Shown here piece after piece: positions 1-64,000 of a stretch of 64,000 nucleotides of DNA; the first letter of the stretch is position 1; each line of letters starts with the position of its first letter. The notes under the pieces were generated by a model. That model saw only the letters and a list, made by a program, of their open reading frames with translations, was not told where the DNA came from and did not search any database. The position numbers and the translations under genes are program-made. Where the stretch lies: positions 20,026,001-20,090,000 of the forward strand of contig NC_135251.1 in the NCBI RefSeq assembly GCF_964204865.1. The letters are read 5' to 3'. The stretch comes from Styela clava (taxonomy: Eukaryota).

Positions 1-593
1 TATTGATTGCTCCAACAAAAGCTGATTATGTACAAGTCATTAGTTGAGCTTCTATCAATGTCAACAAATATATTGCATCTATTTGCATTATATATAATGT
101 ACAAATCAAAACAGCACGAATGTAATGGACACGAATGACAAAACAAAGTAGTATGAAATTTTTTATAGTACTGGTAGTCTGACCTCAAGATCACTGAAAT
201 GTGATCACGGAACCACGGCAATCAATTTTTAATTTTGATGACGTCATCACACAAAACTTCGAAGTGAAAAAATAAATCCCACAGATACTTTTGAAATAAA
301 TAAAAGCAATAGCCTTCTAGCGATAAAAACAAGCTTCAAACACTAAAATTTCAAAGCTGGTTCAGTAGGTGAAAAAAGGCGATTTTTTCAAAACAACAAC
401 ATAATTTAAGTGGAAATTTTGATTGATTTTTCTTTTAACCAATTAACAATATGATCCATATATGATAATCGAGTTTTGCATAATCGAATGTTTATATTTG
501 TGACAGCAATGTTTTCTGTCATGGGAAGGTCCTATTTTCAAAGGTGACAATAAAACACGCGATGTAAAGTAAATATTATATAAGCAAAAATAC

Positions 594-1714
594 CTATGAA
601 TCGTACGACACGTCTTAGCGAAGCACTGATGTAGCAACCAGTTGATCCAATAGGAGGACCTCCGTTAGATTTACAACATATCGACAAAATAAGAAGAATT
701 GATTCAACAATCGCAATCTGCATAAAAAATGCAAACATTTTGCAATAGGAAACGTAGAATATATTCAAGTTCACCTTTGTATAGGAGAAAACAATTAACA
801 CCAAAAGCAGTACGAAAGCAAGAAGCGTAACTAGATGCACAAAGTCAAAAACGTAAATGCCAGGTACAAGCATTTAGAAGCTTATGATCTTAATTGTATG
901 AGGCGAAAACAATGCCCAAGGTTTAATATAATGTAAAATAGTTTGAAACATCATTTACCTAAGGTTAATATAATGTAAAATATTTTGAACATGATTTACC
1001 TATTACAATACATCTTGTTTTATTCTCGCCAATTATACAATGATGTGCATATTGTGCATATAGCAATTTTTAAATCAATACTCACTAATGCACAAGGTAC
1101 TGTCGAGGTGCAGATAAAAACAGCAATATTTGATATGCTTCTATTCTCTGCGGGTGTAAATGGACGTTTCAACGTAACATCAGTCGGGCTAAAAGTTACT
1201 GCATATGTTGTGAATACACTGGTAAAATGTAGAAGATAAGCAAGCACCGCTGCAATCCCGAATATCGGAATCTAAAAATTTATAAAATAGACCATTCTAG
1301 TGTTATATTGTCTTTATCGAGTCATTATTCTGACAATTGAGCGCTACGTATATTTCAACCAGCTGCCCTGTTAGTAGGGCATTTAAACAACAGAAACCAA
1401 CGTAATTTATTTTACATTTTATCATCAACTGTTTGCATCAACTATACTAAAACCTACAGTAGTTTCCTTCAAGTCCGTTTAGCTTGCATGCAAAGTCAGA
1501 TAATAAAAATTAGTTTTCTATACAACTAAAACCTAAATTGTATCAAAAATAATGTAATCAGATTTGATATATAATTTTGATTCTCTTTGTTGCGAGACAC
1601 TATTGAAAAGCAATTTCACCAGAAAATACCTACCTCAATAAAATAAAAACACGGTAAAAGCAACGGTCGCTCTCTGCGAGCCTTCCTTCTTGGGGTATCT
1701 TCCTGACTATTCAT
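594..1714 (-). CDS. Phospholipid phosphatase-related protein (PLPPR/PRG family), 5' part; exons 1714-1634, 1271-1086, 717-594; continues toward or beyond the left edge
   Basis: Spliced translation MNSQEDTPRRKARRERPLLLPCFYFIE|IPIFGIAAVLAYLLHFTSVF...PCAL|IAIVESILL...GCYISASLRRVVRFIG matches the LLPCFYFVE and GCxxNxFLRRxVRFVG signatures of vertebrate PLPPR3/4/5. All junctions are GT-AG with phases 0,0,1. Confidence 0.9.
918..1002. repeat. ~43-bp tandem duplication in a PLPPR intron
   Basis: AAGGTT(T)AATATAATGTAAAATA.TTTGAA(A)CAT.ATTTACCTA occurs twice. Confidence 0.75.
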
Positions 1715-3304
1715 CAAGTATTTTTGATATTTCTGCCAGCATTACATTTGAACTTAACCTAACTCACTTAAAACATCGACCGTTGGACGACTATCGTTTC
1801 ACTAAAAGATTCAAACGGGGATTTGTTTTACAATCGAGCGCCCAAATTACCAAGCTCGGCTTCACAAAAAAATCGTTAAAACCAACAATGCAAAGGAGCA
1901 GTTTTACATCGCTCGGCGTGGCAATCAAACCTTCCCAACGAAATGATTTCCCGTGGGAGGGAAGGTCGCAGTATTTCATCTCTCGTATTCAGATAGAGTA
2001 GCAAAGATATCTGTTTATCAATAGTGCTTTGTAGACCAGCTCATCTACAGGGATAAGAAAAATAGCTTGTTACAAAGGACCTAAGTTTGGAAGAGTTTAG
2101 CAGAAGCGTTTTCTCACTTTGATTAGAAAATGTAACGTGTAAGGGTGACTCCTGAGCCCTTGAATATTAGAATCGTTTAGCATAAAAGGAATGGCTGAAT
2201 AAATTATTTATGTGGCGTTCGATATTGGAGACTGCAGAGTATATAAATTGCTTACATTTTTGCAGTAGAAAAAGAATGTTTTCTTGATCATCTGCACTGA
2301 TACGAAAACTGGACAGACTTAGTAATTTTGTTACGATGTAACAGATGTTAGAATTGTGTGCTTTAACAGAAGTCGAAAATGAAAATTGTGAAAAACACTG
2401 TCGAGGTTAGTTGATTTAAAGAAAAAAAATTATTGTTGATGTATGTTTATTCGTCTCATAAAAGCACATAAAAGATTTGACAAATATCAATATTGAAGAC
2501 TGGATGTATATCTAAGTGATATTTCCACTCATACTTTTCTGTTGCACATTTGTTAGAAATTACTGATTGGTTTACTTTGATTGATTTAGATTTTAGTTTC
2601 ACCCTGGAAGCATAAAAACGGTAAATAGTAACAATTACAATGTCCAGTATGAATGAGATTATTCGAGTATTTTTCCTTTCTGAATCAGTTGACATACTGA
2701 AGTATACTAAGCCTGATATGATATGAGGTTTTTAGTAGCAAATAAGCTAGGGAAATTCACTATAAAGTGAAATTATGCGAATCATTGCACGAATGGGATT
2801 TTTTTTACAATCAAAAAATGTAAATAAAAAATGATTAAGCTTGCGTTATACGTTAACTATATTCATGATGGCGACATAACCAGGAATAAAGACGAATTCA
2901 CGGTAATCGATACATTTTGATTTTACACAACGGTATAATACGAAATACAAAATTGAAAAAATTATCGATTTATCTTTGTTAAAATAGATCAAGTGAGCGT
3001 GAATAAGAAGTACTCATTTTTATCGATTTTCATTTTTTCTTCATACCTGTATGACCTCCATTTTAAATACTTTCCTTTCCAATTGTTGAAGACGTATTTT
3101 ACTCTACATCTTATCTTTTCATTGATTAAAATTTTACGCGTATATTGTACAAGTATATATTCGTTTTTACTTTTCTTGCTGTAAAATAACGGTAATCACA
3201 CAATAAAAATAGAGACATGGCACGTAATAAACACGGCAACTGGTGTTTGGACCGAGCAATTGCTTCAGTCCACTTTGCTTACTTTTACATTTCCATATAT
3301 TAAC

Positions 3305-5995
3305 ATGCAAAGGGATGGATTTGAAACTTGGCAAAACACTCCGATGAGAATATTTTATGCCACTTCGGTATGCGATCTCAGCGGTCGTGTAATTTTAGTA
3401 TTAACCTAACCCGCTCAGATCGCATACCCAAGGGGTGCCGAAAATTCATTTTATTTTTATTCAGTTCAGGGCGTTCACTGTTCCTTATTTTTCTTTTTTT
3501 AGCTCGTATTGTTACTCGGTCTCGGTGTCCTTTCAACGTTTGTTTCTTTCCTGAGCCCTTCAAACAAAACTCATTACAACGTCTACGTTAGTTGCAATGA
3601 TGAGAGGTATCGCAAACCGTACATTCCGGTTGATGAACATCTAGTTCCTTTAAAATGGCTCTACGTTGCAGTACTGGTTGTATTACCATTGTTGGTATGT
3701 ATCTATTTTTTTTATAAATTTTGCATTGCTCTAATACTACAAAATAGACATGGTCGATAATATTGGTTTGGTTTTCTTCATCCTTTATACGATTTTATAC
3801 GTTGAATTGAATAAGTCCATTTTGATGTTCTTTAACGCCGTTTGATCTTTTAGTGCATTTGATTAACAAGCCTTTATATGAATTTCAGTGGAACGCATAA
3901 GTTATGATTTCTTGTGCCAATCAATTGGTACTCCGTCTTCTATAATTAAGGAAAATGTCTCAGGTGTTGTCCTGAATATGTATACAGACTTCCTCGAAAT
4001 CATAACATAAAAAAAACTTCACTTTTTGCGATCAGATACTCATCGTCGATATCATACTATGTGCTGGTTTCCCAAAAGTGAAGAAAGAACGGAAGAAGCA
4101 TAAACTCGCTAAAGCATTTGAAGATTCTTGTAATACTTTGGGTAAATTAAACATTTCCCGTCTCAAATTTTGTATTCATTAAATTGTCCACTGAGTGGCG
4201 TTTTCCTAACAATCTTTATTGTTTTCTTTTTTAATTCACTAAATGCAATCTATTTGTGATGCCATGTTCTACCTCACACTTTGTGAGTTGATATTTTTGT
4301 TTTTATTCCTTTATTTATTTATATTTTGTTAATCTCTCATTTTTTTTTCAAATTCACTGATTCTTGTTAGTTGTTTACAGCTCTGTATTATTCCGGTTTG
4401 TTCATCCTTATGTTGTTTTGCAAACTTTCTCAATTTTTGGGAGGGACTCCCGCACCATATTTTCTCACCCTCTGCTCGCCAGGATGTTCAAATGTTACTG
4501 GATCCTATCGTGATGAGACTACATCAAGATTTTACATTACACAGGAAACTTGTTCACGTGCTGCCCAGGAAAAACTTCGACCTGACACCCTGTAAGTAAC
4601 TAATTTACGTAAAACATGTATACATATGTATACTTTACATAAATATTCATTACATTGTTACTGGGGCATGGTAGTTCATGTCTATAATAAATGCATTGAT
4701 ATTTCAACAGGTCGTCTTTCCCCTCCATCCATGCAGCGCTTACATGCTATGCAGCAGCATTTGTAACGGTAAGCTCGTTTCTTTCGTTTTACTCTGTGTA
4801 AGCTGAATCTTAAAACATATGATAATATATATATACACTTCAAATGCAAAAGAATTTCAATTTCTTTTATAAAGTTTCTCAATCCACCTAGGCCTTGGTT
4901 GATAATCAATAAAATAATTTATAGGTTGAAAGAGTTAGAAGAGTTAGAGTTAGGTTGAAAAGACCACAAGCTATTTATATATGTAACCGATGAGCGATAC
5001 AGAAATCTTTTTTTAAGTAAATTTGTGATTTGACACGAGACTGTTAAACCGAATCAAACAGAATACAGTTGTTGTAGTTATGAATTTTGATGCTGTCACA
5101 TAACCTGTGTTAGAACGCTTTACGTCCTCGTGAAGACTATATCATAACTGAGTATTTTGTGCTACATGCAATCTTTTTACGGTTTAAATAGTTTATAATA
5201 TGCTGAAATTGTATTTTTCTTTGCATTTAGCTTACCATGTGAATCGCCATTTTTTGTCAGTTGTTGGAGGCAATTGTGTTCATTTTTAGGTATTCTACTA
5301 TTCGCGAGGAACGACTTCATACACTCGATTACTCCAGCCGTCAATTGCAGCATTATTTGTGGGACTTTCTATTGTGACGTCAATGTCACGCATCAATGAA
5401 TACTCCAATCACACTGAAGATGTTGTAGGAGAAGCCGGGATTGGGATTCTGTTTGCTGCTGTTCAGGTTTGTGTAATGTCATCATTTTGAGAATGAACGT
5501 AACCACTTCTCACTGAAAAGTACTAAATATTTAGATGGCTTTATATCGCGCCATCTAGAAACCGAGGTGCCGGTGAGCACTCGTTACCGCATAACGAAGA
5601 GAAATGCAAATCAATATGTTCATTCGCCATCACCCCAAACAGGTTGCTTCACGGACGAAGCTGTCACTATATTCACTCATTTTCGCCAATGAGCAATTTT
5701 CCATGTACCCGTTAATTTAATGTTGTATGTCATATTCATATCTTCTTTGTTTTTAAATAATTTTGCATCCCACATTTTGAGCCGGCGCACTCGCTTGCTC
5801 CAACAGTTCCATACTGGGAGATACCATATTTTTGTGAAGAATATGAGAACAGACTCGCTATGATATTTCTAATCCAAAGACCCGTGATCAACATTACTAG
5901 TTAGAAATTTGATATACTGAAAAAGCCCTATAATATTTTAGATTACTCTCATCGGATATAAAGAATTACCAGAGAAGACAACAAAAAGCCAATAA
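3305..5995 (+). CDS. Second, divergent PLPPR/PAP2-family six-TM protein, ~286 aa; exons 3305-3367, 3503-3694, 4036-4141, 4381-4591, 4711-4768, 5290-5466, 5942-5995
   Basis: GT-AG exons join in frame (phases 0,0,1,2,0,0). Motifs: SCNDERYRKPY, QFLGGTPAPYFLTLC (degenerate C1), SFPSIHA (C2), SRINEYSNHTEDV (C3). AATAAA near 6051. The first and last exons are less certain than the internal ones. Confidence 0.85.
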
Positions 5996-7111
5996 AGAGT
6001 GGAATGGTCAGCTAGTGTTGTACATGTTTAGTGGATATATTGTCAAAATGAATAAACACACACATACATACCACTGTTTTCCATAAATATGGAACCTTTT
6101 GTTCTTCAGTATCTAGTATACGTCAAGGTATATGGAATAATTTTGTTATTGTAACGGATAGCTAGATTTACATATCTCAGCCATGTAGGCTGCTAACCAA
6201 AGGACTAAATATAACGTAAAGCTAATTTGTTGTTTATGTGATGTAGTTAAACTTGTTCTACTCATCATGATGCTTTTCTTCTACAATATCTTCAGCTCTT
6301 TCACTCGAATGAATATGTTATAAACTTGGTTGATTTGATATAAGATAAAAGGTTTTCTAGTTTTTAAGTAATAAATCCTATATTAGACATCAGAATAACC
6401 GGGGTATTCTTCACGACCAACGAATACGGGAATGAAAATCAAAGTCATAATTTCTTATTGTTTCTACCCCTTGTATTACTCATTATCATATACGGTCCAT
6501 AACACTAAATTGAATTTAATAATGTTGTAATTTGCAACCCTTAATATAGATTTTGAACGTGATAGAAAACATACACAGTCATTATTGGCCACAAAAATTA
6601 AAATTTTAGCCCACATCGTGTACATCCTATTATATTGACTGACAAATTCACATAACAGAAAAAATACATAGAAATGAATAAAAAGTTGGAAAATATATGC
6701 ATCTAAAAGTGGTAACATTTAGTATTAAAAAGGGTAATTAAAGTTAAAATATCATACAACGTTTACAACCTTGTAACAGTTTTTTTTTTCAATTCGAAAT
6801 TTTCAACACAAAACAATAAAAACAAATATCTGAAAGCAGGCGCTCAGCAACACGCAATTCAATCTACTCAACTGTATTGCAAAGAAAACATTTGGAACTA
6901 TTTATACAATATATCAATGATCTGCACTTAAGACGAAAATTTTTCAACAAAGTAATGTATAAGGCAGTGATACTTATATTTAAATTATTATATTGGGAAT
7001 AGCATGGACAAATTTGTTCTCATTCAGGTAAGATACATAAATATACCTCTAATGAAGAGTGATTCGTTCTTTTGAAAATTAGAACAATTTTAATCTTATT
7101 TTATCGTTTCA

Positions 7112-7633
7112 TTAAACTAGCTCTTCTAAACAGAGGAAGCGAACGTTGAAATCACCGCACTTTTCGCCATTCCGTTGGTCGCTGTTGTAACACGCTAAAC
7201 CTTTTTCCGCGTCGAACGTTCGGAAGATTTGTCCTGTTGTGTATGCAGCGCTGCAAAAAGAGAGAAAATTTGACTGAACGATGTTTAGTAGCATAAAACG
7301 AGAGAGTGAAATTAGAAATAGGGCTAATGAGAGACATCAACTTAATACGAGAGAATATACGAGAGTTAAATGAGAGAGAAAATCATAACGAGAAATTTAC
7401 AGACAATAAATTCATATAAATTGGATAGATATAAAACCAAAGATTAAAAATAAATAACAAAGATTGTATAAAAAAAAATCAAAATATATACCTTCCGTTT
7501 CTAAGTCGCGCTTCAATAGACACGGGCCTGTCGCAAATTTTGTGGTCAAGCTTAAGTAATTCTAGTAATTCAAAATCCCCCCTATGGTCAGGGTCATCCC
7601 GATCAAACCACTCCGTCCAGACAGTTTTACAAG
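7112..7633 (-). CDS. C-terminal WxxW (mucin CysD/CILP-type) domain; exons 7633-7492 and 7250-7112 including the stop codon
   Basis: [19 protein letters not shown]...[11 protein letters not shown]...TGQ...GLACYNSDQ...[10 protein letters not shown]. Confidence 0.9.
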
Positions 7634-10600
7634 CTGAAAAGAATGAAATTTCAATTTTTAGATTTTAATATACTATTAATGATTTAATGGTTGAGAATGA
7701 AATATATAAATTGGATAATTTTCGTCGATCGTTAACAAAGAAAGAAACGCAATTGCTCTGTGCGAATACGAAAGAGAATTTTTAACGACGAACTCGTGTG
7801 TATTGGTAGCACGAGCTTCACTACAAGGTTACATGGCGAAAAAGAAAGATATTGCGGTGTTTATGCAGCAAGAGGCACAGATTAGCCGTTAAATCAGGAG
7901 TGACCAATCTGATTTTGACCGCGATCGACTAAAATCAAAATCGTCAAAATAGCTCGCGATCGACTATACAATATAAGCTCGGCTCTGTGGGCACATTCTC
8001 AATACAATTGCCACAAAAATTTGCATGTTTCATTTATTTAAAAAACAACTAAAATTAGTCTTCGATATATATACTTACTATAAGCAGGTGCTCCAGTTTC
8101 AACTCCCGTTTTCATAGCTTCCATATATGCATCTAATTTATCTATCCATACTTGCATAGTTTTTCCTTTCCATTCAGTAAAATTTTTCTTCGCTTTATCG
8201 CAGACTGGAGTTGTCCCTTTTAGAGAATAAACAATTACAATTCATTGTAAACAAACACAAAAAATATTCTTGTTTTTGTAAATTTGCACAGCATCTGCAT
8301 ATATAAAAATCCGACTTCAGAAAGAAGAATACAATGCCATATGCGCATTTTTCATATTTATGATTTCTTTAACATTCGACACCAATTAAAATATGAACTG
8401 TTTGATCATGTATTAAACCAGGGGTTTTGTTGTTGAAAAAATGTATCAGAAATGAGTAGTTTATTACCTTTGCAAGTCTTCATATCACTTGTTAAATTGT
8501 ATCCATCTCTACAACTACAAACAACTTGATTATCTACCCATGAACACATGTGATCACATCCGCCATTGTTGTATCGGCATTCATCTGAATAAAGAGACAC
8601 ATTATATTATACATGTGATTTTTTTTGTCCAATTGCACGCTAAGGGTACCAGATTGTTAGATCAAGTATAGCAATCTTGCCTTTTCAACAAATAAATGTA
8701 ACTATGTTCTAATATATTGTTGTAGAATATGAGCAACATCATGCCCGTCGAAATTTTCATTTAGTTTTATGGCCTAAATTAAAACGTGCCTTCTGTAATA
8801 ATCAGAACAAACTCTGACACAACAAATCCTGTACTTACTTTCCCAATGACAACCGTACGTATGATCTTTATGTCCACAGAATTGTCCTGGATAACATGTT
8901 GTTTTTTGACATGACAATTCACCATTATGACATTGACATTTCTTTTCACAATCTTCTAAGTACGAATCAAAGTTATTCTAAAAGGAATGAAATAAAATAT
9001 TTACAAATTGTTATAAAGCCAGCTTGAAGGAAATTTTTCGGTATTGGAAAATACATCACATACCGGATAATATTCTCCTTCGTTGCTTACACATCCGCAA
9101 TCGGTTGCATTCACACACCTTTCTCCGTCTAATACAAATCCATCATCACATTGACAACCTGTTTAAAAGTTGAATACCATGATTTACCATGAACACATGT
9201 AACTAAATCATGACAGAAAATCATTCTCATTTAAACAGATACAACATAGTTAAGTATCTTGATCTCGCAAACACATTTGTAAAAAAGACAAACAATTTGT
9301 TGAAATACCTAGTTTTGTAAATTTATTGTAGATTGATGCATATGTTGCAAATTTTCTGTGTTTCTATTTGCTATATTATTTTACTGTCCTAAATATAATC
9401 ATACAATATGGATATATAGCGAAATATTATTTATTTGTATATATCACTATAGGGTTAGAGTAAGGGTAGGCCATTACAAATTATCAATTTATTTTCAATC
9501 AAGTTTTCGTTAATGATCTGTATCCGACTCCTTTCAGTTCGGAGGTCTGGCTTACCTGGTACGCATTCATCGCCCATAAAAGTGTTTGCTTTGCATTTAG
9601 TTGCATCCTGATCAGAGCACGTGAGTTGACATTCTGTCATGCAGGACTCAAAATGGCTGTTTGTTGGACAATGCATGATTACAACTGAAATAAACAAAAA
9701 CATCGTTAAATTTAATACTCTACGATTGAAACTATTAGTAATTGCAAATGATCATATACAACATATGTTAAAATCGGTCATTTTCCAGAGATGACATCTT
9801 AAATTTTGTTTTACATACAATTCAAATCTTCGTCAATTGTGGCTACATTGAATCAATCTGCAGCATGTGTAGTATGGTGTCCCCAATTTAATATAGACTA
9901 TTCTAATGCTGTTACCTGGTAACTCCGGTTGTGGAGGAAGCGCGTTTTTCACGTGGTCAGCTCTTGGTTCTTCTTTACAAATTCCGTAGAAATTATGAAT
10001 ATTATTATCAGTAGACTCTCTGTCACCCTGAGAGGCACACATCTCATACAAGCAATATTTGTACAAGTCACATCTGGGCGTTGAGGTGTAATTTCCATTG
10101 TATTTTTCGGAACAATAATCTTTGTATTGAGACAGTTCTAGCTCAGTAGTGCAGACTTGTGGAACCGATATTTGTTTTCGGCAACTGGAATTAAAAATCA
10201 TTTTAATGGAGAGAAGAATTTATGAATTCCAACCGGTGGGTCACCTAACCAACTTCAAAAAATGTAGCTGAGCCACTTAAAAGTAAAGAATGCGGCTATC
10301 GCTCAGCCTTGCAGTAATGAAGACACCGAGCGAAACGACAAAAGATTTACCGCAACGAAAAAACAACAAACATTATGTATTTATACCCGAGTGATAGACT
10401 TTTTAAACATAAACTGTTGGTTCAGGACTTTAATACATGATGGGGAGTGTTAACAAGGGCCACACCAAATGGCGTGGCGGGCCGGATTGTGGACCGCCTA
10501 TTGCACACCCCTCTAGAGAGTACGTAACTTTTGTTCAAAGAGTCCTAGATTATTGAACAATCATACACATACAGGTATTCATGTGCTGGAGTGTTTAATG

Positions 10601-13600
10601 GGACTTTTGGGTACAATCATACACAAACATGAGTTCATTTGTTCAAGTGTTTAATGAAACTTTTGGATATAATCATACACAAACAAAAGTTTAAGTGTTT
10701 AATAAATTTTCTTCACTTTCGGGTTCATTTAAGTTCCTTTTGATGGGGTCGCCCTTTATTTACTGAGCTGATCAAAGAAATATTAATAAAAGAATGATAA
10801 AAATGGTTATATGGTAAAATATTTGCATGGAATCTGATTATGCTTCAACGAATGCGTGAAGCAAACCTCTACTTCAGATATAACTCTACTCACCCCGCAT
10901 CTGAACCTGCATCTCTCCAACTGTTAACAAAAGTTGGTACATCAGTTTCAATAACTCCCGTCGATGTTCTGAAATCGTTTGCCTCATTTTCATCAAAATC
11001 TCCACAGAGTCCTTCCATTTGATTTGACATCGGTTGGCGAGCTTCGATTCGAAGACTGTTGAAATATAAGTATTGATAAAAAGTCTTTCAAAATCAAATA
11101 AAATGACCTCATTAGCCGTTTCAACCTCGAACTTGAATCCTACTCAAATTTGCAAGCAATCATCCATCACCACATTAACGTTTTGTGATATTATAAAATA
11201 TCTTTTATTAAGTTGCAAGATTTACCTTTGTTTGCCATCCCATCTTATGACCAATCCAAATTGAAATACGGCGACAATAAATCTTCCAAATTTTCTTATA
11301 GAAACTTCATCTAGTGTTGAGCCAATTGCAACATTTCTACCATTTACCTAAAAATAAATATATTACAAGCATTTTGTGATTTTTTGTAAGTAACAAACCT
11401 GAGTTGCCTGGTTATGTCAAATAGAATGAAATGGAAATTAGAACCGGCTTTCTATTAGATTATTCATTCAATTTCATGAAGGAAAGAATTTTAGAGGAAT
11501 TGAAAATAGGTCAAAACCAGCTTACCATTACGGTCTTATCTTGTGCCATTATCATATCCATTTTATTTGTTGTAATAAAAACTTGAGCTACTCTTGATAA
11601 GTTGGAATTCGAGTTAGAAGACTCAAGATCGACTTTCACGGCGAAAGGCGATATTGTGGAATCCTTTCGAGATTTTATCGCAGTAAATATACATGTTGCC
11701 GTTGTGTTGAATCTCATCCCATCGAATGTGGAAAACATACCATTACCAAAAGCTTGACAATAGGCTCGAATCTGTACATACGATAATACGAATGTTCAAT
11801 ATATATGCTAAAAACAGTTGTTTTTCAATATCTTTGCGATTAACATTGGCGATTATATCAAATATTCCATCTCTACTGGTAGATTATTCAAGATTTGACA
11901 GACATTGGAAATGTGATTTTTGACTGGGAGTAAAACTACAAATCTACTTTCTGTTTAAAAAAATGTACAGCTAATGGTTGTAGAAACATATTCACATAGC
12001 ACCACACAAACGACTCATAGATATATTATTTACCCTTGATCGAACAGTGCATTGTTGGAATCCGTCATCGTCTTTAGCGCATTTTGCTCTTGTAATACAT
12101 GGTTCCGCCTTTTCGCAAGTATTCATATCGTTGCCAAGACATGTACATTTATCTTGGCATTGATTAGCTCGATATGAAAAACCTGATGATAAAATAATAA
12201 GTAATAAGGTATCTGATAATTCAGCTTTCTGTATAAAAGTTTACAAAACGCAAGGACGTCAATCAACAAAAAGTTGTGGAAGATTTCTGATAAAAGAAGA
12301 AACCACCGATATGCTATATTTAAATTATTCATACAACAAAGATGTCAGTACACACAAGCTTATATCAGACTTGAAACAATTCAAGAAATAGATTGGCACA
12401 GTGAAATTTTACAGACGAAAATAACAAAGATCATTCATCTTAGAAATTTTGATACCAAAGGGCAATGAAAACAAAATCATAATATATTAGTTCGTCTAAA
12501 CAAATTTTGAGGGAATGAGAACACAAAGTAGAGACGAAAAGGTCATGAATATATTAGATACAAAATATGGTTTAATTAAAGCTGGTGCAACTTGACTTGC
12601 AAAACGAAAAGGAACTGATACTTGATTCTTCAGCTTCTATTTTCAATAGAACAAACTGTATGAATACTGGAATACTGTATAAATATCATGTCCAGCTGCC
12701 ATGCGCTGTCTATAAGAGTTTTATACCTGTGGGAACGAGTTTCCTGTTAACAACACAGCCACCACATGTTGACTTAGGCAAGCAATGTCCATTCGATCTC
12801 ATATATCCTTCATCACAAACGCAGTCTTCAACTTGTTGATGTCTGCATCTGTAATAAACATTTTTTATTCAATCGTTGCTCCCTGCAATAACGTTGAGGA
12901 GTTATGTATTTATGTGAAAGCATTACTTGAAGTTGAACACTTGGCTCCAATCGAACAAATGTCATATACTGCAACTAACTAAATTTTCAGATTTTAAAAT
13001 TTGATCTAAACTTAGCAGCAAATAAATTGAAAACCCTTACTCTTTCTCTGAAGCCGTGCCGCAAGTTTCTTCGCATGCTTTTGTGCATCCCGAATAGTGA
13101 CTGTTAACTGGACAAGCGATTTGCAATTGATAATTCTTTCTCCAATTACACACAGGTGTATCTATGGCCATACACTCGTGAGCGTAGGCTTTGAGAGCCT
13201 ATGTAATATATAATGTAAATTAGTAAAAGACAGTAGATCGATAACAGAAATGTACAGAAATACGTTAAAAAAATTATTCTTTATAATTACGAATATACTG
13301 TTGCTAAAAAAAATAAGTAGCAAATCAAATAAAATTAAATCAATAAATGACAAAATTAATTATAATTTTATCCAATCTTGACGTTGGCCTTACAATTTTA
13401 GTAAAACCAACTGTTTTATTCTATAAATATAAATAAAAATCACTTCAGCCAATACGTCTTTGTCTCCACCAGACCTGCATACATCATGAACGCATGCTTC
13501 GAAAAACTCATTTGCTTTTAGCTTCGAACTACAATTCTCGAATTCGGAGTTGGGATCCATAATAGCTCCACAGTGGTCCGATGCTCCGCTGGAAAAAAAA

Positions 13601-16600
13601 TATTAAAATAAAATAAAAATGATACATTGTCATTGCTATATTCATCACCACTCGCGAAACACATGATTTTTTCAAACAAAAGTCAGGGTGCCTCTTGTGT
13701 ATGAATAACATACCTCAGTAGGATATTTTGAATTTAGTACAAGTCTTTCAACAACCAAGATATATATATTTTCAATGGAAAATGCATTAAGACGATAATC
13801 ATATGATATACGAAGATGTCGATCGCTGGATAACGGCTTCGACCAGCATGAATGATTATAAAATTAATTATTCAGGTAAATAATTGCTTTTTATGTGGAA
13901 GGTTTTGTTAAGCTTCATTTCCTATGCTTACAATTTCTTTTCGTTTTCAACAGAGCAATCTAGTGGAGGTAATGAGACGGGTGGTCTGCATGTTTGTCCT
14001 CTTTGATCGAGAGCAAACGCGGCGACGTCATTGTTCAAAGTACCGTCGTCTAAGTTCAAGTCATCAATCGGATCTCCATTGAAATTACCACACAATCCTC
14101 TGACCTAAATGTAATCATGTTTTTATTGATGCAACATGACATGATGTATGTAAACTTGTCTTCAAATTAACATTAACGAAAAATTAAAAATTCTTTTTTC
14201 TTAAATTTAGATAGATGCTATAAATATGATAAATTTTTGTTTTCGCAATAGTGGTCCTCGTAACTAACACTATCATTTCCACGTGATATATTGATATTTG
14301 GATAAATATAGCATGTTATTCATTTTATATCTGGCAAAATAAGCAATATAGGACACTAGAAATGCCATATACAACGTTTGAATGTTTGCCGGTTGTAACT
14401 TTGCGTTTAGTATTTACTTTCAGTCTAGAATAGATATTTTTCAAATTGTGTCGAACGGTACTTTATTTCATTACTTTCAATTTGGGTCAATAAGTATTGT
14501 TATTGAGTTTATATCTATAAGATCTTCTTTTAGAATTGGACCTTGTGCGATTGTTTTTTTTGCATTCAAATAAATAATTCAATCAAACATTCTCTGGTGT
14601 GTCAAGAATACTTCTCTCTATCACAACCCAGATAAAAAGAACATAAACAAATCTTACTTTTCCTCCAAACCTCGATGGCAAGGTTACTCTCAAATTACTC
14701 CCATCAAAAGCTATTTCCAATCCAAAGAAAGTTTTCAAGACTGTAAACGTTCCTCTGCGATCCACAGTTATCATGCGATCCTCATCAGCGCTTCTCCAAT
14801 TGTAGACACTTCTTCCATCAACCTTTAACGTGTGTTTGAATATTGATAGATTAGAAAGGATTTTATCTAATTTTGTTGCTATTGTTAGGACTATCATGGG
14901 CATTGTAAAATTAGATATTTTTCAATGTCTAGTAATGTTGCGTATGTAAAAAATAATAAAGAAAATAACACAATTAAAATATTTGATTAAGCAAAATGAA
15001 TAATAAGCAGAAAAGCAAAGTAAACAAAAAGAGAGTAAATTATTGCGACATGTATGATAAAAGATTGAAAGTGTAACATCATCCTGTATGAGTATTTGAA
15101 TGGCCAGAGTTTGATGCTGATTTTCAATTCGACAAGCGGATAATGTATTTTTTTCTTCAAAATTTGAATTATATCAAAGAATCGTGTTTGTGTTTAAAGT
15201 GGGCGCGATGCCAAACGAGCTTTACTTGATTAAAATATCCAATTCTCAATGTAAGTTTCACCACTTGAAGAGATGAAAATGAGTGAAAAGTTAAATGACT
15301 GGATATTTCATGGAAATGAATTTTCGCCAATTTTTTTGCCAAATGTCGAAGAAGCGCAAGTCGAAAATGCTAGCACAATAATCATTTTTTTGAAAAATTA
15401 AGCAACACTGATTCCATGCTACATTTACCATGCATGTAAGATATAATTTCATTGCTGTGCCGATTGATAAAGCTTGTAATTCAAATCAAAATGAAACGTG
15501 CTCTAAGCAATTTGATAGCGCAAAAGGATAAATTAAAATGCATGGATGATTCGTGCTTTGCGTTTGTCTACCTTTGGTTTACGGCGAAGTCCTGCGAGTC
15601 GCAGAACAAAAGTTCATGTGAACTAGGCTTTCGACTTGGAAATGATGAAAATATGGAACAAAAAAGCATTAAACGTATTATACCCGTGCCTGTGCCTGTG
15701 TTTTTAGAAGCATTGATTTTCCAAGTCCTGGAAGTCGTAGACGAATATTCTTCAGTACAGTGAGTTTATCATTGTCAGATGACGGTTGGATGTTAGCCGT
15801 CAAAACGAATGATTCCAATCTACTACGGGGATTTCCACGTTCGAATTCTCTCTTCGCAATGACGTAATGACATTGAGTATTGAGGTCATAATTATTTCCG
15901 TCAAAGGTAGAAAAGTGAGTGCTTCCCCAAGCATGGCATGTAGATGTTTCTAAAAATTATTATACATCACATATCAGATTGAAATTGTATATTATAATGA
16001 CATTTTCCATCTGGTCCAAGTTTAATTTTTGTTTTAAAATTCCTAATAAAATAACCCTAAAAAGGATCAGGACGTTAAGTGGAAAGAAAGACGTTTTCAC
16101 AGATAAACGTCATTTGCAATAAAGTTTCATGTCATAATAATAAAGTAAGAACGTCAAAAATATAGTTAAAATGTCGCAATGTCATATTAAGTATTTTATT
16201 TACTTGAAATTGCAAATGCATTCACAACATTCCACTAATTTTTATCCGATTCATATGATAACCTGTTGGAAGCCTCGCTTCGTGATATTGAAGACTTCCC
16301 TATATTGCAGAGATTATCCGAAACTTACCGATTCGAATACAGTCCAATTTTCCAATTCCATTGATAGCGCATTCCTCTTCTCTACCGCATTTTGCAGCAT
16401 TGCATGTAACTATTCCAGCATTACATTCACACAGCGTCTTACACTCTTTAGTGTAAAATATGTCTCCGCTCTAAAAATAGTACAAAGAGGTCATATTAAA
16501 ATAGATTCATTATTAATACTCTATTTGAGCACAAAAAAGATAAAAATACATGGGTAAGGTATATTTTTCATATTTGTTTTCATGCCTTTTTCGCTTTAAA

Positions 16601-19600
16601 GAAGGTCCCATGCCAGAAATCGCTTGAATGAAAGAGACCACATGAGCTGACTGAATGTCGAATCTTTAATTTCAGCTTACCCAACTTCCCTAGTTGATAA
16701 ATTATAACTACCTTGTAATATCGCCCATCCTTAACACATCCACATTGGCTCACTGGAACGTATTCATCTCCAGAAAGAACAAATCCATCATCAGGGTGAC
16801 AACCTAAAAATGTTCAAAATAGTTACTGGCGATATACGAAATATCAATGAACAAAAAACAATTCATAGCAAAAATAATATCTAAAATATTTAATATGGTA
16901 TGTTTAGATCCATAAATACAATGATGCAATGATTCTATTTCATATACTATTCTATAACTCACCTTCAACGCAGTTATTTCCAATATCACTCAGTCTACAT
17001 TGTGAACCATCAAGATCATCACACGCAGGCTGGCATTGCATCATACAAGGTTCAAAGTGGCTGTTAGTCGGACAAGGCACATCAGCTAAATACAATTTTG
17101 TTTTGTTTATTACAAGCAATTATGAAAAATGTAAGTATGTATGAGAGTAATATATAAGAGAGGCGCTGATCAAATTCTAAGTTTAGCCGAATTCGAGAGA
17201 ATATTGTGAAAAACAAAGAAGTTTCAGAAAGTAATTCGAGAGAATGATGCAAAATAAATAACATATAGTCATACATTATTTTGAAAGAAGGGATTTACTG
17301 AATTGTGAACTAAACTAATAAGATTAATTATTATTCAGAAAGAAATATCCTCTCACTCAGGTTAGCTTCTTCTCTCCAATTCTTATCTAAATCTCCTCCT
17401 TCTTGTCTACAATCCTCAGTGTAGTCTGAAATCACTCTTTCTCGCATTTTTTCGTCACCTACGAAAGCGCACATGTCCAGCATGCAGTTAGCGTACACAG
17501 ATTCTGCATCAGCTAAACGTTTACAATTCTTCAGTGGACCATCAGGATTTATTAGCACGGAACAAGCTTGTTCAGCTTGGATCATCTCTTCCACTCCGCA
17601 CTCAAATACTGGACGTTCAACGAGAAAATCGGCCTGAGGGCTGGGACATCTAAAATAAGATTGAGGTTAGATAATATTATTGTTTGAACGCGGGCATGTG
17701 AATGAATACCGAAATTGTTATACCAGAACTTAAGTAAGTACTTTGTAATAAAATGCGTTTTACCACTAATTATTTATACACCTTAAACAGTTTTTAATTG
17801 TTTTCAACCTCAATACTACTTAAGACTGTTGCTAACTGAATAGCGACGAACTGTTGGGTTGCATATACATGGGTATCAATTATACTCACTCATCGTTATA
17901 ACCCTCTACTCTCCACGAATTAACAAACTCTTCTGGTTCTTCGAATACTTCTTCAGTAAAGCCATTTGTCAAATCGTCTGAAGGGTCGTCGTTGAAATTA
18001 CCACAAACACCTTCCACTTGTCCTCTCAAATTTCCCATTGCCGAGATTCTCAATCTGTAAAAAGGTTCATAATTCTAAATTTTGTAAAAGATGAATTGAT
18101 AAAGGATAGTTACTCAAAACAAATTTGGATTCCTCTAAATGGATTATTATACCACATTTTTAAGTTTCTCACCTGTCTGATCCATCCCATCTGACGTTAA
18201 GACCAAAGTCAAAATTGGCTGACATGTATCTTCCTATTTTCATAAGTTTCATTCCTGATTCAGATGTTCCAGTCTGTACGACTTCGCCATTGAGCTATGC
18301 AAACAAACAGTGAAGTTTAGTTTGTTGGGAGATAAACGAGAATAACTAATATACATAAACAGAATTTTATATGGTCTGATTTTATTAAATATTCCACCCC
18401 AGGATTGTATTTCTGAGATTTGTTCTTTTGTTTTTCCCTAACAAGAATCTGTACAATTAAACTATCTGGCGCAATCTAATGGATTTAAATGAGTGAAATT
18501 CGAAATACCTAAACTCTCACAACATAAATTAAAATGGTTGTGTTTGGGCCTTGATAAGGATCGAACCCGAATTCATTAGCTTGCGGAGTCAATATAGTTA
18601 GACTATTGTTCCTACCACAATGAGATATCAATATTGGGAATAGATTTTTCAATTCCCACTATCCTCTTGCATACCTCAACGACTGGGCCTTTAAACATTG
18701 ACAATCTTTGTCCACGATAATCTATATGAATTTCTTTCACGTTGGACACAGTAATGTTAGGCAAAGGTTGTTCGTTCACGGCAACAACGGTGAATGGGTC
18801 AATTGCAGAACTGACCTTTGACCTGTGATTGACAATACGATTAATTAATTTCAACAATAGTATTTAAATTGATTCACTACATCTTTAAATAAAATAGAAT
18901 TGTCACCTACCTGACCATTGTATAGGAGCAGATACCCTGTGAATCAAATTTCTTTCCATCGAACGATGTGTAATGAGGATCCGTTATAGCTTTGCAAGTA
19001 GCACGACGCTGAAACCAAAACATACTATTTCACAAAAACACCGTCAAAATGTTAGAAATTCATGATCAAGTAAAAATTGAAATGTAGTCTAAATAATCAA
19101 ATTTATACTGTTTCCAAACAATAAAATCCAAATTCTGTATAAATTATTTATATTCAGAAATATTATAAAAAAAAAAAAAGTTTTTTCAAGAATATAAATG
19201 TATAAAATATATATATGAGTTTAAATATGAATTACAACATTAATATTCCGCTTTTAAGTTCAACTTTTGCTTACTCTAGTGCCTGGCATGCATTGAAAAT
19301 ATCCTCCTGCAGCTCGGTTACAGCGTTCTGACAATAGACATCCATCGTCGACGTCCTTGCATTCAAAAATATTTTGACCCACACATTTACATTCTCTTGT
19401 GCAATCCTCATTTTCTTTGTAACTGAAGCCTTGGAAATGATAAAAACTTTTTAGTATTTGTTATCTAGTATTTGTTAATTGAAAAATAATTAGTTTTATC
19501 GGTGATATACACTAAGTACTGAGCTATATATCAAAATTTAGAAATGAGACTAGTACCTCTCGCGTAATAAACTCCATCAACCAGGCATCCACATTTTTCT

Positions 19601-22600
19601 ACGGGAACACATTTGCCAACAGAAAGGAAGAATCCGTCCAAACAATCGCAACCTAAAAATAAAAATGAAATCAATTAATGTTTTTGATTTTTTTCACCCA
19701 GAATAATCACTTGTTTCGTTTCTATTTTATCGCGTCAGATATTTACCTTCAACGCAGTGGTCTCCCAAAAGATATGGCAACTTCCTCTTACAAATCGATG
19801 CGTCGGGATCCCCACATGTAGGTTGACATTGATGCATACATCTCGAATATTTGCTGTTTGCTCCGCACTTTACAGCTAAAATCCAAAACATTGTAATGTT
19901 TAAATCAAAATAAAACGTAAGTTTATATATATATATATATATATATACATACATGCCGCGTAACGTTGATGAATACGTTATTTCAACTACAATATGTGCT
20001 CGTGATAGTATTAGCGACCATCGAACTTACGCATTTTTTCGTCCGACCTCCACGGATCAGGACCCTTTGAAAACTCGAGACAATCGTGTGTGTATGATGA
20101 CAAAACTCTATCTTTGTAGTTCATGTCTCCATCTGTTCTACATAAGTCGTTTACGCATGCCCTGTACGCTGGAGCTGGATCTACTACCCGGTGACACTTT
20201 GCAAACGGCCCTTCAGTATCCAAAACAATATTGCACTGATCCTGATAGTTGGAAAGTACATCAGGGGAATTGCAGTCATCAGGAACGTCATCAAGCTCGA
20301 CCACGCATCTGCAATATGGAATTGTAAACATTTATCAGTATTCAATAATGTGTCTATTTGTATTAGCATCAGGTAACATTTTTATGTCTAAATTAATTGA
20401 AGAATAAAAAAAAAAGCAGTAAACCAAAACGTGCCCAATAAAAAAACAAAGTCGTGTTCTCAAATCAAACAATTGAATGTAATTTTACTTAGGAAGGAAT
20501 ATAACATATGTTCGTTGTATACAAGAAATCTCTGAAGACTGATAAAGAAAACAGGACTCTTGCAGTGGACAATCTTCACTTACTTTTTTTCTGAATGTTC
20601 TTTGATTTCCCAGCCTTTTACGAAATCATTCATATCGTTGGTAATGAGGCCGTCTGGCATGGTGAAGTCATCGTCCATATCATCATTGTATCGACCACAC
20701 ATTCCTTCTACCTTGCCCTTGAGATCGTCCCATACGGTTACTCTGAGTCTGTGTTGAAAATCGAAGATTATTATATCAAATATTAAGTACATGTGCTGTT
20801 GACCTGGAAAAATTTGAAACATACCTGTCTTTTCCATCCCATCTGATTACCAATCCAAAGTCCCATTCAATAACTGTGAATAATCCAATCTTGCGGATAG
20901 TTGCACCCTGTATCGTAGAACCAGGATTGTACACCTTTCCATTGATCTGACGTAAAAAAATATAAAATGTTTATTATGAATAAAAGTATGCAACTCTTAA
21001 CAATGTGTGGTTTTATGATTGTTTGATGATGGCGGTTATCTAGACATAAGAAGCTCGACAGGTAACTTTTTTATCTGGACATTTAAAACATATATACTAG
21101 GCATTTGTGCGAATGCATTCATACAAATGAATAACATATCAAATTATAATCATAATCGCTTTTTACGTAAATTTCAATAGTTTGTTTCTTCAATATTAAT
21201 TTCGTTGTCTTTCCATGACTCTTCAAAGCAATGTCGTTGAAAAGTTTTCCTCGCTTTCACCTACGGAGCAATCGGCCCCCAATATGGAGTCAAGTCAAGT
21301 TTATTTTTTCTACCAGTAAATAGAAAAAACAGCACAGAAAATACGAAGTAAAATGAAAATTACACAGTTTTACTGGGAATTGATCAGTTCTCATTAAGTT
21401 CGATCCGTCGGTACTAATTAAGTAACAATATATTGTGTATTGAATTCCAAAAAGCGCCAGTGAGCAAATTGCATACCGTAACTCTCAAATTTCTGGAAAC
21501 TTTTAGTTTAAAATCGTCTCCAACTTCGACGATAATCTGTCTAACTGAAGATGTTGATTGTAACGAAGACGATCTTTCATTCGAAGCAGTAACTCGGAAA
21601 CGTGGAGCATCGCTTGATGGAATTGATCTGTTGAGAAACCAACGTCGCGAAATTAAAAACGCGAAGATGCAAAATAATAATGAATGAAACACAAATGAAA
21701 AGTCGATCCTCTAAAATATATTAGTTATCTGAGCATTCTCTCTGATTTACTCACAAAAACATCTCATTTAAATGACCTAGACATACATACAATATTATAT
21801 CAATAGAGCGATAGGAATATTTTTAAACATAAATAAAAACAATACTGACTGTGTCATAATGTAAGCACATGTTCCGGTAGAATCGAACGTCTTTCCATCA
21901 AACGTTGTGTAGTGAGGATCTGTGATAGCTTTGCATGTCGCCTTGTTCTGGAAAAATAATAATTTTACAATATTAATTGATTCTATAAGTTAATAATTAG
22001 CAATTATATCAGTCTTACTCGTATATGCGGTGTGCATTGATATCTTTCATTGACTTTTGTGCATCTCTCAGTTGTTCTACAAGGATCCGTTGGAAGGCAA
22101 ACTACGTCACCGGCGCCTACGCATTCACATACGATGTCGCATTTACTATTCAAATATCGGAAACCTAAATTCATTGAAAACTTCAGTATATAGTAGAACT
22201 GTAGTGGTTTATAGGGCTTGCACTATAATCAATTTTAAAAACTATTTTCATTTTTTCTCAAAATATATTGTGATTTCAATAAGAACCCCGTCAAACACTT
22301 ATATGCTGGTCGGAGAATTTTGTTGCCTTGATCGTTATTAACATTTTAAAAGGGAAATAACGCCTAACTTCTGAAAACAATCCAGTCCGACTTTAGCATG
22401 GTCGATTGTGTTGATTTGCTGTTGATACAAATGGAATCCAGTGACAGAATTTGATCAATAAAAAATTTTCGTCATTGTCTCAAAAAGTAGATCTTGATTA
22501 TTTGGTGTTTTTATTAAATAGTTATAGTTTTGATGATTACTTCGGTGGAATTTTGATTGGACAAGTGATCACATTGCTCAATTGTTTGGTCTACTTCAGA

Positions 22601-25600
22601 CATACTAATGTTTTTAAAATTAGGATTTTTCGCATACCTTGTTCTCTGTATTTGCCATCAATGAGACAACCACATTCTTCGAGAGTGACACATTTACTGC
22701 CTGATAAGACAAGTCCAGGATTGCAAGCACAACCTAAAATTTGAAAGAAAAAAAAACATAAATAAGTAAATCCAATGCATAAGATAAATTTATTATATAT
22801 TTGAAAGCCCATTTATTTTCAATTCATCTGAACTAAGATGCAAACACGTATAATACATTTATATTCTTTGCTATGATTAACTTACCGGACACGGGTTGGT
22901 CCCCTAGTGAATTGTTAGCTTTGCAAATTGAAGCATCAGGATCGTCGCATGTTGGTTGACATTGCTCCATAGGTACCATGGAAATCATTTTGTCGGGACA
23001 TTCTTCAGCTAGAAAATTTAAATATAGCTTAAAATAAAGAACTATTCGCAGAAGACGAAATTAGGTCAACAAATAACCCATATCGACAAGTGTTTCACTA
23101 CAACAAGACGGAAATCCAAGATTTACTGATAGGATGCTTCGTTAACAAGTTCATTAAAAGTGGGTGATATTTCAACTTGTTCGATGTTTTTCCTCAAAAT
23201 AACTTTCAAGTAAAATACAATAATGCTGTTGCAGATTAATTTACACAAATTTGTTTTTTCGCAACGAAACGAGAATTTGGACTTTATTAAATTGGTGACG
23301 ACAAAATGAACTAATATTATTCAAATCTTACTTATATTAGGGGTGTTTGGTCTTTCCTCCGTCTCAAGACAATCTTCGGTGTATTCACTAGCAATTCGTT
23401 CATAGTGGCCATCATTTTTTCCCAAGGCACACAAGTCAAATATACAATCATTGTAGAAAGATTCCGGCGCAACACGGTCATGACACGCCTTCCAACTTCC
23501 ATCGGGATTGACAAGCTGCGAACATATTTTATTGTATTCACTAAACCGTTCGCAATTGTCCACTACTGAAGAGTTTAAAGTGCCAGGAGGTGGATCCAAG
23601 AAGCAGCTAAAATTTACAATTGACATGTTAGTTCGGCATGTGAAATATGTACAGGTATTTATGTTTTCTTGAAGCAACAATAAACTTTGTAATTAACAGT
23701 ATAGTATACTTTTCGACCGAATATATTATAAACGCTTGTCATAAATAGGCTTTAAAACTGAAAACAAATATTAGTATTTGTCACTTTCTAACAAAAATCT
23801 GGCATAACATTGGACGTTTTTCCTTTTGTTTATTCAACGCAGTATTTTTTTTACATAAATTAATTTTCCCCAACAATTGAGTGTCTTTATCAGTGTTGAC
23901 TTTATCAGTTTATCACTCATAAACCCTTCGATATTTTGATTTACTGCTTACCTTTCTTCACTAAATCTGGCATAACATTGGATGTTTTTGCTTTTGTTTA
24001 TTTAACGCAGTATTTTGTTTACATAAATTAATTTTCCCCAACAATTGAGTGTCTTTATCAGTGTTGACTTTATCAGTTTATCACTAACAAACCCTTCGAT
24101 ATTTTGATTTACTGCTTACCTTTCTTCACTAAATTCGTTAATTTTCCAATGTCTTACGAATTTATCAGCTTCTGGTTCTAGCTTTCCCCGCGGTGTTGTA
24201 AAATCATTCTCAGGATTATCATCGAAATCTCCACACAAACCTTCGACTTTGTTCTTCAACTTAGCCCACGCCATCACACGTAATCTGTCATTGACAAAAT
24301 CGTTCATTGAGACTACCAAACGCGTTCAATTTCTGAGTACAGAAACTAGACAGCAGTAAGAAACGAATAATAATAATAAAAGTGTCATTCATGCTGAACG
24401 AATCGAATCAGATTGTGTAGAAATGATATTTTAAAATACAATACAAGTTTATGGAACTTCTGTTACACGTGTACCTGAATGAATCTCATACAAGGCATCT
24501 AAGAGCACTCTCCTGATATGAAACATGCATAGCAATAACCTGGTAATGAAACAAAATAGTTGAAAAAAAAGTTTACCTATCGATACCATCCCATCTGACT
24601 ACGAGACCAAAATCAAACTCAGCTACTGTGAATTTACCAACTTTACGAATTTGTACATTTCGAACTTTTGTGCCGGGTAGAACAACATCTCCGTTTATCT
24701 ATAAAATAGAGCCCTCCATTAGTGAAAGTAATCGCACATTGTGAAGCCAGAAATATGATTCAAAAAGTTGACCAAATAAGTCTCAAACAGTAGGTCATTG
24801 ATCAGATATAATCCCACCTTGACCACAGGACCAGCAGAAAAAGATACTCTGAAATCTCTGCCGACATCAATATGAACTTCCTTAACGTGAGATACAATTC
24901 GGTTTTCAGGAGGGGCCTCGTTCACAGCCACGACTCTAAATTTTTCTACGTCAGCGCCTTGCTTCGATCTGTCACAGAAAGTTCAAATTAATATTTCTCT
25001 GAATTTCAATCTTTTTTAATACAATAGATATATTTATATGTTGTGCATGTGATCATACCTAACCATTATGTAGGCACATGTCCCCATAGAATCAAATTTG
25101 ACTCCGTCGAAGGTCTGGTAATGAGGATCAGTCACTGCTTTGCAAGTTGCTCGTCTCTAAAGTGGAAATAAAAAGAATATGAAATAGACTATATACGGGA
25201 ATTGAGTCTGTATTGAACCCCTGGTTAAACTAACTCGATGTGTAAAACCACTCACTCTGATATGTTTCACGCAAGCCCTTGCACCTTCGTCGTTGAATCT
25301 ACAACGCTGACCTTTCGGACATTTGTCACGTGTTGTACAGACCAGTTCTCCTTCCCCGAGGCAAGTACATTGTACTGTGCAATTGTCATTATTGTATGTG
25401 AACCCTGCAACATATGAGGTGGTGTTACATAAACTAGTTGAATGAGAACGAAAAAATTGTGAAGAGCAAAGACTTCGTGTTATAAAAAAAATAGATAAAA
25501 TGGTTCGTACCTTTCTCGATATACCGTCCATCAACTTCGCATCCGCATTCTGATTCTGATACGCATACATCTCCAGATAGTAAGTATCCATCATCACAAA

Positions 25601-28600
25601 CACAAGCTGAAATTTTTTAAATCAGATATAAAATCATGAAAACAAGCGTTTAAATAAATTGAACCTAGAATATAAAATTGAAATACTTATAGAAAGTAAA
25701 GATCATGGATACTTACTATCAACACATGCAGTTGATACTGCGCCACTTGTAATACATTTCTCTCCATGCTTATCATTGCAAGTAGGTTGACATGGTGATA
25801 CACAGTTTTCAAAATGTGAATTATCCGAGCACAAAGCGGCTGAAAAATAATAAAAATGGCTAAAATCTTACAATTATTCTCAAAAATGAATTAATTGACA
25901 ACATTTATAAATTAAGTCATAAATCCTGACCAATCAACTTAAATCTGTATGATATCCCCATAAGACTCTTTTGTAGCAAGAGTGATCGTAATTTAGTTAA
26001 AAACGATTCAAATACCTTCTTCTTCTGGCGTCCTGAAATCCAAATTTCCGGGTGGAACTTCGTCTGAAACAGCTTCTTCTCTGCAATCTTCAGTATAAGA
26101 TGAAATGATTCTCTCTCTCATTGCTGGGTCACCCTTTGTAGCACACATATCAAAGACACAATCGTTGAATGTTGAATTAGGGCTTGTGATGTCGAAGCAA
26201 TTTCGAAGCGGACTGTCTGGATCGATCAACAGTTGACAAGACCGTCTGTATTCTTCTAATTGTTCGTGGGATCCACAGAAGTGATCTGGAGTATCGGTGG
26301 TTGGATCTTCGCACCTGTGATATTGGTGGAATATGGAATATGGATTGTCATTCAGCATAACAAAATGAGTTAAGTAGCCGTCATGTCAAATTAAATAAAC
26401 AATAAATTAAAAATTCTTAATATGTACAATAAACAGATTACATTAGCGATTCTAAGATGAATTTACTCTAATAACGATATAAACACTTACCCAGTAGTCT
26501 CGTATCCATCCACTCTCCAGCTATTTACAAATTCGTCGATTTCAGTCACCAAAGTACCGTCAGGAGTCATAAAATCGTTGCTTTGATCGTCGTTAAAATC
26601 GCCACATACACCTTCCATTGTTCCTTTCAAGCTTGCCCATGCCATAATACGTAATCTACAAATAGTGAGTATATTGAATAAAAAATAATTAAGGTATGCA
26701 TTATATTTGCATTCGTCCTTGCGTGGCGTGTGTGGTGGAAACTGTTCGTAACCTGGGCACATAGAACATAACACAATCAACAGCAACAAAAAAACTTAGC
26801 TCCACATATCCAAATTTGACGAAAGTGTATTAATTTCAGAAGAAACTTAAAAAACTTATATTATGCAAAACGATAATACAGTATTTTCATATACATATCC
26901 ACTAACATCGGAACAAGAAAACCAAATAGTGATTCTAGATAGTCAAGATGAATAAAAAAGTGCGAGGAGTTCAATTTGGAAATTTTGTAATCATCTCGGC
27001 AAAATAAACTTCTTGGAAATAAAGTGTCGCACTTTTAGATATCTTATACATTTTTTGTGGTTACAAAAATTTTCGCGTTATTTTCAAAAAATTTCAATTT
27101 TACTGTTTAAGTGTACCTGTCAATGCCATCCCATTTCACTACAAGATCGAAGGGAAATTTGGCAACAAAAAATCTTCCGATTCTTATAAATTCAATATCG
27201 TGAAGTGTTGTTCCCGATAAAACACGTTCTCCGTTTACCTACAATAATTAAAAAAGAATTAACAATCGTGTTCAACACTGGGACAAGTTTCTAGGTATTA
27301 TCAAAAGATTCAAAAATGAGAACGCATTATATTTTATTATTCTATTTTTGTTTGTTCCAATACGCAGGCAGTCACTAATAAGGTATCTGCGGCGCTTGGA
27401 GCAAACAAGTTTTGGGTTTGCATAATCTACCAAATTTCTTCCATCGCTGACAAGATTGGAAGGCATAAGTCTAAACCACTGTAAGCATAACTTATAAATA
27501 AGACTAAAATGCTGAAGTTTAGCTTATTGCCAAAACAAAGCTAAAAAATCGCTCATAAAAATTGTTCAGTTTATCTCAAAATTCATAATTCACCAAATTT
27601 TAAGAAGCAAACATAGAAAAGTAGTTGAAAGAGAGAACATTTCGCACACAAAAAAACGACTTTGTTATATTTGGATCAAATAGATTATTTTTATGCATAT
27701 TATTGGTCTGGAAAAAATTTGAAAAATCAAAAAAAACTTAAAATAGTATTTTCAATAATGAAAAAAAATTTTTGCATTTCGTTCCAAGCATACAAAAAAT
27801 CTATAGTATCCATTTTGTTAAAAAGACGACAACACTTACAGTAACTACAGGGCCTGCTGTAAATCTAATAGTGATGTCATCTCCCACGTAAATGAAGACC
27901 TCTTTGACACTCGATACAGTTTCGTTCACGTTTTTTGGCTTCTCGTTGACCGCTACGATACGGAATGGCGTCACACCTGAATCCTCTTTGGTCCTGTGAC
28001 GAAATCATTTATTATTGATTAAGTTAATTTAGGTAATTAACATTAAAAGTACGTACGTCATTGTGAATGTCGGACAATATTGCTTCCAAATCCTTTTTTT
28101 GTTATTTTGAATGAAAAACTTTAGCGTTGGCAGGGAAAAACAGGAATTTTGTTATAGCAGCGTGGTTAGAATCAATAATTAAATGTATTAGATTGTTTTT
28201 CATGATAAAATACCATCTTACTTTGCCATTACGTATGCACATAATCCCATGGAATCGAATCGCACTCCATCAAAAGTCATATAATGAGGATCAGTAACTG
28301 CTTTGCAAGTTGCTCGTCTCTGAAATAATAATTAATTGTATTACAGCACTTTGATAAATAAACTGATATACTTGTATAGAATTCAAATTCTAAAAAATTA
28401 ATATACGGGTTCTATCTAACTATTGGTAGAAAAAAATTATAATTTTCTACAAATCAAGTTTCTTTTGTGTTTTATAATCTTTCTTTCATGAGTATAAAAG
28501 AAACAATAAAAAGACTAACGACTAGGTGAAAATTGTGATGCTTTTTAAAATGAATTCGTTAAACGCGTCATGCCAAACGTCATACAAATCAAACTTATTT

Positions 28601-31600
28601 CTATTGAATGGAAAAATACGCAAATGTCAAACTTTCCCGTTTTTCGGAGAACAGAAATTCGAACTCAAATAACCTATATAAATCATGAAAACGCCCAATA
28701 GGCAAAATTATAGACAAACTGACGCCACATCTGTCAAAATGTGGCGACTTTTTGACTATTACTTTATAATACCTTCCAGAAAAAAACATTCGAGGATAAA
28801 TCGTAAGTAATCCTCGAATTAAAATAAACATAAAAACAAGACAATGCTTGAATGTAAATCAACAGTTTTAATCCGACAAAACGGATTACATTGCGGGTGA
28901 AGCTTCTGGGATTATTAGTTAGATAACCTGTGAGATGTAGCAACTTGAACATTGCCTGCTAGTCTTGGTATGGATAATGGCTTGTAAATCCTTGAAACTA
29001 CATGAGCTAATTAATTGGCTTTTATCTAATTTCGGAAGCTATGGACAACAGAATGATGACCTCATGTTGTTGGTCATTAATTCTCCTACGCGTAAGAATG
29101 TAGCGCAAACACTGAAACCGGGGAGTTGTCGTCCATGTCACAACATTTGCTTAGCATATAGTTTGTCAAAGATAATATTTATTCCTTATAATTTTTGAAC
29201 TGATAAGAATACCAATAGTTTGCGTACTAACTTTTATCGTATTTTGTAGAGTTAGGAGAACTGATTTACTACCAAAAATAGGTTTTTAGATTAATGTTGG
29301 AAATATATCCGTTTTGGGGCTTAGACGATATGCACCTTTTTTCATCGTGACATCAATTTTATCACAACTAAAACGTTGAATCTAAACAGTAAATTCAATA
29401 TACAGTCCAGTCCAAGGTTAAAGGTTTTTGATTGCGTAACCAATGACACATGTTTTGATAAAATGAAAAATATGGATAGCCAACATATTGTTAACCTGTT
29501 TTGAATTTTGCATATCCAGTAAATATATATGAAAAATAAAATGTCATTTCATACCCTGACATGATCTATGCAACCTCTGACCCCTTCATCGTTAACTCTA
29601 CAACGTTGTCCTACAGGACATCCATCACGTGATGTGCATACCAATTCTCCTTCTCCAAGACAAGAACATTCATTGGTACAGTTGCGATTGAAATATGTGA
29701 ATCCTGTTTACAATTTCGATGTAAATAATAGTTGATAAAGCCAACTTGGCTACTAACTAAACTAATTATATTTCCATACGGCAAGATTTCGAAAGTGTAT
29801 CCAGTTCACTCCTTTATACCATTTAATCTATATTACGCCAATTAGGCTTCAGTTGAAAACCGCTTTTGAAGTGTCTCTTTCAATGTTTATACCAATGCAA
29901 AAAAGCAAAATAGAAATTCTCCATTCATTCTCAAATTTTTGGAACAATTTTACATCAAAATGAGCCAGATTTATTTTGGCAACTTTGTCGCTGCGTGTAA
30001 TACGGAAATGTGTAAACAAAATTAGACGCGAAAAACATATTTTGTTAGCAATGATTTAAAAGGAAAAACAACGTCTCACATACATATTACAATATTTTAT
30101 AAATATTTCATATTTTCTGTTAATAATGATTAATTTAAGATGTTACCTCTCATTTTATCATTATGAATGCTTATATTATTTTGTTACATGCGCCGATTTC
30201 ACATTATTTTTTTTATAAAATTACTGGCAATGCATATAATGTAAATATTTTATGGTATGAAATGCTTGAAATATAATGTTTAATTTCTTAGCTACAAAAT
30301 ATATTTTGTTTCGTATTTATAATTTTTATTACCATACAAATATTTTCAATTTACAGTTATTTGACCCCGATACAAGTATGACAATGCATGATTGCATATA
30401 AAAATGCACACCAACAAAATGAACCCTAAAAAGCAATATACCTTTTTCTACGTAACGTCCTTCTATTTCGCATCCGCATTCAGATTCTGCTATGCAAGCA
30501 TCACCAGATAAAACATATCCTTCGTCACAAACACAAGCTATAGAAAAAGTGAAGTAAACAGTTTTGTTACGGTAATATTGACTAAATCATAACTAAATAT
30601 GTATAAAAGTAGCAAGCAAATGTCTTAGACATATCGTTAGGGGTTGATTAAATTTTTAAAGAAATCTCACCGTCAACGCATGGAGTTGATAAAGAATCGC
30701 TTGCAAGACATTTTTCACCATCTTTGTCCGTGCATGTTGCTTGACATGGGGAGGTACAGCTTTCAAAATGAGAATTTTCTCTACACAAAGCAGCTGTGAA
30801 CAAAGAGATAAGTTTGTATACATAGGAAAAACAAGATATACAGTGACAGAAAACTTTGTGTCATACATAAATACTACTATGTACAATTTTTATGTCATAC
30901 CATGAATTAACACAAAAAGTAAATAACTTAGATTACCATAGTATCGTTTTCCATAAAAAAAATACTTGAAAATTATTAATATGCATATTAAATATTAGGA
31001 AAATAAAACATTTTGTATTTGTTTATTACAATAAAAAATTAAATAAATTTTCAACTATTGGAATAATTTCATATATATACATATTCCAATTTTTCACATT
31101 CTCATGTTAACAATAGCATACGCCAGTACCTTCTTCTTCCGGTGTTCTAAAATTTAAATCTCCAGGAGGGACTTCGTCAGACACTGCATCTTCTCTACAA
31201 TCTTCAGTATAAGAAGAAATAATTCTTTCTCTTATTGCTGGGTCACCATCGGTAGCACACATGTCGAAAACGCAATCGTTGTAAGACGAATTGGGATTTC
31301 GAATTTCGAAACAGTTAACCAAAGGGCTGTCAGGATCGATCAGTACTTTACATTGCTCGCGATACTCTTGTAACTGATCATCAGATCCACAGAAGTGATC
31401 AGGCTGCGATGGAAGATCTTCACATCTGTAATGTAAATTCAAAAATAAATAATGTCGGAAGTTTTTTATATGAAATAAATTAGACGGGAGTTGTTTCAGA
31501 CCGTCTTTGTCTATTTTCTGGTCGTTATTAGATCACCCAGCAATTCAGGATTCGGGTGGACAATGCATTACGGAAATGATTTTGAAGTAAGAACTGCGTT

Positions 31601-34600
31601 GTCCAATGTCAATGTGTGAACCAGATCGCAAGAGGATTTTGGATATTCTCTGTTCAATTTGACACCTCCTGTCCCTTTTCGAGCATTACAGTGTATACTA
31701 ACACAAATTGTAATATTTATAACAGCAAAAATATAACATACCCTTCCGTTTGATATCCAGGTTCAATCCAGCTGTTAACAAATTCATCAATCTCCGTTAC
31801 AATTGTACCCTCAGGAGTCATAAAATCGTTGCTCTGATCGTCGTTGAAATCACCACACAGTCCTTCCATCGTTCCTTTTAATCTCGCCCAAGCCATGATT
31901 CTCAACCTTTGAAGTGGAATAAAAAACATCTAATTTTCTAGAACAAGAGAATCTATCATTTTCTGGGGCGAAAGAATCTCTCATATTTAGATGCGAGAGA
32001 AACTCTCGTATTTGGAAATTTCGTATTTTCGATTGGATCAGATAAAAATCTATTTTCTTACCTGTCTATTCCGTCCCATCTTATGACAAGTCCAAACGGA
32101 AATTCCACCACAAAGAATCTACCAACCATTCTAAACTCGATACCATTTAGAGTTGTCCCAGCTAATACTCGCTCGCTGTTAACCTTGAAAATAATGGCAT
32201 AAGAATTGAGAAAATGAATAAATTATTCGTAATAATTTCAGTCGGACATTAAAAAATTAAGCAATATTGTTCTGATAGCTTGAGATTATTATACGATTTC
32301 TTGTTATCACACTGCTATAGATGTCATTCAATGCATCTAACAATGTTTCTACTGTAGACAGAAATCGATATTTTATCTGATATGCAGAGTTGTTAGCAAA
32401 GTATGAATGCATTGAACCTCATTTACAACAACAGATATTGTTTTGGGTTATGTATTAGTGCTATCGCTTTATCACAATCATATATTAAAAATTATGAAAA
32501 AAAGTGTATGTCAAAGCAATGAGAAAAACTTACCGTTACGTTTGGTCCAGCTGTAAATCTAATAACTATGTCATCGCCAATGTACGCATATACTTCTCTC
32601 ACACTGGAAACGGTTTCGTTGGCGTTTCTTGGTTTTTCATTTACGGCTACTATCCGGAAGGGCGTCACATCCGCGCCTACTTTGCTCCTGAAATAAGTAA
32701 TAAAACCACGATCAAATCATTGGACAAATTTCAACTTATTCTAGAACTAATGAGAAAATAATCTCAAGAACTCAAAACATTCTTACTTCGCCATGACGTA
32801 AGCACACAATCCCATAGAATCGAAATTTATTCCATCAAAAGTCAAATAATGTGGATCGGTGACCGCTTTGCATGTTGCTCGTCTCTGCAATAACAATAAT
32901 TAATTTACTGGAAAGAACAATTAGAGCAATTTGGATTAAACATGGTAGGCAAGTTATTGTTATAGTGTATATTATATGACACAATACTACACTATTCTAT
33001 ACATATTAAAGTATACCCTTGGTCTTGTGAAACATTCAAAATAGCCATCTCCTCTTTGTTGGCATCTGTCTCGATTAAGTTGACATCCGCCAGGAGTAGG
33101 CCCGCAGTTCAAATTGTCTGGTCCTTGGCAAACGCAAGTTTGAGTACAATCAGCAATAGCGAATGTAAAGCCTGTTGGAAATGATAAAAAATATGTTAAT
33201 AATGACATTTACCACTATATACAACATTTCTGGTAACAAGGCTAAAGCGTTGGAATTACGTCACAAATATGATGGCCAAAATAACAAATAATCGTATTTT
33301 AATATTAAAAATTTATATTACCAAACAAAAGTTTACAATTTTATCAGTTCGCTATAAATACTATGAAATTTTCAGTAGTTTTTGTTTACGGTATAAAATA
33401 GAATACAATAGCGTTTTTGTTTTAATATACCAACTTGAAATAGGTTAGCTTGAAACTGATGAAGTAAATATCTTAGAATACAAAAGTTGATGTTGCCGAA
33501 CTCTACCTTTCTTTTCATAGCGACCATTAACATTACATCCACAATCTTCAGGTTTTACGCATTCATTACCAGACAAAAGTAATCCATCGGCGCAGACACA
33601 ACCTTAAAATAAAAAAGCAAGTGTTTTATTCATATTACATTGCCTAAAGAAAGCAGATTCAATCAACTGACCTAAGTAAAAAAAGCAATTCAAACTGATC
33701 AGCATAAATATTTATATGTATATTTTGGAAATGCTCTGCTAGTTGCAATAAACCGACATTAAGTTGCCAATTGGTTGATTAACATCAAACTGATTCGACA
33801 AGTATGAATCTTTACCTTCAACACAAGTTTGTCCAAGTCTGTTAGGTTTCTTTTCTCTGCATAGTGAACCAGTAGGATCAGAACAAGTCGGTTGGCATTG
33901 CTCCATGCAGCTATTGAACGTACCATCGATACAAGTTTGAGCTGAAATTGAGTTAATTAAAAAATATAACTTGTGTTTTCATAATGACTTTTGCAGTTGA
34001 GTTTTGTGCCTGGTGATATTCATATTTCCATTCTGCAGTTATTTCATTTCTGCATGTATAATGGACTGTGAATTAAAACATTATTTACAAAAACTGTGAA
34101 ACTCGCGATATCAAGAATTTGACCCAGAGATGATATTGCAAACATGTTTATGGCCAATAAGATTCAATAAAATTAATGCTATATTAATATATTTTAACGT
34201 ACGCATCCCCTCAGTATCTCTCCATTCTTGTGGTCTTCCACTTTCTTCCAAGCAATCGTGAGTGTAAGATGCAAATGTTCTTTCTTTTATCGTGTTATTT
34301 CCATTATAAGCGCAAAGATCGTAAACGCAATCCCTTGCAGCTTTGACTGGATCTACATATTGGTGACAGGAAGCGAACGACCCTTTTGGATCAGTTAAAG
34401 CCCTGCATTCTTCTTGGTACCAAGCAAGTGAAATAGTATCGGTGCATGGTGGCTGCGGAATCTCAGTGCCGGGATGGTCGAAACATCTGTCGACCAAAAG
34501 CGAAATGTTATATAAGTGCTTGCAAATATGCCAAATGAAAACAAGCAGAATAAAGACCAGGAATCACAAAAACGATACGTATGCTTGGCTTTGTTTAAAA

Positions 34601-37600
34601 CAAACTTGATTTGATTATTATATATTGAACAGAGATTGAACAATTTGATAATTTCAAAACCACCATTTTATATGAAATTTCGTATTCAATTTTGAAATAG
34701 AAATATGCATACTAACACCTATACACAAATTTTCAAATACCAAAACTTTACGAAATGAACGTAGACTCAAAAAAAATCTTATTCACCCTTCTGTTCCGTA
34801 TCCCTCGATTCTCCAGCTTTCAGCAAACGATCCGGGATCAGGTAGATTTTCTTCTGTTGGTCTGACGGCAAAATCATTGTCAGGATTGTCGTCAAAATCG
34901 CCACACAAACCTTCAACCATATAACGAAGCGGAGACCAAGCAGTGATACGAAGTCTGATAAGAATTAATGTAATATTCATGGTTCAAAATAGGTTTCAGT
35001 AATTTACTATATTCATGGGATGCTGGAAATATTTGAATTTAGTTGATTTATTTGTTCAAAATTTATGATTCAAGCTAAACTGCTAAGTTATTATATCTGT
35101 CTTGCAATAAGCTCTTTTGTTTGCTTTATTACAATCACTGATTTTGTCCCTCGTAATTTTAGCTATAGTAATACGAAGAATTTTGGATAACTTTTGGGTT
35201 AAAATTTTGATCTTTAACATATTTTTTTCAAGCCGTATAATAAAAATAGTATTACCTATCCACACCGTCCCATCTGACCACAATTCCGAAATGAAAATCG
35301 GCTACGACAAATTGTCCAACTCTTCTAACATCAACACCATGTAAACTGCTTCCGGGGTTAATGACTTTGTCGTCAAGCTACGCAATAAAACAATGAATTC
35401 GTACAAATTACTTGATCTAATTTCTGAAATTAGATGAATGGAGTTGCATTCGATCTGGTGCAACTCATCAATCATCTCGCCCATGGCTTAAGTAATTGGT
35501 TATTTCATGATACTAAATTTCCCGATGCTTGACAGTTTGTGAAATTCAGCTGACCAATAGTATGGAGACTCGATCAAGTTGGTTCATTACGTCTCGTACA
35601 ACATATGTTGATTGAATTTTAAAAATTTTAAAACTGAATCGCTCTCATGATGAATCGATTAGTATAAGAACAGCTTACAAAAAGCATATAATAAATAGGT
35701 ACTTTATACTCGATGATTTGGTAGCAAACAATATACTTACAATTACTATTGGCCCTCTCAAGAACGTCAAAGTATGTCCGTCGCCAAAGTGAACGTGAAC
35801 TTCTTTCACGTGTGTTGCATTTGCGTTTACTGTGGATTGTTCATTCACTGAGATCACAGTGAACGCTGTTGCTTTGGTTGCGTTTCGTTTTGACCTAAAT
35901 TCGAATAGTTGGATGAGTTTGTACAAAAACTTTACTTTCATATTTTATGTTATAACAATAGGAGAAGCCATGCAGAAGGGGTAATTTGAACGATCGGAAC
36001 CAGCACCACACTCGAGCAGAATGCAACGGGACAATGCTATTCGATTGCAATGTTTTTAAAATCAGAAAATCTGACGTCAGATATATTAGAAAGTGATCAA
36101 TAAGTAATCAAATCAGTTAACGAGAAATGATGTTGTGTGCAACAACATGAATACTTTCTTACCTGACCATAACGTACGCGCATGTTCCCATTGAATCAAA
36201 TTTAGTCCCGTCGAATGTTTGATAATGGGGATCAGTCACTGCCTTGCACGTTGCACGATTCTACAAACAGATTAGATATAATTAATATTTAGTTTATTAT
36301 TTGCTATTCAATGCAAAGATACAAGCCACTTGGTTTCCTGGATGCGGCATGCAGTGAAAATTTTATTAAAACATGGATTTATATATACCTACCAAATAAT
36401 TTAATCAAGTATATAACATTGGGTGGTTTATATTAAATTTGTTGAATATTTACGACCCTGAGGCTAGAATATTATAAAAATGAATATTCGGTAGTCGCGT
36501 TATCAATCTCCATCTAAACAAAAAAAATTCCGTATCAAACTATACCTGGTATCTGAATAAACAGATAAAGACAGTAACACCGTCATGTAAATGCAAAATT
36601 TCTTGGTAATTTCACCAAACAGTAAACAAATCAAAATTAAACTGCGGATGACAAGCGGTTTTGTGCACGTTGACTGGATAATCTCAGTAATCAAAAGTTT
36701 TGTCATAATATACCTGTATAATTGAATTATAAGTTCTTACCCTCAACTTTTCGATACAACGATGAAATCCATCAGTTCCTTTCGTACAATTAGCGCGACG
36801 ACTGCATGGATCTACGTCTTTGCAGCCTTCACCACATATACATTGTCTTTCGCAGCCTTCTAGTCTGTATGTGAATCCTGGAACGATGTAGAAAAGGTTG
36901 AAATGCTAAATTCGTTTATTATTCAGAAAGTTGTACGTTGAGATCAAGATTTTATTGCTTGGTGACTATTAGTGCTCTTTTTTGGACTTGCAAAGGTTTT
37001 CCAAATTTTCAAAATACGTTTTTATATCGATTATTTTTTTGGTGCAACGAAGAATCAGAGACACAAATTCTTTTCGACATTGATACACTCTGACGAAATT
37101 TGAAATAACGCTGCGTCATCTACCATTTCTTTTAACACACAAAATCCAAGATTTTACACCGATATCAAAAATTAAATCCCAAGTATGTCAGCATGTCACG
37201 TTTTTTTTTTTTATAGTTGCATGGTACATTATTAGTCAGTGTTTTAGACCCCAATTATATATTTCGATGACAAGAAACCTTGTTACCTAAATGAGTTACA
37301 ATACAATCTTAATCACATCTCATTAATGATTGAAAGTGTCATAATATAAAAAGATATGACCTTTATAAACTAGAGTCAAATAGCAGTAATTGAACAATAG
37401 ATTGACCCTTCTATCTACTTTATAAATGTCGATGTGATTTTTTATAATACGAAATTATCAAACTCATTTGTATTGATCTGAACCCCTTCAAAGTCCTGAT
37501 TTTGATAAAGACCTGGCGACTAAAACTCGAAACAAACACGTGGTAGTGCTTCGATTCCATACAAAAAAAAAATTGTGGTGAATATTCTATAAACGCAGCA

Positions 37601-40600
37601 AGTTAACGATACTATTAATTTGAATTAAAAAAGTTTACATACAATAGGCTTCAACGTAGCAGAAGAAAAATCAAGACAATAACAGTTATTATTTGATGGG
37701 AGACCAATAATTGAAACTGATCGATTTGACGATCTAAAATACGGTAGCGTAAATTAGTTACCGTACCCGGATATCCTATCCATAATTTTATGAAACACGA
37801 AACCCTTGCTATAGCGGTTTTCGGTCGTTTGGTATTTTTTAACAAAAGAATATAAATGCCAATTCATTTAGCAAGTTTCGATACTATGTTTTTCTCCTTT
37901 ACATCACGTTACTTTATCTGACGGGTGATAACATCTTGTCTATTGTTATTCATGATGCCTGTATTTGGTAATTGAGTCGATTTTAACCACTAGTCTAGTG
38001 CGTCACCTAATAGTCAAAGTAATATCCAGTATCTAGGGATTTAACAACTATATGCCGCAATTTTGACGTCATAATCATCCAAAGACCGACAAACGAATAT
38101 CGCTAACACAACAGTTTTGGGCCGGTGGTGATTTCTATTTACTTAGTTGTATATGAACCCATAAATTTAATCCACGGAGGAGTAAGAATTGAAAACACAT
38201 CATTGAACAAAAATGGTATTCAGTTGTGACCATGGGGATTATTAAAATATGTAATACCATATTTATGGTGACAAATACCATTTAATCTGTAATACAAAAA
38301 ATTAAATTGAGTCAATATACCACATGATGTGAAAGAAACATAATAGTTTCATAACATTGATATGTGATGATATTTTTCACGTTATCATTTCTTCGAACAG
38401 AAACGTAGTAATCATGAATGTAGAAGTTCAACTATGATAGTTTCCCAGTGCGCAAACCTTTTGCAGGGTAATGTAGTTCCAGAGTTAAGAAATCCAGAGT
38501 TAAGAAAAAATAAAATCAGTATATTCAGTGGAATGTTTAAAATCAACTTCGCGTAAAACTAATCAGGCGATCATGACAATGAAAAGCACTAAAAATCTTA
38601 CCTTTGGGATAATAGATATCATTGATAATGCATCCACACTCTGATTCAGGAACACAGACACTTCCAGATAATATGTATCCCTTGTTACAAACACATCCTG
38701 CAAAAACAGATACATTCGGTTAATTGGCTAGTTCGATGCCTGACAAGAAAAATACAAATATGCTATTTTCCAAATCCATACCTTCAATGCAACTATCTGA
38801 TGGTGTAGGACTGATAGTAGATATCGAATCGGCACACGTAGCGGGAACTGTGGGTGCACATCTTTCGTAGTGAGAATTTGGTTCACATTCAATTGCTGTA
38901 ATAAAAAGATATCCGTTGTTATATAACTATATAACTCAGGTATTTGAACAAAGAGGAAAATCACGCACAAATTCCCAACTGCACTCTCCAGTCACAAACT
39001 GTAATTGACTCCCGTTGACAAGCATCCGCATACGCTCTCACGAGAACGTCCAAAGCGGTGAAGTCATCAGCAGATTGGCAGAGTACATTGACGCAATTCT
39101 GTAACAAAAATCAGATTTTTACTTTCAAGACCACTCATCAGGTCAAATGTCAGCAAAATGTTCAAAATTCTACGCACCTCATAAAAGTTCTTTGGCTCAA
39201 TTACGTCATGGCACAATGCAAAGCACCCTTGGTCGCTTTTATCGGTGATGATGCCGCATTGTGAGATAGCCTTGCTCAATTCACTTTCGCTACAAACCGG
39301 TTCGTCTCTTAGTTGTTGAATACCGTTATTACATCTGTACATAGTTAATGTATTGAATTAATTCGGAAAATGGTAAAACAAAGTAGACCAGTCTATATGG
39401 CAATACTAATTGTGGAAGAGCGAGCCTGTTGAGTTTCCTGTCAAGGCATTACATCTGAAAATTACAAAACCGCGACAAAAGATGAATTATTTTTAAACTT
39501 GTAATCCTTAGAGTGTTCTCTTGTTAGATGTTAAGTTATTTAAATGAGTAATTATATAGGAATGTAAAACCTTAAAAATGTAATAAGCACTGCCCAATAG
39601 AACGTCACACTTGTTTAGGCTTAAAACAAATGAGTTTTATTGTTTTGACAAAATAAAGGGTAATAATATAATTCTTCTTAGCAACGGATTTAGGCGTAAC
39701 AAATCACAAATCCGATAATATGGTATTTTAAACAAACTACGTAAATGTATGATTAATATGTGGTTTTAATTCAATAATAATTTCTATACACGCTGAAAGT
39801 TTCACAGGATTAAAATTTTTATTCGGTGATTATTTACTTCTCTACCTTGGACCGATTGGCGTAAAGTATAAAGAATTTGCTACCGACTATAATGCATAAA
39901 CAACTCACGAATAATACGCGATTACTACTTGATTATTCAAGTTCACTAGGAAAATATTATACAGGTAGTCCTCGACTTACGACGTTGTTCCGTTCTTGAG
40001 ACGTGGTGTAACCCGAATTTCAGTGTAAGTCGGAACATTATACTGTACAGTACATAAATTACTCTATACATATCGTACTGTATTGTAAAGTATGGCACAG
40101 TAATAAAATGTACAAATAATGCAAAAAGTACGATTTAAATGAGGAAAACCAATGAGCCCACAGAACTGATTTTCTTGATCACAATTATCCAGTTTAAGGG
40201 CTTAGATATTACAGTACAGAATTATATTTTATATTTTTTTGGAAGTGCGTTCGTAACCTCGAAACAGGGTAAGTCGCGACCGTCGTAACCCGAGGACTCC
40301 CTGTATACTTATATTTCAAAAGTTTTTTCGACCCGTCTGGCGCAAAAGACTTCAATTATTAAAAGTGCATTTATCTACGTTCGAATTACTCTCGTAAACT
40401 AACGAAATTGTGTATGAATAAATGTGTCCTATAGTTAGTACATATCTGTTGGCCAAATTTTCACTCCAAGTCAAATCAAAAGTTCAGTACTGCAATGCGC
40501 GATACCTTCCATTTTGTCATTGGCGTGATTGTTTTCAACTGATTTAATAAAGTAGTAACGTTTGCATTGCAGTGTTCAAAAGTTTGTTTCATGTCATATA

Positions 40601-43600
40601 ATAAAATACCGCCACTTACTTTCCCCCTTCTTCATCTATTTGGAAACTAGCAGCTAATTCTGCTTCGTTACTTGCAATTTGAATACCACCACGCATAGAT
40701 AAATCATCCATAGATTCACCATTGAAGTTTCCGCATAAACCTATAGATACGTAAGTATCATAATATTGTGTCAAAAGCCGTGGTATTATCACGTAATAAT
40801 TTTACGCAACTTGGTCTAGACTAGCTATTGTACAGTTACGACACAAGAAGAAAATGCCATGAACGTGACATACGTAACTTGTAATAAGAGAACGCCTATA
40901 TATATAAATGTAAAAATATTATCTAAAATTTAAAAAATAAGACATCGGGGGCGCTAACCTTCAACTTGTCCTGCGTAAATTTGAGGTAACTGTACAGATA
41001 GGGTCCCATCGTCGATGTGAATACGTAGAGCAAGAGATATTCCGATGTTAATTCCACGCCCGCTTTTTTCCACACGCAACCCTGATCTCAAACGGATAGG
41101 CAAGCTTACAGCCACGCCGTCAAGCTGCAAAAATGATGCAATGACAATAAATAAGAACCTTGACGAGTTAAAAGGCTTAATAAGATATTGTATACGTACA
41201 CCTGATACTGTGTAAATTTATCATGACTTGGGCGGTAGAATTTCGTATATATAATAGGTAATGTATTTTGATCCAAAACCTCCAAGTCAGTTAACACTGT
41301 AACAATTAGCGACTGCATCAACCCTGGTGTAATTTCCAATTATAAAAGCACCCTTTTCTTACGTAAACGTTTCTTTTCCCATCAATTGTGACTGTTTGAT
41401 TATACACATTAACTTCTAGAGTCCCGATACGGACTGCTGTATTAGCTGCTGGAGTCTCTTCATTCGCAAGCTGTGAAAAATTAGAAAAATTCTGATATAT
41501 TTGTCTGGATGGCAATATGATAGATTAGTTCAAACTTTCGGACAAGACAGTCTGGTGATTCTCATATACAACAGCAAAACAGCGTTTACTTGGCATCAAA
41601 GAATTAAATTTATACCTAATTTTGACTGGCATTATAAAACTCTTTTGAGCATTTTAAAATAATGCGTTTTAGAACGTTGAACATATGGCACTGTATATAT
41701 GTTTTAGCCGATATAAAAAAATGAATAATATCTCACTAAAACACTGAAAGGTGTAAGTCCAGCTGTAGGCGAAGGTATCGTTCCAATGAGTTGATATTTA
41801 CACATTCCATAGAAATTATATCTGGCTTTGTCGAATGTGATGAAATGAGAACCTCCAACTACTGCACAAAACGAGGTTGCTGAAACAACAAATGTTCGGT
41901 TATTATATGATTAAAATATTTTGATAGAGAAAATAAAACATCAGTAAGATGACTATTTGAAAGTCCCACATCACAGACTGAACTATCAGATTTGAATATT
42001 AAAAATCAATACACAAAGATATGGTACCAGTAAATAGTACTCTGGTCAAGTACGCGTTCCTTCTTATGACATACGCCCTAAAAATAGCAATTTATAGCTT
42101 GATTTATCGTTTTAAGCATACCTATACCGTAAAATATTACGTTATGCTCACTTTTTGGGGAAAAGAAAATAATTCCCATTCGCATATTCATTTATTTAAC
42201 GAAGGCACAAACTATTTTTTTTTTATGAAATACTCGCTTAATCTTCCAGGCGCCGCTTTATCCGACGTATGGAACAAAATATTTACATATTACGTGAATT
42301 TTGGCACTCGTTTGATAATATTTGCTAAAATATAATCAATTACAGAAACAAATGGAGACTTTTGGATTTAACACACTCCCAGATTATAAAATATCAATCC
42401 AAATTAAGTCTATAATCTGCACGATATGTGACAGAGTGGGCCCAAATGCAAGTTCAAAAACTTTGTTAGGTTTACATTCCTATGCCAGTAATTTTAGGAA
42501 TTGCCAAAAGTGAGTAATATGCGTGTAATCAAGTGGTGGTTAGTTGGTAAACCAAATTTATGTTGTGGCTGAGTGGTTTCTAGACTTCAAGCTTTAATAA
42601 ACCTCATCTTATTATCAATGTGTCATGCTTCATTTAAAAGATGTGCAACTACGCAATTCAAGTAATCTTGTGGCTTTCTCTCAGAGCGTGTCAAAAGGTA
42701 ATTGTGAAATTTCAATCAAAATAGATTTGGCATTACCTTTTGGAACTTCGACTGTGATGCAAATCTGTTCCGACAGAACTCTAAAAATAAAATCCAATTG
42801 TTGAAAACCAAATAGAAACTCGATTGGAGTCAGACTGTAGAATCTATTGATAAGTGAATTTATTTCGAAAGCCATACAAAGAACGCTATAATATGAAGAG
42901 TTTTTGAAAATGAGTAAAATTATGTAATGGACCAATATAAAGTGAATTACATTTTTCGTTGCTAGTATTCAACTTTTTGTCATTGTTTTAAATTATTTTT
43001 TTGATTGAGTGATGCTGTTTTTACAGCATCAGTTCACTGACGAACACAACAAGTATCTCAAAAACATCGCTATATTCAACGATCTACATTTAGAAAAAGA
43101 AACGAGCCAAAATGTAGGAAGATGCTTTAAGTAAATAGCAATTTATATGGAAATATTATAATTGATAATAGCACAAAGTGAATATTAAATGCAAACCCAT
43201 TTGAACTCCTTCCTGTCACACAGATGAGATTCGAACCGTCTTGTGCTGGTTCGGGTGTCCAAGTAATCTCGGTATGATAGACTTCACCGACTTTCAAAAT
43301 TGGCGATTTTCTTACTCCAATCGGAGCGATTAAAATGAAGTCGTCAATGCTGGGAAGGAATTAAACAGTAAAGAATGTTAAACGCCCAATTAGTGACCTC
43401 TTGGCGACACATTACCACCAAACAAATGTACGATTAGCTGGACTTCTTTATAAACAATTTATAGATAATCGGAGATTGGTATGACCAATTAGTGGTCACA
43501 TTACGAAGGCAATGTTGAAATGATGTGCAGAACACAATGAATTAATTGTATTTAAAATAAATAAACGGTATCTAATGATTCGGATGAGTCAGATAAACCC

Positions 43601-46600
43601 AGTTGTTATTAGACGCTTCAAGTTTCACATTTAATTCGCATGATACATAAATACACATATTTGACAGCCATCGTCGACTCCACTACCCTTTCAATAGTCC
43701 CGTCAGTCCGATCACTCTGGATAGAACTATTGCAGAGATGGCGAACCATTGTCCCACCATACTATGGTCCGCCAATATACAAGGTAATGCAAAAAACATT
43801 CCAACATTTTAGTTATAGAAATTGATAGTAAAACCACTTGGAATGCGGTTTGAAAAACAAAATTTTATAGACTTGAATGAACGACTACAAAAATCTGAAA
43901 AGTCAATCCAAAAAGTACATTTTCTTCAAGGTGGAATAATTTTCCTACAAACTCTTTTGACGCCATGATTTGAGGTAGCAATATAAAGGCTTTTTAGTAA
44001 TACATTTACATTTTCATTTCAGTTATTTTTCATTTATTTCCGATTGATTATTTATCTATGACCCACTGTCTTCCTTTATGACAACAAAAAGGTAACTCTT
44101 GACCTATCCAATAGGACAGGTTTGCCATCCTTGCCATTGTTCAGCGACACAAACCCATATAAACAATACTCGGAGATTCATTAATTGACTCACACAGAAA
44201 ATACGCATGTAATTTCTGACAGTTCATAATTCACGGTTCCGGTACCCTGGTACTCATTTATTATGGGAATAACCCTATATTAAATTTGCCGGTGCAGATA
44301 TTATATACTACTTTGAAGTTACTTATATGACAGGTAATTTAATGTAAAGTGGGTTAGGTTAGAATAGGAGACCACTTAGTTCTGGTGGTTTTGTAAAATG
44401 TATTCTGAGAAGTAGAGATTTCACCAAAAGAATATCTTTATTTAATCAGACAAATAATAATATGCTACAAATTTATCTCCCCTGAATTTATTAGTGAATT
44501 GATGAGTGATCAACTGTAAAGGTATATGTAATTATTATCATATAAGTTCGTATAAAGTTGAGCACACATATAATTATCACGTTTGTTCTATCACGAAATA
44601 AAGTAAATTGAAATACCATTGCGGATAACGTGTGGTGTGGGAAATGCTAAGACTCAATTAAATTTTACCGAAAGCGCAATATGAAAAAGAATCGGGTACA
44701 TTGCTTCTGTAAATAATTACATTAAAAAAGTTGCCCGGCTAGTTATGATGCCGTATGGTTTGATAGAACGTGAGGACAGAACGAGATAAAGTATTCAAGT
44801 ATAAAATCACTGTTTTTTTTTTCAGTAAACTACCAAAAATGTTCAAAATTGCACTAAACGATCCTACACAGCAATAATTTTAGGTTGAAACGGTTTGTAT
44901 AGTAAAAGGAATCACATATCTGTATTTAACCTAACCACAAAGTTGATGTCTATTAGTTTTTACATTATAAATTAGTTGCGTTTATAAAATTCCGTGAACT
45001 ACGTAAATGAAATTATTGATCGATTAATACAGCATACCTGCTAGTCGCGTCACACGGTGTGCTCGTTACTGTGAAAGTGAAATTGCGACCTGGTCTGACC
45101 TTTACTGGAATCTCTGGTGGAATTGATGTTTCAATCATTGGTTTTGCAAAACACAATTTTGGTGGATCTTTGACTGGAAATTTGAAAAGTATTGTCAGAT
45201 ACGGGTTGAAATTTCCACAACGTATAATACAAAAAATTATGACTTTATTCCATTAAATTATTAGAATGCTTTGAAAGTTACGATACAGTATTCAATTAGC
45301 AATGGAAAAAGCTGAATTGAATCTTTCTGCTCTATTTCCAGGGTAGCATAGATCCATAGAACATAACCTGGTGAGGCTTTCCATCGACTGTCAGTCTGTA
45401 ATTATATCCAAACGCTTTATTTATTAGCTGAGCTTATTGCAATGAAAACACAATTGCAGGTACTGTACAGTGCAAATTGGGCAACGATGTGATACACGCT
45501 TTACCCGGAATACGCAATACCCGCCGGGAACGTATTTTAATGCACTATAGAAATCGAAGATAATTTAATTAATAAAGCAGTGAAGGTTAAAAGATATCAC
45601 CTATTCCAGAATAAGCAAAATGACAAATTTGCCAAGCACGCAAGTTTCTGTCGAGCATGTAATATAAATGCTTTAAAGGCTTATTGCAAATGACGTTATT
45701 TACTTAGTTGTGTATGAGTTGAAAATATGAAGTAATACGATATTGGCCAGCAGCAAGTCGTGCTAGCAGGTCGGGCATTAACATACACAGCAGTGGATAA
45801 TTTCCGCGACAATAATTAATGAAAATATGGTAAGAAAATAATCTGAGTAAATGATAATCCGACATATTTTATATAATGTTTGATTGATATGACGCAAATA
45901 TGACAATGGGTCGCCAAATATTGGTATGTCATTAACGAAAATTATGTTCGCGTTTCCTTTTGAATTGTGAAACTGTTGTCAATTAGTTAATTAATGGTCC
46001 GAAAATTCATGGCTTCACCATATTATCTACAAAAATTACGAACAAATGATACTTTTCCTAGACAGTTAACTAATTTATTCTCAATTCCTCTTTATTTTAA
46101 ATTGTATGGTCAAACTCTCCAGTTTATCAACCGATATACGACAAGTATATATAATAGTATATGAGTAATCGTTTTAGAATTTACACAAAAATTTTGCCTA
46201 TTGACTGTTTATTTTAGTATCGTAAAAGCAAGCACAAATACAACATAAACGAGGTTGTAATGACATGTGGCGTTACTGCCTTGTGTTCGTTCTCAAATCA
46301 CAAACTTATCTCAACGTCAAAAACATGTTTGTCTCCAAGTTGTACGAAAAAAGAGGTTAAAACAGATTTCATTACATACTATTTTATCTTTTGTATACTC
46401 GTAGTTTTAAGTACCTGAGGCGTCTAATTGGGATTGAATAAGTTCACCAGCATGATGACATCATTTACCTATTCAAACCTCATCAGTCTATATTACAATA
46501 AGAAGCATATATTTATCAAAAACTTACGGACAACTATAAACTGTACTGGGACTGTACTAAGAGCGTCTGACATCATAAAATTTTTCTTTCCCATTGTAAT

Positions 46601-49600
46601 TCCATCATTCGATCTGTGATGATCTTCTACCATGATAGCAACAGGAATTTTACCCGTTGTATTTGACGCAGGTGTATAACGGATCAAGCAGTTTTCCTGG
46701 TAAAAAATATGGAGACTTCAAATAAATGTAAATCTTTAAAATGGGAATTTAGGATTTCATTGAATAAATATAGTTTAATTTTTGGGCCGTTCAAAAATGC
46801 ATACACCTCGTTTTTCGCATTTTCGAAATAACAAAATAAATAAATACGAAATATGAAATTAAATCAAAATGAATTAATGTGTGTACTATGTTTTGAATGA
46901 ATATCCGCCGGAATAACAAATGAACATCGTTGTGGAAGTTTTGGAATGTGCTTGTATTATTGATCGAGTGTATTAGTCCCATAGTAAGAGAGTCGATATA
47001 GCAAGATGTGATACAAACCTCGTCTAAAGTAAATTCAGAAAACAGAGAGCAAATTGTTCCACATTCTCCTACATGTCTTCCCAGTCGACACGTGACTTTG
47101 TCTCCGTCTGAGTCTCTGACAGCCAAATCGATGACATCTGGAACTCCCGCTCGTAATCTGCCAAAATATCATAGAAATACATTAAGCAAAATTATTTAAA
47201 TTCGTTACGAAACTTAGTAGTAAATGTACTGATTTAAATTATTGATTTAAACAAACTTATGCAGCTTGTTTATTAAATTCACATCACGAAATGATGGCGA
47301 TTTAAAAATGCATCGTATACAAACAATGGTAGCGACTAAACTAGCACACTCAATTGTCTTGCATCAATTTTGTCCCTATATCAGATAATTTAATGCTCGT
47401 ATGATAAGTGACATTAAGGAAAATAATGTTGATATAAAGAAAAAGTAAATATAGGAATGATTGTGATAATACAATCACATGATTTATAAAATTGACTAGC
47501 AACATCTCATTGCTACTATGGCCTCGTCAGTCGTGGATGATCACACAAAAAGTTCTGAATATTACGAAATAAAGTTTGGTGAAATTGTAGGCAAGTGTCT
47601 AGCAATGAGTCACTGAGGCATGTCTGCCCATGGTATCATTTCTATTTCAGGTAAGGTCAGGTTTCCAATGATATTATCTTGCTAAAAGTGAGTTTAAATT
47701 TTAAACCCAAAACTAATATTATAATACCGTTAGTATTATTTTCATCACCTCTTACCTAGAAGGTTAGATTGTACATAATAAATATCAAATAAATCCTACA
47801 TAATAGATTATAAATATCATCACTTGTTTAAAAGGTTTCCTGGCATTTTATAATAACCCATTGTAAAACGCGGATTTGTTTGTTGAGAAGGTTACATTTA
47901 TAACAATCGAATCAAAATATGACTGTTTTATCACGTTAGTCGAATTTGAAGGTTATCAAACCCTGCGACTCTCTTGCACAACAATATCCTGTTGTCAATA
48001 TCCAATCGTTGTCAGGCAATAAATTCAACTTAATGTCTTAAACCGGTATCATGACGTCATTGGTGCAATATTCAAATCGAACTAATCCGACATTGTAGTT
48101 TAATTAATGATATGGTGATACGATGATATGACCAACGAAGCTAAGCTGCAGCATTGTGTACGCCAATCTACAGACGCACCTTTACAAAATAATTTCAAAA
48201 TCTCCGACTTATGTGCAACGGAAGCTTGCTTTTTGAAAAATTTTCAGACAGTATTAATGGTAAGGTTATCCATTTCTTGGAGATCACCTGCGTGAACCAA
48301 ATACTGGAAGTATAAAACCGAATGACGCACGTTATTCGCATTTCCTCAAACCACGTACAATAGCATTTATTGAGTATCTCACTTCCGGTTAGATGCAATT
48401 GATTTGAAGTTCGTCCAACAAATCAATCACCCTGTCTGCTATGACGTCATTGATGTCGCCAGAGTGACATTATGGCAGTTTGATTAACTTTCTATCCATA
48501 AAAGTGCGTCATGACTACATGCAAATCTTTACTTCCGTTTCATCGCCGAGACCTCGAAAAACGCAAATTAGCGAAATAAGTAAAGTAGCCAAAACAATCT
48601 ACATGATTTCGTAAGCCATCGTCAATAAAACACGACGGAAACTCAAGATTATTGGAAGTTTCCTCTAGACGTGACAAAATGCCGACATGCTCATGTCAGC
48701 ATGATGGATGTAATATGTTCAAACATGCATTGAATTTGCTTTCGTTCGCGGAATTCACATCGCAAGCACATTTTTGTGGCGAGTTTCCGACCAAGTATCT
48801 GTGGAAGAAATCGAGAGCCATTTGGGTTAGAAAATTGAATTTATAACTTTTACTTATTTATTGCAAGAAACATTTCCATAATCTCAAAATATTGTAATTT
48901 TACCTTAATTGCTAGTGGCCATACAGCAATACAACAAACTTTCCCTTTTGTTAACATAGGTGGCAAAATATTTACGTGCGTCATTAACTAACGATTTGAC
49001 TTCATTTTGAGAATGTTTATTCACATTTCTATAACGTTGTAGTTTCGCCAGTAAACAAGCAAATTTATGCTAATGTGGATGCGAGTGGAGGACGCTTGTT
49101 GCTTTTATGCTAATCCGTAACAGATAAATTCACAATTGGTAAATGGTAATTTTGTTGAAACTAATGTAATATGCCTCATATCAGTTTTGCATTTATCTGC
49201 TATCTAAAAGTTCTTTGAGACCCCACGTCAAAAACTTAGAATAAAATAGGCAGATATAAAATATATTAAATGGCGACTTAATTTGACAAATCTAGAGAGT
49301 ACTTGAACAAAAAACCAATATTTCGTTTTTTACTCTTTAACTTGTTCTTGTCGTTACTTTTAACGGATTGAACTAATTTGATCACTTTTGATTTCTCATC
49401 ATATTCTAAGTTTTGAATAACTACGCCATTAGATAATAAATTTCGGGAACATTAATTATTGCACTAAATACTTTAATTTACACGCAACTTTTTGAGAAAT
49501 TGAGTCTAAAACTTGTTTTTACGTTATCATGCTAGAGTGACTAGACGTTATCTTACGTTATCATTGGAGCCATTGCTGTGACTGGTGAAGAGTTGGGTCC

Positions 49601-52600
49601 CCCAGTATCAGACCGGATTCCTAAATTTAATGTGGTGGTAAGAGCCCATTCTCCTCCGGCACCGACCACTAAATCTGTTAGCCAACAGCATTCCATATAT
49701 GATATTTCAATTGGACCATCGTCTTCGAAAACCTTTTTAAAAGTATTACTTCCAAACATCCAATCTTCACCAAGATTAAATTCTGTACATTTTTCTCCTG
49801 CAAAAATAATATGCATTAATTAAATTTATATATTGCCAATATGTCTTCTTCAATCAAGATTTTTTTAATTGAATTGTGCAACTTCTTGCAGTCACCCTCA
49901 TCAATTATATCAATCTTATTTTTTATAATATTGAAGACTACAATTCATCAATTCTTTTTGAAAATTTGGTTTGCTTAATTGTGTTGTGCATCACAATTTT
50001 CCCCTTGAAATCGTATGCTGTCTTTTGCAGCGTCGTGATATTGCATTTGGGCAGCAAATTTTGATTTATACGGTTAATTTTTTTAATAATAAATACTATG
50101 AATAATCTGTCTGTGCTTCGAAGATTTGTTGTGCAAACTTGAAACCTCATTAAATTTATTCAATTGACAAAAAATTGGAAAAAAATACTTCATAATTAAT
50201 TGTTTTGAATGAAAAATTATATAATTTCACGCCAACATGCTGGTGGAGATGGACGATCAAACGCCATATTCTTAATAGATTTGGTAAATAATTTGATACC
50301 CAAAGACACACATAGTTCTCAGAAAGGCGATGTGATTTGGAAAAAGATTTGCAAAGTTTTATGATTTGGTGACAACATATCAGTATAAATTACATTTTAA
50401 GCGACGGTAAATTTATACAACGGAAATTTATTTGATGTTTCTAACCCATCATTTGTGCACCCATGCTATTTTATCAAATTATTTGATTAATGGTAAAAGT
50501 AAGATCCAATTTCCATTTTTTGTGAAATTATGTATTATATTAAAATTGTTTGCGGTGTCAAAATTGGCATAATGTTCTACATAACCTATTAAATACAGAT
50601 CCGATAACATTCCAGTCTAACTAAATTCATATCTTATTTAAACGATAATACAGCAATTGAAAAGAATGATGTGAATGTAAGAAGGAATCTTTTCAGTGTG
50701 ACAATATAAATAATCATATGACATACTCTAACATCGATGTGAACAATCATTCATTAAGTATGTGGCCGTGAATTCCTAACAACAATGCAGATTTTTATCA
50801 TCAATGTGAGATTGTTTTTGCCACAAGAATTGTATGTTTTTATTGTTGTCGAAAGCTGTCGGTTTACGGTCAAAATTATAATCGGCTTGAGGAGTCATTA
50901 ATACTCTTATAACGTGACGATAGGTTGAGTACTTTCCGATAATACTGCTAAAAATAAATTATATATGGACTAAAAATTTTAATTCATTTTTCTTCATTAA
51001 AAATTGTTTATTCCATATAATCAGCACAATACAGAATATCCCGGAATTTATTAAATTATCCATCCAATAACAATATTTATTAATTTTTAATAACTGTACT
51101 TTTGGGACATTTTCCATGACGTTGATAATAAAAAAGTTAAGTTTAACTTAAGTTGTCACTATAATTTAATCTCGACAATGCAAGATATTAATATATTGAC
51201 TGGTGTTGATGTAGATATTAACATTTAACTAGTTAATCTTTTGATCGTGTAGGCTATTTGAACTTTGATTGGCACATTTGCATAAAAGCTTTAAATACTG
51301 TTTAGCTATCAAATACGAATTACTTCTGATTCATACGTGGACGAATCTAATTATTTGCTTGAATTCAAATTTACTTAGTTCATAAATACTTAACTTTTTG
51401 TAAGACGAGCAATATGCACCAGGTACATTTTGACCTTCGTAATTCGCAGTTTAAAGTGAGTTGATACTTATATCTTATTACTAAATAGTATATAACGTTA
51501 ATGGGGTTCGTCAGACCGGTATATTAATTCATTTTTTTTCAAATCCAATGAATAATAGAAAATCCGACAATTATTTGATCATTTTCATGAACTTTTAAAT
51601 ATAAATTTTAGACGAACGGATTTTACAACATTGCTCATGTAAAGTAGGATATCTGAATCAATTGGGGTATTAAAAATAATATAAAATGGAGGGACATCTT
51701 CAAACAAAATGGTTGTTATCTGCAAGTTCATTACGCAATTGTCAAATAGAGATTGAGAGAAAAGGTTTATTCTTTGTAAGTGATAAAATCATGGTCAATA
51801 TTTTAATGAAAACAAGATAATCAGGATATGTTTGTTATGTATTTTGTACCAAATTCAAGATCAAATCCTATTGTTACATCACCTAATACAATAACCCGCC
51901 ATGGCCGTCTCTTTACGATGTCATAATCGAGCTTGTCACAAAGAAGGCAATATTCAAGGACAGTTTATTGCTGTTTATTTAGTTATAGGCTCCAATGTTG
52001 CTATAAATATCCAAACAACTGACTCACATAAATAGGTTGCATGAGATGGCTAGAAGTTGAATCCTATTTCAATAAGATGAGTAGTTTCTTATCGACATGA
52101 AGTTTGAACAAATCAAGCCTTTTAAGGAGATATGTTGATATGAAAACACTTACGGGTCGAAGCAACGACTCCTGAACATCCAAACATACAGAACCATCGC
52201 GCGTCTTCACCGACCAATGTTCCAGAAGTAATCGTTCGTTCATCACATCCAATTCTGGACAGTCGCCACCCCAATTTGAAAGTAAATATCACCTAAAACA
52301 AGAAATATATGATCAATCAATACATTTAGCTATATAAATTGAAAACCATTTGTATAATCGTTTATTGTTGTCAAATATAAGCAGGAAATAAAATGGGACA
52401 ATGGTGTTTTTCTAGTTTTTGGTTTAGTTCATATCAGTCGATATAATGAGCGGGTGCCATTCACTGCGTTGTCTTGCGGTAATCGAGATGCTATCATGAG
52501 GCTTGGTTGGGCTAAGTCACCGACGCCTGTCACCGACTGACGAAAAACGATTTTGTTCACTTCAAATATTTTATTTAAAAATCATTGTAATTTATCACGT

Positions 52601-55600
52601 CAATATAATTGTTGGTAAATGAATGAAAGTACCAAACCCTTAAATTATGCTTCTGAAATTTTCGATTGTTCACTGCACCTTAAAAATAATACCACCATAC
52701 TAAGTGAGGAAAAATGCAAAATTATTTTGAGAATGATCCTACATTTTAGGGCAGAAAATTATCACAGTACTCAACATATCAAATTAATACAAAAATGACA
52801 TTTGAATAAACTGTGGCTAAAATGGTCATAAAAATTGCATGGTTAGTTCCGATTTTTATACTAACAGCAAATAGCAAACTTTCTTTTTCAATTAATTATA
52901 ATTTCCCTTAATTATAGCTTTATAATAATATTTACGCTATACATTTGTCTCGGGGCATGATTTATATTCATTGGTAGCTTGTATTGTTTGTTGTTATCGC
53001 TTATCTGTTTAAGTTGTCAAACAATGGTCATATTCTGTCTGACCGAATGACCACTCGATCGAACCTATCTCGAATTTTTTTATGGCAACAGATTTGTGAC
53101 TATAGCATGAAATGTTGCTTCATCTCATAATTTTTTTCAAAAACTTTTTCATTTGTTTGTATATGTTATTGAAACGCTAGTTAAATAACATAGATTAGTC
53201 TTAAGTGTAATAATATACAAGCATAGAACACACACAGAAAAAATTTAGTGAATAAAATAGAAACTCGTCATTCGTAATGCCGACACGAAATACAACGCTG
53301 ATGAAAGCTCATTTTAAACGGAAATTTACGCGAAAAACAAAGTGGTCGATATCGCTCCACGCTTTAATCTGGTGTTAAAGTAATAATTTCCTACTTATGT
53401 TATAAAAAATGCAGCGTTTTTTAAGTTTCGTTATATTTTTAAAAGATAAGTAAACTCCTATAGGAAACAGCGGCATCAATTTCTATGTAAGCGAACTTAA
53501 ATAAGTCCTAACATTCTCGCACTTAGTGTCTCAAACCGTTTTGCATTTTAATCTGGCATTTTGTAGCATTCTCAAATTTCAAGTAATTTTTGCTACATTA
53601 CCTACATTAAAAGATCTGATAACATTTCAATGCTGTTGAAGACCAGTCTAGAAATCCAGTTTATAAAATTCCCTTAGTAGTTTGTGGAAAGAGTTCAGGA
53701 AAACAACGACTCACGGGGTCAAATCTATTATATGTTCCACGCGCCATTTCAATTAATCCCGATAGCAATCTATCAAACACTTTCGCTTGCGACTTTGGAT
53801 TTGCTGATTTCAGATAAGGGTTAAATTTAGGATCAATTCAAATCACGAACTTGTCGTAAATAAATAAAAACATGTCACCGTACCGTTGTATCGTTCTTGG
53901 TACCAATTAATGCATATATACAAGTGTTGGTCATAGATATTGTATGCGATTAAAAGCAGTATTTTCCCCCCGAGTTATACTTTTGTTTATTGTCCCGTGA
54001 TAATGTTCGCTTCAACCGATATAAACAATTTAATTTATATGTAATATGCAATTGTACACCAGAGACTCATGTAATTTATTTCTACATTTTTAAATTTGGC
54101 TTGTCAAAGCGGTTTAGTAAGTTTCGAATTAATTGTAGGCTGGCGAACCGTAACAATTAGACTATCTGTTAATGATTATCCCACCATCATCTTATCCAAA
54201 AATTTGGACTTGAAAAAATGAATATCACAAAGGAATACGCATTTTTTGGGAGTTTATATTCGCTGTCCTGATAAACATTGTCGAAGTATTTGGCGCCATT
54301 TTTAATAAATTATGTTGGCAGATGTTCCTAATAAATGAATTATATCCCCCTTATTTGTTTCCAAGTCTAGCTTTGACTAAGGCTATATTGATAAATAATT
54401 TCCGAACACAAAAATAGGAAAATTCAATTTATTGATATCATCAAATTTAATTTATTGTAAAAGAAGTTAATTGTGAACAATCCCCAGCCCATCTGCCCCA
54501 GAGTGGTGTATTTATGTTACGAGTAGTTCATCTCACGATTATTGCCATAAAAGATAGTCACAATACCGGGTATACGTTAGTAAAGTTTACAATTTTTTAA
54601 AACGTGAAAATTGATCTTTATATGATATAGAAGATAGATATCTATATAGAAATACGATCTTTTTCGAGTCGTGATTTAAGGCCAAGTTTGTATTTTTAAT
54701 TTTCGATTGTCTGCAATTTGAGTTCATAATTCTCGAAATAAAAGTCGTAGTCCCAAAATATTGTGTATTGCTGGCATAGAAATTTTCATTTTTCACCTTT
54801 GTTGTAATATATTGCACTACGTTCAAATCGGACATTAAAAAGTTGTAACAACACTAATAACTGCTTTCCTTAAAGCTTGTGATTCAAAATCAATTAAAAT
54901 GTAATTTTTTCGCATACTCGCACCGGTGAATACCTCGAAAAATGTTTGTACCATATTCTAAATTACCCAGCACCAGAATAGATATGTGTAATTCATTTGC
55001 AAAACTTCAATTTGGACATGTTTGTGCTATTTTCTGTAAGATTTGGCCAGATATGGATATTAATATAGCCATGGAGGACTAACTCACATCATCTGTAAAA
55101 TAGGGGGAAAGGCGTGTTTAATTGAAAAAAATTGGCATTTGAGATTTACTGAATTTGATTTCGTGTTCTAAATAGGTTTAGTAAAGGTCTCTTGGGCATT
55201 GTCAGGGAATATTTTAATTTCATTAAAACTAAATTCGAGAAAATGCTCTAAGTACGGCGAGTAGGAAATTTTAAAATATAGGATACAAGTTTGCATTATG
55301 GGATGGAAAGCCGCATACCTAAAGATGAAATGACAGCAAATTAGATAAAAGCCATGCTCGTTGATTTGAGTGCAAGAATTAAAGCAAGAAAAACACTTTA
55401 AAAAAACTTGCATTAGTCAATATTATAAGTTCGAATTTTCCGTTGCGGCATGTGATCATAAGACTAACATTTAGGGAAAATGATGATACATATTCATGAT
55501 AAAAAAATATTTGCTAGTTTTAAATAAGCACATATGTTTTGTCTTACAACTCAACGAACTAAAAGTCGTAAATTGTAATGACACTATTCATGTAATTGCT

Positions 55601-56355
55601 GTGTTGGTATTGGTGAAACACGCAAAAATGGAACAAACACTTTTGTTTTACCAAAATGCAAGTATTTTTCATCACTTTTCATTGTAAGCTATCAGAAACG
55701 CTTACTGACATCGAACGTGTATTACTTTGCAAATCTAATATTCAATATATCATATTGATTTTGAATTAACAAATGTAAAATAAATAAACGTGACGGCATA
55801 ATTTCTGTTCCCTATTAAACGTGCACGACTTTAATACATACTCTGGTCTAGGCGAAATCATTAACAATTTGAGTTCAATATTTTTATGTAGTAGAAGCTA
55901 CCATAACATTTAATTTTAACGTTCTCCTGGACTGAAATATCCTTACCAACGCATCCTTTTCAAGTTGAGCGATAGTTGGTTTATCGCTGGTACAAAAAGT
56001 CAAGTTATCGTTAAAATAAACACTTGATTTGCGGAATTGTTGATGATTTGTTATATCAACAACTCATTCATTTGTAATTTGCCTGGTGATATTTTAGGAA
56101 AAGTATGATAGGCGGCACTTTTACGCGCCAAAAGCTTTATAAAAAACTTTGCCGTGTGCCAATTTGGATCGTATTATAGAAACTCACCTCTCTATATGAT
56201 AATGAAAAACTATCGCTTGGTTTCCACGATATCGATCCTCCACGAAAATGAGTTGCTTGAACATTGCCGGCCCCTTCGCCAATTCCAGCGACGATAATAT
56301 AAATAACGATACCGACCACGACCGGTCCCATAACAGTGGTTTTACCGTACGACAT
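7112..56355 (-). CDS. Giant secreted VWD-C8-TIL repeat protein (FCGBP/zonadhesin/alpha-tectorin-like superfamily) with atypical N- and C-termini; ~83 coding exons, roughly 4,000 aa
   Basis: Exon chain traced from ATG at 56355 to TAA at 7112 with GT-AG introns and compatible phases; no in-frame stop found in the exons I translated. Nine repeats of C-x-x-x-x-(DP)H-(Y/F)-x-TFDG...GLCG(D/N)F(N/D)...CxxDxC...TIL. Confidence 0.9.
8468..8584 (-). CDS. EGF-like domain exon (phase 1-1) of the giant gene
   Basis: [38 protein letters not shown], a six-Cys NGGC..CSC..GY.L..D.KTC pattern. Confidence 0.9.
8839..11771 (-). CDS. VWD-C8-TIL-TILa assembly 9 (7 exons)
   Basis: [18 protein letters not shown]...[14 protein letters not shown]...YCLYEMC...[10 protein letters not shown]. 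Confidence 0.88.
10233..10512. mobile_element. Possible decayed hAT-type MITE
   Basis: GC-rich end GGCGGGCCGGATTGTGGACCGCCTATTGCACACCCCT followed by a CTCTAGAG-like site resembles hAT/Charlie termini; the partner terminus is poorly preserved. Confidence 0.3.
10558..10705. repeat. Degenerate ~56-bp tandem repeat, about 2.5 copies, intronic
   Basis: AATCATACACA...AGTGTTTAAT recurs three times. Confidence 0.7.
12034..15949 (-). CDS. VWD-C8-TIL-TILa assembly 8 (7 exons)
   Basis: [15 protein letters not shown]...[15 protein letters not shown]...[10 protein letters not shown]...[14 protein letters not shown]...[10 protein letters not shown]. Confidence 0.88.
16329..19008 (-). CDS. VWD-C8-TIL-TILa assembly 7 (8 exons)
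   Basis: [18 protein letters not shown]...[14 protein letters not shown]...ANCMLDMC...NWREEANL. Confidence 0.9.
18545..18616 (-). repeat. Possible decayed tRNA-derived SINE head
   Basis: B-box GGTTCGATCC on the minus strand (18558-18567) at tRNA-like spacing; no intact cloverleaf. Confidence 0.3.
19275..21947 (-). CDS. VWD-C8-TIL-TILa assembly 6 (8 exons)
   Basis: [18 protein letters not shown]...[14 protein letters not shown]...[22 protein letters not shown]. Confidence 0.9.
19924..19953. repeat. (TA)n microsatellite
   Basis: Run of TA dinucleotides ending in TACATACAT. Confidence 0.85.
22019..25156 (-). CDS. VWD-C8-TIL-TILa assembly 5 (8 exons)
   Basis: [18 protein letters not shown]...[14 protein letters not shown]...[22 protein letters not shown]. 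Confidence 0.9.
23795..24134. repeat. 168-bp direct tandem duplication overlapping an exon 3' end and its splice donor
   Basis: Two near-identical copies starting AAATCTGGCATAACATTGGA at 23795 and 23963; AAAT microhomology at the junctions. Confidence 0.9.
25256..28319 (-). CDS. VWD-C8-TIL-TILa assembly 4 (8 exons), closest paralogue of assembly 3
   Basis: [18 protein letters not shown]...[14 protein letters not shown]...[12 protein letters not shown]. Confidence 0.9.
29555..32884 (-). CDS. VWD-C8-TIL-TILa assembly 3 (8 exons)
   Basis: [18 protein letters not shown]...[14 protein letters not shown]...[12 protein letters not shown]. Confidence 0.9.
33017..36260 (-). CDS. VWD-C8-TIL-TILa assembly 2 (8 exons)
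   Basis: [18 protein letters not shown]...[14 protein letters not shown]...[17 protein letters not shown]. Confidence 0.9.
36741..41879 (-). CDS. VWD-C8-TIL-TILa assembly 1 (9 exons)
   Basis: [14 protein letters not shown]...[10 protein letters not shown]...[23 protein letters not shown]...[10 protein letters not shown]...GCVCNKGY. Confidence 0.88.
39962..40303. mobile_element. Non-autonomous Tc1/mariner (pogo/Tigger-like) MITE, 342 bp, intronic
   Basis: Left end CAGGTAGTCCTCGACTTACGAC versus reverse complement of right end CAGGGAGTCCTCGGGTTACGAC (3 mismatches in 22). TA on both sides (39960-39961, 40304-40305). No ORF. Confidence 0.85.
42737..45173 (-). CDS. Exons 6-8 of the giant gene (45173-45038, 43349-43197, 42780-42737): Ig/cadherin-like beta-sandwich module
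   Basis: ...[13 protein letters not shown]...IAPIGVRKS...[39 protein letters not shown]; WTP motif and alternating beta-strand pattern; in frame with both flanking exons. Confidence 0.75.
46528..52292 (-). CDS. Exons 2-5 of the giant gene (52292-52154, 49797-49557, 47157-47019, 46696-46528): Sib/'integrin beta-like' bacterial-type N-terminal domain
   Basis: [11 protein letters not shown]; [36 protein letters not shown]; [18 protein letters not shown]; [19 protein letters not shown]. Phases 0-1-2-0-1 are consistent. The family assignment is from motif recall, not a search. Confidence 0.8.
56188..56355 (-). CDS. First coding exon of the giant gene: signal peptide and start of the mature N-terminal domain
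   Basis: [56 protein letters not shown] followed by a gtgagt donor; hydrophobic core and a VQA cleavage-like site. Confidence 0.85.
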
Positions 56356-59300
56356 TTGGAGACTTGCAGTCACTCAAACAGCACAATGAAACTTGAATCC
56401 ACGGCAAATAATAAAATATATATAACTTTAAGTTATATGGAGTATAACTAATAAAATGGAACTGTGTGTAAATCAAGATAAGGAAGAATTAGGATAACTG
56501 CAATCAATTGAATATCGTATGTAATGTATAAAATAATCAATGAAAATATACACATTGTTTACTCAATAAATTTTCCAAATTTCTGATTTTTACTGACGTC
56601 CTTTTATTAACCGATATTTGAATGCTTTTGCAGTTTTGACGAAATTAGATGAAATTCATGTTAACAACAATGACCATTTCCACTATACTCCAAAATTAGA
56701 CCGAAAGTAGCATCCAGCTGGCGACACCGATGTTCAAAGCGTACCATTAATACAAAAGACTCGGAAGTTGCAGCCGATTTCAGTTTATAACCTCAGGCAC
56801 AGCAAATATATTAAATTTACGCTAAAACTTTCTTCTTTCTATTGAAACAAATCGTCTAAAATTTACCTTTATTTTAACGTAATGCAGTTTTCCAACGATG
56901 CCAAGGATATACAATATATTGTACTAATGCCACGCTTTTTACATATAGACAGCATGACATACTGATACCAGACATCTAATGCACGACTTGCACAAAACAA
57001 TTGGTTTAATCTACATAAAACATACTGAATTTGGAACAAATTTGTTACAGCAATTTTTTGAAAAATGACATATAATTTGATCCAAAAACAACGTGACGCT
57101 CTTGACGCATATCCATATCAGCGTGTTAACGCGAAACCGAGTTTGTATAGGTTATACTAGTTTTTATACGTCTGTACAGATTATTATATAGCGGATCATT
57201 TTTTCGTTGACTTTTTGATATCCCACGAATTCAACCGTAATATGATATACCAATGCCGTAATCGGTGCTGTGTGACGTAACAACATATTTTCCAAAAATT
57301 GAGGTGAGAAAGTCGTTGTTGTCTCATGGCCAAAATTTTCTCGCCAATTTCTTTTTGAATTTTTATTGATTTGAGAAAAAGAATACCTGTGATTCTCAAC
57401 AACGCAAAGTTGTTCACAAAATAGACAAATAAAAGAGTAAAAAAGTTTATAAAAAAGTAGACCGCACATTGATGTAAATTATTCCTGTTATACAACGCAT
57501 GAAAATGGAGATATAACAGCTAAAACACTTTTGTTATCATACTTGAACTCGAACTTACGCTGAAAATATTTAACAAATAATGAAGACCACATGAAAAGTT
57601 TCAGGGTTTATCTTCCGTTGCTAATACCGATGACTTCCACAAACAAAAATATCGTAATAATCATCGAATGACGTTTGAATTTCTATCAAAATAAGCAATC
57701 CACAAAAGTTCCGGAGGCGGTCACGTCACCTGCGCCAGCATTCAATCAAACCACCTGACAAAAAAAACAAACCTGTTGTTAACCTCTGTGAAGTCTTTAA
57801 TTGAGCGGCCTCAAAGTACTGATGATAAATATTCGATTATAGCTATACTTTTGAGTGGTTAACAAAATAGAAAGGTCATTCAGAAACGGAAAGTCAGACG
57901 TCTAATTTGTATTTATTAATCAGATAAAACCTACGACGACCTCGCCTATAAGCTTAAAACTAGATAATGAATCAAAAATAACTAAACAGGTGAATTAATC
58001 GTTTGGTGACACTATTAACGTCATTTTGGGTCAACATCATACCGATTTTTTCGGATATCAAGCTTCTGTATTCTTCGATAATGTTTGGGTAATCTAAGGC
58101 CCGTAGATAATCAAGGAAAGTAAAAAATTAGTATTTGTCATCAGTAACTATTAGCGACATTCGCGAGCTAATTTGCCAACTGTATTTTTGCATTTATACT
58201 TGTATGATGACATATGTGAAATGTCACAATTTATATAAAAGCCTTACAACGGTTACAAGCCTTTATTTAATACTCATTATAATACAAATAAATGTCTAAT
58301 TCAAATATGATAGAGTTTCATTCTTCTGTCTTGCAAATATGAGACCGTCATGTGATTAATTATTTGAAAGTAAATCGAATATTACTGTATAAGAATCGTT
58401 TTCCTTATATTCAAAATATATGCCGTTGGCGCATCATTTTGGAAGCGGAATATCTGTCTAACATATTATATTCCAGGAAGCCACGCTTTTTTGTCAAAAA
58501 TCGGTCCAAGTTAAAACAATTTTTTAAGTTGCATGTACAAAAAAGCATTGTTTTGGAAAGCCATATTGAGATCGGAGGAAAACATAACTTGCCTAATTAA
58601 TGGCTGTTCATATTTGAAGATTCACGAATGGCTGCGAATCATGAGCATGTATATTAATTATAGTTCCGAGAAGCGAAATTTGCAAATCTGGATACTCCCT
58701 GCTGTCCATACAAATTATATATAAAAGCATTAGAATTTTGATAGCAATTGACAATGTTTGATTAATCAAATACCACTCTGAACCCACTCGCGCACTCAGA
58801 AATAAAGAGAATTTATGAATAACGCTATTTATTGAATATGATTCCGTGAGTATGAATCCACAATATGCATCGCTGCACAGACCTATTGATTTCTGCCGAA
58901 ATTCAGTCAACAGACTTTAAAACCAGATTTATTTACTTATTCGTAAAGTATAAAAACATATTATGTACTTGGAATGTCATGATTTTGTACCAGTTATGGA
59001 AATGCAAATGATAAAGTACAATACGTAATATTTTTCTAGTACTTTGAATAGCAGAAAGTTGAGGTATAAACAATGAACATGCATATCCCTGTACATACAT
59101 ATATTCGCTAAAATATAGTAATATACCAATATATATCGAAAACATCATTTTTTTTAAAATCAATAACCTTTCAATCTTTTTGTTTGACTTTACCTTAGAA
59201 GCTTTAGAATGAATAAAGTTGTCTTCATCTCAGGACCTGTTCTGACCATGAGCGTAAGAACACAACTGCCTTGAATGAAATGGTTTGAGAGACATCTAGC

Positions 59301-59879
59301 GTGAAGATATATTTTAGATAAATTTACCTACGAACAGTGCTGGCAAAATGTCTTCCGTTGAATGTCAATTTTAACTTTATAGAATAACAATGCTTGATTT
59401 TAGCGTAGGTTGTGAAAAATGTTGATGGAAATACACAAATGGGGTATTTCGTTAACTTGGGTAGTTCGTATAGTCACCGCGTATAATCTTCCAGCTTGAT
59501 TCCGAAACTCCTTAAAATTACAAATGCCTTATGTAAATATTGCATATATATGTGACAATACTTTCACGAGACAAACAAGAAATGAAAGTACTTAGGAACA
59601 ACAACACGACGACTACATGGATTAAATATATTAACTTCGCATCAAAAATCACGCCCTCGTGGTGGATCATGTATGTTTCTGCTCCATCTGAGAAGAGAAT
59701 CCCTGCTTGCACATCTACGTAAAAGGGAAATGAGTAGCTGGGAAATATCGCGTTAAGCTAGCAACGAGTTAGTAGGCTCTTATTTTATATTAAAAGAAAC
59801 ATGAACATAATGACGTCGGTACAAAAATGTATAAGAAATATTGTCGCGTATCACAGATTTAGATCAAACGCCTTAATTC

Positions 59880-60820
59880 GTCAAAATCGACATAGGCGAA
59901 AAACCTAAAATTCCACAACTTTCAAACTACAATAGCATGTCTATTCGATTAAAAGGGCGAGATTTTATTATTAAAGCATATAATATTATATATGTGGTAC
60001 ATCATCATTTTTCATTTATGTGTAATCTGTTACTGAAAATGCCATATTTTGTCAAAATCGACATATGTGAAAATCTTGAAATTTCACAACCTTCAAACTA
60101 CAATAGCATGTTTATCCGATTAAAAGGGGCGAGATTTTATTATTGATAATTATTCTACTATATACACTCTTCATCCCACATTTTGAGTTGTTGGGAACAA
60201 AATTTTGCATTTATGATTTTATGTGTAATCCGTTTCTAAAAATGCCATATTACGTCGAAATCGACATAGGCGAAAAACCTGAAATTTCACAACTTTCAAA
60301 TTACAATAGCACGTCTATTCGATTAAGAGGGGCGAAATTTTATTATTGAAGCATATAATATTATATATGTAGTACATCATCGTTTTTCATTTATGTGTAA
60401 TCTGTTACTGAAAATGCCATATTTCGTCAAAATCGACATATGTGAAAAACCTGAAATTTCACAACCTCCAAACTACAATAGCATGTCTATTCGATCAAAA
60501 GGGGCGAGATTTTATTATTGAAAAATATAATATTATATATGTGGTACATCATCATTTTTCATTTATGTGTAATCTGTTACTGAAAATGCCATATTTCGTC
60601 AAAATCGACATATGTGAAAAACCTGAAATTTCACAACCTTCAAACTACAATAGCATGTCTATTCAAACTTCACAACTTTCAAACTGTAATAGCATGTCAA
60701 TTCGATTATACGAGGCGATGTTTTATTATTGAAAAATATAATAGTATATATGTGGTACATCATTCAAGTTGAGTTGTTGGAAACAAAATTTTACATTTAT
60801 GTATAATCCGTTTCTGAAAT
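59880..60820. repeat. Tandem array of five ~172-bp units (two lengthened variants)
   Basis: GTC(A/G)AAATCGACATA recurs at 59880, 60051, 60254, 60426 and 60598, with the whole intervening sequence conserved. Confidence 0.9.
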
Positions 60821-61012
60821 CGAATTCTTATTTGCAGCTCTGGGTACATGATTCCACATATGTCAGATAAGGCGTTTTTTACTTTGCTAATCAGTGTGTT
60901 TGTGTTTTTAAATCTACATGTATAGAAGGAACATGAGAATCGCCGACATAGCTGACTAATAGGATCTAACAGAAATGTTGAAAAGATAGAATGACCATAG
61001 ATCTTAGTCATT

Positions 61013-61931
61013 CCATCCTACGCGCGAAAAACAAAAGTGGCATAAACAAAACGATTTTAACATTAGCTCTTATGGGGAATGTGATCACCAAAGCAGAAAT
61101 TTACTTTTTTGTAATGTTCTAGTTATCTTTCATTGTAGACGTGTGTAGATTTGAGGATAGAATATTTTTTGATATTTTTATCATAATAAACATGGTCAAG
61201 ATTTTTGATAATTGGACACGTCAGTGTACATAACGATCGTTTCAATATTATGTTGTTGTTGTTCTTGTTAGTATTATTCTCTTTTGTCATGATAAAATCG
61301 CTTTTCTCTTCGAATACTGAACCAATTGCTTTGAAATTTTAAGAGGTTAAAGATTGATTTTTTTGCCAGAAGGCTGATACTTTTACTTATTTCAAAAACT
61401 TCTATGGACTTCAAAAGATTCGTTTTTCATGTGTCAGAATAAAAAATAGCGACACCTTGTGACATGTCCATATATTTGAGCACAGCTCTCTTGTTGTTCA
61501 TTAAAATTATAATGGGCGTGGTGTTTCCGCTGGCATCTTTTCCACTATACCATGACATTCTGCCAACGCGTTGTGTTCTGTAAAATATGCGCTCCAACTG
61601 GATGTATCTGAAGGAATTGGATAACACTGATGCTGAATTGATGGAATATACGATGGTTATGGGAATATCTTGAATTGGATGGTGACATTTAATGAACTGT
61701 GATAAATGTTTTTTTTTTGCGTTTTAACACATATTGACCATGTTTAACGTCATAAAAATATCGAAGAATGTCTAAAAATCACTTTATATATAAAGCTACC
61801 GACATTTACAACAAAAGATAACTAGAAAATCACAAAAAATGCCAATTTCTTCACTGGTAATCTCATTCCGCATAAGAGCCAATGTTAAAATTATTTTGTT
61901 CATGCCCCTTTTATTTTTGCGCGTAGGATGG
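61013..61931. mobile_element. Non-autonomous element with ~190-bp diverged terminal inverted repeats (foldback/MITE-like)
   Basis: Left arm CCATCCTACGCGCGAAAAACAAAAGTGGCATAAACAAAACGATTTTAACATTAGCTCTTATG aligns with the reverse complement of ~61733-61931, CCATCCTACGCGCAAAAATAAAAGGGGCATGAACAAAATAATTTTAACATTGGCTCTTATG. No clear TSD. Confidence 0.75.
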
Positions 61932-62769
61932 GTTTTGAATAATCAAGGTCTATATTAGATGGACGCTATGGAATACAATGAAACGCTTTTTTAACTTCGA
62001 TAATAGCCTCGGGCTAATCAATCTAAATTACAGAAAAAGAAACTGATGCTGTCGCTGTGTATTTAGTTTAGTCGTGGATTGTAACTATTGTAATAGTTGG
62101 TATTAAGTAATTTTACTTTAAGCATTTTATATTTTAGATAACCTTCTTTATTCACATTTCAAAACTATGAGGGACTTAAACAGTTGAAGATTTGCTATTG
62201 TTGGGCACGCTACGATAGTTTAAAAAGTTTTGATTTGTTGCTTCATGTAATGGTATTGTTAAATTGTCTTACGAGAAAAACATCATTTGAATAATATAAA
62301 CTGTAAATATTTATACTGTAAAAGCAAACCTAATATGAAACAACGTGATTATTCAAAGGTTCAATAGTGCCAAACATGTAATTGATTGAAAACATTTAAA
62401 CATTGATTTGAGTGTAAAGCTGCGAAACGACTTTACTGGCGGAACCCCAGGGTTGAAAAGCCTCGCTCCACGATGAACTTACGAAAATACGAACTGAAGG
62501 ATGCCGCAATCTCCTAGTAATGACTGTTGACATTTCGCTATAGCGAGAACAACTTGCATACTTGTTGCAAGTTTGCAGTTGTCTTGTTGGAATCGAAGTC
62601 CGTGGTTGCGCGTGTGGTTCTGTGGTTGGAATATGAAGACTCCGTTGGGACTGCATAATGCTGCGTGAGTAGCCAGTTGGCTTAGGCGAAAAATGTGAAG
62701 AAGCAACTTACAGAACAGCAGTATCAACGGCTTTGACTTTGGGTGGAGCAATTTTTTTATTACGACACT

Positions 62770-63270
62770 TACCGGTACTCGGCTCTTTCGCTCCGAACAA
62801 GGCCAGGTACGGTACCGGTACAGTACCGGTACCGCACTGCCTGGCTGTACAAGCAGCCACTGATATCGAACAATACCGTGTCCGTACCGTACCTACTGAC
62901 CTACGGTATCTCAAAAAGCTATCCACAGGCTTACTTTGCTTTTGAAGTTTTGCAAGTGCATAATCTCTGTTCGTTTGAAGATTGATATGGTACCGGTACG
63001 CAACTAGGTCAGAAGCCAGAAAACGTCGGAATACCGTACCCTATTAGCAGTGAACCGCTCATGAATAGCTGAATAGAGCAAAATAGTTTTTAGAAATACA
63101 TACAAGTTTGTCTCACTGCAAATGCTGCAAGACACTTTTCAAAAAAACATACGGTACGGTACCGGTACCGGTAGTCTGTACGTTGAAACATCTAACAGTT
63201 AGCTCAGGCCAGTAAGAACCACTTCGGCACTAGGCCTACCTGACTTCAAGTACGGTACCGGTACCGTATG
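62770..63270. promoter_or_regulatory. Cluster of GGTACC/TACCGGTA/TACGGTA palindromic motifs upstream of SLC25A21
   Basis: About eight bursts such as GGTACGGTACCGGTACAGTACCGGTACCG (62806-62834) and TACGGTACGGTACCGGTACCGGTAG (~63150); such motifs are rare elsewhere in the window. A regulatory role is inferred from position only. Confidence 0.5.
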
Positions 63271-63458
63271 TCTCTACTAGCAGACTAAACTAACTTATGT
63301 CTATATATTGTTATTTAAATTCCTCAGTCTATGAGTTAGGAGCGAGTCATGGCAGCATGGTCAAACCGGTTAAACTTAGTTTTCCATCTCTTTCATCTTT
63401 GTTCACAGTTGATTCAGTTATTGATTTTATTTGTTTTTATTCTCTTACAAAGCCAGTG

Positions 63459-63918
63459 ATGTCAAATTCAAATTCTGCCCCAACACCGAAACAACCTGTA
63501 TCATGGAAGAGAATGGGACAACAGTTTGCGTCTGGTGGTTCAGCGGGTAAATCTATAGGTTTCATTCTTATATTTGTCATCAAGAAATTAGTGGGTTTTA
63601 AAGGGAACAGATAAATCTGGTTTTAAATATTATCAAACGAGTCTTTTGGAGTTGAGAGAGCTGTAAAATGACTTTGTTTCAAATGTGGATCTTAGTATCG
63701 AGTGCTTTCTGATATAGATTTCTTAACTGATTTTTAATAAACATGTTAAATTATGTCAGCATTCTTTTCAAAGGATATTTGTCTTTTTTATTTACGAATA
63801 TATAAATAGGTTTTGCTGTAATCGTAATCATTGATTTAAAGTTGACAATGTTTTTTTTTTTAATTTCAGGTCTTGTGGAAATTTGTCTGATGCATCCACT
63901 TGATGTAGTGAAAACCAG
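63459..63918 (+). CDS. SLC25A21: Mitochondrial 2-oxodicarboxylate carrier, first two coding exons (63459-63546, 63870-63918); continues beyond the right edge
   Basis: QQFASGGSAG|LVEICLMHPLDVVKTR is essentially identical to the vertebrate ODC N-terminal helix, with the carrier signature PxDxxKxR; GT-AG junctions, phases 1 and 2. Confidence 0.9.
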
Positions 63919-64000
63919 GTAAACCTAATAATTGCTCGTTTTTTTATTGCGAAAAAGCTTTTTATTTTTTTTTCATGTATAAATTCGGGTTTTTATCGTA

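Follow-up and report, generated by a model that had tools for sequence, protein, structure and literature searches.

A gene spanning ~49 kb on the minus strand of Styela clava chromosome 2, within the 64,000-nt window analyzed here (contig NC_135251.1), is predicted to encode a giant protein in which a signal peptide is followed by a Sib-type head, nine VWD-C8-TIL-TILa units, an EGF domain, a predicted helix and a WxxW domain. This domain order is new and not described elsewhere; however, it does not make a new kind of protein, since the modules are all known and domain shuffling is expected in this superfamily. Head and VWD unit 1 are joined in one mRNA. We consider it reasonably probable, from the architecture as a whole, that the gene secretes a long disulfide-stabilized rod or cross-linker of an extracellular gel. 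No paper on this protein was found in the literature, and the S. clava endostyle papers that were searched name no VWD marker.

Gene Structure and Transcript Support

The gene was rebuilt with our own splice solution from an ATG at 56355 to a stop codon at 7112-7114, giving 83 exons, all bounded by GT-AG, and a coding sequence of 12,402 nt that specifies 4,133 aa, 274 of them Cys, with a single terminal stop (Table 1). An in-frame stop lies 5' of the ATG, a polyadenylation signal lies 18 nt past the final stop, and exon phases are conserved across units 2-7. Both junctions named in the original prediction, 42737/41879 and 8839/8584, are recovered by this solution. A Pfam scan of the open reading frames flanking the gene in the window returned zero matches.

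The passage from the head into the VWD array is seen in RNA. Two transcript contigs from different studies, X1 (11,384 nt) and X5 (5,436 nt), join exons 4-10 exactly at the predicted sites, with every joint GT..AG on the minus strand, and the six junctions thus covered include the one from the head to VWD unit 1. The contigs derive from spliced RNA, since their GT-AG joints are intron-less, the RNA labels of the runs themselves being a guess. The junction of exons 4 and 5 is present in contigs of X1, X4, and X5, while 43197/42780 and 42737/41879 are present in those of X1, X5, and a second one of X4. Loose contig ends continue into exons 3 and 11. Judged by length, the X1 contig would reach from exon 1 to approximately exon 76, ending ~930 nt short of the stop codon, and the X5 contig extends ~70 nt upstream of the ATG. 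It had been proposed that one transcript runs from the head into the VWD array, with a transcript check across 42737/41879, and this is borne out by the contigs crossing exons 4-10: the joint is real and is crossed by spliced contigs from two studies. RNA was seen for these six junctions only, most body junctions resting on splice signals, phase and paralogy, and mis-assembly is possible where contigs cross the near-identical units 3 and 4.

Table 1. Features of the rebuilt gene in window coordinates; for each unit, the higher coordinate is the start of its VWD domain.
Feature	Position	Strand	Exons of the unit	Content
Exon 1	56188..56355	-		ATG, signal peptide (~aa 7-26), start of head with HFRGG; head-family HMM positions 16-35
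Exon 2	52154..52292	-		N-terminal head domain; HMM 40-86, E 3e-8; paralogs in same genome
Exon 3	49557..49797	-		N-terminal head domain, CCW and GIRSDTGxPNSSP; HMM 90-166, E 1e-30
Exon 4	47019..47157	-		Second head domain, DSDGD; HMM 169-213
Exon 5	46528..46696	-		Second head domain; HMM 214-262; both junctions in transcript contigs
Exon 6	45038..45173	-		Linker and start of third (Ig-like) head domain; both junctions in contigs
Exon 7	43197..43349	-		Ig-like third head domain; HMM 309-359; junctions in contigs
Exon 8	42737..42780	-		44-nt head end, joined to VWD unit 1; junctions in contigs
Unit 1	36741..41879	-	9 exons: 41879-41737, 41470-41363, 41124-40959, 40740-40620, 39334-39178, 39098-38969, 38895-38782, 38697-38602, 36877-36741	aa 397-787; GGSHF, no Asp-Pro; 28 Cys; Pfam VWD 1e-6, C8 partial, two TIL halves; first two exons joined in transcript contigs
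Unit 2	33017..36260	-	8 exons: 36260-36163, 35894-35741, 35377-35256, 34954-34787, 34486-34203, 33941-33816, 33602-33507, 33171-33017	aa 788-1188; TDPHY; Pfam VWD, C8 2e-14
Unit 3	29555..32884	-	8 exons: 32884-32787, 32687-32534, 32183-32062, 31906-31742, 31425-31130, 30793-30671, 30537-30442, 29703-29555	aa 1189-1589; TDPHY; VWD 4e-8, C8 2e-8, two TIL halves, TILa 2e-7
Unit 4	25256..28319	-	8 exons: 28319-28222, 27993-27840, 27238-27117, 26655-26491, 26314-26016, 25839-25717, 25606-25511, 25404-25256	aa 1590-1991; TDPHY; C8 3e-9; assigned by paralogy with unit 3
Unit 5	22019..25156	-	8 exons: 25156-25059, 24968-24818, 24698-24577, 24284-24120, 23606-23332, 23008-22886, 22733-22638, 22164-22019	aa 1992-2383; TDPHY; VWD 3e-8, C8 6e-10; 26 Cys
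Unit 6	19275..21947	-	8 exons: 21947-21850, 21627-21477, 20946-20825, 20748-20584, 20308-20031, 19875-19747, 19652-19557, 19429-19275	aa 2384-2781; TDPHY; C8 6e-15; also by paralogy
Unit 7	16329..19008	-	8 exons: 19008-18911, 18822-18675, 18294-18173, 18054-17890, 17649-17357, 17085-16963, 16803-16712, 16470-16329	aa 2782-3175; TDPHY; VWD 2e-5, C8 2e-12; 26 Cys
Unit 8	12034..15949	-	7 exons: 15949-15684, 14822-14658, 14104-13932, 13588-13444, 13198-13041, 12848-12727, 12182-12034	aa 3176-3568; GSTHF, no Asp-Pro; VWD 2e-9, C8 6e-9, first TIL half
Unit 9	8839..11771	-	7 exons: 11771-11526, 11347-11226, 11055-10894, 10184-9916, 9684-9556, 9158-9064, 8977-8839	aa 3569-3955; GNGMF, no Asp-Pro; VWD 2e-7, TIL 2e-4, TILa 3e-8
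Exon 80	8468..8584	-		EGF domain, 6 Cys; Pfam FXa_inhibition 2e-11, cEGF 5e-6
Exon 81	8079..8216	-		45-aa segment, predicted single long alpha-helix; phase 1-1
Exon 82	7492..7633	-		First half of WxxW (CysD-type); Mucin2_WxxW 2.5e-9, profile positions 1-42
Exon 83	7112..7250	-		Second WxxW half and stop codon (7112-7114); Mucin2_WxxW 4e-8, positions 50-88

The Head

The head is ~370 aa long, directly follows the signal peptide, and carries the motifs by which it had been recognized, all of them present in the rebuilt protein (HFRGG at aa 35-39, CCW at 139-141, NSSP at 170-173, and DSDGD, of the form DxDGD, at 198-202). Exons 1-5 and 7 are matched in order by a head-family HMM (E as low as 1e-30), which gives no match to the variable stretch of exon 6; when a profile was built from exon 3 and its paralogs, it retrieved 283 proteins, matched close to their N-termini. 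SIBA-E_N (PF24907) is matched by 13 of 40 head-family members at E <= 0.01, and head homologs score above the Pfam cut-off for this domain. Because introns split the domain over three exons, neither a Pfam scan of individual head exons nor a genome-wide search with PF24907 gave a SIBA-E_N match; exon 7 matches Pfam Ig_SIBA-E_3rd weakly (E 0.12). On the strength of the family profile, we assign the head to Pfam SIBA-E_N, the Dictyostelium Sib type. The AF2 model of a head homolog consists of three beta-sandwich domains (pLDDT 87.7), the third of which has an Ig fold (Z ~9). Fold searches with this model returned only generic Ig, cadherin and adhesin matches, with the first domain matched to no known fold, and exon 3 had no usable match in the ESM Atlas.

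The original prediction had described the head as both bacterial and Sib-type. The second label agrees with the family profile and with the SIBA-E_N matches of homologs; the first is not supported, as the named relatives among the best head matches are all animal proteins and no bacterial or archaeal relative emerged when 185,579 genomes of bacteria and archaea were scanned for the pattern GIR[SN]DTGx[PV]N. P0128, the sole scan match with bacterial-looking Pfam matches, contains a whole animal-type head and is probably eukaryotic.

D Assemblies and Tail

All nine predicted VWD-C8-TIL-TILa units were found, each with its VWD start and with matching Pfam pieces. Pfam, run by reference exon by exon, identified N- and C-terminal pieces of VWD, two TIL halves, and TILa above cut-off, as well as C8 above cut-off in seven of the nine units. 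The first C8 exon of unit 1 falls below it (17.4 vs. 23.7 bits), and the exon at the C8 position of unit 9 has no Pfam match and no relative elsewhere in the genome. Unit 8 is divergent, with 24-29% identity to the other units, and splice scores are weak at its junctions K1 and K4. Units 2-7 are, by sequence comparison, products of tandem duplication within the gene itself: at E < 1e-6 none of their C8 exons has a relative beyond the window, and identity between units 3 and 4 is 76%. At the site of the self-cleaving GDPH of FCGBP, these six units read TDPH, and units 1, 8, and 9 have no Asp-Pro at all.

At the C-terminus, the expected EGF and terminal WxxW domains were recognized by Pfam as FXa_inhibition and both halves of Mucin2_WxxW. 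A paralogous EGF exon occupies the same position as exon 80 in a gene at C2:12.195 Mb, and exon 82 has its best paralog at C2:12196795 (49% identical). For exon 81, AF2 run on the sequence by itself gives a helix over residues 3-40 (pLDDT 84); this exon has no Pfam match and no relative in the genome. It may be alternative, given its weak acceptor site and its 1-1 phase, by which skipping would keep the reading frame. The junctions linking exons 79 to 83 (8839/8584, 8468/8216, 8079/7633, and 7492/7250) are predicted from splice signals, phase and paralogy.

Along the 4,133-aa model, just one 19-aa window is strongly hydrophobic, namely the signal peptide (~aa 7-26), from which we infer that this cysteine-rich glycoprotein is secreted and has no membrane anchor. 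The model contains no TM segment, PTS tract, ZP, NIDO, MAM, cystine knot or GPI signal, no VWC domain, and no CGLC motif, with one CGGC only; P+T+S content reaches a maximum of 32% per 100 aa. Nor is there room for ZP, NIDO, MAM or CTCK, because every residue is assigned to head, unit or tail. The absences on which the original prediction relied are therefore upheld, as is its mismatch to FCGBP, alpha-tectorin, zonadhesin and VWF or gel-forming mucins, the defining features of each being missing.

Relatives in Styela, Lamprey and Amphioxus

Two neighboring S. clava genes at 12.18-12.22 Mb on chromosome 2 are related to the giant gene. One (gene B) likewise has a Sib-type head, followed by two VWD units, and in the other (gene A), just upstream of it, EGF and WxxW come after a VWD array, the first half of this WxxW being that 49% identical paralog; neither combines head and tail, unlike the giant gene. 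They are old paralogs, since identity per exon is 30-68%, and they contain nothing that corresponds to units 2-7 or to the helix exon.

The head is also shared with other chordates. Lamprey XP_061434353.1 and its paralogs, which are uncharacterized and named "IgGFc-binding protein-like," have the same Sib-type head right after the signal peptide, with ATHLRGGTISW in XP_061434353 as compared with the corresponding 11 residues in the S. clava protein. The uncharacterized amphioxus CAH1266756.1 ("TECTA") likewise has a signal peptide, a Sib-type head, VWD and C8. Head exon 3 is 45% identical to the lamprey protein and 41% to that of amphioxus. The lamprey protein continues with three VWD-C8-TIL-TILa units and then ZP, whereas that of S. 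clava has nine units, no ZP, and an EGF-helix-WxxW end; the amphioxus protein has one VWD unit, NIDO, fn3, SEA, EGF and a terminal ZP, of which ZP and NIDO are absent from the S. clava protein. S. clava itself also has head-plus-ZP genes, e.g., LOC120328850. It had been anticipated that automated pipelines would label such a protein "IgGFc-binding protein-like," and this name or "TECTA" is indeed carried by the nearest relatives. The notion of a unique chimera is overstated, as VWD-C8-TIL-TILa units also accompany the head in the lamprey and amphioxus proteins and in that of a second S. clava gene, and the EGF-WxxW tail follows a VWD array in a third.

Alternative Readings

These relatives allow another reading, in which the protein is the tunicate offshoot, lacking ZP, of an ancient chordate family that combines a Sib head with D assemblies and ZP, and forms a tectorin-like apical-matrix fiber (sensory cupula, egg coat or tunic lining) rather than mucus. 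The lamprey protein with its head after the signal peptide, three units and ZP, the amphioxus protein with head, NIDO, VWD, C8 and ZP, the identities over exon 3, and the head-plus-ZP genes of S. clava all speak for it. However, ZP, NIDO, TM segment and GPI signal are all missing from the model, the nine units have their closest relatives among themselves, units 2-7 having been born within the gene, and the EGF-WxxW tail, which follows another VWD array in the genome, is a feature of vertebrate mucins (PMC4948705), so that we regard this derivation as rather unlikely. Orthology with vertebrate FCGBP is far harder to sustain and seems extremely improbable. The many VWD-C8-TIL-TILa units without PTS tract or cystine knot, the pipeline name and the best solved-structure match of the unit 2 C8 exon, which is FCGBP (7.9e-52, summed over five repeats), would fit it, but the defining FCGBP_N/IgGFc_binding domain (PMC4948705) is absent, with no Pfam match to PF17517 on any head exon at E <= 1, and the head comes from another family. 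Moreover, the combination of FCGBP_N with VWD repeats is confined to cephalochordates and vertebrates (PMC4948705), GDPH occurs in none of the nine units as against 11 of 13 in FCGBP (PMC4948705, PMC10880436), and the EGF-helix-WxxW C-terminus is unlike that of FCGBP.

It is also conceivable that the EGF-helix-WxxW exons form a small gene of their own or serve as an alternative 3' end, with the main protein ending after unit 9. The predicted status of the four tail junctions, the X1 contig that by length stops before the stop codon, and the weak acceptor of the helix exon are compatible with this, yet the tail exons lie on the same strand with short introns (254, 251, 445, and 241 nt), compatible phases and good donors, and exon 80, which has neither ATG nor signal peptide, begins in phase 1. 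Additionally, the intron after unit 9 has no polyadenylation signal, whereas one follows the final stop, a paralogous gene has the identical order of TIL/TILa, EGF and WxxW halves, and the tail Cys count is even (12) only with the helix exon included. We therefore think a detached tail very unlikely and keep to a single chain from head to WxxW.

Possible Function and Significance

As a rod or cross-linker, the protein would most likely act in pharyngeal or gut mucus of the ascidian, or in another secreted matrix. Binding to a partner or to a surface would fall to its head, with three beta-sandwich domains (SIBA-E_N, the DxDGD domain and an Ig-like domain), as it does to the adhesion heads of this family that are N-terminal in ZP, Sushi and EGF proteins. 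Length and stability would come from the D assemblies, which could self-cleave at Asp-Pro with the pieces held by disulfides, as in FCGBP, while the helix and WxxW tail may mediate self-association or attachment to mucin-type networks. End-to-end polymerization as in mucins and VWF is not expected, because CGLCG motifs and a cystine knot are lacking. Cleavage of GDPH requires Asp and His (PMC10880436), both of which are kept in the TDPH of units 2-7. Nonetheless, TDPH may go uncleaved because Gly is replaced by Thr and the Gly-Asp bond is modeled in cis in cleaved FCGBP (PMC10880436).

A more ambitious proposal would make the protein an expanded tunicate member of an undescribed chordate-wide family (amphioxus, tunicate and lamprey) with Sib head and FCGBP-type D assemblies, in which role it would be a main structural fiber or cross-linker in the feeding mucus net derived from the endostyle and TDPH a functional self-cleavage variant; taken together, we consider this distinctly unlikely. 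Multi-VWD genes are numerous in tunicates, with 17 each in Ciona and Oikopleura (PMC4948705), many have an unknown role, and little is known of what ascidian feeding mucus and the other secreted matrices of tunicates consist of. The gene described here is a resolved, transcript-supported example in which heads and tails are swapped on a D-assembly stalk, and its shared Sib-type head, which has gone unconsidered in the mucin literature, ties the tunicate protein to those of lamprey and amphioxus. It also provides a natural test case for TDPH as a possible substitute for GDPH in the self-cleavage of VWD.

Comparison With Known Systems

Like the S. clava protein, FCGBP is secreted, strings together many D assemblies and has neither PTS tract nor cystine knot, and six S. 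clava units have Asp-Pro-His at the cleavage position. Secreted FCGBP is cleaved at its GDPH sites, the pieces being held by disulfides (PMC8267560), and it dimerizes via its C-terminus (PMC11796319). The two differ at both ends: FCGBP has an N-terminal FCGBP_N/IgGFc_binding domain as opposed to a head of SIBA-E_N type, and the C-termini are dissimilar. Gel-forming mucins and VWF also have D assemblies, and WxxW/CysD domains occur in MUC2/MUC5-type mucins (PMC4948705), but their PTS, cystine knot, VWC and CGLCG are all lacking in the S. clava protein, where WxxW is single and C-terminal. Alpha-tectorin and zonadhesin are likewise matrix or adhesion proteins with several VWD-C8-TIL units, although the NIDO, ZP and GPI anchor of the former and the MAM, mucin tract and TM segment of the latter have no equivalent in the S. 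clava protein. Dictyostelium SibA-E are type I membrane proteins with VWA and a talin-binding NPxY tail (PMC9197732), features that the S. clava protein does not have, but they share with it an N-terminal domain of the SIBA-E_N family followed by Ig-like domains.

Gene model and transcript support

The window has a G+C content of 29-37% and belongs to a genome of 377 Mb. Repeated cysteine-rich exons occur among stop-free segments on the minus strand, and an all-against-all comparison revealed a repeat of eight exons together with nine VWD starts. A splice solution was obtained by scoring donors and acceptors, keeping frames compatible and applying the phase pattern conserved in units 2-7 (0-2, 2-0, 0-2, 2-2, 2-1, 1-1, 1-1, 1-0), a unit being one VWD-C8-TIL-TILa block, or D assembly, numbered from the N-terminus. 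The resulting gene model comprises 83 exons, numbered from the ATG, with GT-AG boundaries throughout (83/83), and runs on the minus strand from an ATG at 56355 to a stop codon at 7112-7114, which places it at about 20,033,112-20,082,355 of chromosome 2, its coding sequence of 12,402 nt specifying 4,133 aa with 274 Cys. There is an in-frame stop upstream of the ATG and a polyadenylation signal 18 nt past the stop codon, and introns are longest among the eight head exons, where they reach 3,895 nt, the median being 264 nt. Both joints singled out by the original prediction, 42737/41879 and 8839/8584, were recovered by this independent solution. The joints of the tail, 8839/8584, 8468/8216, 8079/7633 and 7492/7250, are predicted. 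Among flanking and antisense ORFs (1-7100 and 56400-64000), the ten longest that were searched gave no Pfam match, and the window thus shows no sign of a second gene. Tandem repeats were seen in two introns, a 168-bp unit between exons 45 and 46 (23795-24134; 2.0 copies, 96% identical) and a 56-bp unit between exons 75 and 76 (10557-10685; 2.3 copies). Upstream of the gene lies a 172-bp tandem repeat, counted by TRF as 2.6 copies of 93% identity between 60218 and 60664, with more copies reaching about 59952-60763.

Five sequencing runs (X1-X5) contain roughly one in four of the sequence words of an exon-dense stretch, as expected of RNA, and they were aligned to 41300-47200. An 11,384-nt contig from X1 and a 5,436-nt contig from X5, which belongs to another study, carry the joints 10/9, 9/8, 8/7, 7/6, 6/5 and 5/4 at the exact model coordinates, all GT..AG on the minus strand, and three of the six recur in short X4 contigs. 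Loose contig ends continue into exon 11 and exon 3. Judged by length, the X5 contig would begin some 70 nt before the ATG, and the X1 contig, if collinear with the model, would start within exon 1 and end at about exon 76, which belongs to unit 9. As the X1 and X5 contigs are spliced across exons 4-10, the head and the VWD array belong to one mRNA; the gene is real and transcript-supported, and the proposal of a single transcript holds for its head-to-VWD part, where 42737/41879 is crossed by spliced contigs from two studies.

Domains of the predicted protein

Pfam was searched exon by exon. VWD pieces were matched at both ends of the profile, C8 scored above cut-off in seven of the nine units, TIL appeared as two complementary halves and TILa lay above cut-off. 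The first C8 exon of unit 1 fell below cut-off (17.4 vs 23.7 bits), and the exon at the C8 position of unit 9 gave no Pfam match in this search. In the tail, one EGF and both halves of Mucin2_WxxW were matched. The exon between them (8079-8216) is predicted from its single sequence to form one long helix (pLDDT 84) and has no relative in the S. clava genome; it is of phase 1-1 with a weak acceptor, so that skipping would preserve the frame, and its single Cys gives the tail an even Cys count. The signal peptide is the only strongly hydrophobic window of the whole model, the combined content of P, T and S peaks at 32 per 100 aa, and the predicted protein contains no CGLC motif.

Parts of the predicted protein and related loci in the S. 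clava genome (assembly G000, contigs C2 and C8; Cys counted on the model)
Feature	Position	Strand	Content
Head	aa 1-396		14 Cys
Nine units	387-402 aa each		26-28 Cys
Tail	aa 3956-4133		12 Cys
Tandem pair, genes A and B	G000:C2:12179209-12217643	+	Loci L016, L006, L009, L011
Gene A	EGF at 12195522, WxxW halves at 12196795 and 12197162	+	Three or more VWD units, EGF, WxxW
Gene B	Directly downstream of A; head about 12199000-12205481	+	Sib-type head, then two VWD-C8-TIL-TILa units
Further head gene	G000:C8:19209000-19228999		Loci L007, L010; RefSeq LOC120328850 (XP_077970702), head + ZP-C
Further head gene	G000:C8:11472000-11491999		Loci L005, L008

The head and its family

A profile made from exon 3 and three paralogous exons of the S. 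clava genome was compared with 1.84 billion proteins and matched 283 of them (E <= 0.001) near the N-terminus, and exons 1-5 and 7 align in order to these proteins at 30-60% identity. An HMM of the head-family alignment matches exactly six of the 83 exons, namely 1, 2, 3, 4, 5 and 7, in collinear order and with E down to 1e-30. Two head-family proteins exceed the Pfam cut-off for SIBA-E_N (PF24907), which is matched at E <= 0.01 by 13 of 40 aligned members. In the AF2 model of a 431-aa head homolog (pLDDT 87.7), three domains are beta-sandwiches, the third of them a plain Ig fold, and the model as a whole bears only a generic likeness to multi-Ig, cadherin and adhesin ectodomains. The original prediction was right in reading a Sib-type head plus an Ig-like module, but its description of the head as bacterial is unsupported here: the named relatives are all animals (lamprey, amphioxus, bivalves, Lingula, corals, a sea anemone, fish, frog and S. 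clava), and a pattern scan turned up none in bacterial or archaeal genomes. The head is joined elsewhere to Sushi/HRM, ZP, EGF and other partners, and to D assemblies in two cases, a lamprey 'IgGFc-binding protein-like' and an amphioxus 'TECTA'. One relative from another species (XP_052795625.1, 3259 aa) carries near-identical heads at aa 1-200 and 1650-1820 amid 38 Sushi repeats, probably two tandem genes merged by the annotation pipeline.

Related genes and origin of the array

Heads and tails look modular among the VWD genes of S. clava, the studied gene having a head as in gene B and a tail as in gene A, whose WxxW domain is 49% identical to its own; genes A and B sit together on chromosome 2 at 12.18-12.22 Mb. 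The studied gene is not a recent recombinant; outside the window, no relative of the C8 exons of units 2-7 occurs at E < 1e-6. Identity is 76% between units 3 and 4 and 37-47% for units 2-7, while units 1, 8 and 9 share 24-35% with all others. The array grew by tandem duplication within the gene. At the locus of LOC120328850 on contig C8, an older isoform version of its product matches at 88-96%, and neighbouring models are named 'oncoprotein-induced transcript 3 protein-like'.

Self-cleavage motif and proposed role

All six of units 2-7 (18973-36236) have TDPHY in place of the GDPH Asp-Pro self-cleavage site, and units 1, 8 and 9 lack Asp-Pro there (GGSHF, GSTHF and GNGMF). The CysD/WxxW domains of MUC2 associate non-covalently. 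Cleavage at GDPH needs Asp and His, the Gly-Asp bond being cis in the cleaved form (PMC10880436), and as Asp-Pro-His is retained in the six units with Thr for Gly, cleavage there is possible, though unproven. FCGBP, the closest to the C8 exon among solved structures, is a secreted D-assembly chain which self-cleaves at GDPH and stays disulfide-linked (PMC8267560), and it dimerises via its C-terminus (PMC11796319). This likeness, the FCGBP literature and the association of MUC2 CysD domains lead us to read the protein, by analogy, as a non-polymerising rod or cross-linker of an extracellular gel, in which the head would serve for adhesion, the D assemblies would form a stalk and the helix-WxxW tail might mediate self-association or docking. 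The main rival is a tectorin-like role in an apical matrix; tectorin, however, has NIDO and ZP domains, and the studied protein has neither.

Comparison with known proteins

Beyond tectorin, FCGBP has an FCGBP_N domain and GDPH, zonadhesin has MAM, a mucin tract and TM, mucins and VWF have a PTS tract, a cystine knot and CGLCG, and Sib receptors have VWA, TM and NPxY, none of which occurs in the studied protein. With the defining features of each missing, the architecture matches none of FCGBP, alpha-tectorin, zonadhesin or VWF/mucins, as had been proposed. Our literature search found no paper on this protein. Tunicates are already known to have multi-VWD expansions (PMC4948705). The modules of the studied protein are all known and their order is not described elsewhere. 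The lamprey 'IgGFc-binding protein-like', with several paralogs, combines the head with three VWD-C8-TIL-TILa units and ZP, and the amphioxus 'TECTA' has head, NIDO, VWD, C8, fn3, ZP, SEA and EGF; while their ZP is missing here, the head-plus-D-assembly plan is common to the studied protein and these annotated, uncharacterised proteins.

What the first reader, a model, noticed from the sequence alone, without database searches (positions are those of the whole stretch)
18973..36236. Six TDPH motifs in place of the GDPH autocleavage site
Seen: assemblies 2-7 all read CKA(V/I)TDPHY (36225-36236, 32849-32860, 28284-28295, 25121-25132, 21912-21923, 18973-18984) using varied synonymous codons, which implies selection. 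Assemblies 1, 8 and 9 lack Asp-Pro (GGSH, GSTH, GNGM). Known: GD/PH in FCGBP, MUC2, MUC5AC and RGM self-cleaves through an Asp anhydride. Inter-alpha-inhibitor heavy chains cleave at xD/PH and esterify the Asp to a glycan; as I recall, ITIH1 has TDPH. Inference: the central repeats may be serial reactive cross-linkers for polysaccharide or protein, while the terminal repeats are structural.
Basis: partly seen in the sequence, partly recalled or inferred. Interest (0 to 1): 0.7.

Follow-up and report, generated by a model that had tools for sequence, protein, structure and literature searches.

The report
Sea squirt FCGBP-like protein, TDPH variant
A large, spliced sea-squirt gene encodes a likely secreted protein with nine mucin-type D assemblies, six of which carry Thr instead of the usual Gly before the Asp-Pro-His site; these sites likely still cut themselves as a maturation step, with the pieces likely held by a disulfide rather than cross-linked to sugars.

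Summary
Observation confirmed. The six TDPH motifs lie in one minus-strand, 83-exon, spliced gene (7113-56355). It encodes 4133 aa, identical to a Styela clava protein named 'IgGFc-binding protein-like': signal peptide, SibA-like N-terminus, nine VWD-C8-TIL-E assemblies, EGF and WxxW domains. TDPH sits in register with FCGBP's GDPH and is rare (3 of 518 xDPH sites in homologues). It is under purifying selection: synonymous sites are saturated while the exon is 77% identical in protein. The six are related repeats, not six independent events, and the closest Ciona assembly has GDPH, so Thr is not conserved there although Asp-Pro-His is. The cross-linker reading is weak. All six repeats keep the cysteine pair that tethers strand 1 after cleavage, as in FCGBP, whose anhydride was found hydrolysed by water; inter-alpha-inhibitor chains lack that cysteine. 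Best reading: FCGBP-like self-cleavage that stabilises a secreted protein (about 50%). Main rival: Thr blocks the cis Gly-Asp geometry and the site stays uncut (about 25%). Cleavage is untested. It is a modest natural test of whether Gly is needed. The scan's earlier notes hold GDPH cases but no TDPH.

The parts
7113..56355 (-). Whole coding span: 83 exons, 4133 aa; identical to P0206, named 'IgGFc-binding protein-like isoform X1 [Styela clava]'
   Evidence: Gene model; splice joints in RNA-type contigs; 0 differences from P0206
56188..56355 (-). First coding exon: ATG, hydrophobic N-terminal segment (likely signal peptide), start of the N-terminal domain
   Evidence: the only strongly hydrophobic 19-residue windows start at residues 5-12
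42737..52292 (-). Rest of the N-terminal region (about aa 57-396): SibA / integrin-beta-like type, not the FCGBP N-domain
   Evidence: Weak PF24907 hit (E 0.009, under cut-off), no PF17517; 32-34% identical to lamprey proteins, E 1e-51 to 1e-57; the lamprey region's best Atlas cluster is 'integrin beta-like protein C', score 0.95
36741..41879 (-). D assembly 1 (GGSH at 41845-41856, no Asp-Pro)
36225..36236 (-). TDPH, assembly 2 (Asp797)
32849..32860 (-). TDPH, assembly 3 (Asp1198)
   Evidence: joints on both sides of the exon
28284..28295 (-). TDPH, assembly 4 (Asp1599); assemblies 3 and 4 are the one recent duplicate pair (76% identical)
25121..25132 (-). TDPH, assembly 5 (Asp2001)
21912..21923 (-). 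TDPH, assembly 6 (Asp2393)
18973..18984 (-). TDPH, assembly 7 (Asp2791)
16329..36260 (-). Assemblies 2-7: each eight exons with the same phases (VWD, C8, TIL, E/TILa), 36-47% identical apart from the 3/4 pair; strand-1 Cys and GxCG Cys kept in all
12034..15949 (-). D assembly 8 (GSTH at 15915-15926)
8839..11771 (-). D assembly 9 (GNGM at 11736-11747); same sub-type clade as assemblies 2-7
8468..8584 (-). EGF-like domain exon
   Evidence: PF14670 E 4e-12
7113..7633 (-). C-terminal WxxW domain (two exons) and stop; no transmembrane segment, no cystine knot found
   Evidence: PF13330 E 2.5e-19

Best explanation
The gene encodes a likely secreted, FCGBP-like protein whose six central D assemblies carry TDPH at the GDPH position, and these sites likely self-cleave between Asp and Pro during secretion, with water likely resolving the anhydride and a predicted disulfide holding the pieces together. 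Shown: gene, transcript, domain order, motif position, selection on the motif, retained cysteines. Inferred: one Gly-to-Thr change in an ancestral assembly of a tunicate sub-type was spread by tandem duplication of an eight-exon unit. The Asp side chain attacks its own carbonyl, helped by the His, as in FCGBP. Strand 1 stays tied to the domain by the strand-1 Cys/GxCG Cys bond, so the protein stays in one piece until reduced. The likely gain is a tighter, protease-resistant domain in a mucus or matrix protein. Predicted reduced fragments without glycan: about 83, five of 44-45, and 150 kDa.
For: Register with FCGBP D1-D5 GDPH. Asp, Pro and His, the residues whose mutation (Asp, His) stops FCGBP cleavage in PMC10880436, are invariant in six copies whose synonymous sites are saturated, whereas assemblies 1, 8 and 9 have lost Asp-Pro. 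The position of the helper Gln4094 holds Met x4, Thr, Gln; Met (238) and Gln (244) dominate among 526 GDPH domains, and FCGBP D1, shown cleaved in PMC8267560, has Met there. Cys at offsets 0 and +135-137 in all six, against 0 and +139 in FCGBP D1 (C472-C611 predicted by modelling in PMC8267560). The closest Ciona assembly has GDPH, so the sub-type has the canonical site. Non-Gly sites persist elsewhere: 15 NDPH sites in one recurring context, found in proteins named from sharks and a gecko. ITIH1/2 are processed without being GDPH proteins (PMC7170535, PMC11670116, PMC10880436 read together). FCGBP's anhydride was found hydrolysed (PMC8267560) and cleavage stabilises FCGBP D10 (PMC10880436).
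Against: No cleavage data for this protein. In FCGBP D10 the Gly-Asp bond is cis and, in simulation, cis geometry brings the Asp into attack distance (PMC10880436); a beta-branched Thr should disfavour this (general knowledge). Gly is kept in 499 of 518 xDPH sites; only 19 of 69 non-Gly domains keep DPH, against 499 of 647 Gly domains (a related, profile-selected sample). MUC2's GDPH stayed uncut in a recombinant host (PMC10880436), so even the full motif does not guarantee cutting. A single origin of Thr is not shown: the six form a clade with only 56/58 support in one tree and are unresolved in the other.
Confidence: 0.5

Rival explanations
1. Thr blocks or greatly slows cleavage; TDPH is kept as a structural turn and the six repeats stay uncut.
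For: Cis Gly-Asp bond in cleaved FCGBP D10 and its role in simulation (PMC10880436). Gly in 499 of 518 xDPH sites; loss of Gly usually goes with loss of DPH (19 of 69 keep it). The whole first exon is conserved, not just the motif (20 of 33 columns), and 10 other columns are also invariant in the six but different in Ciona.
Against: Domains without the site drift at Asp and Pro while mostly keeping Gly (145 of 191); here the reverse pattern has been held through synonymous saturation. ITIH1/2 are processed without being GDPH proteins (papers as above).
Confidence: 0.25
2. One reading: each TD/PH cut leaves a reactive Asp anhydride that is esterified or amidated to polysaccharide or protein, making the protein a serial cross-linker of mucus or tunic.
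For: ITIH precedent for ester linkage to chondroitin sulfate (PMC7170535, PMC8267560). The Thr is Styela-specific yet invariant in six old repeats, with an invariant Lys in strand 1 (Lys in 13 of 518 other DPH domains). Position F4093 of FCGBP is Ser here and in only 1 of 526 other GDPH domains, so the pocket is remodelled.
Against: The tethering cysteines are kept, the FCGBP arrangement, in which the ends are predicted to be buried and the anhydride was found hydrolysed with no partner detected (PMC8267560). ITIH and the sponge wreath domain, for which glycan attachment is known or proposed, lack this cysteine (PMC11670116). The Phe-to-Ser change is shared with the Ciona GDPH domain, so it is not tied to Thr. 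No acceptor or tissue is known.
Confidence: 0.12
3. The protein is a polyprotein: basic linkers just before strand 1 are cut by proprotein convertases, releasing single D assemblies, with or without the Asp-Pro cut.
For: Five of six TDPH assemblies (and assembly 9) have 3-4 Arg/Lys in the five positions 7 to 3 before the first Cys, against 2 of 741 other xDPH sites (duplicates not removed).
Against: Only one linker (assembly 3) fits R-x-R/K-R; assemblies 2 and 6 have no dibasic pair there; the Ciona homologue has no basic linker. The linkers may simply balance the acidic assemblies (net -12 to -36).
Confidence: 0.1

Closest known systems
FCGBP (IgGFc-binding protein)
   Same: Secreted-type chain of tandem VWD-C8-TIL-E assemblies, most with xDPH between strands 1 and 2, some without; same strand-1 tethering cysteines; best PDB matches are FCGBP (8rde, 8r0t); about 25-30% identity over 3,500+ residues to vertebrate FCGBP-like proteins.
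   Different: No PF17517 IgGFc-binding N-domain but a SibA-like N-terminus; EGF and WxxW at the C terminus; Thr in place of Gly; Ser at the F4093 position; basic linkers.
Ciona intestinalis H2Y2J7 (P0161), VWFD domain-containing protein
   Same: Its last assembly is the best match to assemblies 2-7 (37-43% identity), in a starred clade with them (100/97; 100/100); the assembly before it pairs with assembly 1 (98/94; long branches, so less sure), the same order as here.
   Different: It has GDPH at both positions and no basic linker; the model ends inside that assembly, so the number of Ciona repeats is unknown.
Lamprey 'IgGFc-binding protein-like' proteins (P0059 cluster)
   Same: Same N-terminal domain (32-34% identity) followed by D assemblies.
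   Different: Three assemblies, all GDPH, and a ZP domain.
Inter-alpha-inhibitor heavy chains (ITIH1-3)
   Same: [quoted passage not shown]
   Different: They lack the tethering cysteine, so the C-terminal domain leaves and the Asp is esterified to glycan; one site, not tandem D assemblies. TDPH in ITIH1 is recalled, not checked.
Zonadhesin, alpha-tectorin, gel-forming mucins
   Same: Tandem D assemblies; WxxW domain shared with mucins.
   Different: No MAM, NIDO, ZP or cystine-knot hit, no long Pro/Thr/Ser tract and no C-terminal transmembrane segment.

Membership tests
VWD / D-assembly proteins | VWD followed by C8, TIL and E/TILa domains | tested here: met
   Pfam on P0206: 9 VWD, 8 C8, 9 TIL, 6 TILa stretches at E<=0.05; 26-28 Cys per assembly
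Asp-Pro autocleaving VWD domains | Asp-Pro-His in the strand 1-2 turn | tested here: met
   In register with FCGBP GDPH; invariant in assemblies 2-7
Asp-Pro autocleaving VWD domains | Gly before the Asp (GDPH; cis Gly-Asp bond in FCGBP D10) | tested here: not met
   Thr in all six; Thr in 3 of 518 other xDPH sites
Asp-Pro autocleaving VWD domains | Helper position (FCGBP Q4094) compatible with cleavage | tested here: met
   Met x4, Gln, Thr; Met or Gln in 482 of 526 GDPH domains; Thr there is rare (2 of 526)
Asp-Pro autocleaving VWD domains | Actual cleavage between Asp and Pro | not testable with these tools
   Needs protein chemistry
FCGBP proper | N-terminal IgGFc-binding domain (PF17517) | tested here: not met
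   No hit in P0206; E 9e-67 in the orangutan FCGBP control P0219
FCGBP proper | Cysteine pair tethering strand 1 after cleavage | tested here: met
   Cys at offsets 0 and +135-137 in all six; the bond itself is inferred from FCGBP (PMC8267560)
ITIH-type glycan cross-linkers | No tethering cysteine, so the C-terminal domain is released | tested here: not met
   Cysteine present; feature as stated in PMC11670116
ITIH-type glycan cross-linkers | Ester bond from the terminal Asp to a glycan | not testable with these tools
   Needs protein chemistry
Gel-forming mucins | Long Pro/Thr/Ser domain and C-terminal cystine knot | tested here: not met
   Richest 60-residue window has 24 S/T/P; no cystine-knot hit
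Zonadhesin / alpha-tectorin | MAM domains and transmembrane segment, or NIDO and ZP domains | tested here: not met
   No such Pfam hits; no internal or C-terminal hydrophobic segment among the top windows

The most novel reading that the evidence does not exclude
In the Styela lineage six D assemblies were jointly remodelled around the cleavage site (Thr for Gly, invariant strand-1 Lys, Ser for Phe, basic linkers) so that the Asp anhydride is captured by sulfated polysaccharide or protein instead of water, turning an FCGBP-like chain into a six-site covalent cross-linker of mucus net or tunic, possibly after convertase cutting into modules.
Probability: 0.1. Interest if true: 0.7.

Novelty: new variant of a known kind. 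Interest (0 to 1): 0.27.

Why it matters
The chemistry of GDPH self-cleavage is only partly understood: a 2024 structure found a cis Gly-Asp bond and left open whether it is needed, and Gly was not among the residues mutated in the sections read (PMC10880436). A natural protein with six selected Thr variants, beside a Ciona counterpart with Gly, is a ready pair for that test. If the repeats cut, Gly is dispensable in true VWD domains and motif searches for GDPH undercount cleavable sites (19 of 518 xDPH sites here are non-Gly). If they cross-link, it would be a disulfide-tethered VWD doing what was looked for and not found in FCGBP. As it stands the protein is an already annotated member of a large family and the variant is a small, untested change.

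Tried and rejected
Single-sequence AlphaFold of assembly 2 VWD-C8: mean pLDDT 35, unusable; no fold search was run and no structural claim rests on it. Recent gene conversion as the cause of the shared motif: rejected, four-fold sites in that exon are at random agreement. Genome-wide TDPH habit: of 36 matches in the own genome, 30 loci were fetched; 6 are this gene, and of the other 24, 19 read GDPH, 5 lack Asp-Pro and none reads TDPH; 6 were not read. Orthologues with six TDPH: none among the best 150 of 1024 hits in the 50% library, nor in searches limited to 71-2000, 175-2000 and 3010-5000 residues; proteins of 2000-3010 residues were not covered by the word-index searches, and no closer ascidian relative turned up, so when Thr arose is open. 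Literature: TDPH + von Willebrand, 0 papers; Styela clava + IgGFc-binding, 0; Ciona + FCGBP + chitin, 0; ITIH site sequence not found (one review was not held). Most subscription papers are not in the library, and sequence alignments in figures cannot be read. No run was on record as RNA (no RNA holder listed); the RNA nature of X1, X2, X3 and X5 rests on their spliced contigs; contigs give no level or tissue. Apparent base differences at 28257-28281, 31160-31251 and 31798-31861 and the 'goes back' joints are best read as paralogous exons cross-mapping, not editing or rearrangement. Sixteen flanking ORFs had no Pfam hit. Earlier scan notes: nothing near, nothing by sequence, three GDPH notes from other genomes that did not change the reading.
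Full report
Observation. All four Thr codons are used. A TDPH(Y/F) codon pattern is at chance level genome-wide, 52 matches against 60 for the reversed control, so what counts is the in-frame, same-position repetition.

The gene. The window lies in a 377-Mb eukaryotic genome. Contigs of four runs with guessed RNA status join exons across GT-AG introns, and one 11,384-nt contig runs from 9945 to beyond 47157. A gene finder trained on those exons plus manual correction gave 83 exons from 56355 to 7113, all introns GT-AG, with one open frame of 4133 aa. The model agreed with the contig's coordinates at 12 of 13 anchors and was 1 base off at the last before four boundary fixes; the anchors were not recomputed. 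It is identical at all 4133 residues to P0206, named by its source 'IgGFc-binding protein-like isoform X1 [Styela clava]'. Other loci of the genome match Styela clava proteins at 97-100%, so the organism is very likely this ascidian. Domain order: hydrophobic N-terminal segment; a roughly 365-residue region with a weak SibA/integrin-beta-like hit (PF24907, E 0.009, under cut-off), 32-34% identical to lamprey proteins; nine VWD-C8-TIL-E assemblies; EGF; WxxW. There is no PF17517 domain, no Pro/Thr/Ser tract, no cystine-knot hit and no later hydrophobic segment. It works like FCGBP in layout but fails FCGBP's N-domain test.

How rare is TDPH. A profile of the six exons found 1024 proteins at E<=0.001; in the best 150 there were 640 domain hits (63 unreadable by my pattern), with 430 xDPH sites: G 396, N 22, D 6, T 3, S, V and A one each. 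Among 935 full-length assemblies from 255 stored proteins, 716 remained after dropping this protein, duplicates and non-canonical spacing; 518 had DPH, with G 499, N 15, T 3, S 1. The Thr cases are single assemblies in a lamprey and a Clavelina protein (two Clavelina records), apart on the tree; one search also read one in a sea cucumber protein. The sample is related and profile-selected. Of 24 other loci read from the own genome, 19 have GDPH and none TDPH. So Thr is rare, has arisen several times, and non-Gly sites make up 4-8% of xDPH sites. No paper held TDPH with von Willebrand.

History and selection. The best match to assemblies 2-7 is the last assembly of Ciona H2Y2J7 (37-43% identity; other proteins score clearly lower), and it reads GDPH. 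With the motif masked, the six, assembly 9 and two Ciona assemblies form a starred clade (100/97 in a 57-row tree; 100/100 in a 23-row tree). The Ciona assembly before it pairs with assembly 1, matching the order here, though long branches meet there. Inside the clade only the 3/4 pair is resolved; the six are one clade at 56/58 in one tree and unresolved in the other, so one origin of Thr is neither shown nor rejected. The repeats are old: four-fold sites in the motif exon agree in 50 of 154 comparisons (random 0.30), yet 20 of 33 columns are invariant. This is purifying selection, not recent conversion. Thr is one of 78 invariant columns out of 380 and one of 11 that are invariant here but differ in Ciona, so it is constrained but not unique.

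Mechanism. From PMC10880436 (read: abstract, introduction, results, discussion, start of methods; parts 1-4 of 7): Asp and His are required, Gln4094 helps, the Gly-Asp bond is cis in cleaved FCGBP D10 and favours attack in simulation, cleavage stabilises the domain, MUC2's GDPH can stay uncut, and ITIH3, 5 and 6 are the ITIHs named as having GDPH. From PMC8267560 (passages and section 8): all FCGBP GDPH sites are cut in the ER, fragments are held by one disulfide (C472-C611 by modelling), the ends are predicted buried, the D1 anhydride was hydrolysed and no partner was found. From PMC11670116 (passages and a supplement search): ITIH1-3/5/6 share the Asp-Pro motif, and ITIH and the sponge wreath domain lack the tethering cysteine, which allows release and glycan attachment. 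From PMC7170535 (passages): heavy chains 1 and 2 are ester-linked by their C termini and made with C-terminal pro-domains. Together these imply that non-Gly sites can be processed; the exact TDPH of ITIH1 is recalled only. In the Styela repeats Asp, Pro and His are invariant, the helper position is Met, Gln or Thr (Met in cleaved FCGBP D1), and both tethering cysteines are present. Domains that have lost Asp-Pro mostly keep Gly (145 of 191), the reverse of this case, which suggests the Asp-Pro-His is still in use. Against this, only 19 of 69 non-Gly domains keep DPH, and Thr should make a cis bond harder. I put cleavage at about two in three, and cleavage with hydrolysis and disulfide tethering at about one half.

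The cross-linker idea. It needs an exposed anhydride. The retained cysteines place these repeats with FCGBP, where cross-linking was looked for and not found, not with ITIH. What keeps the idea alive is local remodelling: an invariant strand-1 Lys (13 of 518 elsewhere), Ser for the near-universal Phe next to the helper residue (1 of 526 elsewhere, the Ciona domain), and basic linkers before strand 1 in five of six repeats (2 of 741 elsewhere). The linkers lie at the far end of strand 1 from the turn (inference from the sequence), and only one fits a furin consensus. The split into 'reactive centre, structural ends' is also nothing special, since FCGBP and its relatives mix sites with and without the motif.

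Verdict. A real, selected, rare motif variant in an already annotated FCGBP-like tunicate protein: new variant of a known kind. Interest 0.27; the value is as a natural test of the Gly requirement. Figures and their alignments could not be read and may hold the ITIH1 site or earlier remarks on non-Gly sites.

Noticed in passing
window 42737-56355 (-), aa 33-396: A SibA / integrin-beta-like N-terminal domain sits in front of D assemblies; the same fusion occurs in lamprey proteins (three GDPH assemblies plus ZP), and the domain's nearest Atlas clusters are mostly rotifer. It takes the place of FCGBP's N-domain.
   Followed up: partly
junctions before assemblies 2-7 and 9 (e.g. 33017-33030 / 32875-32884): Basic linkers (3-4 Arg/Lys in five positions) straddle the phase-0 intron before strand 1; 2 of 741 other xDPH sites have this. 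Possible convertase sites or polyanion-binding patches.
   Followed up: partly
motif exons of assemblies 2-7: FDS(M/T/Q)G in place of the usual FDF(Q/M)G next to the cleavage site; shared only with the Ciona counterpart among 526 GDPH domains.
   Followed up: partly
stored proteins P0013, P0016, P0185, P0188, P0214 and others: An NDPH site in a recurring C-R-V-H context in zonadhesin/FCGBP-like proteins named from sharks and a gecko: another long-kept non-Gly variant.
   Followed up: no
window about 39960-40310: A high-copy repeat inside an intron (summed contig depth about 10,900 against about 55 nearby in run X6); no internal direct or inverted repeat of 14 bases or more.
   Followed up: partly
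window 33017-33171 and 7492-7633 (-): Two RGD tripeptides, at aa 1176 (E domain of assembly 2) and aa 4058 (WxxW domain); may be chance.
   Followed up: no
G000:C16:19.68-19.78 Mb (L014, L019-L024) and C2:12.18-12.21 Mb (L007, L008, L010, L030): Other large tandem D-assembly genes in the same genome with canonical GDPH.
   Followed up: no
window 8079-8216 (-): A 46-codon exon between EGF and WxxW with one Cys and no Pfam hit.
   Followed up: no
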